Below, in pieces: positions 1 through 64,000 of a stretch of DNA of 64,000 nt. The DNA lies in the NCBI GenBank assembly GCA_964016885.1, contig OZ024742.1, positions 173,414,001 through 173,478,000 on the forward strand, given 5' to 3'. The position numbers were made by a program, and so were the translations under genes. This DNA is from Eledone cirrhosa. Lineage: Eukaryota. The stretch's first letter is position 1. Every line of letters starts with the position of its first letter. The notes beneath the pieces were generated by a model, which was given only the letters and a program-made list of their open reading frames with translations, did not search any database and had not been told where the DNA came from.

Positions 1-1009
1 AGAGAGACGCCATACTGTTACAGTCAACGGGGCCTTCTCACATGAAGCATCAATAACAAGCACAGGCATCCCAGTACATATAACATCCCTATCCTGAACC
101 CAGCTGATGCAATTCTTTTACAACAAGATCTGGATGCGATGTATAAACGGGCTGATGACAGCAACATTCATTTTAATGCTGGAAAATCTCAAGCCCTACG
201 ATATCAGCTTGCAAACACAAGGACAGTACAACACAGCTACACCGGGCCAGAAGGGATTAAAATCCCCGTGTCGAAACCGATACGAGACCTGAGTACAGAC
301 ATGAAGATAATGCATCGTTTCATTGACACATCATGAACATGCCGATAATGTGCAGACGGCTCGCTAGCTGGATCTTGAGGCTGTTCAAGACAAGAGACCG
401 AGACACCAGTTGATATATGGAGGACATTTGTCCTAATACACTATTGCTCCCAGCTGTGACCCCACATAGTGGCAAACTGACAATTAAGTTTGTAGCAATG
501 CAACGAAGCTACAAGAAGATTAGCACGACGAAACAGATGAGCTACTAGGAGGGCCAAACGAATTAAAACTCTACTCCTTGGAACGAAGGCAGGTGAGGTA
601 CGCAGTATTATGGATATGAAAGATACTGAAAGGAGTAGTACCAAACGTAGGCATTGAGAGCTGGAACACCCCTCGAACAGGACGTCACTGTGGCGAGCAA
701 AAGATCCCGTCTTTCATATCTAGAGTAAGGATCAGATACTGCATTATTCCAGGGTTCAAAAACCCCAAAACTGTCAGGAAAATTGAGAAATCTGCATTGT
801 GTGGACATGGAAGTTTTCAAGGAACATCTTGACACTCTGCTGTCCAGGATCCCAGATGAACCCACAGCACGGAATGAATGTAACGTAAGGGTACTCTAAC
901 GAACCACCCTCTTACATCAATGGCCAGCCAACGCAGACTGGATATGTAAAGTGAAGTATCAAGGTCAGTGCCCCAGAATGGTCTCAGCTGGATAGCAAAT
1001 GAGTAAATG
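1..1009 (+). mobile_element. Decayed 3' part of a CR1/L2-like LINE (RT thumb region)
   Basis: Broken frames read LDAMYKRADDSNIHFNAGKSQALRY, ASWILRLFKTRDR, YCSQL, KLYSLERRQ and KILKGVVPNVG. These are typical of the CR1/L2 RT C-terminus. Ends at (TA)n. Confidence 0.6.
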
Positions 1010-1324
1010 ATATATATATATATATATATATCAATATTTCATTAGTAAGAAATCATCATGCGAATGAAACAGTTTTAGTACTGTAGAAGCAATTTCTATA
1101 CGTCTATATCACATTTTGTATATACTCCACTAATGTATTTGAGCATTACACTTACTATGGTTACCCCCCACATACACACACACACTGAACCCGGGGCTCA
1201 CATATATGCATATATATATCAATTATTTGCCTGCTGACCTTCTTTTACGCCAAACGCCTTGGAAAGAACATCGCTTATACATTGCATTTCTTCCCTTTCT
1301 ATGTTTCTATGCTTTCTTCTTCTT

Positions 1325-2477
1325 ATGTGTATATTTGATGGTCAGATTGGAGTCATGAGGACTGTGGATTAACCTCTGGTCGGCCCTGGTGATGATTATC
1401 TTTCGACATCCAATGTAGCAAGCAATGACCCAGAACTTACCAGAGATAATTGTGTGTTGAAGTGATTCTGCAATCACCTTTCTTTGAGTAGACTGCAATC
1501 ACAGAGAACATTAATGTAGAATTCTCGCTCGTCGTGTATAATATTCATTTGTGGCACTCTACCTTTGGGGTTAATCACCATAATAAGAACACCTTCAGCA
1601 CAACTTAATAGACTACTCTATAGTTAAAACAATTTAAATTTTTTAAATTTTTTTAGAATTGGCGCATAACCATATAAGTTAGGGTCTATTTTGAGACCCA
1701 ATTTAATAGTTAGTAATAGAAACCAATGAGTTACCTCCCCTCATGCATTAACTCCCCTTAGCCACACACACACTTCCGGGTAGTATTTCGATGTCGATTC
1801 TCGCAACGTAACATCCTCCTGTATTGAGCCAAAGAACATCAGAATACGATTCTCTAACTGGATTGTCAAACGCCCAATATCAAATCGTCGTGGATTATGT
1901 GAGGGGCATATAATCTGAAAAATACGCTCCCCAGACTATGAAAATGTCGCAGTGCATGAATTCCATATCATCGCTTCGCTACGCATTTCCAATATTTTAG
2001 ATGCTTACACTATTTTTAATACTTATATTATTTCTCCACACACAGACTATAACAATCATATAAAGAATTCATCACCAGATAAACAACCTTAACACTCTCG
2101 ATTACCTGCTTAACTTCTTCTACTACACGTAACTCTCTGCCACACTATATAAACAAGACGCACGTGCTTGCCACACATATGACCTTTGCACTATATAACC
2201 TCTTAATTTCATGTTGTATTTTGACCTGTATTTTTGATTGTATCTTTTAATATGAACGTAATCTCTAAGTGTGTACTGCCACTCTAAATGTTATAATGAA
2301 TGTTGACCCACAATATTTGCATATGTTTCTGTATGTCTCTTGGGTGAAAACGAGGTCATATAAGTGTTCATTCAATAATAAATTGCTCCGAAGAATCCAA
2401 ACCTCGGTTTGGAGGAAACAGTTGTAAGCATAAAAATGTTTTGAACAGTTCTTTGATTATTATAATTCATAATTCAT
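1325..2477 (+). mobile_element. Diverged 3'UTR/pLTR fragment of Penelope-like family 1
   Basis: Colinear with 45610-46780 (e.g. gattatctttcgacatccaatgtagcaagc; gtgtgtactgccactctaaa; aattgctccgaagaatccaaacctcgg). Same 3' end into (TA)n. Confidence 0.9.
2384..2430 (+). ncRNA. Minimal hammerhead ribozyme, C4 variant core
   Basis: tgct-CCGAAGA-a-tccaaacc/ggtttgga-g-GAAA-cagttg-TA-agca. Confidence 0.7.
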
Positions 2478-2520
2478 ATATATCTATATATGTATATCAC
2501 TCTCTCTCCCTCAATATATA

Positions 2521-2662
<142 letters not shown>

Positions 2663-3003
2663 TGGAAAGAGATATAGATGAAGATATAGATATAGATATA
2701 CACGTATATACATATTTATAGAGGAAACCAGAAAAGGGAATCACAAAGAATAATGAAAGCATAGAAATATAGAAGGGAAGAAAGGCAATGTACAAGTAAT
2801 TTACTTTCCAAGACATTTCTTGTTATTTGTGAAAAATTAAAAGAAGGTCAGCAGGAAAATAATTGATTTCTTCAAAAACAGAATTGGATTAGAGGTTATG
2901 TTGGCAATGAGAAAAATTATGTGATTGAAGAGGAAGTAAAAGTGCACAACAACAACAACGACGACGACGGCGATGATAATAATAATAATAATGATAATAA
3001 TAA

Positions 3004-3137
3004 TTGTTTCTATATTAGGCACAAGGCCAGCAATTACCAGTACCTTACTGGTACTTTATTTTACCGACCCCGTCAGGATGAGGGGCAAAGTTAACCTCGG
3101 CGGGATTTGAACTCAGATCATAAAGGGACGTAACTCT
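3004..3137 (-). mobile_element. 5'-truncated tRNA-derived SINE with Meta-domain-like core
   Basis: Minus strand has B-box-like gagttcaaatcc and ccctcatcctgacggggtcggtaaaataaagtaccag. Flanked on both sides by (AAT)n. Related copies at 17940 and 61825. Confidence 0.8.
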
Positions 3138-3144
3138 ATAATAA

Positions 3145-3187
<43 letters not shown>

Positions 3188-5921
3188 GAGGAAACAACAG
3201 ACAAGAGAGAGCAGAGCCGTGGTGGAAGAAGCGACTGAGTGGGCAAATCGGGGAAATGAGAAATGACATAGGAAAGCTTGAGTCACTACTGAATGGGACA
3301 CTAAAAAACATAGGCACTAAAAATAGACTGGAAATAAAATACAAAACTAGGAGTAAAAAGCTAAATATTATCATAGAGGAATTGAAGCAACGCATTGTAG
3401 CAAAGAGTGCCAAAATCAGGCGATACGAGAACAGAGTCAGTCAGTATAAACAGAACCGCATGTTCGACAACAACCAGAAGATGCTGTTTGGACAGCTTGA
3501 GGGGAAAGAAAGAGGCACCGACTTGATCCCTGGGGCGGAACAAGCTAAAACATTCTGGAGAGGAATATGGGAGCAGGATGTTAGACACAATGCCCAGGCA
3601 GGGTGGATTGAGACAGTACAGAGGGAGATCGGTGAGCAGGCACAGCAACAGACTGATTTGAGTATCACAGTTGAAACTCTTAAGGGGCAAGCCAAAAAAC
3701 TAACCAACTGGAAATCACCAGGCCCAGATGGTGTGCAGGGGTATTGGATTAAACATTTAACATCCCTCCACCCGAAGCTGACGGCCATGTTCAATGACTA
3801 CTTGGTGTCGGGTGAGGTGCCAGAGTGGTTGACAAAAGGTACCACAGTTCTGATAATGAAAGACCGAATCAAGGGTAATGATGTTACCAACTATAGACCT
3901 ATCACATGTCTGCCCGTAATGTGGAAACTGTTGACGAGCATTGTGTCTGAGGAAATCTACCATCACCTCCACACAAACAACTTGTTGCCGGACGAACAGA
4001 AAGGATGCCGAAAGAAGTCACGTGGTACAAAGGACCAGTTGCTTATTGATAAGATGGTAATGGGGAATTGCAGGAGGAGACACACTGATCTTGCCATGGG
4101 ATGGATAGACTACAGAAAGGCATTTGACATGGTGCCTCATTCCTGGATCACCAAAAGCCTGGAGATCTTCAGGGTGGCAGATAACATCAGACAGTTGCTG
4201 GGCAGGAGTATGGGGTCCTGGGAGACAGAGTTGACATCAACTGGTGTATCCTTGGGAAGCGTGAAGATCAAGAGAGGTATCTTCCAGGGAGATAGCCTGT
4301 CCCCTCTGTTGTTTGTCCTTGCCCTGATGCCCTTGACCATTATGCTGCGAAAAGTGAGAGCAGGATACAAGTTGGGAAGGGGAGAGCTTACCATCAATCA
4401 CCTCCTCTTCATGGACGATCTTAAGCTCTTCGGGAAAAGTGAGAAGGAGTTGGATGTGCTTGTTGACACTGTCCGTATTTTCAGCAGTGATATATGTATG
4501 CAGTTTGGTATTGGTAAATGTGGAGTCATTGTGATGAGGAGGGGTAGGTTGAGCAGAAGTAACGGGATCCAGATACCAACAGGTGAGATGATAAAGGAAA
4601 TTGACTCTGAGGAAGGATACAAGTATTTGGGCGTTCTGGAGGCTGATGGCATAAAGAACAAAAAAATGAAGGAATTGTTAAGAACTGAATACATTCGGAG
4701 AGTAAGGAGCGTATTGAAGTCACATCTGAACAGCAGAAATGCCATAAGCGCAGTAAATTCCCGAGCTGTGTCTATTATTAGGTACAGTGCGGGAATTCTG
4801 AGATGGAATGTTGCTGAACAAAAAGAAATGGATAGGAAGACTAGGAAGCTATTGACTATCTACAACATGTTCCACAAGAGGAGTGATGTCGATAGACTCT
4901 ACCTAAGGAGATCTGAGGGTGGAAGAGGTCTTATCAGCATAGAGGACTGTGTTCAGATGGAGAAAAACAACCTATACAAATACGTGACCTATAGTAAGGA
5001 GCCAATGCTCAGAGCTGTACTGAAGGAGGGGACAGTAGGCCAGGGGATACCCAAGGAGGAAATAACATCAAGGAGGAAGAGCAGCCTTAAGGGAAAATCC
5101 CTTCATAGTACCTTCTTTGAGAAAACTGAATTTAGAGATCCACAGACATGGAACTGGTTGAGAAGAGGAGACCTCAAAAAGGCTACAGAAGGAATGCTAA
5201 TGGCTGCGCAGGAGCAGGCCCTCAAAACGAAGTGGTTGAAGCACCATATCTACAAGGAGGAGGCTAGCCCACTGTGCAGGATCTGTGGAGAGAGAGAGGA
5301 GACTGTGGCTCACATTGTGTCCGAGTGTAAACACCTAGCCCAGACCCACTATAAGGGCTGGAGACACGATGTGATGGGCAGGGTGATCCACTGGCACCTG
5401 TGCAAAGTAAACAATCTACCACATTCTGAGAAATGGTATGAGCATAGGCCAGAGGCGGTGATGGAGAACAGTCAGGTGAAGGTGCTGTGGGATTTTAGGA
5501 TACAGACGGACAAAAAACTGGAACACAATAGACCTGACCTGGTGGTTGTGGACAAAGAAAAAAGATCGTGCCTGATTGTGGATGTGGCCTGCCCGTTCGA
5601 CACGAGAGTGCAAGAGAAGGAGAGGGAGAAAATTAACCGATACCAGGACCTAAAGTGGGAGGTGAAAAGGATTTGGAACTGCCATGAAGTCAAAGTGATC
5701 CCGATTGTCATAGGCGCACTGGGGACTATCTCCAAAGGTTTCCAGGGATGGTTAAAGAAAATCGGCCCCTTCACGCTTTTTGGAACGCTTCAAAAGGCAT
5801 GCTTGCTTGGAACGGCAAGAACCCTCCGATACGTCCTGAATATCTGAGGCTGCAGGTAGTGGCTTGATATTCAATCCAACGGACTTTCCAGTTAACCAAC
5901 ATCAATGACTGAGATTCAAGG
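3188..5921 (+). mobile_element. R4/Dong-like RLE non-LTR retrotransposon, family A, 5'-truncated but uninterrupted
   Basis: (AAT)n on both flanks. About 75-nt 3'UTR shared with copies at 14410 and 26635. Confidence 0.92.
3256..5847 (+). CDS. Reverse transcriptase + CCHC + restriction-like endonuclease (863 aa; frame open from 3190)
   Basis: WKSPGPDG, NYRPITCL, IFQGDSLSP, FMDD, CRICGEREETVAHIVSEC, RHD, RPDLVVVDK...IVDVACPFD..K. The upstream in-frame EPWWKKRL motif shows it is 5'-truncated. Confidence 0.95.
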   Translation: MRNDIGKLESLLNGTLKNIGTKNRLEIKYKTRSKKLNIIIEELKQRIVAKSAKIRRYENRVSQYKQNRMFDNNQKMLFGQLEGKERGTDLIPGAEQAKTFWRGIWEQDVRHNAQAGWIETVQREIGEQAQQQTDLSITVETLKGQAKKLTNWKSPGPDGVQGYWIKHLTSLHPKLTAMFNDYLVSGEVPEWLTKGTTVLIMKDRIKGNDVTNYRPITCLPVMWKLLTSIVSEEIYHHLHTNNLLPDEQKGCRKKSRGTKDQLLIDKMVMGNCRRRHTDLAMGWIDYRKAFDMVPHSWITKSLEIFRVADNIRQLLGRSMGSWETELTSTGVSLGSVKIKRGIFQGDSLSPLLFVLALMPLTIMLRKVRAGYKLGRGELTINHLLFMDDLKLFGKSEKELDVLVDTVRIFSSDICMQFGIGKCGVIVMRRGRLSRSNGIQIPTGEMIKEIDSEEGYKYLGVLEADGIKNKKMKELLRTEYIRRVRSVLKSHLNSRNAISAVNSRAVSIIRYSAGILRWNVAEQKEMDRKTRKLLTIYNMFHKRSDVDRLYLRRSEGGRGLISIEDCVQMEKNNLYKYVTYSKEPMLRAVLKEGTVGQGIPKEEITSRRKSSLKGKSLHSTFFEKTEFRDPQTWNWLRRGDLKKATEGMLMAAQEQALKTKWLKHHIYKEEASPLCRICGEREETVAHIVSECKHLAQTHYKGWRHDVMGRVIHWHLCKVNNLPHSEKWYEHRPEAVMENSQVKVLWDFRIQTDKKLEHNRPDLVVVDKEKRSCLIVDVACPFDTRVQEKEREKINRYQDLKWEVKRIWNCHEVKVIPIVIGALGTISKGFQGWLKKIGPFTLFGTLQKACLLGTARTLRYVLNI

Positions 5922-6223
5922 AATAACAATAACAATAATAATAATAATAATAATTATTATAATAATAATGCTTTCTTTATTAACCACAAGGGTTTACATA
6001 AAGTAGACATTAAGGACAGTACAGGACAATACAGGACGGTACAAATGGGCATTTCTGCGTGTAAAAAACAAGAAACAGAGGATGTAATAATAGAACAATG
6101 AAAGAATTCCCCAATAGGGGGGAGACTTCCGAGGGACATTCGTGGAGAAAGCCCATTAAAAAGTCACAGTGACCTGACCACCAGGGCAGGTGTCCTCTCC
6201 CAGTTTTCCACCTTTAATTACAG

Positions 6224-9200
6224 ACATATACTCAGAGTAAGCCCATTCACTCGGGCCATTCTTTGCCTCTCTCACCCATCTTTCAACAAAATGCCGGGAA
6301 GAGAGCACTTCCCTCTCAACCCTGATTTTCCTTTTCAAATGAAATTTGAAAAAGTTAATAAGGGCATCACCGAAGAGGTAAATGCTCGTCTTCAGCCCTT
6401 TCAAACGTGTCCACCATGCTATCTCTTTCGCCATGGCCACCAGATAGATAAAAACTGCGTGCCCTTCCCGGCTAAAGTAAGAGGGCGAGGCAATCCCCAC
6501 GATGTACTCAGCTGAGAGCTGGATCCGTCCTACAAGCGACAGCAGGTTTCGACATAAACCCACAAGTCAGCAATGCTCGGACACTGGACGAGTGCGTGCA
6601 GGACGGTTTCGTCGCCCTGCGCGCATCTCGGACATGTCCGGCTGACGGCACCTCCATGCCTGTAGAGTTTATCCCGAACTGGCAAAGCTCCTCGGTAGCA
6701 CTGCCAGGCCAGTGATTTCTGGAAGTTGTCCATAGTTCTTCCGAAGAGATCGGCTAATTGATTTTCGTCGACGCCTAGATTTTCCCCAAGTACGTCGTCG
6801 CTCTTCCCCTCCACTAATCCTCTATAGAACGCCGAGGTGGAGTTTCCACCGATCACATTGCCAGATTGGTCGAGGGCTGTAAGCGTCTGAAGACATTCCA
6901 GTCTCCATGCGCTCCCTCTCGGTCTTCGCTTGACCCAGGGCTGCAGCTTCCTCAAGGAAACGAGCTGAGGTAAGACGCGTCTAGCAAACGGCGACCACGC
7001 CTGACCACCGTCGAGAAAGAGGTGGAGATGTCGTAGCCTGAGCGCGTGTCTGCGCATCATCATCCACGGCATGCCCATCCCTCCACGTAGCGGGTGTTGA
7101 CTGCAGATGGAACGCCTGACAATAGGAGCGCGTCCCTTCCACAAATAGCGAAAGAGCAAACGCTCCAGCGCAGTCAGGCGGGGCTTAGGACAAGGTACGA
7201 CGGTCAGGCGGTAGTAGATGACGGACACGATGTACGCGTTAGACACTTCCGCTCGACATCTTTTAGTCGATAGCTTCCTCTCCGCTCATATCTGGGTGAG
7301 AGAAGCCGCACTGCTCGTCTACTCGTCCCAGTTTTTGTCCCTCTGGAGGGGCGGACCGAACCATACCCCTAGCAATTTAACCAGTCCATCCGTCCAGCGC
7401 CCGACGACGCTGTTGGACGGCATGGACCTGCCTCTCCAGGTCCCGAGCTGCAGGCCCACTGAAATTTCCTGGTTGATAATTACTCCTGTCACCGATTCGT
7501 ATTCTCTTAGTGTAGTGCGAATCGCCTCGATATGTTTGGCGTTCGACACAACTACGGTGACATCATCCGCATATGGTGACACGGATCTTCCGCATCCTAG
7601 TTCGCAGGGGACCCCCCTCAACGTCGCCAGTTTGTGCAGTAATGGCTTGAGAGTCAATACGTACAATAGGGACGAGAGGGGACATCCGAAAGGTGACCGT
7701 TCACTCTCACCACAGAGCAGATGTCGAGTGCATGGCAGCGATCCCTCTGAAGACGGGCCCAAAGCCAGCCCCCCTCAGGACTGGCGCTAGGTAACGATAG
7801 TCGAACCTATCGAAAGCTTTCGACGGATCTAAATTGATCAAGGACCCACCCATTCCAGGTTCCCTACCTACCCTCTCCACGATGTATCGCATGAGGTGGA
7901 GGTTATCGTGGATGGATCTGTCGGGAATGGCGCATGCCTGCGCCTCTCCCACTAGACCATCAACGACAAGCGCCAACCTCTTTGCTAGCACATTGGCCTA
8001 AATGTTGTACTCTGTTTTAGCAGAGTTATGGGCCTGAAATTATCTGTTATCGCCCTTGTTCGGATCCTTTCTCAGCAGTGCCACCGCTCGTCGGTTCACA
8101 GAGCTGGAGATTCTCCCGTTCTGTTGGCAGTTGCAGTAGACGTTCGCCAAGAGGCCTCCGAACAAGTCTGGCATCTGTACGTAAAGTGCATAGGGTAGAC
8201 CATCCAAACGAGGCCATTTACCCCTTGTGCAGACAGTCATTTCCTCCCGTACTTCAGCGGCTCTTATCGGCTTTTCGCAACACTCCACCTCAGTGGCCGA
8301 GAGCCGCGGCAGTCCGTCGAGGTAGACACTAAAGTCCATCCCTCGATCCGGCCCACCGCTGCCGCCGAACAGCTGAGCGAATTGTGGCTGTAAAGCTTTA
8401 CACATTTACCCCGATCGAGTAGCATGCGCCCGTTGTGGTCCACCAAAGACACGATCGTGGCTTTGTTGTCACGATGCGCCTCCGCCACTCGGGCCCATTG
8501 AACGGCGTTCGTCCCCTCGTGTCTGAAAGCACGCGCCCGAGCTCTGCCAAGGCAGCCTTCGTGCTTTGCATTGAAGAATTGGTCAAGGGCCAATTTCGCC
8601 GCAAGTACGTCGGTCGCAATACATTTTCTAAGCGACTCGTCTAATTTTATAACTAGTCCTCTCTCTGGTCTATTTTTCTCTATTGCTAACGTCTTACTAA
8701 ACCAAATGGACTCTATTCTAATCGCTCTTTTCAGAGCTAACCTATACTTGTTGTTGACGATGGCGCCATCAACGCCCGCTTAACTAGTTCGCTAATCAGG
8801 TATCTGTAGGCCTTGCGCGCTGGTAAGGACGCGTTTAACTTCCAGCTGCGGGGTCCTCGTCTGTGAATCCTATCTAAGTCAAGCACTCAGATCACGAATT
8901 TGTGGTCCATGTAGCTGACTATCTTGAATTGTGGACGGCCTATGCTAGCTCTATCTATTTCCCTACAAAATACTCTATCTAGATATGATCTGGATGACCC
9001 GATGTGGTTTGTCCAAGTCCAAATTGCCACATTCGGGAAATCCAATCAGTACCAGTCAGACAGTTCAAAACGCCTGAGCAGGTTGGTGAGGCTCTTGCAC
9101 CCTCCTCCACTATCCGCTAATCCCACACAGTCCCAGCGTGCATCTAACATCCCGTTCCAGTCTCCCACTAACACTAAAGAGCGGGACGTTACAAGAAAGG

Positions 9201-9582
9201 TCTCCAGACGCCGGAAGAAATCAAGCCGCTCTGCTCCTGTCGGGGCATAGACGGCCACTATCCTGAAAGCTTACCCGTCTCTGCTGGTCACGTCCAGCAC
9301 CACCAACTTACCTTCTGGGAACAGGAAGATGTTCCGTATGGCGAGATCCAAACCTCTCCAAAAAAGCACAGCAACTCCTCTCCCCGATCCAGGACGGCTG
9401 GGAGATGCGTACACATCGTAGCCGCCGAATATCGGTGCGAAGGCCCGTGCTTCGGAGATTATGGTCTCGCTGATGGCCACTACATCTATGTTTAGTGACC
9501 TGAGGTTGTTGAGCAGGTGGCCCTGCTTCCATGACGACCCCAAGCCACGCGCATTTATGCCGCCTATTCTGAGTGAGGTCAT
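6224..9582 (-). pseudogene. Tx1-C ORF2 (APE-RT-CCHC), frameshifted
   Basis: ORF pieces 9271-9582, 9046-9258, 8264-8593, 8040-8405, 7707-7991, 7319-7762 and 6530-7246 are colinear with 20851-24268. Confidence 0.9.
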
Positions 9583-9616
9583 GTTGAAATGGAGTGGAAA
9601 AGATTGGAAAGACCAC

Positions 9617-11402
9617 TTACCTTACTTCTGGTAGAGGAAGGATGGTTTCTCCATTCTTTTCACTGCTTGTCGCCTCCTCCGGAAGGATGTCCTTATAAAT
9701 CCTCCTGGAGAGTGCTTGTCGGAAGTCTCCGAAGTTTTGGGGAATTTTTGTTTCAGTGTCGTGTACGTTTTCTCTTTGATGCGAGTGATTTATATGAGTC
9801 GAGGTGGTGTGAACTTTTGAAGTGTTGTGTAGTATTTTTCTGTGATGCTGGTGTTGTGTTGGATGTAGTATAATAGTTGGTTGTTGTTCAAATGTAATGC
9901 TGTGTAGTGTGTATCGTTTTGGTTGTTTTATTTTGTTTGCATTTGTTGTGGGTTTGTTTCTGTTTCGCTTGTTGGTGACTTTTGTGGTGTTGGTGATTGT
10001 GGTGTTGGGGTCAATGATTGTGATTGTGTTGGTGTTTGTAGTGATGGGGTTGGTGATGCTGGTGTGGATGGTGACAATATGTCTCCAGTGCGATACGACC
10101 TATCGCAAAATCCTCCACAGGCGTTGGTTTTGGTTGTGGCGTGGTGGATCGTGTAGGCGCTGGTGCTAGTTCTGGCACGTTGGGTGGTTGTGGTGTTGGT
10201 TTTGATACTGTTGCTGGGGCTTGAGCTGCTACAGTTGCTTCTGCTGTTGCTGCTACAGTTGTTGCTGCTATTAATGCTGCTGGTGGTGTTGATGGTTGAG
10301 TCACTGGGGTGGGTAAGAGAGGTGGCCTCAACCTTTTAGTCTGAGGGCAGAAAGCCTTTAGGTGGGTTCCTTCACCACAAACGACACACCAAAGCCTTCT
10401 ACCCTCGACGATGACGGTGAGGTGGCTGCCGTCAGTGATGTCTATTACGTCTAGGATCTCCTCAATGCTATTTTTGTCCGCTTGGATCAGGAGCTCCATC
10501 CCAGATCCCGACCAGTTCTCCTGCTTTTCTCTTGCTATTTCGATTATTTTGGTGTTGGCGTCGATGCCGGCGAGGAGAGCAGCCATTAGCCAGGGAATTT
10601 CGATGGCCGGTGGAACGTGGGTCACCCTGATCTTTACGAGTCTCTCGCCACAATAGCTTGGGACGAGTGTGAAGTCGTCGCTTCTTAATGGAGCCATGGG
10701 GTGTTCTCTGGCTTCCTGTGGTGTTTCAAAGAACACGTCCACGGTTCCATATTTCTGCCCACGTCAGATGTGGATTTTCCTTGCACACACATGCCCCAAA
10801 ACGTTTTGGATTTGGGATTCGGATGCCCGTTCCACTCGACGCGATTTTATGTTAATCGTCCGATAAGACACGGTGCATAGCCGCCGATGCTCCATTTTAT
10901 TTGGTCGGGGAGGGGGGGGGGGGGGGGGGGGGGCTGACCCTGTACCCATCTTTCTTTACCATTCTCTTGGCTTCATCTAATTCCTCCTGAGTTTGTTTCG
11001 CATTGTTGGCTTCTTTGGCAAAAGCCACGGAGTTATTCTCATTGTTGTTGTTGCTGTTGTTGTTATTGTTATTCTTAGTTTCAGTTGTGGTGGTGATGGC
11101 GTCAGTTGTGTTCGGTGTGGAGGAGTCCGTTCTGGGTGAATATATTTCGATGTCACGAGATAATTTATTTGTTTTCTTTTGTTTCTGTTGTTGCTGTGGT
11201 GGTATTGGAGGTGGCAGTTTCAACACCTGCTATCATTGCTAATGGCGGGAAATGAATGTCTGCATGAGATAAATTTAAATATTGCTACTGCTTCTATTTT
11301 TAGTGTTAGCAGACGTAGTAATATTTACAATGGTGGTGTTGTTAGAGGTGTTAGTTTGTGAGGAAGGCTCTAAGTTGCTGTTGTAGCTGTGAGTCGTCCA
11401 TG
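9617..11402 (-). pseudogene. Tx1-C ORF1 type 1 (gag-like CCHC knuckle), disrupted
   Basis: Pieces 10897-11226, 10764-10949 and 10011-10742 are homologous to the 710-aa ORF1. C-terminus TILPLPEVR*. Start uncertain. Confidence 0.8.
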
Positions 11403-11615
11403 ATTTTTTCGAAGACATTTTTTGTTTGATAATTATAAAAGTTTAAATTTTGGGCTCAAGGCCCCAATCCTTTTGAGTGTCCTTTTCAGAAAGCAATGTA
11501 TGTGGACTTCTAAACAGTTAACAATAAAAATGTTCCATAAATGGCAATTTTAAACAACTGAAAACAACAAACCTTTGCGGAGCTAACGATTATACGATTT
11601 CCTACGTAGGTCGCC

Positions 11616-11646
<31 letters not shown>

Positions 11647-13471
11647 GTATGAAGGTATGGAAAACGACACTCCTTTTGAATAGTGAAACAAAATCACTGG
11701 AAGCTGGAGAAGTTAATATTAATTGTGGAATGTTTCAGGGTGACTCTTTATCAACGCTTTTATTCTGCATCGCACTTATACCAGTAAGTAAAATGCTCAA
11801 TGAAACAAAACATGGATATAAAGTCTATGACAAAACCATTAATCACCTGTTCTACATGGATGACCTGAAACTATTTGCAAAAAATGATGAACAATTACAA
11901 GGGCTATTATCCACTGTGGAGCAGTTCAGTGATGACATTAAAATGGAGTTTGGACTAGATAAATGCGCCAAAGCAACGTTCACCAGAGAAAAGCTGCTGA
12001 AGAGTTCAGACATTAATCTTGATCGGGGGAACGTGATAAGAGAACTTGATCAAGAAAAAACTTACAAATATCTAGGTGTTTGTGAAGGAGACGGTATCAA
12101 GCACTTGACAATGAGGGAAAGGATAAGGAAGGAATGTTACCGCAGAATAAGAGCAATCTTAAGAACGGTATTGAATGCAAGGAATAGGATCGATGCCATA
12201 AACACGCTTGCCATACCAGTAGTAACCTACAGTTGCAATGTCATCAACTGGTCAAGCACAGATATCCGTAGGCTCGATACAAAAATTCGAACATTCTTAA
12301 CCATACACAGAATGCATCACCCTAAGGCAGATATAAATAGAATATATCTCCCTAGGAAAGAAGGAGGACGTGGGTTAATCCAGTTAGACATTGCGTTGAA
12401 AGCTGCAACAATTGGTTTATTTACATATCTAAGGGAATCACATGATTGGATGATCAAACTCGTTTTGAAACACGAAAGCATCAAAAGATCATATTCCATT
12501 ACAAAAGATGCACAATGATACAGTAATGGACTACAAATTTCAGAAGTCCCATTTACTGCTGAAATGGAAAACACAGAAAAAGCAAAGCAGGTAAAAGTAA
12601 CTGCAAAGAAAGAACTGCTACTGAAACTGGCTAAGAAATGGCAAGAAAAGCCTCTGTATGGAAAATTCCCAGAGCGAACTAACAATCCTGATGTTGACAA
12701 AACTTTAACCCATCAGTTGTTGGCATCCTCTGGACTGAAATCGGAGACTGAAGGACTGATTATATCAGCACAACATCAGTGTCTGCCAACAAAAATACCA
12801 AGCCAACATAATAAAAAATAGATGCAGCCCATTATGCCGTGTATGCAAAAAACAACCAGAGACCATTGACCATATAATTTCAATGTGCAGTCCTATAGCT
12901 CCAACCGAATACCTAAACAGGCATGACAGAGCTGCACAATACATTGGAAAATGTGTAAGCATTTTGACCTGAGCCATCAAAAGAATTGGTGGGACCATCA
13001 ACCACCTCCCATACTTGAAAAATATCACATCTCAATCTTGTGGAACTTTAGCATTCAAACAGGCCGAAAAATAGATGCAAACAGACCTGATTTAATATAT
13101 AAACATTTGAAAATTTGAGCAAGTATAAGGACCTGGAGATAGAAATTGGAAAGATGTGGAAATTGAGAACTAAAACAATACCAGTGGTTGTAGGCGCTCT
13201 GGGAATGATACCTATGGGGTCTATTGATTACTTGTCGCAAATCCCAGGAAACCCGCGTATAGGAGAAATACAAAAGATAGTACTAATGGGAACTGCCCAT
13301 ATACTAAGGAAGATTATGTCAATATAAGTACATCACAAGTCTAAACACTAAAGATGCATGTGTGAGTATGTATGTTCTTCCTTGAACATGGCGGACCTTG
13401 TTGTCTCTTGAGGTCACTGGTTGTGACTTGGTGATAACTCGTATGAACATAAAGCAAGATAAATGCAACTG
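11647..13471 (+). mobile_element. R4/Dong-like family B, 5'-truncated, decayed
   Basis: FQGDSLS, FYMDDLKLF, IYLPRKEGGRGL, KYKDL..IPVVVGALG. (AAT)n flanks. Confidence 0.92.
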
Positions 13472-13496
13472 TAATAATAATAATAATAATAATAAT

Positions 13497-14356
13497 GATA
13501 TATGTATGCAATTTGGTATTAGTATGTGTGGAGTCATTGTGATGAGGAGGGGTAAGTTGAGCAGAAGTAACGGAATCCAGATACCAACAGGTGAGTTGAT
13601 AAAGGAAATTGACTCTGAGGAAGGATACAAGTATTTGGGCGTTCTGGAGGCTGATGACATCAAGAACAAAAAAAAATGAAGGAATTGATAAGTACTGAAT
13701 ACCTTCGGAGAGTAAGGAGCGTATTAAAGTCACATCTGAACAGTAGGAATGCCATAAGTGCAGTAAATTCCCGCATTTTGACCTGCACCATCAAAAGAAT
13801 TGGTGGGAGCATCATCCACCTCTCACACTTGAAAAAGATCACATCTCTCAATCTTGTGGAACTTTAGCATCCAAACAGACCGAAAAATAGATGCAAACAG
13901 ACCTGATTTAATATTGAAGGACTTTAAAATGAGGGTATGCCTGCTAATTGATATGTCTGTTCCAATAGACAAGAATGTATCTATAAAAACATTTGAAAAA
14001 TTAAGCAAGTATAAGGACCTGGAGATAGATATTGGAAGAATGTGGAAATTGAGAGCTAAAACAATACCAGTGGTTGTAGGCGCTCTGGGAATGATACCTA
14101 AGGGGTCTAATGATTACTTATCGTAAATCCCAGGAAACCCGCGTATAGGAGAAATACAAAAGCTAGTACTAATGGGAACTGCCCATATACTAAGGAAGAT
14201 TCTGTCAATATAAGTACATCACAAGTCTAAACACTAAAGACGCATGTGTGAGTATGTATGTTCTTTCTTGAACATGGCGGACCTTGTTGTCTCTTGAGAT
14301 CAATGGTTGTGACTTGGTGATAACTCGTATGAACATAAAGCAAGATAAATGCAACT

Positions 14357-14357
<1 letters not shown>
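13497..14357 (+). mobile_element. Chimeric unit: family A RT fragment (13497-13772) fused to family B 3' end (13773-14357)
   Basis: First part matches about 4487-4762. Second part matches about 32660-33222. No AAT at the junction. Confidence 0.88.
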
Positions 14358-14409
<52 letters not shown>

Positions 14410-14410
<1 letters not shown>

Positions 14411-15665
14411 TGAAGGATTGATATGAACTGAATACATTCGGAGAGTAAGGAGCGTATTAAAGTCACGTCTGAACATTAGGAATGCCATAAGTGCAGTAAA
14501 TTCCCGAGCTGTGTCTATTATTAGGTACAGTGCGGGAATTCTGAGATGGAATGTTGCTGAACAAAAAGAAATGGATAGGAAGATTAGGAAGCTATTGACT
14601 ATCTACAACATGTTCCACAAGAGGAGTGATGTCGATAGACTCTACTTAAGGAGATCTGAGGGTGGAAGAGGTCTTATCAGCATAGAGGACCGTGTTCAGA
14701 TGAAGAAAAACAACCTACACAAATACGTGACTGATAGTAAGGAGCCAATGCTCAGAACTGTACTGAAGGAGGGGACAATAGGCCAGGAGATGTCCAAGGA
14801 GGAAATAACATCAAGGAGAAAGAGCAGCCTTCAGGAAAAATACCTTCATATTACCTTATTTGAGAAAACTGAATTTAGAGATCCACAGATATGGAACTGG
14901 TTGAAAAGAGGAGACCTTAAAAAGGCAACAGAAGGAATGTTAATGGCTGCGCAGGAGCAGGCCCTCAAAACGAAGTGGTTGAAACACCATATTTACAAGG
15001 AGGAGGCTAGTCCACTGTGCAGGATCTGTGGAGAGAGAGAGGAGACTGTGCCTCACATTGTATCCGAGTGTAAACACCTAGCCCAGACTCACTATAAGGG
15101 TTGGAGACATGATGTGATGGGAAGGGTGATCCACTGGCACCTATGCAAAGTAAACAGTTTACCACACTCTGAGAAGTGGTATGAACATAAGCCAGAGGCG
15201 GTGATAGAAAACGATCAGGTGAAGGTGCCGTGGGATTTTAGGATACAGACGGACAAGAAACTGGAACACAATAGACCTGACCTGGTGGTTGTGGACAAAG
15301 AAAAAAATCGTGCTTGATTGTGCATGTGGCCTGCCCATTCGACACGAGAGTGCAAGAGAAGGAGAGGGAGAAAATTAACCGATACCAGGACTTAAAGTGG
15401 TAGGTAAAAAGGATTTGGAACTGGCATGAAATCAAAGTGATCCCGATTGTCATAGGCGCACTAGGGACTATCTCAACAAGTTTCCAGGGATGGTTAAAGA
15501 AAATTGACCCCTCCACGCTTTTTGGAACGCTTCAAAAGGCATGCTTGCTGGCAACAGCAAGAACCCTTCGATACGTCCTGAATATCTGAGGCTGCAGGTA
15601 GTGGCTTGATATTCATTTCAACAAATTTTCCAGTTAACTAACATCAATGACTGAGACTCAAAGAG
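14410..15665 (+). mobile_element. R4/Dong-like family A, 5'-truncated
   Basis: ORF 14511-15317 is nearly identical to the C-terminal part of the 863-aa ORF. Same 3'UTR. Confidence 0.93.
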
Positions 15666-16693
15666 TAATGACAACAATAGTAAGAGTAATAATAAAGGAA
15701 CAACCAAATAATGTTAATAAACATAGCAAGTGTGTCAGGAAACAATAATAAGAGGATCTGGCGGCTTGCCAGATGTTTATTGTTTGCGAAGGAAACCATC
15801 GTAATATATTTTATTAATGTCAAGCGTAGAATCATTATTCGTGTAAGTTTTATTTTTTCCCATAAGAAGTTGGAGAAAAATTAGACAGGGAGAGAATTCA
15901 ACACTAAGCATATTTCATTGAGCTTTAGACCGCTTCCAACGGAACATCGTTTGGCAGTCGTTAGGTAAATAATAATAATAAAAACAAAAACAATAATAAC
16001 AACAAAAACAGCAACCGTTTAAAATGGGAAATGTAATTCACATAAGGGAAGTAACACTTCTATTGATTATATACCGCAGTAGTCTGGAGATATTTCAAAA
16101 ATATGGGTGTTAGAATATAACCTGTACTTCACTAATGCTGTTGTACAGATATATTAACTAACTTCCTGAAGTCCCAGAAGCATTCTATTAATGTCAAAAT
16201 GCCTATGCATTATTCATATATATCTGTAATACATATTTTCTTCCATTCATATATATTTATTCATTTATTTATTCATGTTTTAATAAAATAAATATATACA
16301 TTATTAATTTCTAAGCATATATATATATTTAATAATAATAATAATAATAAAATGTGGAGAGGAGGCACACGAGTTAGGATATATATATATATATGAAAAC
16401 AGTGAGAAAGAAACGATTATGAGGAAGAAATAATTTTTTTTTTTCCTTTTTTTGGTGTCTCTCTCTCTCTTTTTTCTGGGTTAGAAAATGATTAAAACGA
16501 AATATTTTACTTTGTGTGAAGTGTTAAGGTATTAGTTGATTTATTTATTATTTAACAATGGCATTTATTTATCTATTTATCTATTTAATTATTGTCTATT
16601 ACCGGTTTCTGCATTTATATGCATTATCAAATGATAGTGAAATATATTAGTGTGGTGTCGCACATGTTAAACAGAAGGTGCAGAAAGAATAAT

Positions 16694-16923
16694 GTTATAT
16701 ACAAACAAGGTTTAAGAAGTGAAAAGAAAAAAAAAAAGGAAAAAAAAAGGAAAAAGAAAAGTGCATAATGTGGAACGTAAAAAGTCAATGTGGAAGAAAA
16801 GTTAATGTTATTTGACTGTGCTTGTAAATAACATTAACATTTCTTCCACATTGACTTTTTACGTTCCACATTATGCACGGTTTCTTTTTTCTTTTCACTT
16901 CTTAAACCTTGTTTGTATATAAC
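16694..16923. repeat. Long inverted repeat (about 100-bp arms, 12-nt loop)
   Basis: gttatatacaaacaaggtttaagaagtgaaaag...gtgcataatgtggaacgtaaaaagtcaatgtggaagaaa-gttaatgttattt pairs with its reverse complement at 16826-16923. Confidence 0.93.
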
Positions 16924-17129
16924 TAAATTAATTGTATATAACTAAATTAATTTTTCGTATTAGTTTTTCATATATATCGTACGAGCATTTATGTAGTTTG
17001 CATTATAATTTATGTATTGTAGCAGTACTCATATATATCGTATTAGTATTCATTTTCGGGATTCTGAATTAATATTTCGTATTAGTTTCGGGACTCTGAA
17101 TTATTATTTCGTATTATCTTTTTTTAGTG

Positions 17130-17731
17130 TTTTGGCCCCCTACTGGCTGACCTGTCATTGTAAGATAGATTTGGCCGATTACTACTAACTCATTAAATTC
17201 TTTCACTACAATCTCGTATTTAGTATTCCGTCCCACCTATTAAACTTGTCTATAGCTTAGCAGTACCCGTGAGAGATTTGATGTTTGTGGAAGGGGAATA
17301 GTAACAAGAAAATGTGTTTTTTTAAATATTTTTAATATTTTTTATATTTTCCTATATATTTATTCCATATAGATTTACTTATTGTGTCGACATCCTCCCC
17401 CCTCCCCTTCGCTAATATACATCTTTCGACCTCTTATCCTTAGATTGTGCTGTAGTTTTCACTTTCAACGCTCGACTAGGTTTCCTCCACTTCCTCTCCC
17501 TCTTGCTTCTACTGGCAACTTCAGCTACCCCTACCTTCCACAAAATGTCACGATAGAATCATGTGTCTCAACAACAAACTTTTGACCAATCCTTGTGACA
17601 ATCAATTTTACCATATATGGAATTACCCCCTGAGAAGTTCGGCTATTCATTTACCATGATAAAAAATGTTCTTTTAGTCCAGAATTAGCCGTCGAAACGG
17701 CTTCAGATCAGACGCCGGGGTCCTACTCGTT

Positions 17732-17733
<2 letters not shown>
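17130..17733 (+). mobile_element. Non-coding HHR-terminated element, related to 40590-41165
   Basis: Shared blocks taagatagaWttggccga..tactaact and acaac..tt..accaat..tgacaa...ccc(t)tgaRaagttcggctatt...tttagtccagaa.tag..gtcgaaacggct. Confidence 0.75.
17625..17721 (+). ncRNA. Hammerhead ribozyme-like motif, decayed, long helix II
   Basis: acccc-CTGAGAA-g..cggcta/tagccg..c-GAAA-cggc...ggggt. Cleavage triplet is mutated in this copy. Confidence 0.55.
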
Positions 17734-17768
<35 letters not shown>

Positions 17769-17771
<3 letters not shown>

Positions 17772-17832
17772 ACAGTTTGGATCTAGCTGTCGAAATGGCT
17801 GGAGCTCAGCCGTCGGGATCATGACTCCTTTC
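17769..17832 (+). ncRNA. 3' half of the same HHR family, embedded in (TA)n
   Basis: c-GAAA-tggctg-gagct-cagccg-TC-gggatc, giving an intact helix III and GUC triplet. Confidence 0.6.
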
Positions 17833-17844
17833 ATATACACACAT

Positions 17845-17882
<38 letters not shown>

Positions 17883-17937
17883 GCATATATGTAATAATAA
17901 TAATAACAATAATAACAACAACAATAATAATAATAAA

Positions 17938-18117
17938 TGTTTCTACTTTTGGCACAAGACCAGCAAATTAACCAGTATATTACTGGTACTTTATTTTATC
18001 GACCCCGTAAGGCTGAAAGGCAAAGTTAACTTCGGCGTATTTGAACTCAGAATGGTAAGGGCTATGCGTCAAGGCATGGCGTCCGACCCTCTAACGATAC
18101 TGTCAATCCACCGCCCA
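17938..18117 (-). mobile_element. tRNA-derived SINE (same family as 3004-3137)
   Basis: Minus strand: ggcggtggattgacag (A-box-like), gagttcaaatac (B-box-like), gcctttcagccttacggggtcgataaaataaagtaccag. (AAT)n flanks. Confidence 0.82.
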
Positions 18118-18134
18118 ACAATAATAATAATAAT

Positions 18135-20540
18135 GATTTCATTTATTATCCACAAGGGCCGACATGTAGGGGACAATACAAAGGCAGCGACAGTGGGGGT
18201 TTGCAATAATGTCGAGCGAGTAAAAGTGCACAATGGCAACACTAATTTAACAATGTATATATAAAAATTATGAAATAAACTATGTATAAATATAACAAAA
18301 TAAATTCCCCGATAGGATACCCCACCAAACCTGAACCACCCTGCGCTTCTAGGGCACCCAGAGAGAGCACCCCTCTCCTCAAGTTAGCTAGCCTATAGGC
18401 GCATGGTCAGAGTAGGCCCATTTACACGAGCCATTCTTGCCACATTCACCCACCTTTTAGCAAACGTACTGGGGGGCAGCACTTCTCTCTCCACCCTCAC
18501 CTTCCTTTCCAGGTGAAACTTGAAGAAGTTGATGAGGGATTCGCCGAAGAGAAAAGTGTCTGTCTTCAGTCCTTTTAATCTGGTCCACCATATAACCTTT
18601 TTCGCAACTGCCACCAGACAGAGGGAAATGTCCTGCTCTTCCTGACCTAAGGAAGGCAGTGGATCGATCTTCACTATGGACTCGGCTGATAGCCGGATTC
18701 GTTCCACATGCGACAGTAGCTGTTCGACATAACTCCACAAGTCAGTAATTCACGGACATTGGATTAGTGCGTGCAAAACGGTTTCGTCCTTCTGTGCGCA
18801 TCTTGGGCAGGTCCGTCTGACAGCATTTCCGTGTCTGTAGAGATTATCGCGAACCGGCAGTGCCTCCCGGTATCACTGCCAAGCGAGGGATTTCTGAAAA
18901 TTGTCCCCTCCACAAGAATTTGAAGAGGAGCCGATCCAACTTCACGAGACTCGTACGGGGGCAAGACACGACGGTCAGGCGGTAGTAGATGACGGACTCG
19001 ATGTACGCATTCGCCACCTCCGCGCGACCTTTCAGTGATAGCTTCCTCCAAGCCCATTTTTGGGTGAGACTGGCTACTCTGCTCGTTACCTCGTCCCAAT
19101 TCTTTTCCACCTGGTCGTCTGGTCCGAACCAAACCCCGAGCAACTTAAACCGGTCCGTCCGTCCAGCGCCCCCGATGTTGTTGGACGGCATGAACTTGCC
19201 TCTCCAGGTTTCGAGCTGCAAGCCCACCGACCATTGCGGGTATATTTGGCTGCTGTCAACCTTTCATATTCCTTCAATATGGTGCCGACCAACTCGATTT
19301 CTGAGGTGTTCGACACCATCACGGTGGTGTTGTCCGCATAAGCCGACACCGCCTTTCCACGTCACGGTTCGAGCGGGTTGCCCTGCAACTGCTCCAGCTT
19401 CGACACTAAAGGCTCCAGAGTCAATACGTACAGAAGGGAAGAGAGAGGGCACCCTTTACGGACCGATGGGTCGAGCCAAAATTGTTCCGAGAAGTGGCCA
19501 TTAACCTTGACCACCGAGCGTGTGCCGCTGTGCATTGCAGGGATCCAGCTTCTGAAGACAGGGGCGAAACTAGCTGCTTTGATGACAGACTCCTGATACC
19601 GATGGTCGACCCTGTCGAATGCTTTCAATTGATCTACATTGATCAGTGTGCCACTGAAACCAGGTTTACACCCTACCCTCTCTATGATGTATCGCATGAG
19701 GTGGAGATTTTCGTGTATGGACCTGGCTGGGATTACGCAAGTTTGCGCCTACCCAACCAAATCCTCGACGACAAGCGCCAATCTATTTGCTAACACCTTG
19801 ACCAAAATCTTAAACTCTGTGTTGAGCAGATTTATGGGCCTGAAGTTGTCTAATGTATCCCTCTTGTTCTCGTCTTTCCTTATTAGCGTCACCACTCCCC
19901 TGCTCACAGAACTGGGAATACTGCCATTCTGCTGCCAGTTGCAGTAGAGTGGTTCGAGGATATCGGAGAACAACTCTGGCATATTTACGTAAAGCTCGTA
20001 GGGCAGGCCATCCAGACCGGGTAACTTGCGCCTCATGCAGACGAAAAGGGCGTCCTGAATTTCGGCTGAAGTAATCGGCCTTTCGCAGCGCTCAGCGTCG
20101 ACCGTCGAGATGCGCGGCAGGCTGTCAAGATAGGGACTGAAATCCGCTACTGTCTCTGACTCGCCACTCTCTCCGAACAACCGAGCAAAGTGTTGGCGAA
20201 AGGCCTCATACATCCGCTAGGAATCGCTTATCCCATGTCCGTCTCGGTCCGGCAAAGGCAGAATTGTGGTTTTATTACCACGCTGCGCCTCCGCCACGCG
20301 GGCTCATCGAACAGCTTTGGTTCCTTCGTTTCTCAGCGCACGCGCCTTAGGTCTGACAATGAAAACTTTCGTGTTTCGCATTGAAGAAATGGTCTAATGC
20401 CATTCTCGGCTCTAGCAAATCAGTTGCAATGCCACTACAAATAGCCTCGTCTAACTTATCTACCAGCTCCCCCCCCCCTTTCTGTTTTTCTCTAACGCTA
20501 GTTCTTTGCTGAATTCTATCGAGGTTACTCGAATCTCTCT
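18135..20540 (-). mobile_element. Tx1/L1-clade family D, 5'-truncated, about 0.4-kb internal deletion
   Basis: PGLDGLPYELY, NFRPINLLN, KAFDRVDH, GCPLS, YADN. Distinct 3'UTR shared with 27785. Junction near 18900 skips the 28570-28990 equivalent. Confidence 0.9.
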
Positions 20541-20541
20541 T

Positions 20542-20597
<56 letters not shown>

Positions 20598-20850
20598 TTT
20601 CTTTATTAACCACAAGGGTTCACATAAAGTAGACATTAAGGACAGTGCAGGACAATGCAGGACGGTACAAATGGGCATTTCTGCGTGTAAAAAACAAAAA
20701 CAGAGGATGTAACAAAAATAACAATGAAAATAACAATGAAAAATTCCACAATAGGGGGGGAGACTTCGGAGGGACATTTGTGGAGAAAGCCCAGTAAAGA
20801 GCCACAATGACCCTGACCACCAAGCCCTCTCCCAGTTTTCCACCTTTAAT

Positions 20851-23800
20851 TTACAGATATATACTCAGAGTAGGCCCATTCACTCGGGCCATTCTTGCTT
20901 CTCTCACCCATCTTTCAACAAAATGCTGGGAAGAGAGAACTTCCCTCTCTACTCTGATTTTCCTTTTCAAATGAAATTTGAAAAAGTCAATCAGAGCATC
21001 ACCGAAGAGGTAAGTGCTCGTCTTCAGCCCTTTCAAACGTGTCCACCATACTATCTCTTTCACCATGGCCACCAGGCAGATAAAAACTGCCTGCCCTTCC
21101 CGGCTAAAGGAGGAGGGCGGGGCAATCCTCACGATGGACTCAGATGATAGCCGGATCCGTCCTAAACGCGACAGCAGGTGTTCGACATAAACCCACAAGT
21201 CAGCAATTTTCGGACACTGGACGAGTGCGTGCAGGACGGTTTCGTGGCCCTGCGCGCATCTCGGACATGCCCGGCTGACGGCACCTCCATGCCTGTAGAG
21301 TTTATCCCGAACTGGCAAGGCTCCTCGGTAGCACTGCCAGGCCAGAGATTTCTGGAAGTTGTCCATAGGCCCTGGCCCGAAAGTTCTTCCGAAGAGATTG
21401 GCTAGTTGATTTTCGTCGACGCCTAGAGTTTCCCCAAGTACGTCGTCGCTCTTCCTCTCCACTAATCCTCTATAGAACGCCGAGGTGGAGTTTCCACCGA
21501 TCACATTGCCCGATTGGTCGAGGGCTGTGAGCGCCTGAAGACATTCCAGTCTCCAGGCGCTCCCTCTCGGTCTTTGCTTGACCCAGGACTGCAGCTCCGT
21601 CAAGGAAACGAGCTGGGGAAAAACGCGTCTAGCAAAAGGCGACCACACCTGATCACCGTCGAGGAAGAGGTGGAGATGTCGTAGCCTGAGCGCGTGCCTG
21701 CGCATCATCAGCCACGGCATGCCCAGCCCTCCACGTAGCGGGTGTTGACAACAGATGGACCGCCTGAGCATCGGAGCACGTCCCTTCCACGTAAAGCGAA
21801 AGAGCAAACGCTCCAGCGCAGTCAGGCGAGGCTTAGGACAAGGTACGACGGTTAGGCGGTAGCAGATGACAGACGCGATGTACGCGTTAGTCACCTCCGC
21901 TCGGCCTTACAGGGATAGCTTCCTCTCCGCCCATTTCTGGGTGAGAGAAGCCACCCTGCTCGTCACCTCGTCCCAGTTTTTGTCCGTCTGGAGGTCCGGA
22001 CCGAACCAGACCCCTAGCAATTTAACCAGTCTATCCGTCCAGCGCCCGACGACGCTGTTGGACGGCATGGACCTGCCTCTCCAGGTGACGAGCTGCAGGC
22101 CCACTGACTTTTCCTGGTTGATCATTGCTCCTGTCACCGCTTCGTATTCTCTTAGTGGTGCCGATCGCCTCGATGTGTTTGGCGTTCGACACCACTACGG
22201 TGACATCGTCCGCATATGCTGACACGGATCTTCCGCATCCTAGTTCGCGCGGGACTCCCCTCAACGTCTCCAGTTTGTGCAGTAATGGCTCGAGAGTCAA
22301 TACGTACAAGAGGGACGAGAGGGGACATCCTTGGCGGACCGAGCGCATGATGTTGAACGGTTCCGACAGGTGACCGTTCACTCTCACCACAGAGCAGATG
22401 TCGCTGTGCATGGCAGCGATCCAGCCTCTGAAGACGGGCCCAAAGCCAGCCGCCCTCAGGACTGCCGCTAGGTAACGATGGTCGACCCTATCGAAAGCTT
22501 TCGACTGATCTAAATTGATCAAGGACCCACCCGTGCCAGGTTCCTTAGTTACCCTCTCTATGATGTATCGCATGATGTGGAGGTTGTCGTGGATGGATCT
22601 GTCGGGAATGGCGCATGTCTGCGCCTCTCCCACCAGACCACCAACGACAAGCGCCAACCTCTTTGCTAGCACCTTGGCCAAAATCTTGAACTCTGTGTTT
22701 AGCAGAGTTATGGGCCGGAAATTGTCTATGTTATCCCCCTTGTTCGGATCCTTTCTCAGCAGTGCCACCGCTCCTCGGCTCACAGAACTGGGAATTCTCC
22801 CGTTCTGTTGCCAGTTGCAGTAGACGTCCGCCAAGAGGCCTCCGAACAAGTCTGGCATCTGTACGTAAAGTTCATAGGGCAGACCATCCAAACCAGGCGA
22901 TTTACCCCTTGTGCAGCCAGTCATTGCCTCCCTTACTTCAGCGGCTGTTATCGGCTTTTCTCAACACTCCCCCTCAGTGGCCGAGAGCCGCGGCAGTCCG
23001 TCGAGGTAGACACTAAAGTCCATCCCTCTACCCGGCCCACCGCTGCCCCCGAACAGCTGAGCGAAGTGTCGCTGAAAAGCTTCACACATTTGCCCGGGAT
23101 CGAGTAGCATGCGCCCGTCGTGGTCCACCAAAGACCAGATCGTGGCTTTGTTGCCACGACGCGCCTCCGCCACTCGGGCCCATTGAACGGCTTTCGTCCC
23201 CTCGTGTCTGAGAGCACGCACCCTTGCTCTGACAACGCAGCCTTCGTGCTTTGCATCGAAGAATTGGTCAAGGGCCAATTTCGCCGCAAGCACGTCGGTC
23301 GCAATGCCTTTGCTAAGCGCCTCGTCTAATTTTCTAACTAGTTCTCCCTCTGCTCTATTGTTCTCTATTGCTAAAGCCTTACTAAAACTAATCGATTCTA
23401 TTCTAATCGCTCTTTTCAGAGCAAACCACCACTTGTTGTTGACGATGGCCCCCGTCAACGCCCGCTTAACTAGTTCGCTAATCCGGTCTCTGTAGGCCTT
23501 GCGCGCTGGTAAGGACGCGTTTAGCTTCCAGTAGCCGGGTCCTCGTCTATGAAGCCTATCTAAGTCAAGCACACAGATCACGAATTTGTGGTCCGTGTAG
23601 CTGACTATCTTGAATTGTGGACAGCCTATGCTAGACCTATCTATTTCCCTACAAAATACTCTATCTAGATATGATCTGGATGACCCTATGCTTTTTGTCC
23701 AAGTCCACATTGGCACATTCGGGAAATCCAATCGGTACCTGTCAGACAGTTCAAAACGCCTGAGCAGGTTGGTGAGGCTCTTGCACCCTCCACCCCTATC

Positions 23801-24268
23801 CGCTAATCCCACACAGTCCCAGCGTGCATCTAAGATCCCGTTCCAGTCGCCCACTAACACTTAAGAGCGGGACGTTCCAAGAAAGGTCTCCAGACGCCGG
23901 AAGAAATCAGGCCGCCCTGCTCCTGTCGGGGCATAGACGGCCACTAGCCTGAAAGCTTTCCCGTCTCCGCTGGTCACGTCCAGCACCACCAGCTTACCCT
24001 CTGGGTCCAGGAAGATGGCCCGTATGGCGAGATCCAAACCTCTCCGAAAAAGCACAGCAACTCCTCCACCAGATCCAGGACGGCTGGGAGATGCGTACAC
24101 ATCGTAGCCGCCGAAGATCGGTGCGAAGGCCCGTGCTTCGGAGATTCTGGTCTCGCTGATGGCCACTACATCTATGTTTAGTGACCTGAGGTCGTTGAGC
24201 AGGTGACCCTGCTTCCATGACGACCCCAAGCCATGCGCATTTATGCTGCCTATTCTGAGTGAGGTCAT
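20851..24268 (-). pseudogene. ORF2: APE endonuclease + RT + CCHC, with two stops (23861, 22961) and frameshift(s) near 21900-22160
   Basis: SINAHGL, ISET, VGDWN, YLDRVF, YTDH; GKSPGLDG, VRQGCPLS, YADD; CPRCAQGHETVLHALVQC. Confidence 0.93.
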
Positions 24269-24303
24269 GTTTAAAATAGAGTGGAAAAGATGGGAAAGAC
24301 CAC

Positions 24304-26436
24304 TTACCGTACTTTTGGTAGAGGAGGGATGGTTTTTACATCCCTTTTCACTTGATCGTCTGGTGAAGGGACCGTTGAATCGTCCCTTCGGCTGGTCGTC
24401 GGCTCTTCTAAGAGAATGTCTGAGTATACTCTTTGGTTGATGGTTCCTCCTAGGTCCCTGAAATCACCAACTGCGTTGGGGAATTTCGTTTTAATGTTTG
24501 TGTATTGTTTCTGTGCTATTTTTAGCAGTCTTATGTTAGTTGGCGTTTTGATTGGTGCTGGTATTATGTAGTCCTGTTGTGAAATGTCTGTGTGTTCAAT
24601 TATGTAAGTCATTAGTTTCTTGTTGTGTGTATTTATTGCCGTGCATTTGTTTTTCTGGGGGTGGGGTGTGGTTCTGCTATTTTCTTGTCGTTGTTGCTGG
24701 GTGTGTGTGTTTTGTTGTTGTGTTTGCGATGTTGGTGCTTGTGGTGGTGGTGTTGAAGGTGTTGTTGGCGGTGGGGTTGTCGCCGGTGGTGATGGTGGTG
24801 CTAGTGTGGGTGGTGATGGTGTTGGTGTTGTTGCTGCTGTGGGTCTCTTTGCAGTAGACTTTACCCTTTTCTCATTTCTTTCCTCCCTTTTCAAAGGCGA
24901 CGATGCGCTGCTTCTGCGTTTGTGCCTTCTTACGACCTTTTGCCATCTCTCTCCCACCTCACACTCCATGTCTGATTCTGTGAGGTCGGGGAGGGGTACC
25001 AACTCCACTCTTTCACTTGTTGTTGTTGGTGATGTTTGCACTGGAGTCTCTGTTGCAGCTGCATTTGGTATTGCTGTTGTTGTTGTTAGTATTTCCACTG
25101 CTGCTGCTGTTTTTGATTTCCGTGGAGTGGGTATGGGTGCCACGGGCCTATCGTTCCTGGTTGCCGCTTGTCCTGTTGCTGGTAGCCGTGGAGCCGGATT
25201 CGGAAGGAGGGGGGTTTTCTCCTTTCTCAGGGTCTTCTCGTTGCAGAAGGCCCTGAGGTGAGTCTTCGATCCACAGCGAAAGCATTTCGGGCGTTTGCCC
25301 TCAACACTTATGGGCAGTTGAGTGCCGTTATCGAAGTCTATCACATCCGGGATAGCTTCGATGCACTCCTGGTTGGTTTGGATTAGCATCTCAATGGAGG
25401 AGCCGACCCAATCTTCTCTTACTTTTTTCTGTACTTGCAGTACAGTTGTTTTGTCCTCGATTCCGACGAGGACAGACGCGGCCAGCCAAGAAGGGGTCAT
25501 TCCGGGGGGGACGTGGGTCAGTTTGACCCTCACAATTTTTTGCCCACAGTAGGAGGGCACCAACACCATTTCCTCGCTCCTTAGGGTCACTACTGATTGG
25601 GCCTTTGCCTCCTGGGGTGTGGCAAAAAGTACGTCTACAGTGGCATATTTTTTGCCTCGGGTGACGTGCGTTTTCCGCTCCCACACAGACCCCAAGGCTT
25701 TTTGTATTTGGGCCTCTGTGGCTCTTTCCACCCTACGGGATTTTGTACTTACTGTACGGTACGTGACCGTACAGTGCTCTTGGGTTTCGAAAAAATGTTT
25801 CGCTGCCTTGCAGATTGCTCGGTGTCCGTTCTTTGTCACCATCTTCTTCGCTTCCTCTAATTCCTCATTTGTTATGAGGATTGTTTCCAAGTTTTTCGCA
25901 ATACCTGCAAATGAGATTGGTTTTTCTCTGCTGTTGTTGTTGCCGTCAGAGCTGCTGGTACTTTTGTTGTTGCTGCAGGTACTACGACTACTGCCTCCGC
26001 CGCTGTTGCTGTGGTTGTTGTTGGTGTTGCTGCTGCTAATGCTGTTGTTGTTTATGCTGCTGGTGATGCTGTTGCGGCTGCTACTGTTGTTTTCATTGTC
26101 ACTGTTGCTGTTGTTATTACGGCTGCTACTGCTATTATTCCTGACGTCAGACGAATGAACTGGGTTTTCGTATTTCCCGCACACCTCTTTCGTCGCTGTC
26201 GTCGTCGTCGTGGAGAAACCTTGCACGCTTTGCACGAGACTTTTCTTTTCTTTCGTCGCTTGCGAAAGAGAAGGGAGGGAGAGAGACACATTTAAAGAAG
26301 GGAGGGAGAGAGACAATCTTCTCTCTGCTGTAGTGATGATTGAGGAAGAAGAAGACGGAATGAGTGGGAGTGACGTATGAAATTTCTTTTTCGTAGCCAT
26401 GTTCTTTTTTTGTTTAAAATGAAATTTTGGGTACAA
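24304..26436 (-). CDS. Tx1 ORF1 nucleic-acid-binding protein (up to 710 aa)
   Basis: Long open frame with Ser/Asn-rich N-terminus, SFAGIAK motif, CFRCGSKTHLRAFC zinc knuckle and a Pro/Thr-rich linker. Likely start is MATKKK at 26400. Confidence 0.9.
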   Translation of the reverse strand: MYPKFHFKQKKNMATKKKFHTSLPLIPSSSSSIITTAERRLSLSLPSLNVSLSLPSLSQATKEKKSLVQSVQGFSTTTTTATKEVCGKYENPVHSSDVRNNSSSSRNNNSNSDNENNSSSRNSITSSINNNSISSSNTNNNHSNSGGGSSRSTCSNNKSTSSSDGNNNSREKPISFAGIAKNLETILITNEELEEAKKMVTKNGHRAICKAAKHFFETQEHCTVTYRTVSTKSRRVERATEAQIQKALGSVWERKTHVTRGKKYATVDVLFATPQEAKAQSVVTLRSEEMVLVPSYCGQKIVRVKLTHVPPGMTPSWLAASVLVGIEDKTTVLQVQKKVREDWVGSSIEMLIQTNQECIEAIPDVIDFDNGTQLPISVEGKRPKCFRCGSKTHLRAFCNEKTLRKEKTPLLPNPAPRLPATGQAATRNDRPVAPIPTPRKSKTAAAVEILTTTTAIPNAAATETPVQTSPTTTSERVELVPLPDLTESDMECEVGERWQKVVRRHKRRSSASSPLKREERNEKRVKSTAKRPTAATTPTPSPPTLAPPSPPATTPPPTTPSTPPPQAPTSQTQQQNTHTQQQRQENSRTTPHPQKNKCTAINTHNKKLMTYIIEHTDISQQDYIIPAPIKTPTNIRLLKIAQKQYTNIKTKFPNAVGDFRDLGGTINQRVYSDILLEEPTTSRRDDSTVPSPDDQVKRDVKTIPPLPKVR

Positions 26437-26634
26437 AACCCCAATAACTGGTTATTTAACCCCGAAGGGCCAAATAACGGACAGAAAGACCCCTCTCACG
26501 AGGAGGAGGGTGTCTTTATCAACAATTTGGTTCAAGTTTTAAACAATTTACAATTGTTTTAACGGTTAAAAATTACTATACCTTACAGAGCCTAGCCTCC
26601 GTCAACCATGGCATTCAATAATAATAATAATAAT

Positions 26635-27718
26635 AGAAATGGATAGGAAGACTAGGAAGCTATTGATTATTTACAACATGTTCCACAAGAGGATTGATCT
26701 CGATAGACTCTACTTAAGGAGATCTGAGGGTGGAAGAGGTTTTATCAGCATAGAGGACTGTGTTCAGATCGAGAAGAACAACCTACACAAATACGTGACT
26801 GATAGTAAGGAGCCAATGCACAGAACTGTACTGAAGGAGAGGACAATAGACAAGGGGATATCCAGGGAGGAAATAACAACAAGGAGAATGAGCAGCCTTC
26901 ATGAAAAATCCCTTCATAGTACTTTCTTTGAGAAAACTGAATTCAGAGATCCAAAGACATGGAACTGGTTAAAAAGAGGAGACCTTAGAAAGGTTACAGA
27001 AGGAATGTTAATGGCTGCGCAAGAGCAGGCCCTCAAAACGAAGTGGTTGAAACACCATATTTACAAGGAGGGGGCTAGCCCACTGTGCAGGATATGTGGA
27101 GAGAGGAGACTGTGGCTCACATTGTATCCGAGTGTAAACACCTAACCCAGACTCACTATAAGGGTTGGAGACATGATGTGATGGGCAGGGTGATCCACTG
27201 GCACCTATACAAAGTAAACAATTTACCACATTCTGAGAAGTGGTATGAGCATAAGCCAGAGGTGTTGATAGAAAACGATCAGGTGAAGGTGCTGTGGGAT
27301 TTTAGGATAGAGACGGACAAGAAACTGGAACACAATAGACCTGACCTGTTGGTTGTGGACAAAGAAAAAAAATCGTGCCTGAATGTGGATGAGGCCTGCC
27401 CATTCGACACGAGAGTGCAAGAGAAGGAGACGGAGAACATTAACCGATACCAGGACATAAAGTGGGAGGTAAAAAGGATTTGGAACTCAAAGTGGTCCCG
27501 ATTGTCATAGGCGCACTAGGTACTATCTCAAAAAGTTTCCAGGGATGGTTAAAGAAAATTGGCCCCGCCACGCTTTTTGGAACGCTTCAAAAGGCATGCT
27601 TGCTGGGAACAGCAAGAACCCTCCGATACGTCCTGAATATTTGAGGCTGCAGGTAGTGGCTTGATATTCATTTCAACAATCTTTCCAGTTAACTAACATC
27701 AATGACTGAGGGTCAAAG
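26635..27718 (+). mobile_element. R4/Dong-like family A, 5'-truncated, frameshifted
   Basis: MDRKTRKLL...RPDLLVVDK...TLRYVLNI. (AAT)n flanks. Confidence 0.93.
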
Positions 27719-27721
27719 AAC

Positions 27722-27784
<63 letters not shown>

Positions 27785-27786
<2 letters not shown>

Positions 27787-29980
27787 TTTCACGTATTAAC
27801 CACAACGGCCGACATGTAGGGGACAATACAAAGACAGGGACAGTGGGGGTTTACAATAAGGTCGAGTAAAAGTGCACAATGGCAAGACTAATTTAACAAT
27901 GAAAATATAAAAATATAAAATAAACTATGCATCAATATAACAAAATAAAGTCCCCGATACGGGTGGACAACCCTGGGGTGATTCGGGTACCCCGCCAATC
28001 CTGAACCACCCTGCGCTTCTAGGGCACCCAGGGAGAGAACCCCTCTCCTCAAGTTAGCTATCCTATAGGCGCATGGTCAGAGTAGGCCCATTTACACGAG
28101 CCATTCTCGCCACATTCACCCACCTTTTAGCAAATGTACTGGGGGGCAGCACTTCTCTCTCCACCATCACATTCCTTTCCAGGTGAAACGTGAAGAAGTT
28201 GATGAGGGATTGGCCGAAGAGAAAACTGTCTGTCTTTAGTCCTTTCAACTTGGTCCACCATATAATCTCATTCGCAACTGCCACCAGACCGAGGAAAATT
28301 TCCTACTCTTCCTGACCTAAGGAAGGCGGTGGATCGATCTTAACTATGGACTCGGCCGATAACCGGATTCGTTCTACACGCGACAGTTGCTGTTCGACAT
28401 AACTCCACAAGTCAGTAATGCACGGACATTGGACAAGTGCGTGCAGAATGGTTTCGCCATTCTGTGCGCATCTTGGGCACATCCGTCTGACAGCACTTCC
28501 GTGCCTGTAGAGTTTATCCCGAACCGGCAGTGCCCCCCGGTAGCACTGCCAAGCGAGGGATATCTTGAAATTATCCATCGTCCCCGGCTCAAAAGTCCTC
28601 CGGTACAGATTGGTCAGTTCGACTTCGTCAAGACCCAAAGCTTCTCCGAGTGCGTCAACGCACTTGCCCATCACTAATCCTCTATAGAACTCGAGAGTGG
28701 AAGTTCCACTGATCGCATTGCCCGCTTGGTAGAGGGCAGTGAGTGCCTGGCAACATTCCAGGTACCAGTCACCCAGTCTCGGTCTCTTCTTGACCCAGGA
28801 CTGCAGCTCGGTCAAATAAATGAGCTGCGGAAAGACCCGTCTGATAAACGGCGACCACACCTGTTCACCGTTGAGGCATAATATCTGGAGATGTCGTAGC
28901 CTCAACGCATGTCTGCGCATCATTAGCCACGGCATGCCCAGCCCTCCTCGTAGAGGGTGCTGGCAGCAGATGGACCGCCTCACCAACGGAACTTGTCCCC
29001 TCCACAAGAATTTGAAGAGGAGCCGTTCCAACTTGACGAGGCGCGGACGGGGGCTAGGCACAACGGTCAGGCGGTAGTAGGTGACGGACGCGATGTACGC
29101 ATTCGCCACCTCCGCGCGACCTTTCAGTGATAGCTTCCTTCCAGCCCATTTTTGGGTGAGACTAGCTACTCTGCTCGTTACCTCGTCCCAATTCTTTTCC
29201 ACCTGGAGGTCTGGTCCGAACCAAACCCCAAGCAACTTTACCGGTCCGTCCGTCCAGTGCCCCACGACGCTGTTGGACGGCATGGGCTTGCCTCTCCAGG
29301 TCCGAGCTGCAAGCCCGCCGACTTTTCCGGGTAAATTTTGGCTCCTGTCAACCTTTCATATTCCTTCAATAAGGTGCCGACCACCTCGATTTCTGAGGTG
29401 TTCGACACCATGACGGTGATGTCGTCCGCATAAACCGACACCGCCTTTCCATGTCCCGGCTCCAGCGGGATTCCCTGCAACAGCTCCAACTTCCGCTCGA
29501 GAGACAATACGTACAGAAGGGAAGAGAGAGGGCACCCATGACGGACCGATCGTGAGAGCCGAAATGGTTCCGAGAGGTGGCCATTAACCTTGACCACCGA
29601 GCGTGTGCCGCTGTGCATTGCAACGATCCAGCTTCTAAAGACAGGGCCGAAGCCAGCTGCTTTGAGGACAAACTCCAGATACCGATGGTCGATCCTATCG
29701 AATGCTTTCGATTGATCTAAATTGATCAGTGACCCACCGAAGCCAGATTTACAACCTACCCTCTCTATGATGTATCGCATGAGGTGGAGATTGTCGTGAA
29801 TGGACCTGGCTGGGATTGCGCAAGTTTACGCCTCCCCAACCAAATACTCGACGACAAGCGCCAATCTCTTTGCTAACACCATGGCCAAAATCTTAAATTC
29901 TGTGTTGAGCAGAGTTATGGGCCTGAAGTTGACTAATGTATCCCTCTTGTTCTCGTCTTTCCTTATCAGCGTCACCACTC
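27785..29980 (-). mobile_element. Tx1/L1-clade family D, 5'-truncated
   Basis: ORFs 29238-29780 (YADD) and 28303-29283. 3'UTR matches 18135-18390. Confidence 0.92.
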
Positions 29981-29989
29981 AATAATAAT

Positions 29990-31235
29990 GATTTCTTTAT
30001 TAACCACAAGGGTTTACATAAAGTAGACATTAAGGACAATGCAGGACAATACAGGACGGTACAAATGGGCATTTCTGCGTGTAAAAAACAAAAACAGAGT
30101 ATGTAACAAAAAAATAACAAATGAAAAATTCCCCAATAGGGTGGAGACTTCGGAGGGACATTTGTGGAGAAAGCCCAGTAAAAGGCCACAGTGACCCTGA
30201 CAACCAAGGCAAGTGCCCTCACCCAGTTTTCCACCTTTAATTTACAGACACACACTCAGAGTAGGCCCATTCACTCGGGCTATTCTTGCTTCTCTCACCC
30301 ATCTTTCAACAAAATCCTGGGAAGAGAGCACTTCCCTCTATACCCTGATTTTCCTCTTCAAATGAAATTTTAAAAAGTCAATCAGGGCATCACCGAAGAG
30401 GTAAGTGCCCGCAACACCCCTTTCAAACGTGTCCACCATACTATCTAGTTTGCCATGGCCACCAGACAGATAAAAACTGCCTGCCCTTCCCGGCTAAAGG
30501 AGGAGGGCGGGGCAATGCTCACGATGGACTCAGCTGATAGCAGGATCCGTCCTACACGCGACAGCAGATGTTCGACATGAACCCACAAGTCAGCAATTCT
30601 CGGACACTGGACGAGTGCGTGCAGGACGGTTTCGTCGCCCTGCGCGCATCTCTGACATGCCTGGCTGACGGCACCTCCATACCTGTTGAGTTTATCCCGA
30701 ACTGGCAATGCTCCTCGGTAGCACTGCCAGGCCAGAGATTTCTGGAAGTTGTCCATAGGCCTCGGCCCGAAAGTTCTTCCGAAGAGATTGGCTAGTTGAA
30801 ATTCTTCGACGCCTAGAGTTTCTCCAAGTACGTCGTCGCTCTTCCCCTCCACTAATCCTCTTTAGAACGCCGATGTGGAGTTTCCACCGATCACATTGCC
30901 CGATTGGTCGAGGGTTGTGAGCGCCTGAAGACATTCCAGTCTCCAAGCGCTCCCTCTCGGTCTTCACTTGACCCAGGACTGCAGCTCCATCAAGGAGACG
31001 ATCTGGGGAAAGACGTGTCTAGCAAGCAGACCACACCTGATCACCGTCGAGGAAGATGTGGAGATGTCGTAGCCTGATCGCGTGTCTGCGCATCATCATC
31101 CACGGCAGGCTTAGCCTTCTACGTAGCGGGTGTTGACAACAGATCGACCGCATGACTATCGGAGCGCGTCCCTTCCACAAAAAGCGAAAGAGCAAACGCT
31201 CAAGCGCAGTCAGGCGGGGCTTAGGACAAGGTACG
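29990..31235 (-). mobile_element. Tx1/L1-clade family C, short 5'-truncated copy
   Basis: Matches 20596-21847. (AAT)n flanks. Confidence 0.92.

Positions 31236-31328
<93 letters not shown>
31236..31328. repeat. Long perfect (AAT)n spacer
   Basis: Direct reading. One of about 15 AAT tracts separating elements. Confidence 0.97.
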
Positions 31329-31332
<4 letters not shown>

Positions 31333-33222
31333 TGTCATTCAGTATGAGGACATGGAGAACGACACTCCTTTTGAATAGTGAAACAAAATCACTGGAAGCT
31401 GGAGAAGTTAACATTAATTGTGGAATTTTTCAGGGTGACTCTTTATCACCGCTTTTATTCTGCATCGCACTTATACCATTAAGTAAAATGCTCAATGAAA
31501 CAAAACATGGATATAGAGTCTATGACAAAACCATTAATCACCTGTTCTACATGGATGACCTGAAACTATTTGCAAAAAATGATGAACAATTGCAAGGGCT
31601 ATTATCCACTGTGAAGCAGTTCAGTGATGACATTAAAATGGAGTTTGGACTGGATAAATGCGCCAAAGCAACGTTCACCAGAGGAAAGCTGCTGAAGAGT
31701 TCAGACATTAATCTTGATCGGGGGAACGTGATAAGAGAGCTTGATCAAGAACAAACTTACAAATATCTAGGTGTTTGTGAAGGAGACGGAATCAAGCACT
31801 CGACAATGAGGGAAAGGATAAGGAAGGAATGTTACCGCAGAGTCAGAGCAATCTTAAGAACGGAATTGAATGCAAGGAATAGGATCGATGCCATAAACAC
31901 GCTTGCCATACCAGTAGTAACCTACAGTTACAATGTCATCAACTGGTCAAGCACAGAGATCCGTAGGCTCGATACAAAAATCCGAAAATTCTTAACCATG
32001 CACAGAATGCATCACCCTAAGGCAGACATAGATAGAATATATCTCCCTAGGAAAGAAGGAGGACGTGGGTTAATCCAGTTAGACATTGCGTTGAAAACTG
32101 CAACAATTGGATTATCCACATATCTAAGGGAATCACATGATTGGATGATCAAACTCGTTTTGAAACACGAAAGCACCAAAAGATCATATTTCATTACAAA
32201 AGATGCACAAAGATACAGTAATGGACTACAAATTTCAGAAGTCCCATTTACTGCTGAAATGGAAAACACAGAAAAAGCAAAGCAGGTAAAAGTAACTGCA
32301 AAGAAAGAACTGCTACAGAAACTGGCTAAGAAATGGCAAGAAAAGCCTCTGTATGGAAAATACCCAGAGCGAACTAACAATCCTGATGTTGACAAAACTT
32401 TAACCCATCAGTGGTTGGCATCCTCTGGACTGAAATCGGAGACTGAAGGACTGATTATATCCGCACAAGATCAGTGTCTGCCAACAAAAAATTACCAAGC
32501 CAACATAATAAAAAATGGGTGCAGCCCACTATGCCGTGTATGCAAAAAACAACCAGAGACCATTGACCATATAATTTCAATGTGCAGTCCTATAGCTCCA
32601 ACCGAATACCTAAACAGGCATGACAGAGCTGCACAATACATACATTGGATAATGTGTAAGCATTTTGACCTGCCCCATCAAAAGAATTGGTGGGAGCATC
32701 AACCACCTCCCATACTTGAAAAAGATCACATCTCAATCTTGTGGAACTTTAGAATCCAAACAGACCGAAAAATAGATGCAAATAGACCTGATATAATATT
32801 GAAGGACTTTCAAAGGAGGGTATGTCTGTTCCAATAGACAAGAATGTATCTATAAAAACATTTGAAAAATTGAGCAAGTATAAGGACCTGGAGATAGAAA
32901 TTGGAAAAATGTGGAAATTGAGAACTAAAACAATACCAGTGGTTGTAGGCGCTCTGGGAATGATACCTAAGGGGTCTAACGACTACTTATCGCAAATCCC
33001 AGGAAACCCGCGTATAGGAGAAATACAAAAGATAGTACTAATGGGAACTGCCCATATACTAAGGAAGATCCTGTCAATATAAGTACATCACAAGTCTAAA
33101 CACTAAGGATGCATGTGTGAATATGTGTGTTCTTTCTTGAACATGGCGGACCTTGTTGTCTCTTGAGGTCACTGGTTGTGACTTGGTGATAACTCGTATA
33201 AACATAAAGCAAGATAAATGCA
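31329..33222 (+). mobile_element. R4/Dong-like family B, 5'-truncated, young
   Basis: Open RT-CCHC-RPD frame to 32837. One short deletion near 32824 shifts the endonuclease frame (32822-33082). Confidence 0.94.
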
Positions 33223-33241
33223 AATAATAATAATAATAATA

Positions 33242-36200
33242 AACGAGGTAAATTGTAACACTTCGAATCCCTGGGTTGGGGCGGAATCACTGACAACAGA
33301 ACAAATTAAAGAAAGGATCGAAAAACTGGAGGGAGTGCATGCTCAAGATGAAACTCAAAATGAAAACAATGAGATCGTAAATGATAAAGAAATGAATGAG
33401 AATGAACTTGCCAACTTGAAGGATGAAATTTTGATCGAATGGATGAAAATGAAAGAATCTGACACGGGGGAACGAGACACCCTCCCTAAGATCCAGAACA
33501 CCAAACAGAACCAAAAGATAATACACAAGATTAACATAATTCTCAAAAACATTATCATCACAAACAAACTAAACATTACTGATTTAAATCATCTCTATTA
33601 TGCATCGGCTAAAGTCACCACTCACTTATGTGGAGTGAAAATGAAAAAACAAAGGAATTCCCACAAGAAATCTACTTGGCAAGAGAACATCAATTGCCAA
33701 ATAAACCTTCTCCGATCTGACATATATATTTTAAACAACTATAAAGTAGGTGAACATGTTAAACAAACTAAACTTAGAAAATTGAAAAGAAAGTACAGTA
33801 TAAAATCAACAAGTGACATAGACATGCTGATAGAAATAATCAAGCAAAAAGTGTCGGCCAAAGCTGCTCGTATAAAGCGCTTTGAAAACGATCTAGATTC
33901 TATAAGGACAATAATATGTTCGAAAACAACCAAAGAAGCTTCTACAGAAAAATTGGTAAGTCAACAATAACTGCTCTATCAATACCACCCAAGGAGGAAG
34001 TGCAAGAATTCTGGGAAAAGACCAGGGCCGAAGAAAAAGTTCATAATATATATGCCCCATGCACAGGCTACAATTGAAAGATACAGCCCACCTTGAGGAA
34101 CAAATATGGGAAAATATAACAGTTGAACAGTTGCGTTTGGCTCTTAGAAAAACCAACTAATGGAAATCCCCAGGAAAAGACAAAATACAAAGTTTTTGGA
34201 TAAATGCCTTCACAGAGTCTCATGAGCTGTTAGCCCAACTTTACAATGAAATAGGTAAGGAGCCAGAAAAGATACCATCATGACTATTTAACAGCATTAC
34301 ATTCCTGCTTCCGAAGAATGATGCGACAAACAATCCCAAAAATTACAGACCGATAACTTGCATGACCACAATGTATAACATTTTAACATCAGTCCTAACT
34401 GAATATACGTATGACCACGTGATAACAAATGACCTATTTCCCATTGAGCAGAAAGGGTGTAAACAAGGCTCATATGGCTGTAAGGATCAGCTTTTGGTTA
34501 ACAAAATGATACTGGAAGATTGTCATAATAGACACAAAAATTTATCAATTGCTTGGATAGATTATAAAAAAAGCATTCGATAGTGTGGCACACAGTTGGA
34601 TTAAAAATGTTTAGAGATGTTCAAAATATCTCCCGTTGTCAGGAGGTTTTTGTCATTCAGTATGAATACATGGAAAACGACACTCCTTTTGAATAGTGAA
34701 ACAAAATCACTGGAAGCTGGAGAAGTTAATATTAATTGTGGAATTGTTCAGGGTGACTCTTTATCACCGCTTTTATTCTGCATCGCACTTATACCATTAA
34801 GTAAAATGCTCAATGAAACAAAACATGGATATAAAGTCTAATCACTTGTTCTACATGGATGACCTGAAACTATTTGTAACAAACGATGAACAATTGCAAG
34901 GGCTATTATCCACTATTATCCAGTTCAGTGATGACATTAAAACGGTGTTTGGACTAGATAAATGCGCCAAAGCAACGTTCACCTGAGGAAAGCTACTGAT
35001 AAGTTCAGACATTAATCTTGACCGGGGGGAGTGTGATAAGAGAACTTGATCAAGAGGAAACTTACAAATATCTAGGTGCTTGTGAAGGAGACGGGATCAA
35101 GCACTCGACAATGAGGGAAAGGATAAGGAAGGAATGTTACCGCAGAGTAAGAGCAATCTTAAGAACGGAATTGAATGCAAGGAATAGGATCGATGCCATA
35201 AACACGCTTGCCATACCAGTAGTAACCTACAGTTACAATGTCATCAACTGGTCAAGCACAGAGATCCGTAGGCTCGATACAAACATTCGAACATTCTTAA
35301 CCATGCACAGAATGCATCACCCTAATGCAGATACAGATAGAATATATCTCCCTAGGAAAGAAGGAGGACGTGGGTTAATCCAGTTAGATATTACGTTGAC
35401 AACTGCAACAATTGGATTATCTACATATCTAAGGGAATCACATGATTGGATGATCAAACTCGTTTTGAAACACGAAAGCATCAAAAGATTACAAAAGATG
35501 CACAAAGATACAGTAATGGACTACAAATTTCAAAAGTCCCATTTACTGCTGAAATGGAAAACACAGAAAAAGCAAAGCAGGTAAAAGTAACTGCAAAGAA
35601 AGAACTGCTACAGAAACTGGCTAAGAAATGGCAAGAAAAGCCTCTGTATGGAAAATACCCAGAACGAGCTAACAATCCTCATGTTGACAAAACTTTAACC
35701 CATCAGTGGTTGGCATCCTCTGGGCTGAAATCGGAGACTGAAGGACTGATTGTAGCAGCACGAGATCAGTGTCTGCCAACAAAAAATTACCAAGCCAACA
35801 TAATAAAAAATTGATGCAGCCCATTATGCCGTGTATGTAAAAAAAACAACCAGAGACCATTGATCATATAATTTCAGTCCTATAGCTCCAACCAAATACC
35901 TAAACAGGCATGACAGAGCTGCACAATACATACATTGGATAATGTGTAAGCATTTCGACCTGCGCCATCAAAAGAATTGGTAGGAGCATCACCCACCTCC
36001 CATACTTGAAAAAGATCACATCTCAATCTTGTGGAACTTTAGCATCCAAACAGGCCGAAAAATAGATGCAAATATACCTGATATAATACTGAAGGACTTT
36101 AAAAAGAGGGTATGCCTGCTAATTGATATGTCCGTTCCAATAGACAAGAATGTATCTATAAAAATATTTGAAAAATTGAGCAAGTATAAGGACCTGGAGA

Positions 36201-36529
36201 TAGAAATTGGAAAAAATGTGGAGATTGAGAACTAAAACAATACCAGTGGTTATAGGCGCTCTCGGAATGATACCTAAGGGGTCTAATGTTTACATATCGC
36301 AAATCCCAGGAAACCCGCGTATAGGAGAAATACAAAAGATAGTACTAATGGGAACTGCCCATATACCAAGAAAGATTCTGTCAATATATGTACATCTCAT
36401 GTCTAAACACCTAAAGATGCATGTGTGAGTATGTATGTTCTTTCTTGAACATGGCGGATCTTGTCTCTTGAGGTCACTGGTTGTGACTTGGTGATAACTC
36501 GTATGAACATTGGCAAGATAAATGCAACT
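33242..36529 (+). mobile_element. R4/Dong-like family B, longest copy, decayed
   Basis: N-terminal region (ERDTLPKI, DLNHLYYASA) plus RT and RLE fragments with many stops. Confidence 0.92.
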
Positions 36530-36549
36530 GTAATAATAATAATAATAAT

Positions 36550-36694
36550 GATATATTTATTGGCTACAATGGCTGACACAAGAAAAACATTACGGACGGT
36601 ACAGGACGGTACAGGACGGTACGATGTGGGTTTTGTGCGTGTAAAGATGTTTATGATTTATGTAAGTAACGAAAAAGAAAAAGAAAGACATAGA

Positions 36695-36739
<45 letters not shown>

Positions 36740-39700
36740 AATAAAAATGAAAAATTCAAACAATGAAAAAATACTCCAATAGTGCGGAAACCTCCGAGGG
36801 TTACTCGTGGCGAAAACCACACAAAAGACCACGTCCACCCTGACTACCAGGACAAGCGCCCTCTCTCAATTATTCCATCCCTAAAACTACAAGCGTATAT
36901 TCAGAGCGGTGCCGTTCACTCGAACCATTCTCGCTACATTCACCCACCTTTCAACAGACTTGCTAGAAGACAGCACTTGCCTCTCCACCCTGATTTTCCT
37001 GTTCAATTGAAAGCTGAAAAAGTTAATCAGGGATTCGCCGAAGAGAAAGGTATCTGTTTTAACCCTTTCAACATTGTCCACCACACAATCTCTTTCGCCA
37101 TGGCCACCAGGCAGATGAAATCTTCCTGCCATTCCTCCTCTAAGGAAGACGGAGAGACCATCTGCACAATGGACTCAGTCGATAATCGGATCGGTCCTAC
37201 ACGCGACAGCAACTGTTCGACATAGCTCCACAAGTCAGCAATGCTCGGGCACTGAACGAGGGCATGCAGGACGGTTTCGTCACTCTGCGCGCATCTAGGA
37301 TCGTCTCGGCTGATAGCACTTCCTTGCCTGTAGAGCTTATCTCGAACCGGCTACGCTCCCCGGTAGCACTGCCAGGCCAGGGACTTCTAGGAGTTATCCA
37401 TAGGCCCTAGGCTGAAAGTACTCCGGAAGAGGGCAAACATCTGATCTTCTTCGACGCCCAGGATCTCTCCGAGAACGCCGTCGCTCTTCCCCTCCACGCC
37501 AAAGTGGATGTTCCACCGATACTGGTGCCCAGCTGGCAGAGGGTGGTGAGCGCCTGGAGACATTAGAGTTTCAAAGCCCTATCCCTCACTCTTTTCCTGA
37601 CCCAGGACTGCAGTTCCGCCAAGGAGACAAGCTGTGGGAAAACATGCCTGGAGAACGGCGACTACACCTGTTCACCGTCAAGGAAGCACCAGAGATGTCG
37701 CAGCCTCAGCGAGCATGTTTGCGCATCATCAGCCATGGCATGCCTACTCCCCTACGCAACGGGTGTTGACAACAGTTGGACCGTCTAACTATTGGACCGC
37801 GTCCTTTCCACAAAAAGCCGAAGAGGAGTCGCTCTATTTTGGTGAGAGTTGAGCCTGGGCAAGGGATGGCGGTGAGGCGTTAGCAGATAACGGATGCGAT
37901 GTACGCATTCACCCCTGCGCCCGGCCTTTCAGGGACAGCTTCCTTGCGGCCCATTTCTGGTTGAGGGAGGCAACCTTGCTCGTCACATCGCTCCAGTTTT
38001 TCTCCATTTGGCGGTGGGGGCCGAACCTGACCCCGAGCAATATACCGGTTTGTCCAACACCCTACGACGCTGTCGGAATACATGGACTTGCCTCTCCAGG
38101 TGCCGAGCCGTAAGCCCACCGCCTTTACCTGGTTTATATTTGCTCCTGTCACCGCTTCGTATTCCTTGAGAGCGGTGCCAAACATCTGGACGTGTCTGGT
38201 GCTCGATAGCATCACGGAGACGTCGTCGGCGTATGCCGACTCGGATTTCCCGCATCCTAGTTCGCATGGGACGCCCCTCATCGTCCCTAGTTTGTGCTCG
38301 AGAGCCAATACGTACAAGCAGAACGCGAGGCGACCACCCTGGTGGAACGAGCGCATGATGCTGAATGGCTGCGACAGGTGACCTTTCACCCTAACAACCA
38401 AGCAGATGTCGCTGTACGTCGCAGCGATCCAACCCCTGAAAACGGGCCCGAAAGCGGCTGCTTCGAGGTACCGATAATCGGCCGAGTGTCATGTACCGTT
38501 AGTCGACCCTTGGATTGATCCAAGTTTATCAGGTCCCCAGCCGTCCAGGTTCCTTAACCACCCTCTCTACGATGTATCGCATAAGGTGGAGGTTGTCATG
38601 TATGGATCTGTCCGGAATGGCGCATATCTGCGCCTCTCCCACATGATCCTCGACGACAAGCGCCAACCTCATTTTAACACCTTGGCCAAAATCTTGAACT
38701 CTGCGTTTAGCAGAGTTATGGGCCTGAAGGTATCGATAACATCCCGCTTGATCGGGTCTTTTCTCAGCAGCGCTATCGCTCCCCGACTGACGAAACTGGG
38801 AATGCTCCCGTTCTGCTGCCAGTTGCATTAGACGTCTGCCAAGAAGTCACCTACCAAGTCTGGCATAAATGCATAAAGCTCGTAGGTCAGACCATCCAAA
38901 CCTGGCGATTTACTCCTCCTGCAGTATGTCATCGATTCCGGTATTTCACCGGCTGTTATTGGCTTTTCGCAACACTGTGCAGCGGTCGTAGAGAGCCGAG
39001 GCAGTCCGGTGAGGTATGCACTAAAATTCATACCCCTATCCGGCCTGCTGCTCCTCCCAAACAGTTCAGCAAAGTGCTGCTGAAAAGCCTCACACATCTG
39101 CTCTGGTTTGAGCAACTCGCGCCCGTTTTGATTAGTCAAAGACTGAATTGTGGCTTTGTTGCCATGTCGCGCAACTGCCACTCGGGCCTAGTGGACGGCT
39201 TTTGTCCCCTCGTGTTTCAGAGCACGCGTTCTAGCTCTGACAACGCAGCCTTCGTGTTATGCGTTGGCCGAGTGCCAATCTCGCCGCAAGCACGTCGGTT
39301 GCGATGCCTGTTTTTAAACGCCTCTTCTAGCTTTCTGACTAGCTCTCCATCTACTGTATTTTCCTCTATCTCTAGTCCTTTGCTAAACCTAATCGATTCT
39401 ACTTTAATTGCCCTTTTAATTGCCCTTTTCTACTTTAATTGCCCTCAACGTCCGCTTACCTAATACACTAATGCGGTCTCTGTAGGCTTTGCGCGCCGGG
39501 AAAGACGCGTTCAGCTTCCAGTAACCGGGTTCTTGTCTGTGAAGTCTGTCTACGTTGATCTGTGTAGTCGACTATTTTAAATTGTGGACAACTTATACTA
39601 GCCTTGGCTAGTTCTCTGCAGAATACCCTATCGAGATACGATCTGTCCATGTCCACATTGGTACATTCGGGTGATCCAGTCGATAACTGTCAGACAGTTC

Positions 39701-40204
39701 AAAACGTCTGAGCAGGCTGGTAAGGCTTTTGCACCCTCCTCCCCTATCCACAATCCCATCGTGCATCCAAGATACCGTTCTAGTCGCCCACTAACTCTAA
39801 AGAGCGGGACGTTCCAAGAAAGGTCTCGAGATGTCTAAAGAAATCTGGCCGTCCTGCCCCAGGTGAGCCGTAGACGTCTACTAGCCTGAAAGCATTGCCT
39901 TCGCTGCTGGTCACGTCCAGCACCCCCGACTTACATTCTGGGTTCAGGAAGATGGCCGGTATGGCGAGATTGAAGCCTCTCCGAAAAAGGACGGCAAAGC
40001 CTCCCCCGATCCTGGACGGCTGGGAGATGCGGTTACGTCATAGCCGCCGAAGATCGGTGCGAAGGTTCGTGCTTCGGAGATTCTGGTCACGTTGATGTCC
40101 ACCACATCTATGTTTAGTTACCTGAGGTCGTTGAACATGTGACCCTGCATCCAAGATGACCTCAGGCCACGTACGTTTATACTGCCTATTCTAAGTACGG
40201 CCAT
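36550..40204 (-). mobile_element. Tx1/L1-clade family E, entire ORF2 span, decayed, no ORF1
   Basis: Begins at ATG GCC GTA CTT AGA ATA GGC (MAVLRIG, equivalent to MTSLRIG). KSPGLDG and YADD present. Own 3'UTR ending in (TTA)n on the minus strand. Confidence 0.9.
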
Positions 40205-40512
40205 GGTGGATGGGAAACGGGGCTAGGATGAGACATGGGGAAGAAGACAAAGAGGAAAAGAAAAGAAAAGAGATACATCTACCTAAGTAATCTGTGGTTT
40301 CCCCTAACTTATTCGGCAAGTAGGGGGGTATCAGCCCTTGTCTACCCACCCGGGTTATTATGGGCTTTGAGGGCGAGGTAAGTCCTAGAAAATCTGTGAT
40401 ACCCCCCTACTTGCCGAATAAGTTAGGAGAAACCCAACTTACTTAGGTATCTCTTTTCTTTTCCTCTTTGTCTTAATCTTCCCCCTGTCTTATTCTATCA
40501 CTTCCTTCCACC
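40205..40512. repeat. Long inverted repeat (about 120-bp arms, about 63-nt loop)
   Basis: ctaacttattcggcaagtaggggggtatca / tgatacccccctacttgccgaataagttag is perfect near the loop. Distal arms (aagacaaagaggaaaagaaaag / cttttcttttcctctttgtctt) are less perfect. Confidence 0.93.
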
Positions 40513-40589
40513 CCTATTTTCTTCCTTGTCTGCCTTTCCCCTTCGCCTACCCGATGCAGCCCATCGGGCCTCTGTAGCATCAGTTCCAC

Positions 40590-41165
40590 CACCCTTGTAA
40601 TTTTAAGATAGAATTGGCCGAAGACGTTTTACTAACTATTTATAGCAGACGTGTTAAACCCCTTTAATTCTGTATCAGTTCTGGTACTACTCATTTTCTA
40701 CAAGTTGTTTTCTATTCTCAACAAATTAACCTGTAATTGTAAGATAGCATTGTGATTTTTTTTATTAATATCTCACTATCTAATTTTATATATCTTTTTA
40801 TTTATTTCTATTATCTTTTATTGTCTTCTACTCTCATTTGATCAATCTATTCTATAACCTCCCTCCTCCACTTCTTACACTATCCTTAGAATCTGCTGTA
40901 TACATATCACTTTCAACGTTTGACCACTCCACTCACTCCACTATCGTTCTACAGGCAAGTTCAGCCACCCCACCTCCCACCAAATGCCATGATAGACTTA
41001 TTTGTGTTTACAACAACTTTTAACCAATCTTCTTGACAACTACACTCTTCCCATATAAGAAAGTACCCCCTTGAAAAGTTCGGCTATTTTTCACCATTCT
41101 AATTTAGTCCAGAAATAGTGGTCGAAACGGCTTGAGCTCTGCCATCGGGGTCATACATTTTCCTA
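40590..41165 (+). mobile_element. Non-coding HHR-terminated element, related to 17130-17733
   Basis: Shared 5' block and shared 3' about 150 nt. Confidence 0.75.
41065..41151 (+). ncRNA. Hammerhead ribozyme-like motif, U3-A8 core
   Basis: accccc-TTGAAAA-gttcggctattt...aaatagtggtc-GAAA-cggc-ttgagctct-gcca-TC-ggggt. Confidence 0.62.
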
Positions 41166-41507
41166 TTTCCCACTCTACTACCCTAAGTATTGAGTACTCT
41201 GGTGCGTTATGGTCCATCTGGTTCCTTACACAATTCCTTTGATATATATATTATTATTATTATTATTATTAGGACAATAGGATTGATGATTTAACATCTG
41301 TATACAACAACTAAAACGGTACGCGATGGGGACCACCCACAGCCCCGGCGGAAAGAATGAAGAAGGCGTTTCCCCGGGGACGGCAAGGGAGACGCGCTGG
41401 AAAAACATTCTTAGTAATAACCCCATGCTTGACCGGCAATCGCTCTGTATAATCAGTTCCTGATTATTACTAAGAATTCTATAAGAATCAAACATTCATG
41501 ATTTTTC

Positions 41508-41589
41508 AGCAGACAGGAGGAGTAGTTAGCTTTGATAAGCATAAAAAAATGCGAAACAGAGCTCTGTCAGCTTTATCTCCCCTGTTTGC
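41508..41589 (+). ncRNA. Type I hammerhead ribozyme, U3-A8 core, extended helix I
   Basis: gcagacaggagg..agct-TTGATAA-gcat(aaaaaa)atgc-GAAA-cagagctctg-TC-agct..ctcccctgtttgc. Confidence 0.85.
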
Positions 41590-41962
41590 AGAAAATTAAA
41601 GTAAGTGCGACTGTCTAAAACAATAGCATAAGTTCTTCGAAATGCTTTTAATTAAGCATACCGTGTATTGCAAAATACACTATATATACATTCATATATA
41701 TATATATATATCGCTATTTCAGAGCACAGATTCTAATATATATATATATATATATATAGTATTAGTTATACTATTTATGGTTATGTAAACACAAAACCTT
41801 AAGCAGTTGTAAGTATTTTACACACACCCTAAATAGTGGTAGGCAGTAATGTATTACTACCTTATTACCAGTAAGTTAAGTAGCTCAATGTAAAAACATC
41901 ACATGATTTACAGAGCAGTTATATGAAATATAAGAATCAAAGAACTGTTCAAAACATTATTG

Positions 41963-42009
41963 TGCTTACAGCTGTTTCCTCCAAACCGAGGTTTGGATTC
42001 TTCGGAGCA
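41963..42009 (-). ncRNA. Minimal HHR (C4 variant) in inverted pLTR
   Basis: Reverse complement of 46693-46739. Confidence 0.72.
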
Positions 42010-42789
42010 ATTTATTAATGCATGGACAGTTATATGACCTCCTTTTCAGCCGAGAGACATACCAATACATATTCAAACATTGATACATATTCAAACATTG
42101 TGGGTCAACATTCATTACAAAATTTAGAGTGGCAGTACACACTTCGAGATTACATTTATATTAATAGGTACAATCAAAAATCAAAGATATAGGTTAAAGT
42201 ACAACATGAAGATAAGTGGTTATATAGTGCAAATGTTATATGTGTGGCACGCATGTGCGTCTTGTTTATATAGTGTGGCAGAGAGATATGTGTGGTAGAG
42301 GCACTTAGGTAGGTAAATAAGAGTGTTAGGTTGGTAGATCTGGTGGCAAAGTCTTTATATGATTGATGTAGTCTGTGTGTGGAGAAATATTATAAGCATT
42401 AAAGATAGTGCAAGCATTAAAAGTGTTATAAGTATTGGAGATGCACAACGCAGGGATGTCAAGTAATTCATGTACTTCGGCATTTTCATGGTCAAGGGAG
42501 TGTATATTTCGATTATATGCCTTTCGATTATATGCCTTTCACATAATGTTTTGAACAGTTCTTTGATTCTTATATTTCATATAACTGCTCTGTAAATCAT
42601 CTGATGTTTTTACATTGAGCTACTTAACTTACTGGTAATAAGGTAGTAATACATTACTGCCTACCACTATTTAGGGTGTGTGTAAAATACTTACAACTGC
42701 TTAAGGTTTTGTGTTTACATAACCATAAATAGTATAACTAATACTATTAACTGCTCCATATCGTTGAGCTGACATATAATATTGCCAAT

Positions 42790-45249
42790 ATGCTAATCAA
42801 AGACCAACTCCCCATGTCAACCAAGAACATACCAATACCATCCAGGAATACATATGAGAAATTGCTGATCAACAGTGTAAATTCATTTATCAATAGAGTG
42901 AGATGGAGGACATTCCATTATGATAGAAACAAATCTAACAACTTGAATAATACTAACAAGTTTGACTCCTTCGGCTTTAAAACCTTTAAAAGCCCCCCTC
43001 ATAACACTCTACTTAACTCCTTTGAAAATGACCTAGTTAAACTAGTTAAGAACATTAAATACAATAAGCACCATATTAGAAGCAACACCTTCTTAAACAA
43101 ACTTAACACTTCTATTAGTGGATTCAAAACTAGTAATAACATTATTGTACACGCAGATAAAACTAATAACATATACAGCCTAGATTATATTACTTATAGA
43201 AAGTTTATATATAATGAACTACATAAAAGCTACAAAAAAACCACCTTGAAAAACTTAGAAGATATTAATGTAGAGGGTTATAATATAGTGTCTAAACTAG
43301 GACTACAGAGGCATACACAACCTTTCACTCCGAACCCCCCTAGATTCTCTCTGAAGGACCATAAGGAGAACTTCATCAGCAACCCCACGATAAGACTTAT
43401 CTGCCCTTCCAAGTCCGACATTGGTATTATCAGCAAGAAGATTTTGGATAAAATCATCCCACAAATTAAACACAAGATACACCTTAAACAATGGGGAAAT
43501 ACGGGTGAAGTAATTGAATGGTTTAAGGATATCAAGAATAATAAGAACAAAAAATTTATTCAATTTGATATCAATTCATACTACACCTCTATTTCCCCTA
43601 TCCTATTAAATAAGGCACTTATCATGGCCATGACTAATAGCGACCTGACTAGAGCCCAGGTTGATGTCATCCTTGCGGCCCGTAAAACCATAATCACCTT
43701 CGAGGACCAACTATGGACACGCAAGGATACGCACAACAACTTCGACATAACCATGGGATCTAGTGACTCGGCGCAGGTCACTGATTTGGTCGGCCTATAC
43801 CTCCTCAATGAAATCCATAAGGACCTCCCTTACCTCAACGGTGGTTTGTACCGCGATGATGCACTTCTACTCATAGAATATAAAAAATTTAATATAGAAA
43901 GAACTAGAAAACAACTGCATAAGACATTCAAAAACTTTAACCTTAGTATCACCATGGACAAAAACACTAAAAATGTTAACTTCCTAGACGCCACACTATA
44001 CCTAGACTCAAAAATATATACACCTTTCCATAAGCCTAATGAGAAACTTATTTACGTAGATACCAAGTCTAATCACCCTAGATCAATATTAAACTCTATC
44101 TCTAAGGGGGTGTCCAATAGAATCTCTAGTCTGTCCTATGACGCAAACATATTTAGCAAAAACTCACAATATTACAATCAAGCATTAGCTAGCTCCGGCC
44201 ATAATATAGAAATAGAGTTCCTACCTAAGAAAACACATAGCTACAACATCATCTCGCACAACATGTCCATGAGGAAATCTAATAATAGGAATAGCAACCA
44301 CAAGTACACCAAAGCGGAGGGTGCCACCAGAAGTAACCATTACCATGGAAACTACTGTGAGGCCTTAGGAGGAAGCAACACACCAAACACTAAAAGCAAA
44401 AATAGAAGAAGAAATAATACATTTTTCAACCCTCCTTTCAACCTAAATGTCTCCACCAACATACCTAGGGCTTTCTTCTCACTACTAGATAAAAACTTCC
44501 CTCTAGGACACAAGTACCACAACCTCTTAAACAAAAACACCATTAAAATCTCATACTCTACGACGCCTAACTTAGCATACCACATAGCTAGCAGCAATAA
44601 TAGTAAAATTAGTTCTTACTTCCAACAAACAAAATCACAACGGGATGCAAACCCTCTAAATACCACTGTAGCAAGCAACAATAGCAACGGCAGTAACAAT
44701 AGAAATAACACTAGTATAAGTAATAACACCAGGGTTGTCAACCTGAACACCCAAAATCCTATATCCACCACACAGACTTCCGCATTGCATTATAACCAGC
44801 GGACTAACGCACAGAATAATTGTAACTGTAGAGCTAATAGAACCTGCCATTTAGATAAAAAATGCCTAACCAAGGATGTCATATACTCATGCACAGTCAC
44901 GACTAATAACTCTTCAGAAACCTATGTAGGCTCCACTTCTAACTGCTTCAAAATTAGATATAACTCGCACATCCACTCGTTCAAAAAGCACAGCCTAGCC
45001 AACTCCACCTCACTTTCTAGCTACATACACTATCTAAAATCTAAAAATAAACCATACACACTCAAATGGGAAGTGATAGGCAGCGCGACCTCGTACAAAC
45101 CACCTAATAAATTCTGTAACCTCTGTATACTAGAGACACACAATATTATCTTCTCCAACCGTAACCTACTTAACAAAAAATCTGAGGTGTTTGCAACTTG
45201 CCAGCACCGCCTCAGACATTCCTTCCAAAACTTTAAGCCCTATATATAG
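42790..45249 (+). CDS. Penelope-like RT + C-terminal GIY-YIG endonuclease (819 aa), Naiad-like
   Basis: ADKT, RLICPSKSDIG, QFDINSYY, TMGS, YRDD, NFLD, HKP..SNHP, FNPPF, CNCR...CLTKDVIY...YVGST..FKIRY..H, CNLC..E. Confidence 0.93.
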   Translation: MLIKDQLPMSTKNIPIPSRNTYEKLLINSVNSFINRVRWRTFHYDRNKSNNLNNTNKFDSFGFKTFKSPPHNTLLNSFENDLVKLVKNIKYNKHHIRSNTFLNKLNTSISGFKTSNNIIVHADKTNNIYSLDYITYRKFIYNELHKSYKKTTLKNLEDINVEGYNIVSKLGLQRHTQPFTPNPPRFSLKDHKENFISNPTIRLICPSKSDIGIISKKILDKIIPQIKHKIHLKQWGNTGEVIEWFKDIKNNKNKKFIQFDINSYYTSISPILLNKALIMAMTNSDLTRAQVDVILAARKTIITFEDQLWTRKDTHNNFDITMGSSDSAQVTDLVGLYLLNEIHKDLPYLNGGLYRDDALLLIEYKKFNIERTRKQLHKTFKNFNLSITMDKNTKNVNFLDATLYLDSKIYTPFHKPNEKLIYVDTKSNHPRSILNSISKGVSNRISSLSYDANIFSKNSQYYNQALASSGHNIEIEFLPKKTHSYNIISHNMSMRKSNNRNSNHKYTKAEGATRSNHYHGNYCEALGGSNTPNTKSKNRRRNNTFFNPPFNLNVSTNIPRAFFSLLDKNFPLGHKYHNLLNKNTIKISYSTTPNLAYHIASSNNSKISSYFQQTKSQRDANPLNTTVASNNSNGSNNRNNTSISNNTRVVNLNTQNPISTTQTSALHYNQRTNAQNNCNCRANRTCHLDKKCLTKDVIYSCTVTTNNSSETYVGSTSNCFKIRYNSHIHSFKKHSLANSTSLSSYIHYLKSKNKPYTLKWEVIGSATSYKPPNKFCNLCILETHNIIFSNRNLLNKKSEVFATCQHRLRHSFQNFKPYI

Positions 45250-46692
45250 CAATGTCGGACTGGAACCTAACACCACATCTAGCATCAGACACCAGAGACA
45301 CACCCTATACTACATACCCAACACTAGCTGATCCATTATAACACAAACAACGACATCCCTCTGGAACCCTTCGCAGGGAAAATACCCATTTATACCTCTA
45401 CGGCAGGTGTGACAACATCCACCCACCTGGACGGCACTACACCGCTCTAAGGGTAATTTGAGCATGAATTGATCGGTTGGATGGTGTTGGGCAGAGGAAA
45501 CACCTTCCTTAGACAGATGTAAAATGATTTAATCGAGTAGCGCTGTTGACCAGTAGGACCGGGCTGCTGAGCGCAGTGAGTGAATGCAATGCAACTGCCG
45601 TGCGGGTTGTACGTATATGGATGATCTGACGGTCAGAGAGGGGTCGCGAGGACTGCGGATTGACCTTTGGACTGCCTGGGGACGATTATCTTTCGACATC
45701 CAATGTAGCAAGCGATGACCCAGATCTTACCAGAGATCATTGGGTCCTGAAGCAATCCTGCAATCACCGCGCCTGGTCATATGAGCAGACTACAACCACA
45801 GAGACCATTAATTTAGAATCCTCGCTCATCATCTATAATTTCCATTTGTAGCACCTTAAGATGGGTTAATCCACCTTAATAATAATATGATCACCTTCAG
45901 CATAATTTAGTTAAACTACTCTATAGTTAGTACACTTTATGCTTTAAAAGTCTCTCTTGGAAGGTGCACCTCACCATAGAATTTAGGGTCCATATTGGGA
46001 CACATTTTAATGGCTGGATATAGAAACCCCAGAGTTACCTCCCCGCATGCATTAACTCCCCTTAGCCACACACACACTTCCGGTATTCAATGGCGTCTCT
46101 CGAAACGTAACAACCTCCTGTATCGAACTAAAGAACACCAGACTACGATCTCTAACTGGATTGTCGTGGATTATGTGAAAGGCATATAATCGAAATATAC
46201 ACTCCCTTGACCATGAAAATGCCGAAGTACATGAATTACTTGACATCCCTGCGTTGTGCATCTCCAATACTTATAACACTTTTAATGCTTGCACTATCTT
46301 TAATGCTTATAATATTTCTCCACACACAGACTACATCAATCATATAAAGACTTTGCCACCAGATCTACCAACCTAACACTCTTATTTACCTACCTAAGTG
46401 CCTCTACCACACATATCTCTCTGCCACACTATATAAACAAGACGCACATGCGTGCCACACATATAACATTTGCACTATATAACCACTTATCTTCATGTTG
46501 TACTTTAACCTATATCTTTGATTTTTGATTGTACCTATTAATATAAATGTAATCTCGAAGTGTGTACTGCCACTCTAAATTTTGTAATGAATGTTGACCC
46601 ACAATGTTTGAATATGTATCAATGTTTGAATATGTATTGGTATGTCTCTCGGCTGAAAAGGAGGTCATATAACTGTCCATGCATTAATAAAT

Positions 46693-46739
46693 TGCTCCGA
46701 AGAATCCAAACCTCGGTTTGGAGGAAACAGCTGTAAGCA
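46693..46739 (+). ncRNA. Minimal HHR (C4 variant) with palindromic helix III
   Basis: tgct-CCGAAGA-a-tccaaacc-tc-ggtttgga-g-GAAA-cagctg-TA-agca. Confidence 0.75.
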
Positions 46740-46788
46740 CAATAATGTTTTGAACAGTTCTTTGATTCTTATATTTCATATATTTCAT

Positions 46789-46845
<57 letters not shown>

Positions 46846-46884
46846 GATACTAACAAATGGAAACTATATTTATAAAACCATATT

Positions 46885-46949
46885 TATTTTATTATACATA
46901 TTTCAAGGACACCACGTTAAATTGTGGTATGCTTTCATCAGACAAAATA
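46885..46949 (-). ncRNA. Hammerhead ribozyme, canonical core
   Basis: Minus strand: tattttgt-CTGATGA-aag.ataccac/gtggtgt.ctt-GAAA-tatgta-TA-ataaaata. Confidence 0.85.
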
Positions 46950-47170
46950 CAATGTAGATCAGTTTAATAAATAAATATTGACATACCCTTAAAAAATGAA
47001 ACCATTACTGTTGGAAGCTCCAGGATAGTAGAGTTGTTTACTTATATTAGTATAGGATAGATATAGATAGAACTTTTGCATATATATATATATATATATA
47101 TATATTATTATTATTATTATTATTCAACATGTTAACCAATGAAAAGTATTCGCATAATCAATATATATAC

Positions 47171-47231
47171 TTTATTATATATATTTCAAAGGTATTGTGC
47201 TCTTTTTTTCAGTACCTGCTCATCAGACAAA
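47171..47231 (-). ncRNA. Hammerhead ribozyme, canonical core
   Basis: Minus strand: tttgt-CTGATGA-gc.aggta/tacct.tt-GAAA-tatata-TA-ataaa. Confidence 0.8.
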
Positions 47232-47323
47232 ATATATGATTTGTTATATGACATACCGCTACGGTCTTGATTATTCAATTCCTGTATTGGCAGAGTAATC
47301 AACGAACCATATCAATCTTTGGT

Positions 47324-47356
<33 letters not shown>

Positions 47357-48108
47357 ATATTTATATAAGTGTGTATATTATCTCTATATTTAAAAGAGTT
47401 TACACATCACTCATATATGTATATGTATGGATGATAAAAATCAAATAATATTTCATTTTAGTAGTGAGGGAGTTTGGATGTATATATTTAATTTCAAATA
47501 AAGGAGGCCATCACAGCTGGGAAAGTATGTCCTTTCCAGATGATGTTAAAGGCTTAGTGATAAGCGTGTTCAGTTCACGTTCTAAAGGTGTGTTGTCTCC
47601 TTGTTCGTGGTATTCTATTTCACGTTACTCCAGTTCACTCAGCTGGGAGACAATTAATTTTTCCTGTAATTAAAATGTCCAGGCACGAAACAAAATATTT
47701 CACACTAAACTTTCTTTAGAACTTCTTGAAGGGTATATGTGTCTGTAGAATTTTCTGTCACTTCAACGTCAATTTCACGAACATCCCCTCCCATTGATTG
47801 AATCAGCTAATACTTTAGTCGTCGAAAGCGGCGGAGGTCCCACAATATATATTCGTCCACCGCAGAAATAAAAACGTAGACATACCTGAGTGGATTTTTC
47901 CATCATCATGCAATTATGGGCAAGCATCTTTATCATAGCTTGGTGTTGACTAACGCCTTATGACTGCGACTGATTAGACGAAAGATATATATAGATCCGT
48001 CGAATAAAATCTATTTGTAATTCAAAGACCCATCTATTTCACATACCCTGTCACAGCGATTCTGTCCGAGAATTACGTTAATACACACACATACACACAC
48101 ACACACAT

Positions 48109-48144
<36 letters not shown>

Positions 48145-48648
48145 CATAGAAATGTGTGTGTGTGTATCTATGTGTGCGTGTTTGTTTTTGTGTAGCAATG
48201 TATATGTCTAACTCACACACATAATTAATTCTAGTTTGGCCTTCTCATGCCAGCGACATGAATTATTGTTTACCATTAACACACTTATGTATATAAAATG
48301 TATGATTGATATGTGTTCTATTCTAAAATATATTAGGATATATTCAGGAATAGGTGTATGTCTATCTTGTGTATACCTGCGCGAGTTTGAGTGTCTGCGT
48401 GCATGTGTCTGTCTCTGTGTCTGTAATGTATATGCTTGCGTATGTGTGTTTTGCTAGCACAAGACCTTCATAGATTGCCAATTTTGAAATATTGTTCAGT
48501 TCACTTGATACATACAGTTATCTCCCCTCCCCGACAACAGTGTCTGGGAATGGGCATGGTTGGTATATCCTTCCCTCTTTACTCCCTCTTTCACTAGCAC
48601 GCTATCTTAATATATATGCATACACACAAACTCTCACACACACACACA

Positions 48649-49858
<1,210 letters not shown>

Positions 49859-50127
49859 TCTGTGGTAATGAAGAATTCTTGTTGGATAGTTTATCAATAT
49901 AGACGTGAGGGAAAGTCCCTCGTCTATTTACCTTTTTCGTAAGTGAGAGGATAGGTACTCGATAGAATTATAACAAATGAGTCGGTGTGTGTGTAGACAA
50001 GATAATAACCACAACGAGAGTTCTATTCAACAATGTAAATAAGGATGATGTTTATTTTGTCTATTATGTGTTTGTTATATTACAAATGAAACAACATACC
50101 AATATAGACGTAATCAGTTGAAATGAA

Positions 50128-52147
50128 GGCAACGTATTACAATTGTCGTGGGGCACCAATGTAATGCCCACGTCTGGGTCACCAATGTGACGGGACCAGT
50201 AAAGTGAAATCAGTTATGAGCCAGTGCTCGGCCAACTCTAACCTTGTGGCTTCGGAATAGGAGTTCAGTGTATTGACATCTGTGTGATCTCGTGGTCCAA
50301 AGGCTGTCTGCTGTTTCCTATCTCCGTGGCTTGTCTGAGAAAGTAATACTGCTGCTTACTTAAATAGTGTTCTCAACCAGCGGGAGACAACTAGGCCTGG
50401 TCCATTATCCGACAGGTGTGGGGGGGGGTGTAAGGCGTCTTACCATAGCGTCCGTGTCCAGATGTGCCTGCTTAAGCCTGTCTATTGTAACTGTTTCCCT
50501 GGACCCTTTAATATCTAGAGTGAAATGCTTAGCCGAGCGCGCTAAGACCCACTAAGGTCCAGTGTAAGGCTGTGTGAGCTGGGGCTTCACAGAATCTTTC
50601 CTTACAAAGACATGCGTCCACGAGGCAACATCCCTCGGAACAGCAGTCTTGACAGTTTGTTTTCTAGTGTCCATTGGCGGCAAATCCTGGAAATAGGAGC
50701 GCAAACGGGACACGTAGGAAGCGTGATCTTGGGCATCAAGATCGATAGGGGCAAGCATTTGCCCGGGCAACGTCAGAGGGGCACCGTACAGTACTTCGGC
50801 CGGTGAAAATCCAAAGTCGACCTTCACCGTTGACCGAATCCCTAATAGCACAATAGGGAGGTACTCGCTCCAACGCGCCGAGTCCATTCAGGCCATTAAA
50901 GACGCCTTCAGTTGACGGTGAAAACGCTCCACCATACCATTCGAAGCGGGATTGTACGCCGTAGTTCTGATGCGTTTAGCACCAATTAATTTTGACATTT
51001 CGAGGAAAAGGCTCGACTCGAAATGTCGTCCACGGTCGGTAGTTACTGTGGATGGAACTCCATAACGAGAGATCCATCCAGACACAAGAGCACGCGCTGT
51101 TGTTTCAGCGGTGATGTTTTTCAAGGGGATGGATTCAGGCCATCTCGAAAAACGATCAACTATAGTCAGCAGATAAGAATAACCGTCGCTGACAGGCCAA
51201 GATCCCACTATATCAATGTGAAGGTGCGAAAAACGCGCATCTGGGTTAGTAAAGGTACCAAGGGGAGCCTTGACGTGTCGATGGACCTTTGATTTCTGTC
51301 AAACGACGCAGCAACGGCATCAAGCAGCAATTTCACGCCTCATATTTGGCCAGAAAAATCTAGCTGATATGAGCTTTACTGTGGCAGAATATCCTGGATG
51401 TGAGAAACTATGTAATGCCAGAAACACGGTCCGACGATGATTCGCGGGAACGAAGGGCCTAGGCACGTCCAAAGAGACGTCGCAGAGAATTTGGCCAACT
51501 GCAGTCGACAGAGGCAAGTATTTCATCTCGCAATTCGCAAACTCAGGCGATGTAACATCGCTCAAGGGGAGGCTGATCCGCAGCCAAACGAGTCAGATCT
51601 ATGTCAGAGAGTGACGAGATCGCTGTCACGGGTAAGTGGGACACAGGATCGGCCGCTGTATTCAGTGAACCCGGAATGTGTTGGATATCGTTCGTATATT
51701 GCCAGATGAAATCAAGGTGCCTCGTCTCTCTGGGCGAGTATTTATCAGCCTTCGCTCTCAACGCAAAAGTTAATGGTTTGTGGTCAGTGAGGATAGTAAA
51801 TAGTCTACCCCCTAGCATATGTGAAAAGTGTTTCACGGCAACGTATTACAATTGTCGTGGGGCACCAATGTAACGCCCACGTCTGGGTCACCAATGTGAC
51901 GGGACCAGTAAAGTGAAATCAGTTATGAGCCAGTGCTCGGCCAACTCTAACCTTGTGGCTTCGGCATAGGAGTTCAGTGTATTGACATCTGTGTGATCTC
52001 GTGGTCCAAAGGCTGTCTGATGTTTGCTGTCTCCGTGGCTTGTCTGAGAAAGTAATACTGCTGAGTACTTAAATAGTTTTCTCAACCGGAGGGAGACAAC
52101 TAGGCCTGGTCCATTATCCGACAGCGGGCGTAAGGCGTCTTACTACA
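50128..52147 (-). mobile_element. Internally deleted Ty3/Gypsy LTR retrotransposon derivative
   Basis: LTRs at 51895-52147 and 50186-50447 (TGTAG...TCACA). PBS TGGTGACCCAGACGTG, tRNA-Trp-like. Only RNase H end and integrase are retained. Confidence 0.85.
50450..51836 (-). pseudogene. Gypsy RNase H C-terminus + integrase fragments
   Basis: TDHKPL; H..SHPG..C..VC; VDRFSRWPE, TDRG, NGMVERFHRQLK; PYTGP. Confidence 0.92.
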
Positions 52148-52149
52148 TA

Positions 52150-52509
52150 TCGTATTCGAAACGCCCGGCGACTAACTCACTCAATATGCAAATTAGGCTG
52201 CTCAGCCGTTAGTATGAATAAGGAAAGTATATACTTTCAAACGTTCAATCAACTGACAGGAAGGTATACGGTGTTGATGACAGCTAATAAGCTAGAAACT
52301 AATTCATCATTCCTTTGTCAGTGTTGAACAAAATGGTAACGATGGTTGTCGAACACTGTACGGGTTAATTCGGTCTGTTTGTTTACAAAGAAACCGAGCA
52401 TTATAATAAATGTTCGGGAAACCCATACGTACAAATATATATGTGTGTATCTATGTATATATACATACTACTGTACGTCTGTATACATATATGTATGTAC
52501 GTATACATA

Positions 52510-52515
<6 letters not shown>
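52150..52515 (+). mobile_element. Third copy of the small HHR element (HHR 52252-52322, core decayed to TTGATGA)
   Basis: Matches 49456-49800. Confidence 0.85.
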
Positions 52516-52552
<37 letters not shown>

Positions 52553-52606
52553 GTCGGAAAGTAAGAAATCGGAGAATAGACCGTTAAAATATGTTTATTT
52601 AAAACA

Positions 52607-52647
52607 GCATCTACGTACGTTTCGCCCAGTTGGATTTCTCAAGGGCA
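52607..52647 (-). ncRNA. Minimal HHR, U3-A8 core (inverted copy)
   Basis: Minus strand: gccc-TTGAGAA-atccaactgggc-GAAA-cgtacg-TA-gatgc. Confidence 0.7.
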
Positions 52648-53705
52648 TAAATAATCAAAAGTGTTGCTTACATTGCTCGGAAAGAGTTTTTGGGGTTAAA
52701 TCCACGTCAAGGTTCATTGCTCGCAAAAATAGCTTGTTTTGATTGTGCAGTAGGTCAAGGGAGGTAACTATGGCCGGTGTTAGGGCAGTCTTTCCCGGAC
52801 AAATTTGTTTTAACTGCTACGAGATGAGGTTGCAACCTTACCATTGTCGATACGCATGTAATCAACCCTTATTTTGAGAGTTTTTTTTGCCGCATCTGTT
52901 TGTCTGAGTCGTTTGAGGCTGGGTCTGGTATGTTTCCTGGGTGTTATTTTGCAGCGCCTGCCCACCGGGGTGTTAAGACTTGTTGAAGGGAGATCCGGTG
53001 CACGGTTTCACTCCTCATTCTTAACCCATCTGAAGAAGGATATTTTTAAGCGATGTGTAAAACTTATCGCTGTTTCAGCTCTGCTGTTGATGAGCTCTGG
53101 GGGTGCAGTTATGATGTGGTAGAGCTCCATGAGGCAAAGATTGCATTTCCTCTTGAAGTTCTACGGTGCAGCCCTGCCGACAATCTCCCAGTGCGTGGAG
53201 AAGCTGACGTTTAAGACCTTTAGTGATGTGATGTAGTCCGCGAGCGAAGTGGAGTGCCTTAGTTTTCTATTTTTGAAAGAGTGGAGATGTGTTCGAAAAC
53301 TAATTTTGAACGGGCCGGAGGTAGCCCCTATATAATGTTTAACGCTATTGTGGCTAGTAATAGTGCATCTATATATAACCCTATCAGTGAAGCAGTATCC
53401 TCTAAGGGGGCAGCGTCCTCTGTCGCGGCAGTTGCAATTTCTGTCGCGGTTCCGTCTATTTCCCACGGTAAGGCTATCATTGTTGCTGCCTACGTTGTTA
53501 CCTACGCTACCGCAGCTGTTTTTAGTACCATTACAACCCACAGCACGCGGGGTGGTGCGATTATTATGCCGCACGTCATGTCCTGCATGTTCCCCGGTCA
53601 TTTCGCGGTTATGCTGGTTGCGTCTGCGGATGCAATGAACCTTGACGTGGATTTAACCCCAAACACACATTGCGAGCAATGTAAGGAACACTTTTGATTA
53701 CTTAT

Positions 53706-53745
53706 GCCCTTGAGAAGCCCAACTGGGCGAAATGTACGTACGTGC
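53706..53745 (+). ncRNA. Minimal HHR, U3-A8 core (5' pLTR)
   Basis: gccc-TTGAGAA-gccca/tgggc-GAAA-tgtacg-TA-cgtgc. Confidence 0.72.
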
Positions 53746-56700
53746 TGTTTTAAATAAACATGTTCTAACGGTCTATTCTCCAATTTCTTACTTCTCCCAC
53801 GTGCTTACGCTCTGCTAACTCTCTAGCCCACTAAATATTAACACTTCGAATATTTAATACTGCCGGCACTAGTATCGAGCACCTTCGGCATACGCTACTT
53901 GGCAAATAACTATATGTATCACCTATCCTCCCCTTTTTATTTTTCTCTCTCTCGATACGTAAATACTGTATTACTGTGCTCCTTTTGTAGAGCATCTCAC
54001 CTTATTTGCCATTATGTTGGAGAACCAGCCGTTACCCATGTCTCTCAAGTGTATCCCCTTACCCAGCAGAAAAACCTACCTTAAACTGCTTATAAACGCT
54101 ACTAATTCGTTTATACGGAGAGTCAGATGGAAGGCCTACCACCTGGATAAGAACACCCGTAACCTTCCTGAACCCAAAGAGAGGTATGGCTTCAAAACAT
54201 ACTGAAACCCACCGCACGAGACCTTAGTGGACTCCTTTGAAGAGGACCTGCTGAAAATGATCAGACACGTTAGGTTCAGAAAGAAACACCAACGCAGCAA
54301 TCCATTCTTAACGTCCCTTGATACACTAATAACTAAGATCAAGAATGAACCGCACTTCTCCGTCACCTCCGACAAAACCAAAAAGCTGTACAAGATGGAC
54401 GCGAGTAAGTATAACAAATTCATCTATAAGAAACTACACAAATACTACAAAAAGACACCCTCTAGTACCCTAAATGACATAAATAGAGTAGGGAAGGATA
54501 TAGTCACCAGCTTAGAAATAGAAAAGTAAACTAACCCGTACGTTCCCCTGACGCCTAAATTCTCTCTTAAGGATTACAAATATGACTTTAATGAAAGCCC
54601 CTCTATTAGACTAATATGCCCCTCTACATCAGATATAGGTAAGATTAGTAAAGTGATCCTCGACAGAGTACTACTGGAGCTTAATAGAAAGGCTAAGGTC
54701 TACCTGTGGGGCAACACCGACCAGGTCATAAATTGGTTCACCGAGTTGCCGGATAAAGCCACCCTGAAGTTCATCCAGTTTGATATAGATAGTTACTACG
54801 CCTCTATCTCCCCCAAACTCTTAAATAAGGCACTTATCTTAGCTAAATCTAACACTAGGCTCACTAAAAAGAAATAGACATAATTCTAGCGGCAGGTAGA
54901 ACCATTATCCAGTTCGAAGGCTCCCACTGGACCAGAACGAACCGTCCTGATAACTTCGATGTCACGATGGGGTCCAGTGACTCAGCGCAAGCAACTGACC
55001 TGGTCGGACATACTTCCTACATAAGCTTAGGCAAGAGATACCGGCCCTACCAGGAGGTGTATATAGGGACGACGCCCTGTTTACCGTTAGCAACCATAAC
55101 CCCCTTAGGATAGAGAACCTTAAAAAACATATACACAGGTTCTTCAAGTCATACGGCCTATCCGTAACTATGGACCTCAACCACAGGGTGGTCAACTTCC
55201 TGGGCGTGACCCTGGAGTTGAGTAAGGGCTTATACACGCCATACGGTAAGCCTGGAGAGTGCCTCTCTTATATTAATTATGCCTCCAACCACCCTAAGCA
55301 GACTCTCAAATCCATAGTCTATAGTATCTCACATAGAATCGCTAGGCTATCCGCCAATGAGGATATATTCAACCAAGCGGCAGCGTGTTATAATAGGGCC
55401 TTGATAAACGCCGGCTTTAACGGAGGAATTTCCTACATCCCTAACGCTAGCTCTAGAAACCACTCCCCTCATAAAATGACGTTATAGTAAGCCATACCTA
55501 TAACCGATCACGCGGCGACCTCGTTGAAGTCGGATATAATAGAATAGATAACCGCACTAAAGATCACGACCCCGGCGACGGTGACCACTGCAGATTACTC
55601 GAACTATTCCCCTATTACAAAACCAACAAAGGCGACGGCCTACTACCAACGCCTTCCAACCAACATAATTCCTGTACATAAACATGGAAGACGTAGGAAG
55701 AGTGCAACCGAGCATAAAGTGAAAGGGGCACCGAACGGGCGACTGCGCATTAACACACATAAGAACGGTCACCTAGATGGAACCACCCGTAGAAAAAGTA
55801 CAAGGAAACGTAATCGCCACCGTAACGTCCTATGGTTCCACCCCCCCTACTCTCGGAGTGTGGTCTCCAACATACCCCGGATGTTCTTCGAAGCCTTAGA
55901 GAAGAAGATCCCGCCCAACCATAGGTATAGAAAAATTCTTAATAGGAACAATATAAACATATCATTCTCTACTACTCCTAACCTAGCAGACATCATAGGA
56001 ACAACGAACCACAGTAACATCACCAAGACACAGCACCTCGACACAGAGGCACCTACACCTGATAATAACTATATCGGCCTAAACAACTCCCTGGCAGCAT
56101 CCAATAGTGTTGGCAAAGGCATCCGCAGACGCAACCAGCATATCCGCTAAATGACTGGGGAACATGCAGGACATGACGTGCGGAATAACAATCGCACCAC
56201 CCCGCGTGCTGTGGGTTGTAATGGTGCTAACGACAACTGCGGTAGCGTAGGTATCAACGTAGGTAGCAACAATGATAGCCTTACCGTGGGAAATAGACGG
56301 AACCGCGACAGAAATTGCAACTGCCGCGACAGAGGACGCTGCCCCCTTAGAGGATACTGCTTCACTGATAGGGTTATATATAGATGCACTATTACTAGCC
56401 ACAATAGCGTTAAATATTATATAGAAGTTACCTCCGGCCCATTAAAAATTAGGTTTCGAACACATCTCCACTCTTTCACTAATAGAAAACTAAGACACTC
56501 CACTTCGCGCGCGGACTACCTCACATCACTAAAGGACTTAAACATCAGCTTCTCCACGCACTGGGAGATTGTCGGCAGGGCTGCACCGTAGAACTTCAAG
56601 AGGAAATGTGATCTTTGCCTCATGGAGTTCTACTACATCATAACTGCACCTTACGAACTCATCAACAGCAGAGCTGAAACAGCGATAAGTTGAACACATC

Positions 56701-57115
56701 GCTTAAAATTGTCCTTCTTCAGATAGGGTAAGGATGAGGACTGAAACCGTGCACCGGATCTCCCTGCAACAAATCTTAACACCCCGGAGGGCAGGCGCTG
56801 CAAAATAACACCCAGGAAACAATCCTTGCATACCAGACCCAGCCTCAAACGACTCAGATAAACAGATGCGGCAAAAAAAAACTCTCAAAATAAGCGTTGA
56901 TTACATGCGTATCGACAATGGTAAGGTTGTAAGCTCCTCTCGTAGCAGATTAAAAAAAGTTCTCCGGGAAAGACTGCCCTAACACCGGCCAGAGTTACCT
57001 CCCTTGAACTGCTGCAAAATCAAAACAAGCTATTTTTGCGAGCAATGAACATTGACGTGGATTTAACCCCAAACACTCTTTTCGAGCTATGTAAGGAACA
57101 CTTGTGATTATTTAT

Positions 57116-57155
57116 GCCCTTGAGAAGCCCAACTGGGGGAAACGTACGTAGGTGC
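57116..57155 (+). ncRNA. Minimal HHR, U3-A8 core (3' pLTR)
   Basis: gccc-TTGAGAA-gcccaactgggg-GAAA-cgtacg-TA-ggtgc. Confidence 0.72.
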
Positions 57156-57484
57156 TGTTTTAAATAAACATGTTTTAACGGTCTATTCTCCGATGTCTTA
57201 CTTTCCCACGTGCTTACGCTCTGCTAACTCTCTAGCCCACTAAATATTAACACTTCGAATATTTAATACTCCCGGCACTAGAATCGAGCACCTTTGGCAT
57301 ACGCTACTTGGCAAATAACTATATGTATCACCTATCCTCCCCTTTTTATTTTTCTCTCTCTCTCGATACGTAAATACTGTATATATATGTATATATATAT
57401 ATTAGAAAATACCATAGCTTTCACCGTATTTTTCAAATAAAAAAATTTTAGTCTGAAAATGGGGTTTAGAACCCTCAGATAAAT

Positions 57485-57534
57485 GGAAAAAGATGAGTAT
57501 TGACGTACATATACGTCAAAACTCATCTTTTTCC
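57485..57534. repeat. Near-perfect hairpin
   Basis: ggaaaaagatgagt.ttgacgta-cata-tacgtcaa.actcatctttttcc. Confidence 0.85.
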
Positions 57535-57574
57535 AACCTGCTCACTGTTTCAAAACATTACTTACTCACATATA

Positions 57575-57644
<70 letters not shown>

Positions 57645-57894
57645 TTTCTTTATGTCGATTGTGTGTGTACATACACATAATCTATACAAAATAACACACT
57701 GATAGATATATATACACACATACTCACACATACGTGTATGGGCCTTTGATACATAGTGTATGAGGTAACGGAATTTTTCTATGAAATATACTCAGATGCA
57801 AATGTTTAATTATTTGTAGAATTGAAATGAAGAGGTAAATATGTTCCTTTGTGAATGAGAGAAAAACGTACCTAAATGTATAGATAAGAAATGT

Positions 57895-58650
57895 ATAACC
57901 TGTAAATTAAGCCCCCATATTTAGTGTAAAACTAGAAATGTAGTATATAGCATAAGATGTACTTACTGAAGGACAATGTAGAGACAAATATATAGTGTAC
58001 ATAGGTGAGACAGCTCGTAGTGTAGGGGAACGGACAAATGAACACTGGCGAGACCTTCAAGATAGTAAAGAATCATCTGTACTCTACCAACTTGCTAAGA
58101 TAGAACATAAGGGTAAATTAGAGAACATAAAAATAAAAATAGAATCTACATACAGAAAAGACGCAATGTTTAGACAAATCACACAGGCAATAAACATAAA
58201 AGAATTACAACCCAAATTAAATAGAAAACATGAGTGGAACAGCAAAATCACAACTTACAATTAAGGACAAAATGGTAAACACACACGCACATAGAACAAA
58301 CAACCAACCTGTAACATGTAAATAAACAAATAAATAAACGAATATAAACACACACAGACACCCGGATGTGGCGCATGCGCAGACTGAGCACACAACACAC
58401 ACACAGAAACAAAATGGCGTAGGAAAGAAGAAAGGAGAGGCACAAAAACAAAGAACAGAATCCCCAGTCACTGAAGAGGTCACAGGATGTCACGAAAGAA
58501 CTTTGACAATATATATACAACCATCTGGTTGTGGAACCAACCAACCAACCGGAAATTTATACATTCCTAAATTTATTATAATAAATTGAAGTGAAAGAAC
58601 TGGTGCGTGTGTTTCTTATTGGCAACATGACCCTCCCAAAGTATAACAAT
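57895..58650 (+). mobile_element. 5'-truncated Penelope-like remnant (different clade): GIY-YIG end + 3'UTR
   Basis: CKTRNVVYSIRC...YIGETARSVGERTNEH...I.ELQPKLNRKHEW. Ends in (TA)n. Confidence 0.82.
58467..58507 (+). ncRNA. Minimal HHR, canonical core, slightly decayed
   Basis: gtca-CTGAAGA-ggtcacaggatgtcac-GAAA-gaac-TT-tgac. Confidence 0.65.
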
Positions 58651-58670
58651 ATATATGTATATATATATAG

Positions 58671-58744
<74 letters not shown>

Positions 58745-59327
58745 ATATGCATATTATATAGTTATATATGCTCGATATATGCTTTTCCCGTCATCTGAAC
58801 GTATATACGTATTTTTACATACACACAACCATCTCACTAAAACATCATATGCAAGGACATTCTCAAATGTACCACGCAACCACCGAACGTATGTACTTGC
58901 GACAGAGTAACGAATAGGAAACTCAATACAATTTACTAATATTTTTTATATGGCAAAATAGATAGCTTTCGCTTCTCCCTACATATTACATTACAAAAAA
59001 TAAACAAACAAATAAAGAAATATAATAAATTAATAAATGAATAAATATAATTTTAAAAATACTACACTTTACGTTGTATATTTCTGGCTGTTAGGGAAGG
59101 TTATGTTTAGGTGAATACGTTGTATATGTTTTCTTCTCTCAGTTCACCAATTCTTTAAGGACAATTGGTATTTTGCCGAGATAATGCCAGAACCTGTAAA
59201 AACATATTTCTTTTGTCAGTCACATGAAAGGATTCCCATGTAGCTGCATCCATATACAAAAGCATCTTTACAATAACTGTAATGAGCGTGGTAAAGTGTA
59301 GGCATAAAATAGATTGAAGTCTAAAGG

Positions 59328-59550
<223 letters not shown>

Positions 59551-60005
59551 GTACAGCAGGATATTTCAACATCGTGTACGTATTTTAATCAATGATGCTC
59601 TTTGTATTTGGAAGATATTTTTTTACCTTGATATATTTACCTATTTCTCAATTATTTTATCTAACATATGTATGTATGTATGTATGTATGTATGCATGTA
59701 TTTTTGAATGCATATGTGTATGTATGAATGTATGTGTTATGTGTATGTGTGTATGTATGCATTTGTCCATGTTTCAATGCATGCATGTATGAATGTATGT
59801 ACATTATGTAAGATTATATGTATATATGTATGCATGTGTGAACGTCAATTTCACGAGCATCTACCAATCTTTCTCTATATCTATTGCTACCACTAATACA
59901 TGCAGTAATTGTCAAATTCAATATTCAGTTTACTACCTGAAAACTAAATATAGTTATTCATGTGCACACATGTTTATATATATATATATAATATATATAT
60001 GTATA

Positions 60006-60131
<126 letters not shown>

Positions 60132-60245
60132 AACATGTGTGCACATACATATATATATATATATATAGATGTGTATAGTGGTAGCTATGGTGTTTCCATA
60201 GGCGGTTTGCCAAAATTAGCATTCGATATTCAGTGTAGAGTGTAG

Positions 60246-60489
60246 ATATTATAAAGAAAACGAAAAATCAGTGATGCATCTGGACTTAGTTTATTGGTGT
60301 TATGTCCGGAGCAAATTGTATCACTGGGTGATACAATTTGCTCCGGACATAACAGCCGTGTCTGAAAGAACCCGCAGAAGTAGAATCAGCCAGATCCATA
60401 CAAGGACCATGACTCGAGCTACATGCCGCCGAAACATTTGTAACAAGAAATAAACTAAGTCCAGATGCATCACTGATTTTTCGTTTTCT

Positions 60490-60498
<9 letters not shown>
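60246..60498 (+). mobile_element. About 250-bp element with about 50-bp terminal inverted repeats, internal 27-bp perfect hairpin and HHR-like motif
   Basis: TIRs 60246-60295 / 60449-60498. Hairpin 60298-60354. tgt-CTGAAAGA...c-GAAA-catttg-TA-aca at 60359-60445. Confidence 0.8.
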
Positions 60499-60588
<90 letters not shown>

Positions 60589-61639
60589 GAGGAAACCATA
60601 TATGCGTGCATATATATATATACACGCATATATGCAACAACTTACATAGCTATGAATATATTGTAATTACGACGCATCGTACCAGTGATATATAATCTGT
60701 ATGGACTCTTACTGATTGTACTTAGATTGAAATATTTTTATTTACTGATGTACATTACAATCTACATATAACTTGACACCAATCTAGACGACAAAGGACA
60801 TTATCCACATATAACTATTTATATGTATTATTGGTCGTTGTATTGCTTGATCAACTGACATCGAAATTAATACTGAAGCGCTGGGCTTATAATTGGCGAG
60901 TGATTTTTTTTATTGATATCTGCTAGTTCCGTGAGAGGAAACCTTTTTATAAATATAAGCTCTAGCCCTGGCCATCCACGTGATTTCACCAACTATATAT
61001 CATCTCAACGATTTGGCAGAGCCAATATAGTATCGGATAATGTTTTGCGGTATATGATGCAGCTCGGTGTTGCTGAGTTCAAACCCTACTTCTGTCCGGC
61101 AAGGTTTGCAGCCGCAGATTTGATTACCAATTGAATGTCCAATGCAAATTTTCCTTAGTCCATTTTGACGAGCGGCACTTTTAATTTCCTTTCCTAACAT
61201 TGAGTATGGCCCATGTGAAAGTAAAGAACGTAAACGTGTATATATCTCGCTGCCATAACGCCATTGACCCACATGTTAGCTGTCACCCAGGTATACTTTA
61301 TCTTCATTGTTTGTCGCATTGCTCTAGGATAACAAGTTTAGTCATGATGTACCAAAGAAACTTAAAGATGTTAGTCAGCACCACCAACATTTAAGTGAAT
61401 TTGGGAAGGAATATTTTTTTAATATTAGAGACTTCGAACCGAATATTTGCAACATAGTATATTCTCAATATATACTCAACATAGTATATATGCTAAATGG
61501 GATGATATATGAAGCATGTACACTTCAGGGCTATATGAACTTAGAACACGACAGGCAGAAAACTAACAATGGAGTTCTCCAATGTTTTAATAATTCTTCT
61601 CATGGTACTTCATTATATCAACACCGACAGGATAAATAG

Positions 61640-62010
61640 CAGGTTTCGCATGCTGATATTCCTTACAGTTTCGGTCTTCCAAATTTCCCCCAATGTCATT
61701 GGGCAACCAGTGTCTATAGAAGTCACTTGCCCAAACTAAAGGACAGTAGAGAATAACCCACAACCCCGTATATGCAAAATGGACTCCTCATCCATCGTGA
61801 TGATAAAACCTACGAACAATACTTTCTAATTATAGGCCTTTACCCAAGAATTTAGCGTGGGAGGGGAAAGGCTTGATAATATCGGTTCCGGTAGGTTATG
61901 GTACTTTATTTTATCGACTCCAGAAGACGGAGAGGCTGGGATTTGAACTCAGGAGGGAAACTATCTAACCATTTGCCCGAGGCTCTAATAATCCTTCCAT
62001 CTCACCACAC
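61640..62010 (-). mobile_element. Old decayed SINE remnants
   Basis: ggtactttattttatcgac and ggatttgaactcag match the SINE at 3004/17938. cacttgcccaa is a CORE-like motif upstream. Confidence 0.6.
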
Positions 62011-62962
62011 TACTCTTGCAAGAAATAACAATCGGTTGATGTAATGTTTATTGATGATTTATGTATGAACGTGTGTGTGCTTATGGCAGCGTGTGTATAT
62101 ATGTCTGGGTGTATGTGTGTGGTTGCATTTGTGTGTGTGTATGTACGGGAAGGTGTATAGTTACGTGTGTGTGCTGTTGTATGTGCATGTTTGTTTATCA
62201 CAGCCGTTCTATTCTAAAACACGACAATATTAATTCCTTTATTGTTGACGTATTGGCAGCGCGGTTAGAACTTCGAGTTAAATGTATTAGTATTTGTTCT
62301 GACTCCACACTTTCTGTCTTCAAAACCCACAGTGATCAACTTTTCAGAGTCGATATACAAAGTAGCATTCTATAGGCGGTTGTTGCTGGAATTTCTATAG
62401 GCGTGCTTTGAGATATCTGAAACGCTTCTGTACTATCTGATTTCAAATATCTCCTACTGCATGTCTCCTCTCTACCAGGATTTGTATCGAGTTGAGAATA
62501 TCTTCAATAGAAATACCGATTAAAACAATGGTTCATTGGATCAATCTGCTCCGTTCCTTAATTATTTCATTTAAACCTGAAACATAGTTTCATTCCAAAC
62601 ACATAGATTATTATGTTGCAAGTCACATGCTTTTTAGATTACACTGACATTTACTGATTCAAGTTTGATCTGTATTTCTATCGAGAAAGTGAAGCAGGGG
62701 ATACTCAATTCCTTAGGGAGAAAATTGATAAGACATATTACAAAGTCTCATATAATAGTATTACAACAATACATTAAAACACTAAAATATGCATGCGTAT
62801 GTCTTCACACGGATAGACATACATACATATAAATATGTATATATACAGTATATATATAGAAAGGATGAATATAAAATGAAAGTGCTTTTTTTAAAAAAGG
62901 AATTTATTAGGTATTGACATATGTTTCTGTAACATATTGACATATGTTTCTTGATAACCTGA

Positions 62963-63039
<77 letters not shown>

Positions 63040-63163
63040 GGGTAAACATTGATGCAATTCAAATCAGGCCCTCAACGTACTCATACCACATAGGAGTGAC
63101 GGAGTGAATATCGAATAAGGAAAAGCGAAGTAGTTTCAGATGTTCAAGTCCTTTAATAATAAT

Positions 63164-63237
63164 GCTGTGATATATATTTCAATGGCGAAAGTGGCCACAC
63201 TGTTCTGTGCGCCAGTCTCGCGACATCATCAGACAGC
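63164..63237 (-). ncRNA. Hammerhead ribozyme, canonical core, long helix II
   Basis: Minus strand: gctgt-CTGATGA-tg..gcgaga.tggc.cac/gtg.gcca.tttcgc.ca-tt-GAAA-tatata-TC-acagc. Confidence 0.83.
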
Positions 63238-64000
63238 TTGTTACAAAATAAGGTTATGTTTCAGAGGCAATCCAAATTGAATCGACATGGGAACGGACGA
63301 AGTATGTGCTTTTGGGTTCTTCTTCCGTTCGCTTGTGAGTACCAATTCAGCCCCACTGGTCTGCACAGGCCCAGTTCCAGGGGGAAGTTGACCATTAGCT
63401 ACCGCAGATCTAAACGAAATTCGCTTGGTCAGTTCCCTCTCTCACCCATTCATTGCTACCCATCCCATCTGTGGCAGTCAGCCGAAAGCCAGTGGGGATG
63501 GGAGAGTGTTAGTATTTACAGGTCTCTATACAACCTCTCACTAATAACTGACCATCAACCCCTAAGAGTGTATATTTTTAATTCTATGTATCATAGTTTC
63601 ATATTGGAAGTTATAAGTTTAATTAGAACTAAAAATTCACAATTTAAAATCGAAAATCCTAAATCAAGTATCAGAAATTATAAGTAAAAAATTAACAAAT
63701 AGAAATTAAACAATTAAACAATTAAAGATTTTTCAAGTGAGAATTCGGATTTAGATGAGTAGACAAAGTATATAGATTGAAGTGAGTAAATAATATTCAG
63801 AGAGATGTTTAAGTAAGAAGTTCTGAAAGGGGTCCCAATCTTACAGTTACCCTATCTACATACTGAACGATGGTGCCGTACAGTAGAACTGAGGGTAAAT
63901 TACAGTATTACAGGTAGTAGTCAATTGGGTACATAGTCGTAATTTCCATCACATGGAACAAAACCAAGAAAGACATATATAAAGTACACAAAAGAAAAGA

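Follow-up and report, generated by a model that had tools for sequence, protein, structure and literature searches.

Oppositely oriented LINE lineages with different endonuclease classes at AAT repeats of the Eledone cirrhosa genome

The window analysed here, 64,000 nucleotides of Eledone cirrhosa (assembly GCA_964016885.1, contig OZ024742.1, positions 173,414,001 to 173,478,000 of the forward strand), contains a dense row of LINEs separated by AAT repeats, which raises the question of whether the repeats are the target of the elements or merely part of them, and why each group of elements keeps a single orientation. A Dong/R4-like lineage with a restriction-like endonuclease (RLE; families A and B) and an unrelated L1/Tx1-group lineage with an AP-type endonuclease (APE; families C, D and E) probably both use (AAT)n/(ATT)n as their insertion site and face in opposite directions there, likely because the two endonucleases nick different strands.

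Composition of the array

Annotation against intact natural copies resolved 14 LINE units between positions 2973 and 40233, four of A and four of B (RLE type) on the + strand and three of C, two of D and one of E (APE type) on the - strand. This bears out the initial annotation, in which about 14 insertions from five families were described as lying side by side, with all A and B units on + and all six C, D and E units on -. The array consists of two blocks parted by approximately 2.2 kb of other DNA (15.7-17.9 kb), and two SINEs, both on the - strand, had been overlooked. Together the 16 units occupy 34,469 of the 37,261 bp. The features are listed below with their positions in the window and their strand.

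2976-3002, +, AAT tract at the left edge, on the 3' side of SINE1
3003-3137, -, SINE1, 5'-truncated; 3' end resembles the C/D tail
3138-3186, +, AAT tract between the 5' ends of SINE1 and A1
3187-5921, +, A1, RLE LINE, 5'-truncated, 99 % to intact copy
3190-5847, +, open frame of A1, 885 amino acids, with RT, CCHC and PD..D motifs
5922-5969, +, AAT tract, tail to tail (A1, C1)
5970-11615, -, C1, APE LINE with both ends present and broken ORFs; C-type 3' part, different 5' half
11616-11645, +, AAT tract, head to head (C1, B1)
11646-13468, +, B1, RLE LINE, 5'-truncated, small internal deletion near 13097
13472-13495, +, AAT tract
13496-13772, +, A2, internal A fragment, fused to B2 without AAT
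13773-14354, +, B2, 3' fragment of B
14358-14408, +, AAT tract
14409-15671, +, A3, 5'-truncated, degenerate tail
15696-17891, no strand, gap of other DNA; two AAT tracts without any of families A-E or the SINE
16694-16923, 230-bp inverted repeat inside the gap
17892-17934, +, AAT/AAC tract on the 3' side of SINE2
17935-18119, -, SINE2, about 185 bp
18120-18134, +, AAT tract
18135-20542, -, D1, APE-group LINE, 5'-truncated, internal deletion near 18906
20543-20595, +, AAT tract (D1 5' end, C2 tail)
20596-26616, -, C2, full-length APE LINE, 98 % to intact copy
24304-26451, -, ORF1 frame of C2 with CX2CX4HX4C knuckle
from 24268, -, ORF2 of C2 (APE, RT, zf-RVT), broken by stops and a frameshift
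26617-26634, +, six AAT units, head to head (C2, A4)
26635-27721, +, A4, 5'-truncated
27722-27783, +, AAT tract, tail to tail (A4, D2)
27784-29980, -, D2, 5'-truncated
29981-29989, +, three AAT units
29990-31235, -, C3, 5'-truncated
31236-31330, +, 31 AAT units, head to head (C3, B3)
31331-33222, +, B3, 5'-truncated, 99 % to intact copy
33223-33240, +, six AAT units
33241-36527, +, B4, 5'-truncated, 94 % to intact copy
36531-36548, +, six AAT units, tail to tail (B4, E)
36549-40233, -, E, APE LINE, truncated a short way upstream of ORF2; its 5' end adjoins a hairpin, not AAT
40224-40497, hairpin adjoining the 5' end of E

Fifteen of the 18 unit boundaries were clean AAT tracts, in line with the earlier description of nearly every junction as (AAT)n. 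One boundary was degenerate (15672-15695) and two were not AAT, namely 13773, where an A fragment is joined to the 3' end of B, possibly through a template switch or a deletion, and about 40233, where the hairpin adjoins the 5' end of E. Between 2973 and 40204, AAT is read on the + strand in 23 of the 24 AAT/ATT tracts of at least three units. Four tracts (3138-3186, 11616-11645, 26617-26634 and 31236-31330) stand head to head between two 5' ends, so that the tail of neither element supplies them. At five inverted-repeat or Penelope regions of the window, taken as controls, an AAT/ATT flank was present at 0 of 10 ends.

The units vary in family, truncation point and divergence, copies of A, B and C being 90-99 % identical to intact copies, and no block is repeated within the array. 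Only C1 and C2 extend to their 5' ends, and a stop codon interrupts the APE region of C2. C2 was also partly covered by contigs from four sequencing runs, which revealed nothing about its flanks or its expression.

Two LINE lineages and a SINE

Intact copies of A and B have a single ORF (1,141 and 1,216 amino acids, respectively) with the RVT_1 domain of a non-LTR reverse transcriptase (RT), and the two families share 36 % amino acid identity and a related 5' head. Sequence motifs indicate a C-terminal CCHC and a PD-(D/E)xK restriction-like endonuclease in both; C952/C955/H964/C969, R981-H982-D983, P1038-D1039, D1054, K1070 and Y1074 were conserved at 90 % or more in 73 A-like protein rows. 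The phmmer match to R2 covers residues 449-1162 and the best Foldseek matches were R2 proteins, which, with the conserved CCHC/RHD/PD..D/K..Y motifs, upholds the RLE class given to A and B at first. The N-terminal CCHH zinc finger, a feature of R2 and NeSL, was absent from the first 300-350 amino acids of A or B, where a helical domain (residues 58-128) with conserved W56, W86 and W111 was confidently predicted, without a Pfam Myb match. R4/Dong-clade elements have a divergent N-terminal Myb/SANT-like domain (PMC7998251). A and B also have the (TAA)n target in the Dong polarity and appear to be Dong/R4-like, the label Dong being taken from architecture and target, not from a tree with named references. 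An HDV-like ribozyme in the A and B heads was matched neither by Rfam nor by a descriptor that was run without a positive control, and for ribozymes in the A, B and C heads Rfam gave chance matches only and the descriptor no match. A candidate for an additional AAT-associated family proved to be the 5' UTR of A/B.

In the APE lineage, ORF2 contains the Pfam domains Exo_endo_phos, RVT_1 and zf-RVT, its APE catalytic motifs align with those of the L1 endonuclease (EN), and the best solved-structure match was human L1 ORF2p (E 2e-52, compared with 1e-21 for R2); the APE class initially assigned to C, D and E thus holds. ORF1 had no Pfam match, and its gag-like CCHC knuckle (CX2CX4HX4C), read directly from the sequence, is typical of Tx1 elements. 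In a quick version of the RT tree, built without named Tx1, Kibi and Koshi rows, C, D, an E-like copy and P0121 formed one clade (100), sister to P0122-P0125 (97). C has AATAAA about 6 nt upstream of the flanking repeat, and C, D and E prefer the ATT repeat as target, with TSDs. The three families seem to belong to the L1/Tx1 group, with the label Tx1 derived from architecture and target rather than from a tree with named references. No pattern of ATT flanks was seen in 80 metagenome relatives (mostly 23-38 % identity), of which three had any AAT tract and none an ATT tract of at least four units; one relative, L309, starts with (TC)n. Intact, near-identical young copies are present in both the APE and the RLE lineages.

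The SINE is a passenger of the APE side and has a C/D-like 3' end. The alignment of this 3' end with the tails of C and D1 scored above all 300 shuffles, no such alignment was obtained with the A or B tails in the same test, and its orientation follows the polarity of C, D and E. No tRNA was found in it by ARAGORN. TSDs were identified in 26 of 79 copies, compared with 36 of 1,500 mismatched pairs; they are mostly 9-21 nt long, begin with ATTAT or ATTA and are often preceded by C or T. A few of the 26 extend into a neighbouring SINE and hence are not true TSDs. The start at ATTAT would place the APE nick on the AAT strand. In 41 of the 79 copies the tail is followed by two ATT units or fewer, so that microsatellites are not the only sites used on the APE side, where ATTAT(T) can be enough. 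TSDs on this side occur mainly on the SINE, and on a few truncated C copies. Nine apparent TSD matches were found for Tx1-type LINEs, of which five run into the next tandem C head, the interrupted repeat also being duplicated at only one of these five (L118). The search for TSDs of RLE elements gave 7 of 113, against 2.7 % in the control.

AAT/ATT repeats as a genome-wide target

Exact counts in the 3-Gb genome placed ATTATT, in a single phase, immediately before 1,621 of the 1,648 full-length C 5' ends, and (ATT)5 before 1,562 of them. Perfect ATT units before C heads had a sharp onset at six (exactly six in 10 of 65, exactly five in none). With a strict pattern, AATAAT was found within 0-2 nt of 681 of 1,141 A/B heads genome-wide, and an AAT-type sequence preceded all 30 A/B heads inspected, one of them being a degenerate GATAAT run. 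The sequence TTATTATTA was within 12 nt of only four of the 1,141 heads, all of them fold-backs in which an AAT tract ends in an inverted ATT stretch. The AAT/ATT repeat is the target and not just a tail, this is a genome-wide system and not a special locus, and the 5' flanks of dispersed copies, for which the initial reading implied repeat, are mostly repeat.

The 5' flank of a truncated copy cannot come from its own RNA. AAT preceded 67 of 89 truncated RLE copies and ATT 17 of 29 truncated APE copies (after removal of 13 table rows with full-length A heads that had wrongly been scored as truncated where the 5' UTR has a tandem unit). By the same test, the background was 0.27 % of positions per polarity, as measured in 20 stretches of the genome, each of 10 kb and placed at round coordinates. 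Truncated 5' ends without repeat in the tested interval numbered 21 of 89 for RLE and 11 of 29 for APE, D being the loosest family (8/15). Some of these repeat-less ends are inversions, duplications or internal breaks. Another unit of the same families lay across the tract at 83 of 118 seed ends. Eight C heads (of 29) and eight A/B heads (of 30) had no A-E or SINE neighbour upstream, and these too were preceded by repeat-type flanks.

Polarity was kept at 536 of the 538 tract-adjacent ends of loci L001-L240 and the window (5' ends 240/240, 3' ends 296/298), so that orientation relative to the repeat is fixed and not random, as first proposed. The sense strand of A/B reads AAT and that of C/D/E reads ATT, with both ends abutting the repeat, in the full-length copies counted, approximately 1,100 of A/B and 1,600 of C. 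Copies cluster, and mixed arrays of differing order recur at many loci. Neighbour pairs within 15 kb were counted for 100 C and 89 A/B heads in the first 129 Mb of assembly sequence C1 (not element C1). Pairs of C were on the same strand in 29 cases and on opposite strands in 2 (uniform expectation 1.15), pairs of A/B in 12 and 0 (0.91), and mixed pairs were on opposite strands in 13 cases and on the same strand in 3 (2.07). Shared targeting is likely to pile the elements into mixed arrays tens of kb long.

Possible mechanism and known systems

TPRT geometry and, for the APE side, the SINE TSDs suggest that the two lineages likely nick opposite strands. The APE would nick the AAT strand 3' of AAT, typically at 5'-AATAAT^R, and the second cut would fall within the ATT strand at a distance of approximately 9-21 bp (for C, approximately 18 bp), an offset by which each insertion would leave repeat on both sides. 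The RLE would prime from a nick in the ATT strand, as deduced only from TPRT geometry. Transcripts probably run on into the flanking repeat, and base pairing between an RNA tail that includes repeat and the nicked strand could strengthen the polarity. As each insertion would turn one tract into two and lengthen it, the lineages would feed each other targets and the arrays would grow, occasional tandem duplication also contributing.

RNA-DNA pairing could instead be what mainly sets polarity and targeting, with both endonucleases nicking either strand of AT-rich DNA with little selectivity and extension limited to those nicks whose 3' end pairs with an (AAU)n or (AUU)n RNA tail. This is unlikely, although the repeat stands at the end of both lineages, a SINE site may be just ATTAT, and tail interruptions at locus L288 without an upstream match suggest that the RNA carries flanking repeat; annealing of SART1Bm RNA to its nicked telomeric target has also been proposed (accessible part of PMC7265360). 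A defined cut is indicated by the junction, fixed in one phase in 98 % of C heads, by the C/T preference before the SINE TSDs and by the sharp onset at six ATT units. The end of an RTE copy in this genome is (TG)n instead, and a swap of the EN domain between TRAS and SART swaps specificity, according to the same part of that source. RNA pairing and endonuclease choice can act together.

It is very improbable that the long mixed arrays are mainly the product of tandem duplication, or of unequal crossing-over among elements and tracts, and not of repeated insertion into targets formed anew, given the differences in family, truncation point and divergence between the window units, the lack of a repeated block among them and the different order of mixed arrays at many loci. 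Tandem duplication does add to some arrays elsewhere in the genome. C copies commonly occur in runs, spaced about 6.05 kb apart. Three tandem C copies in assembly sequence C28 are 100 % identical over 3.3 kb, tract included, which points to duplication or an assembly artefact and not to independent insertion, and two further tandem pairs are 99.4-99.9 % identical. That AAT is merely a 3' tail, with 5' flanks that are neighbours' tails or chance, is scarcely credible: many 5' flanks are in fact a neighbour's tail, but landing there so often is targeting in itself, head-to-head tracts and heads without an upstream neighbour still have repeat against the low background, and the C junction counts and the polarity refute it unless the counts are assembly artefacts.

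Insertion of an APE and an RLE lineage into one repeat in opposite orientations has partial parallels. R1 (APE) and R2 (RLE) insert in the same orientation at two different unique gene sites of 28S rDNA and likewise exploit one repeated locus, but there insertion does not multiply the target. Dong is already known to target TAA. It is an R4-clade element of B. mori, A. gambiae, B. glabrata and D. stevensoni. In a B. mori Dong primer TAA repeats run straight into the G-starting element (accessible part of PMC3774820), and polarity and phase there equal those of the commonest A/B junction. In contrast to Dong, two Dong-like lineages here co-occupy tracts with an APE lineage, and the HDV-like ribozyme of Dong was not found in A/B by the descriptor lacking a positive control.

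Microsatellite-specific LINEs of the Tx1 clade include Kibi (TC)n, Koshi (TTC)n and crocodilian (TTCC)n/(TTTC)n elements, with SINEU carried by Tx1-Mar (accessible parts of PMC4494074 and PMC3812793). Like C, D and E, they have an APE-RT-CCHC ORF2, a CCHC-knuckle ORF1, a microsatellite target and a SINE with the same target and 3' end; the (ATT)n target, however, is outside those named in these parts of the two sources, and an RLE lineage occupies the same tracts. TRAS and SART of B. mori also are two families in one simple repeat, the telomeric (TTAGG)n, in opposite, EN-determined orientations and in arrays (accessible parts of PMC7265360 and PMC10088271), but both are telomere-confined R1-clade APE elements, whereas here the nuclease folds are unrelated and the target is a dispersed, non-functional microsatellite on many chromosomes.

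Neither an ATT-targeting Tx1-type family nor RLE/APE co-targeting of one repeat was found in the literature searched outside Repbase. On balance it seems plausible that a hitherto undescribed L1/Tx1-group lineage, specific for (ATT)n, has come by convergence to use the Dong target from the other strand. With the SINE, the two unrelated nuclease classes would then form a mutually feeding system, in which an insertion by one doubles the target of the other, long AAT microsatellites mostly turn into retroelement sinks, and the polarised mixed arrays make up several percent of the 3-Gb genome. In the small sample of 20 stretches of 10 kb at round coordinates, A-E LINEs covered 11.9 of 200 kb and polarised arrays were present in two stretches.

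If true, this would supply two unrelated nucleases, one AP-type and one restriction-like, that naturally work on opposite strands of a single three-base repeat, and with intact young copies of both, swaps could address the long-standing question of endonuclease versus RNA-target pairing in target choice. It would also show concretely how a genome can expand and microsatellites arise. In octopus, it would indicate where the Dong-R4 and L1-Tx1 families listed as active in O. vulgaris insert, and which LINE is the likely partner of an abundant SINE. Caution would be due with AAT microsatellites as markers in genomes of this kind, as they would often sit between retroelements; in the same small sample, 10 of the 11 AAT/ATT tracts of at least 18 bp adjoined one of these elements.

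Composition of the array in the window

The window (G000:C3:173414001-173478000 of the 3.0-Gb genome) was annotated by self-comparison, tblastn and comparison with intact natural copies. As the initial annotation had proposed, the array contains 14 LINE units of families A to E, with all A (four) and B (four) units on the plus strand and the six C (three), D (two) and E (one) units on the minus strand, where two further SINEs were found. LINE and SINE units occupy 34,469 of 37,261 bp, in two blocks interrupted by about 2.2 kb of other DNA, and AAT is on the plus strand in 23 of the 24 AAT/ATT tracts of at least three units at 2973-40204. The accompanying claim that nearly all junctions are AAT held for 15 of 18 unit boundaries with a clean tract and one with a degenerate tract, but not for two:

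13773, plus strand: A fragment joined to a B 3' end
about 40233, minus strand: 5' end of E

Four tracts in the window are head-to-head, lying between two 5' ends, and are thus not the tail of any element. The A, B and C copies have 90-99 % identity to intact copies, indicating insertions of differing age, and self-comparison revealed no block repetition inside the window. Short hairpin-type inverted repeats are present at 16694-16923 and 40224-40497, the latter truncating E. An ORF of 832 amino acids (42751-45246, plus strand), Penelope-like by eye and without a Pfam match, lies in a region (41756-46782) where it is flanked by inverted repeats (41756-41960/42543-42747; 41920-42525/46177-46782, 100 % identical); degraded relatives are found at 53035-56717. 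No AAT tract was present among the ends of this region and its inverted repeats that were checked.

The RLE and APE lineages

A and B have one ORF each, coding in intact copies elsewhere for 1,141 (A) and 1,216 (B) amino acids with 36 % identity between them. The RT domain is followed by CCHC, RHD, PD..D and K..Y motifs, conserved across 73 relatives, and an N-terminal CCHH finger, sought in both proteins, was absent. The best sequence and fold matches were R2 proteins, and the AlphaFold model (mean pLDDT 86) has a confidently predicted helical N-terminal domain, a candidate for a Myb fold. The architecture agrees with the R4/Dong layout described in the available text of PMC7998251, and A and B are provisionally named Dong/R4-like from architecture and target rather than from named Dong or R4 reference sequences. 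The 5' heads of A and B are related over about 360 nt (about 70-90 % identical; L110:231-590 and L106:4775-5135, two comparison loci) despite the divergence of the proteins, which is suggestive of an exchange of 5' UTRs between lineages A and B. In A, one or two copies of a unit of about 320 bp lie in the 5' UTR.

ORF1 of C bears a CX2CX4HX4C knuckle and ORF2 is of the APE-RT-zf-RVT type, with APE catalytic motifs present and human L1 ORF2p as the nearest solved structure. ORF2 of the second C unit in the window is disrupted by stops and a frameshift; intact copies are found at L102, L109 and L262. C, D and an E-like copy formed a single clade in a quick RT tree, and the putative Tx1 assignment is likewise from architecture and target, not from named Tx1 or Kibi reference sequences. 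In a mosaic subfamily of C1 type (window 5970-11615; L243, L252, L277), a C-type 3' part is joined to another 5' half and ORF1; the head, which is the subfamily's own, likewise has ATT upstream. A distant L1-group relative on a metagenome contig (L309:1-115) opens with (TC)n, as Kibi does; the TC runs of L344 and L375 lie directly upstream of ORF2 and are probably internal.

Target sense, polarity and probable nick sites

Genome-wide, ATTATT was found immediately upstream of 1,621 of the 1,648 C heads (exact count) and (ATT)5 of 1,562; inspection of 30 C loci showed the ATT-sense repeat at each. AATAAT was within 0-2 nt of 681 of the 1,141 shared-type A/B heads; in the remainder of 30 heads inspected, a few additional nucleotides separated the head from an AAT-type tract, which in one case was a degenerate run of GATAAT. 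After removal of 13 miscalled rows, the 5' ends of truncated copies adjoined the expected-sense repeat in 67 of 89 RLE and 17 of 29 APE cases, against a background of 0.27 %. Among the misses (21 RLE, 11 APE, one ATT row and one both-sense row) are several D copies that seem off-target, besides inversions, internal breaks and short duplications. AAT is thus a target and not solely a 3' tail. The opposite-polarity pattern gave nine overlapping matches at four A/B heads, each an AAT tract with an inverted ATT stretch at its end. These fold-back junctions, (AAT)n followed by (ATT)m and the head (L381, L385, L386, L389), may be a trace of snap-back synthesis at the second strand.

The element end beside every tract of at least four units was surveyed in L001-L240 and the window, loci seeded from element ends, so that young families are over-represented. 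The polarity rule (AAT for RLE; ATT for the APE group and SINE) was obeyed by 536 of 538 ends, including 240 of 240 5' ends, the exceptions being a SINE tail that has degenerated and the 5' segment of one A copy, which is inverted; orientation relative to the repeat is therefore fixed, not random. The picture was similar in 20 round-coordinate stretches (200 kb in total, 11.9 kb of it from these LINEs): two contained polarised arrays, and 10 of their 18 tracts adjoined an element, or 10 of 11 when at least 18 bp long.

The SINE has the polarity of the APE group, and its final 20 or so bases match the tails of C and D1, for which none of 300 shuffles did as well (1 for C1, 6 for D2, 38 for E), with no alignment to the A and B tails (252 and 275 of 300). 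It is likely mobilised by the C/D/E machinery. Because it often inserts outside pure repeats, its target-site duplications are readable: 26 of 79 copies matched, a few as artefacts of neighbouring SINEs, compared with 36 of 1,500 mismatched pairs. They are mostly 9-21 nt and begin with ATTAT or ATTA, often with C or T just before. Since in TPRT the duplication begins at the priming nick, the APE nick would be on the AAT strand, 3' of AAT. Clear RLE duplications were not seen (7 of 113 copies matched, against 41 of 1,500 control pairs), and the RLE nick, as deduced from orientation, would be on the ATT strand.

Perfect units before C heads (n = 65) had a sharp onset at six (exactly six in 10, exactly five in none), consistent with an 18-bp duplication; the 11 heads with at most four are over-represented through eight exceptions that were added deliberately. 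At most two ATT units followed the tail in 41 of 79 SINE copies, whereas at least eight followed 68 of 105 C tails, which makes the minimal APE site a short one, with long tracts favoured or built by the LINEs. A full-length C at L118 has an interrupted ATT tract in duplicate, once on each side; at about 36 bp, the copy upstream exceeds the SINE duplications and may reflect RNA with some 5' repeat. L246 (reverse strand, 5380-7812), RTE-like by protein reading, ends in (TG)n and not AAT/ATT, and may represent another family on a different microsatellite.

These data probably reflect two strand-specific endonucleases that would cut opposite strands of the repeat, with pairing of the repeat-bearing RNA tail to the target as a helper, and with duplication and tail rebuilding the target on either side of every insertion. 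The main alternative, that RNA-tail pairing fixes the polarity by itself, is unlikely. The sequences themselves show the flanks, the polarity, the clustering and the SINE duplications; the nick chemistry, read-through transcription and mutual feeding of the lineages are inferred.

Known systems and array growth

At the sequence level, the opposite-polarity AAT system is well supported as real and genome-wide. HERO elements are RLE elements, and their microsatellite targets reportedly include ATT/AAT. In the available texts, some HERO families are microsatellite-targeting (PMC4640811), Dong on (TAA)n is established, molluscs included (PMC3812793, PMC7998251), and is the half already known, and a Dong junction primer (PMC3774820) has the polarity of A/B. 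That of PMC4494074 names TC, TTC, TTCC and TTTC as Tx1-clade targets, its Fig. 3 and supplements giving more. TRAS and SART share telomeric repeats in opposite orientations (available text of PMC7265360 and PMC10088271), but both are R1-clade APE elements, whereas here RLE and APE lineages are combined. The genome size, the repeat make-up and a SINE likeness point to an octopus as host. Octopus papers count Dong-R4 and L1-Tx1 among the families that have expanded or are active; the available text of PMC13282606 ('target', 0 matches) and PMC8967140 gives no insertion targets, and that of PMC5035012 and PMC3531059 nothing further on the subject. Neither an ATT-targeting Tx1-type family nor RLE/APE co-targeting of a microsatellite was found in the literature searched, the scope of which excluded most subscription papers and Repbase, where a family of this kind may be on record; no earlier description seems to exist of the APE lineage in ATT sense, of its SINE or of the polarised co-occupation.

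Head pairs within 15 kb were counted in the first 129 Mb of contig C1, against a uniform null that does not model regional TE density. Clustering greatly exceeded expectation and polarity was maintained: 29 C-C pairs were on the same strand and 2 on opposite strands (1.15 expected in total), 12 and 0 for A/B-A/B (0.91 expected), and 3 and 13 for C-A/B (2.07 expected). Another unit of these families lay across the tract at 83 of 118 seed ends, and the lineages may feed each other. On contig C28 (L002-L004, about 122.87-122.89 Mb), three full-length C copies stand in tandem and show 100 % identity across the compared 3.3 kb, which takes in the tract, so that recent tandem duplication (or assembly error) contributes besides insertion.

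Follow-up and report, generated by a model that had tools for sequence, protein, structure and literature searches.

Opposed hammerhead-bearing pieces around a long hairpin in a repeat-rich stretch of DNA: a possible fold-back scar between PLE 3′ ends

The window, by which we mean the whole 64-kb stretch of DNA analysed here, is a pile of repeats rich in (TA)n and (AAT)n. LINE copies with RT occur on the plus strand (e.g., 3190-5847) and, as APE-RT copies with ORF1, on the minus strand (e.g., 20.6-26.5 kb); we take these RT-bearing LINEs to be R4/RTE-like and Tx1/L1-like. From 4488 to 40208, plus-strand RT and minus-strand APE-RT copies alternate, several of each, and they often meet at (AAT)n, which suggests repeated targeting of that microsatellite. 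A 144-nt repeat (17909-18051 and 2976-3117, 84.7% identical) follows (AAT)n and is presumably SINE-like, and direct repeats of 326 nt (50128-50451 and 51837-52153, 92.6% identical) around 1.4 kb are likely the remnant of an LTR retroelement.

Two ORF-bearing PLEs lie in the same window. PLE1 (41756-46844) has an open frame of 832 aa, and PLE2 (52551-57382) is broken and in pieces 40-65% identical to PLE1. Judging by its RT and C-terminal nuclease motifs and its architecture, PLE1 appears to be a PLE; a Pfam search gave no match for its protein, 308 relatives were obtained at E ≤ 0.001 among 8000 scored candidates, and the only informative name among the 120 relatives listed was an Argonauta protein (39%). 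This hit and the mix of repeats (compare PMC13282606) make a cephalopod the likely host. A comparison of the PLE protein with viral contigs returned no relative. Each element carries an inverted copy of its 5′ part (606 nt and 100% identical in PLE1, 1093 nt and 92.5% identical in PLE2), with an inversion loop of 582 or 911 nt across the two, and because the 606-nt copy is 100% identical, PLE1 is likely a very recent insertion. Both also have a 3′ hammerhead followed by (TA)n; that of PLE2 (57120-57150) is minimal, with a U3:A8 core. The hammerhead core of PLE1 is CCGAAGA, with C at position 4, and is retained in a diverged copy (78%) at 2388-2426. About 1.6 kb separate the end of the PLE1 ORF from the (TA)n, and positions 1324-2552 hold an ORF-less 1.2-kb copy of the PLE1 UTR (77.8% identical).

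The locus under study, and its second copy further downstream, comprise the following features.

16396-16693, minus strand: piece A, likely the 3′ end of a PLE (a pLTR piece), ending at the (TA)n at 16379-16394
16600-16630, minus strand: minimal type I hammerhead of piece A, from the descriptor scan
16694-16813: left hairpin arm, expanded in A-tracts and, on the minus strand, contiguous with piece A
16826-16923: right hairpin arm, an inverted copy of the left arm by alignment and folding energy
16913-16950, plus strand: perfect 19-bp tandem duplication spanning the end of the right arm
16951-17150, plus strand: mini-repeat region with three exact copies of TCGTATTAG and periods of 21 and 32
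17153-17190, plus strand: shared block matching 40596-40637, where detectable B1/B2 homology starts
17153-17733, plus strand: piece B1, ORF-less, about 580 nt, homologous to 40596-41166
17615-17736, plus strand: decayed full-length type I hammerhead of B1, with helix I extended to the end of the element
17734-17770: (TA)n directly 3′ of B1, likely the target microsatellite
17784-17832, plus strand: stub, a 5′-truncated B-type piece with the 3′ strand of helix II, GAAA, helix III and GUC
40205-40515: hairpin of copy 2, with a left arm that begins at the ATG of ORF2 in a Tx1/L1-type LINE on the minus strand
40596-41166, plus strand: piece B2, a diverged relative of B1, with its core at 41071-41077 and the triplet AUC at 41144-41146

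A preliminary description of this DNA had reported, in copy 1, a hairpin with arms of about 100 bp, and this hairpin is real: 99 of 102 paired columns match, the loop has 12 nt (16814-16825), and the folding energy is -134.1 kcal/mol, compared with -37.0 ± 4.4 kcal/mol in 30 shuffles. The local alignment of the left arm with the reverse-complemented right arm consists of 99 matches, 3 mismatches and 25 gap columns, and the gap columns are mostly A-tract expansion. Because the arms differ in substitutions and indels, an assembly artefact was ruled out as the source of the hairpin. The 19-bp duplication at the end of the right arm is likely a junction scar, and a comparable 16-bp tandem duplication occurs at the inversion junction of PLE1 (about 42510-42541). 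The mini-repeats that had been noted were also recovered, since TCGTATTAG occurs exactly three times (16955, 17038 and 17077; chance mean 0.39, with at least three copies in 3 of 100 shuffles), and the copies lie within local tandem duplications with periods of 19, 21 and 32.

Piece B1 begins at the block that had been described as conserved at about 17150-17190, which we delimit as 17153-17190 (78.6% identical to 40596-40637, E = 0.002). The 3′ part of B1 (17435-17736) is 73.6% identical to that of B2 (40881-41166) over 307 nt (E = 2e-41, 0 of 200 shuffles), and the middle part is weakly similar, with an alignment score of 75 against a maximum of 66 in 200 shuffles. Upstream of the shared block, the two copies have only a 23-nt match in common (2 of 200 shuffles). 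The layout had been said to recur at 40205-41165, and this holds for the hairpin, the block and the 3′ part, whereas the mini-repeats of copy 1 are absent from copy 2 (40205-41166). These are the two long copies of B in the window; detectable homology begins in both at the common block, and their lengths are 580 and 571 nt. No ORF of at least 150 aa occurs within 16694-17733, tblastn of the window's PLE and ORF1 proteins against the B region gave no match, and no PLE coding remnant was found in or beside B1 or B2. Moreover, B is not significantly similar to the UTRs of the two PLEs in the window (as good a score was found in 41, 70, 59 and 10 of 200 shuffles), and neither a parent ORF of B nor an RT-GIY-YIG ORF linked to B was found within the 64 kb.

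The (TA)n that follows B1 is itself followed, as had been observed, by a second 3′ half of a hammerhead with an intact GUC. This stub (77% identical to 17686-17771) lacks the core strand, all 8 of 8 pairs of helix III are retained at 17784-17822, and (CA)/(TA)n comes after it. B1, the stub and piece A all terminate at (TA)n, and the end of B2 is followed by about 75 more nt and then by a short (TA)/(TTA) run. Long direct terminal repeats were not found at the copy 1 locus. A candidate remainder of piece A downstream of B1 was rejected, because its score of 60 (0 of 200 shuffles) was due to microsatellites and the similarity disappeared once these were dropped (194 of 200 shuffles). A literature search, mainly of open-access sources outside Repbase and Dfam, yielded no description of the B family, and a motif search in viral contigs gave 0 matches. 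Five matches of a gapped motif in metagenome contigs (49-69% GC) were set aside as chance matches lacking core or helix context.

Both B1 and B2 can be folded as type I hammerheads in which helix I has 5 bp and extends distally to the end of the element; both have a G10.1-C11.1 pair and a near-palindromic helix III. In B1, helix I is formed by 17625-17629 and 17717-17721 around the core (17630-17636), helix II by 17640-17645 and 17686-17691, GAAA lies at 17694, the cleavage triplet is GCC (17714-17716), and the motif stops 17 nt before the (TA)n, which begins at 17734. The hammerhead near the 3′ end had been credited with a long helix II; the type I layout stands, but helix II has only 6 bp in B1 (9 of 10 bp in B2), and what is large is its loop, which is variable, loosely structured and 20-40 nt in length. 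The lesions of B1 are the triplet GCC instead of GUC, A15.1-C16.1, C3-A8 and one change in helix III. B2 has a core of the U3:A8 variant, UUGAAAAG, the triplet AUC and a C15.2-A16.2 mismatch. The core of B1 differs from the U3:A8 form by one lost base, which yields C3-A8, and the core of PLE2, UUGAGAAG, is the form that reconciles the cores of B1 and B2. The hammerhead fold of B1 has an energy of -16.7 kcal/mol compared with an MFE of -25.3 kcal/mol, and the gap to the MFE is 8.6 kcal/mol in B1 and 11.4 kcal/mol in B2. Because core changes and 15.1-16.1 mispairs are counted as disqualifying (PMC3088659), both ribozymes are predicted to be weak or dead, and that of B1 is likely dead. A composite ribozyme made of the 5′ half of B1 and the stub is not favoured; the partition function gave a probability of 0.00 for pairing of the B1 helix II strand with the stub.

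The Rfam hammerhead models gave no hit at the gathering score in the window and none at E ≤ 10 in 16500-18000. An earlier, first strict descriptor matched two sites in the window, neither of them at B. The strict type I descriptor used subsequently, which was drawn up after motifs had already been seen, matched 8 sites in the window, compared with a mean of 0.24 and a maximum of 2 in 25 shuffles. Four of the eight belong to the PLEs, one each in PLE1, in the inverted copy and the UTR copy of PLE1, and in PLE2, and a fifth is that of piece A; B1 and B2 fail this descriptor. The match at 47226-47176, which extends into (TA)n, is likely due to chance. Just downstream of copy 2, at 41532-41568 on the plus strand, there is a further U3:A8 hammerhead, in which helices I and II have 4 bp each, helix III is a 12-nt palindrome and the triplet is GUC. 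It is situated 114 nt before (TA)n in the manner of a PLE 3′ end, and its helix II is similar to that of piece A.

The minus-strand hammerhead of piece A (16630-16600) was overlooked in the preliminary description. It has a U3:A8 core, a perfect 5-bp helix II, a palindromic helix III, GUA and a weak helix I, and it lies 64 nt to the left of the left hairpin arm and 208 nt before the (TA)n. In local shuffles, a minus-strand match arose in 1 of 2000 and a match on either strand in 10 of 2000. Piece A has no other copy within the window and is not significantly similar to the window's PLE UTRs, to B or to C. The hairpin of copy 1 therefore sits between two ribozyme-bearing pieces, A and B1, that point in opposite directions, and their hammerhead motifs are about 1.0 kb apart. 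Since the minus-strand ribozyme-bearing piece runs from the left arm to about 16396, position 16694 is probably not the left boundary of a unit. The continuation of the left arm into a ribozyme piece of the other strand speaks against the proposal that the hairpin is a module of the element itself.

The hairpin of copy 2 has arms with 110 matches, 14 mismatches and 19 gap columns, and it had been described as unrelated in sequence to that of copy 1, with which our comparison agrees (15 of 200 shuffles score equally). Its GC content, together with the following 80 nt, is 41-57%, compared with 54% for the Tx1 element and 35% for the body of B2; the GC content of the copy 1 arms (25-29%) fits piece A and B (27% and 26%) equally. 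We are inclined to trace the arm DNA not to B but to the neighbour, which is piece A in copy 1 and, in copy 2, the region between the two ORFs of the Tx1 element. The left arm of copy 2 showed no significant similarity to the inter-ORF regions of the other Tx1 elements (48 and 35 of 200 shuffles), nor did its hairpin region in six comparisons with Tx1 5′ UTRs and the end of ORF1 (best 12 of 200). Between the copy 2 hairpin and the shared block lies a small GC-rich stem-loop (40544-40562), which has no counterpart in copy 1. Among the nine local inverted repeats listed, both of the tight, non-microsatellite long hairpins are situated just upstream of B. This position suggests that the insertion of B makes the two hairpins, and because both precede B, the link between hairpin and B is more than a coincidence to be explained by piece A.

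According to published work, U3:A8 cores occur in PLE ribozymes, which are for the most part solitary motifs "probably related to truncated PLEs", and some are paired on opposite strands 100-700 bp apart (PMC4209133). The U3:A8 variant is reported to be active in vitro (PMC3088659). PLE insertions are often 5′-truncated and partially tandem with an inverted 5′ copy, and some clades prefer (TA)n (PMC8557442); palindromes at head-to-head PLE junctions have been ascribed to self-priming (PMC3846280). Reverse transcription is initiated internally on the PLE RNA, ribozyme cleavage is dispensable for insertion in vitro, and the steps of integration that follow cDNA initiation are described there as not yet validated (PMC11167929). 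The telomeric Terminon (PMC6431247) serves as a contrast. Three short motifs that were looked for in one supplement file of PMC8557442 were absent from it.

Set against the pLTR and 3′-UTR fragments of EN+ PLEs (PMC4209133, PMC8557442, PMC3846280), the locus shares a type I hammerhead near the 3′ end, the U3:A8 variant, the G10.1-C11.1 pair, a palindromic or near-palindromic helix III, the (TA)n target, a partial tandem stub, an inverted 5′ junction and motifs on opposite strands. It differs from them in that their ribozymes are minimal, whereas that of B is full-length, with a long helix III, an extended helix I and a large loop II; in that the arms here measure 100-140 bp, whereas the palindromes in the PMC3846280 text have 18-38 bp; and in that the opposite-strand motifs are about 1.0 kb apart, beyond the range given in PMC4209133. 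PLE1 and PLE2 resemble the locus in having a 3′ hammerhead before (TA)n and inverted 5′ copies, PLE2 also in its U3:A8 core and PLE1 in the micro-duplication at its junction. However, neither has significant DNA similarity to A or B, their ribozymes are minimal with a short helix II, and their inversion loops far exceed the 12 nt of the copy 1 hairpin (582 and 911 nt). Judged by its sequence, the locus is of the PLE 3′-fragment kind in ribozyme type, (TA)n end and partial tandem plus inverted 5′ structure. The dependence on Penelope proposed in the preliminary description agrees with the window's ORF-bearing PLEs in these same features, and its option of a fold-back priming scar for the hairpin gains support from the PLE-like inverted 5′ junction.

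We think it somewhat probable that in this locus the 3′ pieces of two different PLEs are joined head to head, with the hairpin as a fold-back insertion scar, and likely that it consists of commonplace transposon remains and is not a new ribozyme element. Pieces without an ORF are nothing unusual here, because the window contains two ORF-bearing PLEs, 5′ inversions and an ORF-less 1.2-kb UTR copy, and since its sequence is unrelated between the copies, a fold-back scar is the best reading of the hairpin. According to this account, B1 would be the 3′ piece of a third PLE family. A PLE RT-GIY-YIG protein would nick (TA)n and start cDNA synthesis just past the ribozyme; synthesis would halt early, so that the ORF-less 3′ part of a long UTR or pLTR remains; the DNA 3′ end at the 5′ junction with piece A would snap back and copy about 100 nt of itself; and slippage during this snap-back would yield the 19-, 21- and 32-bp duplications. 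The ribozymes may have decayed afterwards, and a present-day function would not be required.

Several observations run against the join of two PLE 3′ pieces as we favour it. The common start block and the lengths of 580 and 571 nt suggest a unit of fixed length over random truncation, B has neither a parent ORF found in the window nor significant similarity to the UTRs of PLE1 and PLE2, and both tight long hairpins precede B. The comparisons of the copy 2 left arm with Tx1 were not significant, and GC content does not discriminate in copy 1. Helix I of piece A is weak, the descriptor postdates the first sight of motifs, and both the arm length and the spacing of the opposed motifs exceed the published values. 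It is possible, though on the whole unlikely, that B is an ORF-less, non-autonomous family of about 580 nt that a PLE protein mobilises in trans, in which case the hairpin would again be an insertion scar. Both copies have the same start block and a similar length, the extended helix I finishes at the end of the element in both, and neither has a PLE coding remnant in or beside it. Furthermore, such PLE derivatives have been described, namely MRC1-type elements of Chlamydomonas, which are ORF-less, PLE-dependent units resembling a PLE 3′ end (PMC8557442), and Xenopus retrozymes related to pLTRs (bioRxiv 10.64898/2026.07.22.740005). However, there are just two long copies, which are decayed and differ by 26%, the picture would be identical for a solo pLTR from an ORF-bearing family, and simple truncation has already made an ORF-less 1.2-kb piece in the window; a common start followed by about 580 nt fits a solo pLTR and a non-autonomous unit equally. 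Still more doubtful is a composite in which B is a non-autonomous, PLE-dependent unit of fixed length (about 580 nt) whose hammerhead is full-length and of the U3:A8 type, and in which each insertion would, as a rule, create at the 5′ junction an inverted duplication of 100-140 bp of the target's flank. If this were true, such flank-derived fold-backs would make snap-back synthesis visible in the second half of PLE integration, which has yet to be resolved, and would offer a genomic signature, open to counting, of the way in which PLE 5′ ends become joined. Retroelements would then also give rise to long hairpins built from the DNA of the host or of neighbouring elements.

Chance adjacency, in which hairpin 1 is purely an inverted 5′ copy of piece A itself, hairpin 2 is of separate origin and B lies next to them by accident in a (TA)n-rich hotspot, appears highly improbable. 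PLE1 and PLE2 each have an inverted, 3′-incomplete 5′ copy, and a junction at the end of the right arm is indicated by the 19-bp duplication, but two coincidences would be needed, given that each of the two long B copies comes after a tight long hairpin and the window has no further hairpins of that kind. We give hardly any credence to B as a classical animal retrozyme, whose tandem units would be cut by the hammerhead and circularised. The likeness to animal non-LTR retrozymes (PMC7229834; bioRxiv 10.64898/2026.07.22.740005) consists in the ORF-less structure, the type I hammerhead and the likely dependence on PLEs, and one may add that B has a full-length hammerhead, that the stub has a stable helix III and that this second, partial ribozyme lies about 100 nt downstream. 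Yet those retrozymes are tandem units of 170-400 nt with whole ribozymes, whereas B has one mutated ribozyme per 0.6-0.8 kb plus a 49-nt stub; with no tandem unit of that size, no complete second ribozyme, a stub devoid of the core strand and not predicted to pair with the B1 helix II strand, and decayed ribozymes, the label "retrozyme-like" of the preliminary description is not upheld. A plant LTR retrozyme was likewise rejected, as the topology is type I and not type III and long direct terminal repeats are lacking. Equally remote, in our view, is a hairpin selected as a dsRNA/siRNA or miRNA-like module carried by the element, which had been the other option offered for it. Transcription of the near-perfect arms of copy 1 would yield about 100 bp of dsRNA, but the two hairpins share no sequence, the arms of copy 2 contain 14 mismatches and several indels, and the Rfam miRNA matches are generic and 25-120 bits below the gathering scores. 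Small RNAs could arise as a by-product of the hairpin.

Under the head-to-head join that we favour, the locus contributes two further PLE ends that carry hammerheads, and in one of them the ribozyme is of the full-length U3:A8 kind; its import is modest. Inverted repeats also occur elsewhere in the window. Those at 48700-49860 and 52160-52540 are nested and enclose (TA)n, and at 49563-49593 they include a CUGAUGA motif that resembles a hammerhead. The UTR copy at 1324-2552 lies between two inverted sequences of about 125 nt (1210-1329 and 2742-2880; 75% identical, 0 of 200 shuffles), which represent either a MITE-like host or another inverted flank duplication.

Follow-up and report, generated by a model that had tools for sequence, protein, structure and literature searches.

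We interpret the locus immediately upstream of ORF2 in a Tx1-type retroelement of Eledone cirrhosa as a one-off junction (probability about 0.7), at which a dead Tx1-type copy meets a 5'-inverted Penelope-type hammerhead repeat. The locus is probably an ordinary scar of nested retroelements and not a new element design. A hybrid of Tx1 with a Penelope derivative had been one of the options in the first-pass annotation, and the locus does join a Tx1-type copy to a Penelope-like derivative. The decayed Tx1-type copy (copy E) likely retains a normal ORF1 stop and spacer. Along the locus, the flank is followed by an antisense internal piece, the junction and a sense piece, and then by the hammerhead and (TA)n. 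All positions below are those of the window, that is, the whole stretch of 64,000 nucleotides that was analysed.

The window is a retroelement nest within microsatellites. Between 3 and 40 kb, six minus-strand L1/Tx1-type copies and plus-strand RT elements follow one another in alternation, and every one of them lies at (AAT)n. The Tx1-type copies are A (5.9-11.6 kb), C (18.1-20.5 kb), B (20.6-26.6 kb), D (27.8-30.0 kb), F (30.0-31.2 kb) and E, the copy under study (36.5-40.2 kb). The "Tx1" label, taken from the first-pass annotation and from general knowledge, is a putative clade placement; the matches listed included no named Tx1 reference. Within the 64-kb window, (AAT)n was found at the 3' end of all six copies and at the 5' end of five; copy E is the sole Tx1-type 5' end without AAT, as had been noticed, and the other five of five have (AAT)n there. 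From 3000 to 37000, at least two retroelement types (minus-strand Tx1-type and plus-strand RT) form a chain, all in (AAT)n, in which each is the target of the next one.

Long local inverted repeats were common in the window (at least 12 among those listed). One region (60243-60501) holds a fold-back palindrome (60298-60354) inside an inverted copy pair that ends in (TA)n, and this fold-back is likely another Penelope-type inversion. An intact ORF of 832 aa on the plus strand (42751-45249) carries a C-terminal GIY-YIG match below the Pfam cut-off (E 0.018). Presumably it belongs to a Penelope-like element (PLE). It is flanked by near-perfect inverted repeats (41756-41960/42543-42747 and 41920-42525/46177-46782) and has a decayed relative at 53035-56717. 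Further, a second minimal U3-A8 type I hammerhead, with a palindromic helix III region and a GTC triplet, was found in an unrelated repeat at 41528-41572 (plus strand); its Rfam HH9 match was weak and below gathering (E 0.35).

The 3' end of copy E lies at an (AAT)6 target run (36532-36549, plus strand), its ORF2 occupies 36890-40204 on the minus strand, and its 3' UTR continues to about 36550. Copy E aligned to sibling B across the whole ORF2 with 79.6% identity, and the APE endonuclease, RT and zf-RVT domains of its ORF2 were assigned by homology to sibling B, from Pfam matches of pieces of B. Relative to B, ORF2 of copy E has 27 indels (20 of them frame-breaking) and 15 new stops; ORF2 of sibling A has 12 frame-breaking indels and 6 new stops. 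Judged by these lesions, ORF2 of copy E is dead and heavily decayed. Its ATG (40204-40202, minus strand) aligns in register with the start codons of sibling A (9582) and sibling B (24268).

The best solved-structure match of the Tx1-type ORF2 was human L1 ORF2p (PDB). Among the 120 proteins listed, the only close relative with a name for the RT of sibling B was a hypothetical protein of Argonauta hians (74%), which matched copy E with 67% over 64 aa. A search with the N-terminus of copy E gave no longer homologue, and the N-terminus of sibling B matched seven related proteins, none of which showed upstream sequence. A pattern scan of viral contigs detected no Tx1 relative, and a single weak match of 34 aa in prokaryote genomes was rejected.

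ORF1 is present in the full-length siblings A and B, whose ORF1 products match at 50% over 183 aa. It is missing from copy E, as the first-pass annotation had it: tblastn with the sibling ORF1s detected no remnant outside 9.6-10.9 and 24.3-26.5 kb.

The left arm of a hairpin had been placed at the base adjoining the ORF2 ATG. This placement did not hold, and the firm start of the arm lies near 40224, not at 40205. The stretch 40205-40223 resembled the right arm no better than shuffles did (p = 0.40), and it has a 9-mer in common with the spacer of B (p = 0.003; for sibling A, p = 0.095), in a post hoc comparison with 5,000 shuffles for each test. The 9-mer lies 6 nt from the ORF1 stop in B and 5 nt from the TAG in copy E that had been taken for an acceptor-like site, and the spacers of A, B and E are all pyrimidine-rich on the sense strand (0.74-0.83). 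Because the spacer of copy E resembles the ORF1 stop plus spacer of its siblings, this TAG, the pyrimidines nearest the ATG and the Kozak-like context probably all belong to Tx1 itself, and the TAG at 40225-40223 is likely, by the same resemblance, the old ORF1 stop of copy E. We therefore regard 40205-40225 (minus strand) as the probable native ORF1/ORF2 spacer, consisting of the TAG, a pyrimidine run and CCACC ahead of the ATG. The pyrimidine tract, TAG and Kozak context that had been reported on the minus strand are present, but they had been ascribed to the arm, from which probably only the long tract upstream of the TAG is derived. The Kozak-like context CCACCATGG (40201-40209) occurs once in the window; its G at +4 belongs to an Ala codon, and three of the seven related proteins begin with MA. 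A metagenome scan with the 19-nt spacer pattern yielded 47 loci, and the 20 listed BLAST matches to the window were all 30 nt or shorter and were dismissed as chance. The ORF1 stops of A and B sit within a 5' splice-site-like GGTAAGT on the sense strand (9615-9622 and 24302-24309, minus strand).

The hairpin of about 300 nt is real. It spans 308 nt, from 40205 to about 40512-40515, with a predicted energy of -181.4 kcal/mol (z = -15.2), and none of 100 shuffles reached this stability. Its arms (40224-40333 and 40397-40497) are identical at 92 of 98 aligned bases and differ by 6 substitutions and 4 indels. An Rfam match to MIR408 over the hairpin (E 0.038; 20.8 versus 64 bits) was rejected as that of a generic long hairpin. 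The sequence of the hairpin belongs to the hammerhead element, as had been proposed: two contigs (records 6 and 21) run from the right arm into the body of the repeat. An inverted internal piece of the hammerhead repeat (175 nt; 40224-40398, minus strand), comprising the left arm and the loop (40334-40398), meets the sense piece (40397-41241) head-to-head, and the two have two bases (TG, 40397-40398) in common. The loop is the upstream part of the hammerhead repeat in reverse orientation.

When reads and contigs were mapped to the window, the loop, the left arm and the right arm were all multi-copy. The mapping covered 39700-41235 at 80% likeness and used three sets of contigs, all from one sample, together with a reduced-representation read set (X5), making four runs from at most two samples. 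The resulting tables list 40 variants out of 360, along with 15 of the 98 joints, 24 of the 2,350 loose ends and 24 of the 58,619 pieces; the small word shares of X4 were left out. In X5, in which read counts stand for few loci, 1,832 reads (agreement 0.99) left the window behind 40398 into other letters, at a loop depth of about 2,550 at 40365. Therefore, the loop mostly occurs without the right arm next to it, and since most loop reads do not enter the right arm, the hairpin is a copy-specific inversion. Other copies had inversion joints elsewhere (40325/40946 and 41106/41175, each with a single start), and loose ends ahead of 41099 looked, on visual inspection, like the hammerhead in reverse complement. 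The joints 40240/40551, 40264/40513 and 40327/40409 were left out of this count, as they may only represent reads that swap arms.

The sense piece (40397-41241, plus strand) is a 5'-truncated copy of the multi-copy hammerhead repeat and comprises the right arm, the body, the hammerhead, a 3' tail and a (TA)n end. A U3-A8 hammerhead beyond the hairpin had been reported and was confirmed (core 41071-41077, GAAA at 41124), although the element ends at about 41241 and not at 41165. This type I motif (41065-41151, plus strand) has a U3-A8 core, a short helix I, a long helix II and a near-palindromic loop 3. The call rests on our own descriptor scan, stem assignment and conservation, with criteria as described in PMC4209133, in which PLE repeats are characterized by U3-A8 minimal hammerheads with a short helix I, a long helix II and a palindromic loop 3, and U3-A8 hammerheads are described as mostly single motifs of truncated PLEs. 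Rfam left the hammerhead at 41065-41151 unscored, with no match at gathering and only weak ones at E ≤10. The cleavage triplet is ATC in the window copy versus GTC in the loose-end consensuses, and helix III of the window copy contains a C-A mismatch; its self-cleavage is predicted to be weak or dead.

Copies of the repeat end in (TA)n behind 41166 or near 41241, with (TA)n loose ends behind 41166 and 41229. Summed contig depth increased about a hundredfold along the repeat: it was 3-54 thousand between 40220 and 40800 and reached 1.4-3.3 million near the 3' end, at 41104-41235. Loose ends at 41104-41241 (plus strand) point to a SINE-like sub-family that consists of a hammerhead remnant, the tail and (TA)n. 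The right flank (41242-41271, plus strand) is (AT)n followed by (TTA)n and does not continue the Tx1 copy.

A diverged relative of the repeat (73.6%) was found at 17435-17736, in which the hammerhead is conserved. Its region (16694-17830, plus strand) has an upstream hairpin of its own (16694-16923) that differs in sequence and adjoins no Tx1 ATG. Homology between the arms of the two hairpins was rejected, as only a short low-complexity match was detected (score 26, p about 0.01). The core of this relative has lost one base, and a second 3' hammerhead fragment lies at 17782-17822. A candidate PLE remnant of 46 aa from the relative had no match in our searches. Further, the intact PLE-like ORF of the window had no tblastn match in either copy of the hammerhead repeat; as the 40 kb copy is 5'-truncated, an ORF of the repeat may lie beyond it. 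No second direct copy, such as in a direct tandem of pLTRs, was found next to 40397-41241. The lack of a tandem is common in truncated copies and lowers only the claim of a complete PLE. The hammerhead repeat behaves like a pLTR derivative of a PLE and may be one, although our searches found no coding remnant that links it to a PLE. A pattern scan of viral contigs with the hairpin arm and the 3' tail of the repeat gave no matches. Among the papers listed in our literature search, none described cephalopod hammerhead repeats, and these families may already be present in the supplementary repeat libraries of PMC13282606 and PMC8557442.

At 40213, each contig run had 35-37 contigs (summed depth 5.5-7.7 thousand), all of which ended within 11-14 letters. 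This reach was the lowest of the 40 places listed; the other 39 reached 25-127 letters. Up to 30 X5 reads also covered 40213. Sequence present in multiple copies thus covers the spacer and breaks off near 40227 or 40199, and the loose ends listed (24 of 2,350) include none from 40205-40227. These contigs suggest Tx1 copies that keep the spacer and leave the window sequence at about 40227. Contig records 11 and 20 match 40041-40209 and then continue into sequence unlike the hairpin (162-951 nt by coordinate reading). They show 25 changes in 169 nt relative to the window, and siblings A and B show 23-27 in 164; records 11 and 20 need not belong to family E, because their distance from E equals that of the two siblings. 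We consider it fairly likely that the left end of the hammerhead repeat met the Tx1 copy at about 40223-40227; a join at 40205-40209 through CCACC is a clearly less likely alternative.

The one-off junction could have arisen as follows. Reverse transcription of the hammerhead repeat would have been primed at the (TA)n run and halted at 40397. Some 110 nt downstream of this stop of the first strand, priming would have occurred a second time and copied the overlapping stretch in the other direction, either by annealing of the other DNA end over about 4 nt or by self-priming. The two products would have been joined over the two shared bases, in the geometry of twin priming and of the inverted pLTRs of Penelope. 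ORF1, the 5' UTR and the AAT flank of copy E may have been lost at the junction event or by later deletion. Several observations count against this reading. No family-E copy with ORF1 was directly observed, and no coding remnant links the repeat to a PLE. The probability that a junction falls by chance within a 23-35 nt spacer of an element of 5.7-6.1 kb is about 0.004-0.006 per junction. Contig depth was similar at 40213 and at 40255 (6.8-8.9 thousand), which counts against it because a bridging family could also give similar depth. Further, an overlap of 110 nt is longer than is usual for L1 twin priming. Precedents have been described: head-to-head palindromes at inverted junctions of Penelope are ascribed to self-priming in PMC3846280, which also describes a Penelope copy that sits in a non-LTR element, has microhomology at its 5' junction and lacks a target site duplication (TSD); inverted 5'-truncated copies and (TA)n targets are described in PMC8557442, and the twin-priming geometry is described for L1 in PMC2912911.

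The next most probable explanation, which we consider unlikely, is a chimera that arose when a single Tx1 copy inserted. After priming at (AAT)n, the RT of Tx1 would have copied as far as the ORF1 stop and then switched template, or joined by microhomology, to hammerhead repeat RNA or to a pre-existing inverted DNA copy. The Tx1 sense agrees with the orientation of the left piece, the 3' end lies properly in (AAT)n with the 5' AAT missing, and PMC2912911 and PMC2881922 describe target deletions as well as microhomology where the 5' end of L1 joins its target. However, the right piece and the head-to-head junction would need a separate origin, and one inverted insertion covers both. The locus would in this case still be a one-off.

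More doubtful is an ORF1-less Tx1 subfamily whose 5' end is the inverted Penelope-derived arm, with a long hairpin and, 18 nt ahead of the ORF2 ATG, a 3' splice site, and which has spread as a unit. As one option, the first-pass annotation had similarly proposed an ORF1-less lineage in which the leader is structured or spliced. In favour of it, no more than about 21 nt separate the junction from the ATG, a strong pyrimidine tract and a TAG precede ORF2 on the sense strand, the inverted piece and ORF2 have the same sense, and the similar depths at 40213 and 40255 would be expected of such a subfamily. A donor-like AGGTAAGT is present in the loop on the plus strand (40376-40383), as had been noted. 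This motif is not rare (5 matches in 64 kb), and at 40376-40383 it is antisense to the hammerhead strand of the repeat and to ORF2. With the donor on the plus strand and the acceptor-like site and ORF2 on the minus strand, no single intron is possible. Had the copy been made from a spliced RNA, neither the tract nor the AG would be left, and both are kept here; spliced L1 copies (SpIREs) are described as dead ends in PMC5860796. In addition, the contigs over 40213 stop within 11-14 letters, none of the 24 pieces listed (of 58,619) spans the junction, the right arm is absent from most loop reads, and both full-length siblings have ORF1, with ORF2 of copy E dead. The copy-specific hairpin, the ordinary spacer motifs, the opposite strands of donor and acceptor and the decayed ORF2 thus argue against the leader lineage. 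In our preferred reading, no function is predicted for the hairpin, the acceptor-like site or the Kozak-like context, which are all by-products.

An assembly artefact that joined Tx1 to the arm at a palindrome in the repeat nest is the least probable explanation: none of the pieces listed extends 31 letters beyond 40205-40227 on each side and the best run holds only 0.24 of the words, but record 5 (2 differences, 1 gap) crosses the inversion junction at 40398, the arms differ by substitutions and indels unlike a fresh copy error, and the window's own letter at 40213 has a residual depth of 13-14 in X1 and X2 (0 in X3), which is about single-contig depth in runs that may be the assembly's own sample.

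As read here, the locus has little significance beyond nested decayed retroelements with a Penelope-type inversion. The hammerhead-bearing, (TA)n-ended family has a very abundant 3' end and 5' inversions that vary, and is therefore well suited to a quantitative survey of how inverted junctions of the Penelope type arise. If the composite had spread as a unit, it would be an L1-clade element that moves with no ORF1 of its own and with a leader borrowed from another class of retroelement, a finding that specialists would not expect.

Among known systems, the pLTRs of PLEs as described in PMC4209133, PMC3846280 and PMC8557442 share with the window repeat the U3-A8 core, the short helix I, the long helix II and the palindromic loop 3. 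The head-to-head inverted 5' piece at variable positions, the strong 5' truncation and the (TA)n 3' end are also shared, according to PMC3846280 and PMC8557442, and insertion into a non-LTR element without a TSD has its precedent in PMC3846280. In contrast to PLE pLTRs, no RT or GIY-YIG sequence was detected in the 845-nt piece in the window, and its inverted piece is an internal segment and not a 3'-complete pLTR. The Tx1-type copies resemble Tx1-group L1 elements in their APE-RT-zinc finger ORF2, in siblings with ORF1 and a short spacer, and in the insertion of six copies in one simple repeat, (AAT)n; unlike these, copy E has neither ORF1 nor a 5' AAT flank.

L1 twin priming, as described in PMC2912911, gives the same order of flank, antisense internal piece, microhomology junction and sense piece to the 3' end. 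However, the inverted element here is a hammerhead repeat, and the overlap of about 110 nt makes a hairpin. The SpIREs described in PMC5860796 are likewise L1-type copies without the normal 5' part, whereas at this locus the tract and AG are kept, the donor lies on the opposite strand and the sequence upstream is of foreign origin. The metazoan non-LTR retrozymes described in PMC7229834 are, like the window repeat, non-coding high-copy repeats with a type I hammerhead. Unlike these retrozymes, the window repeat is not a tandem array of 150-450 bp units, is longer than 845 nt and has a non-canonical core.
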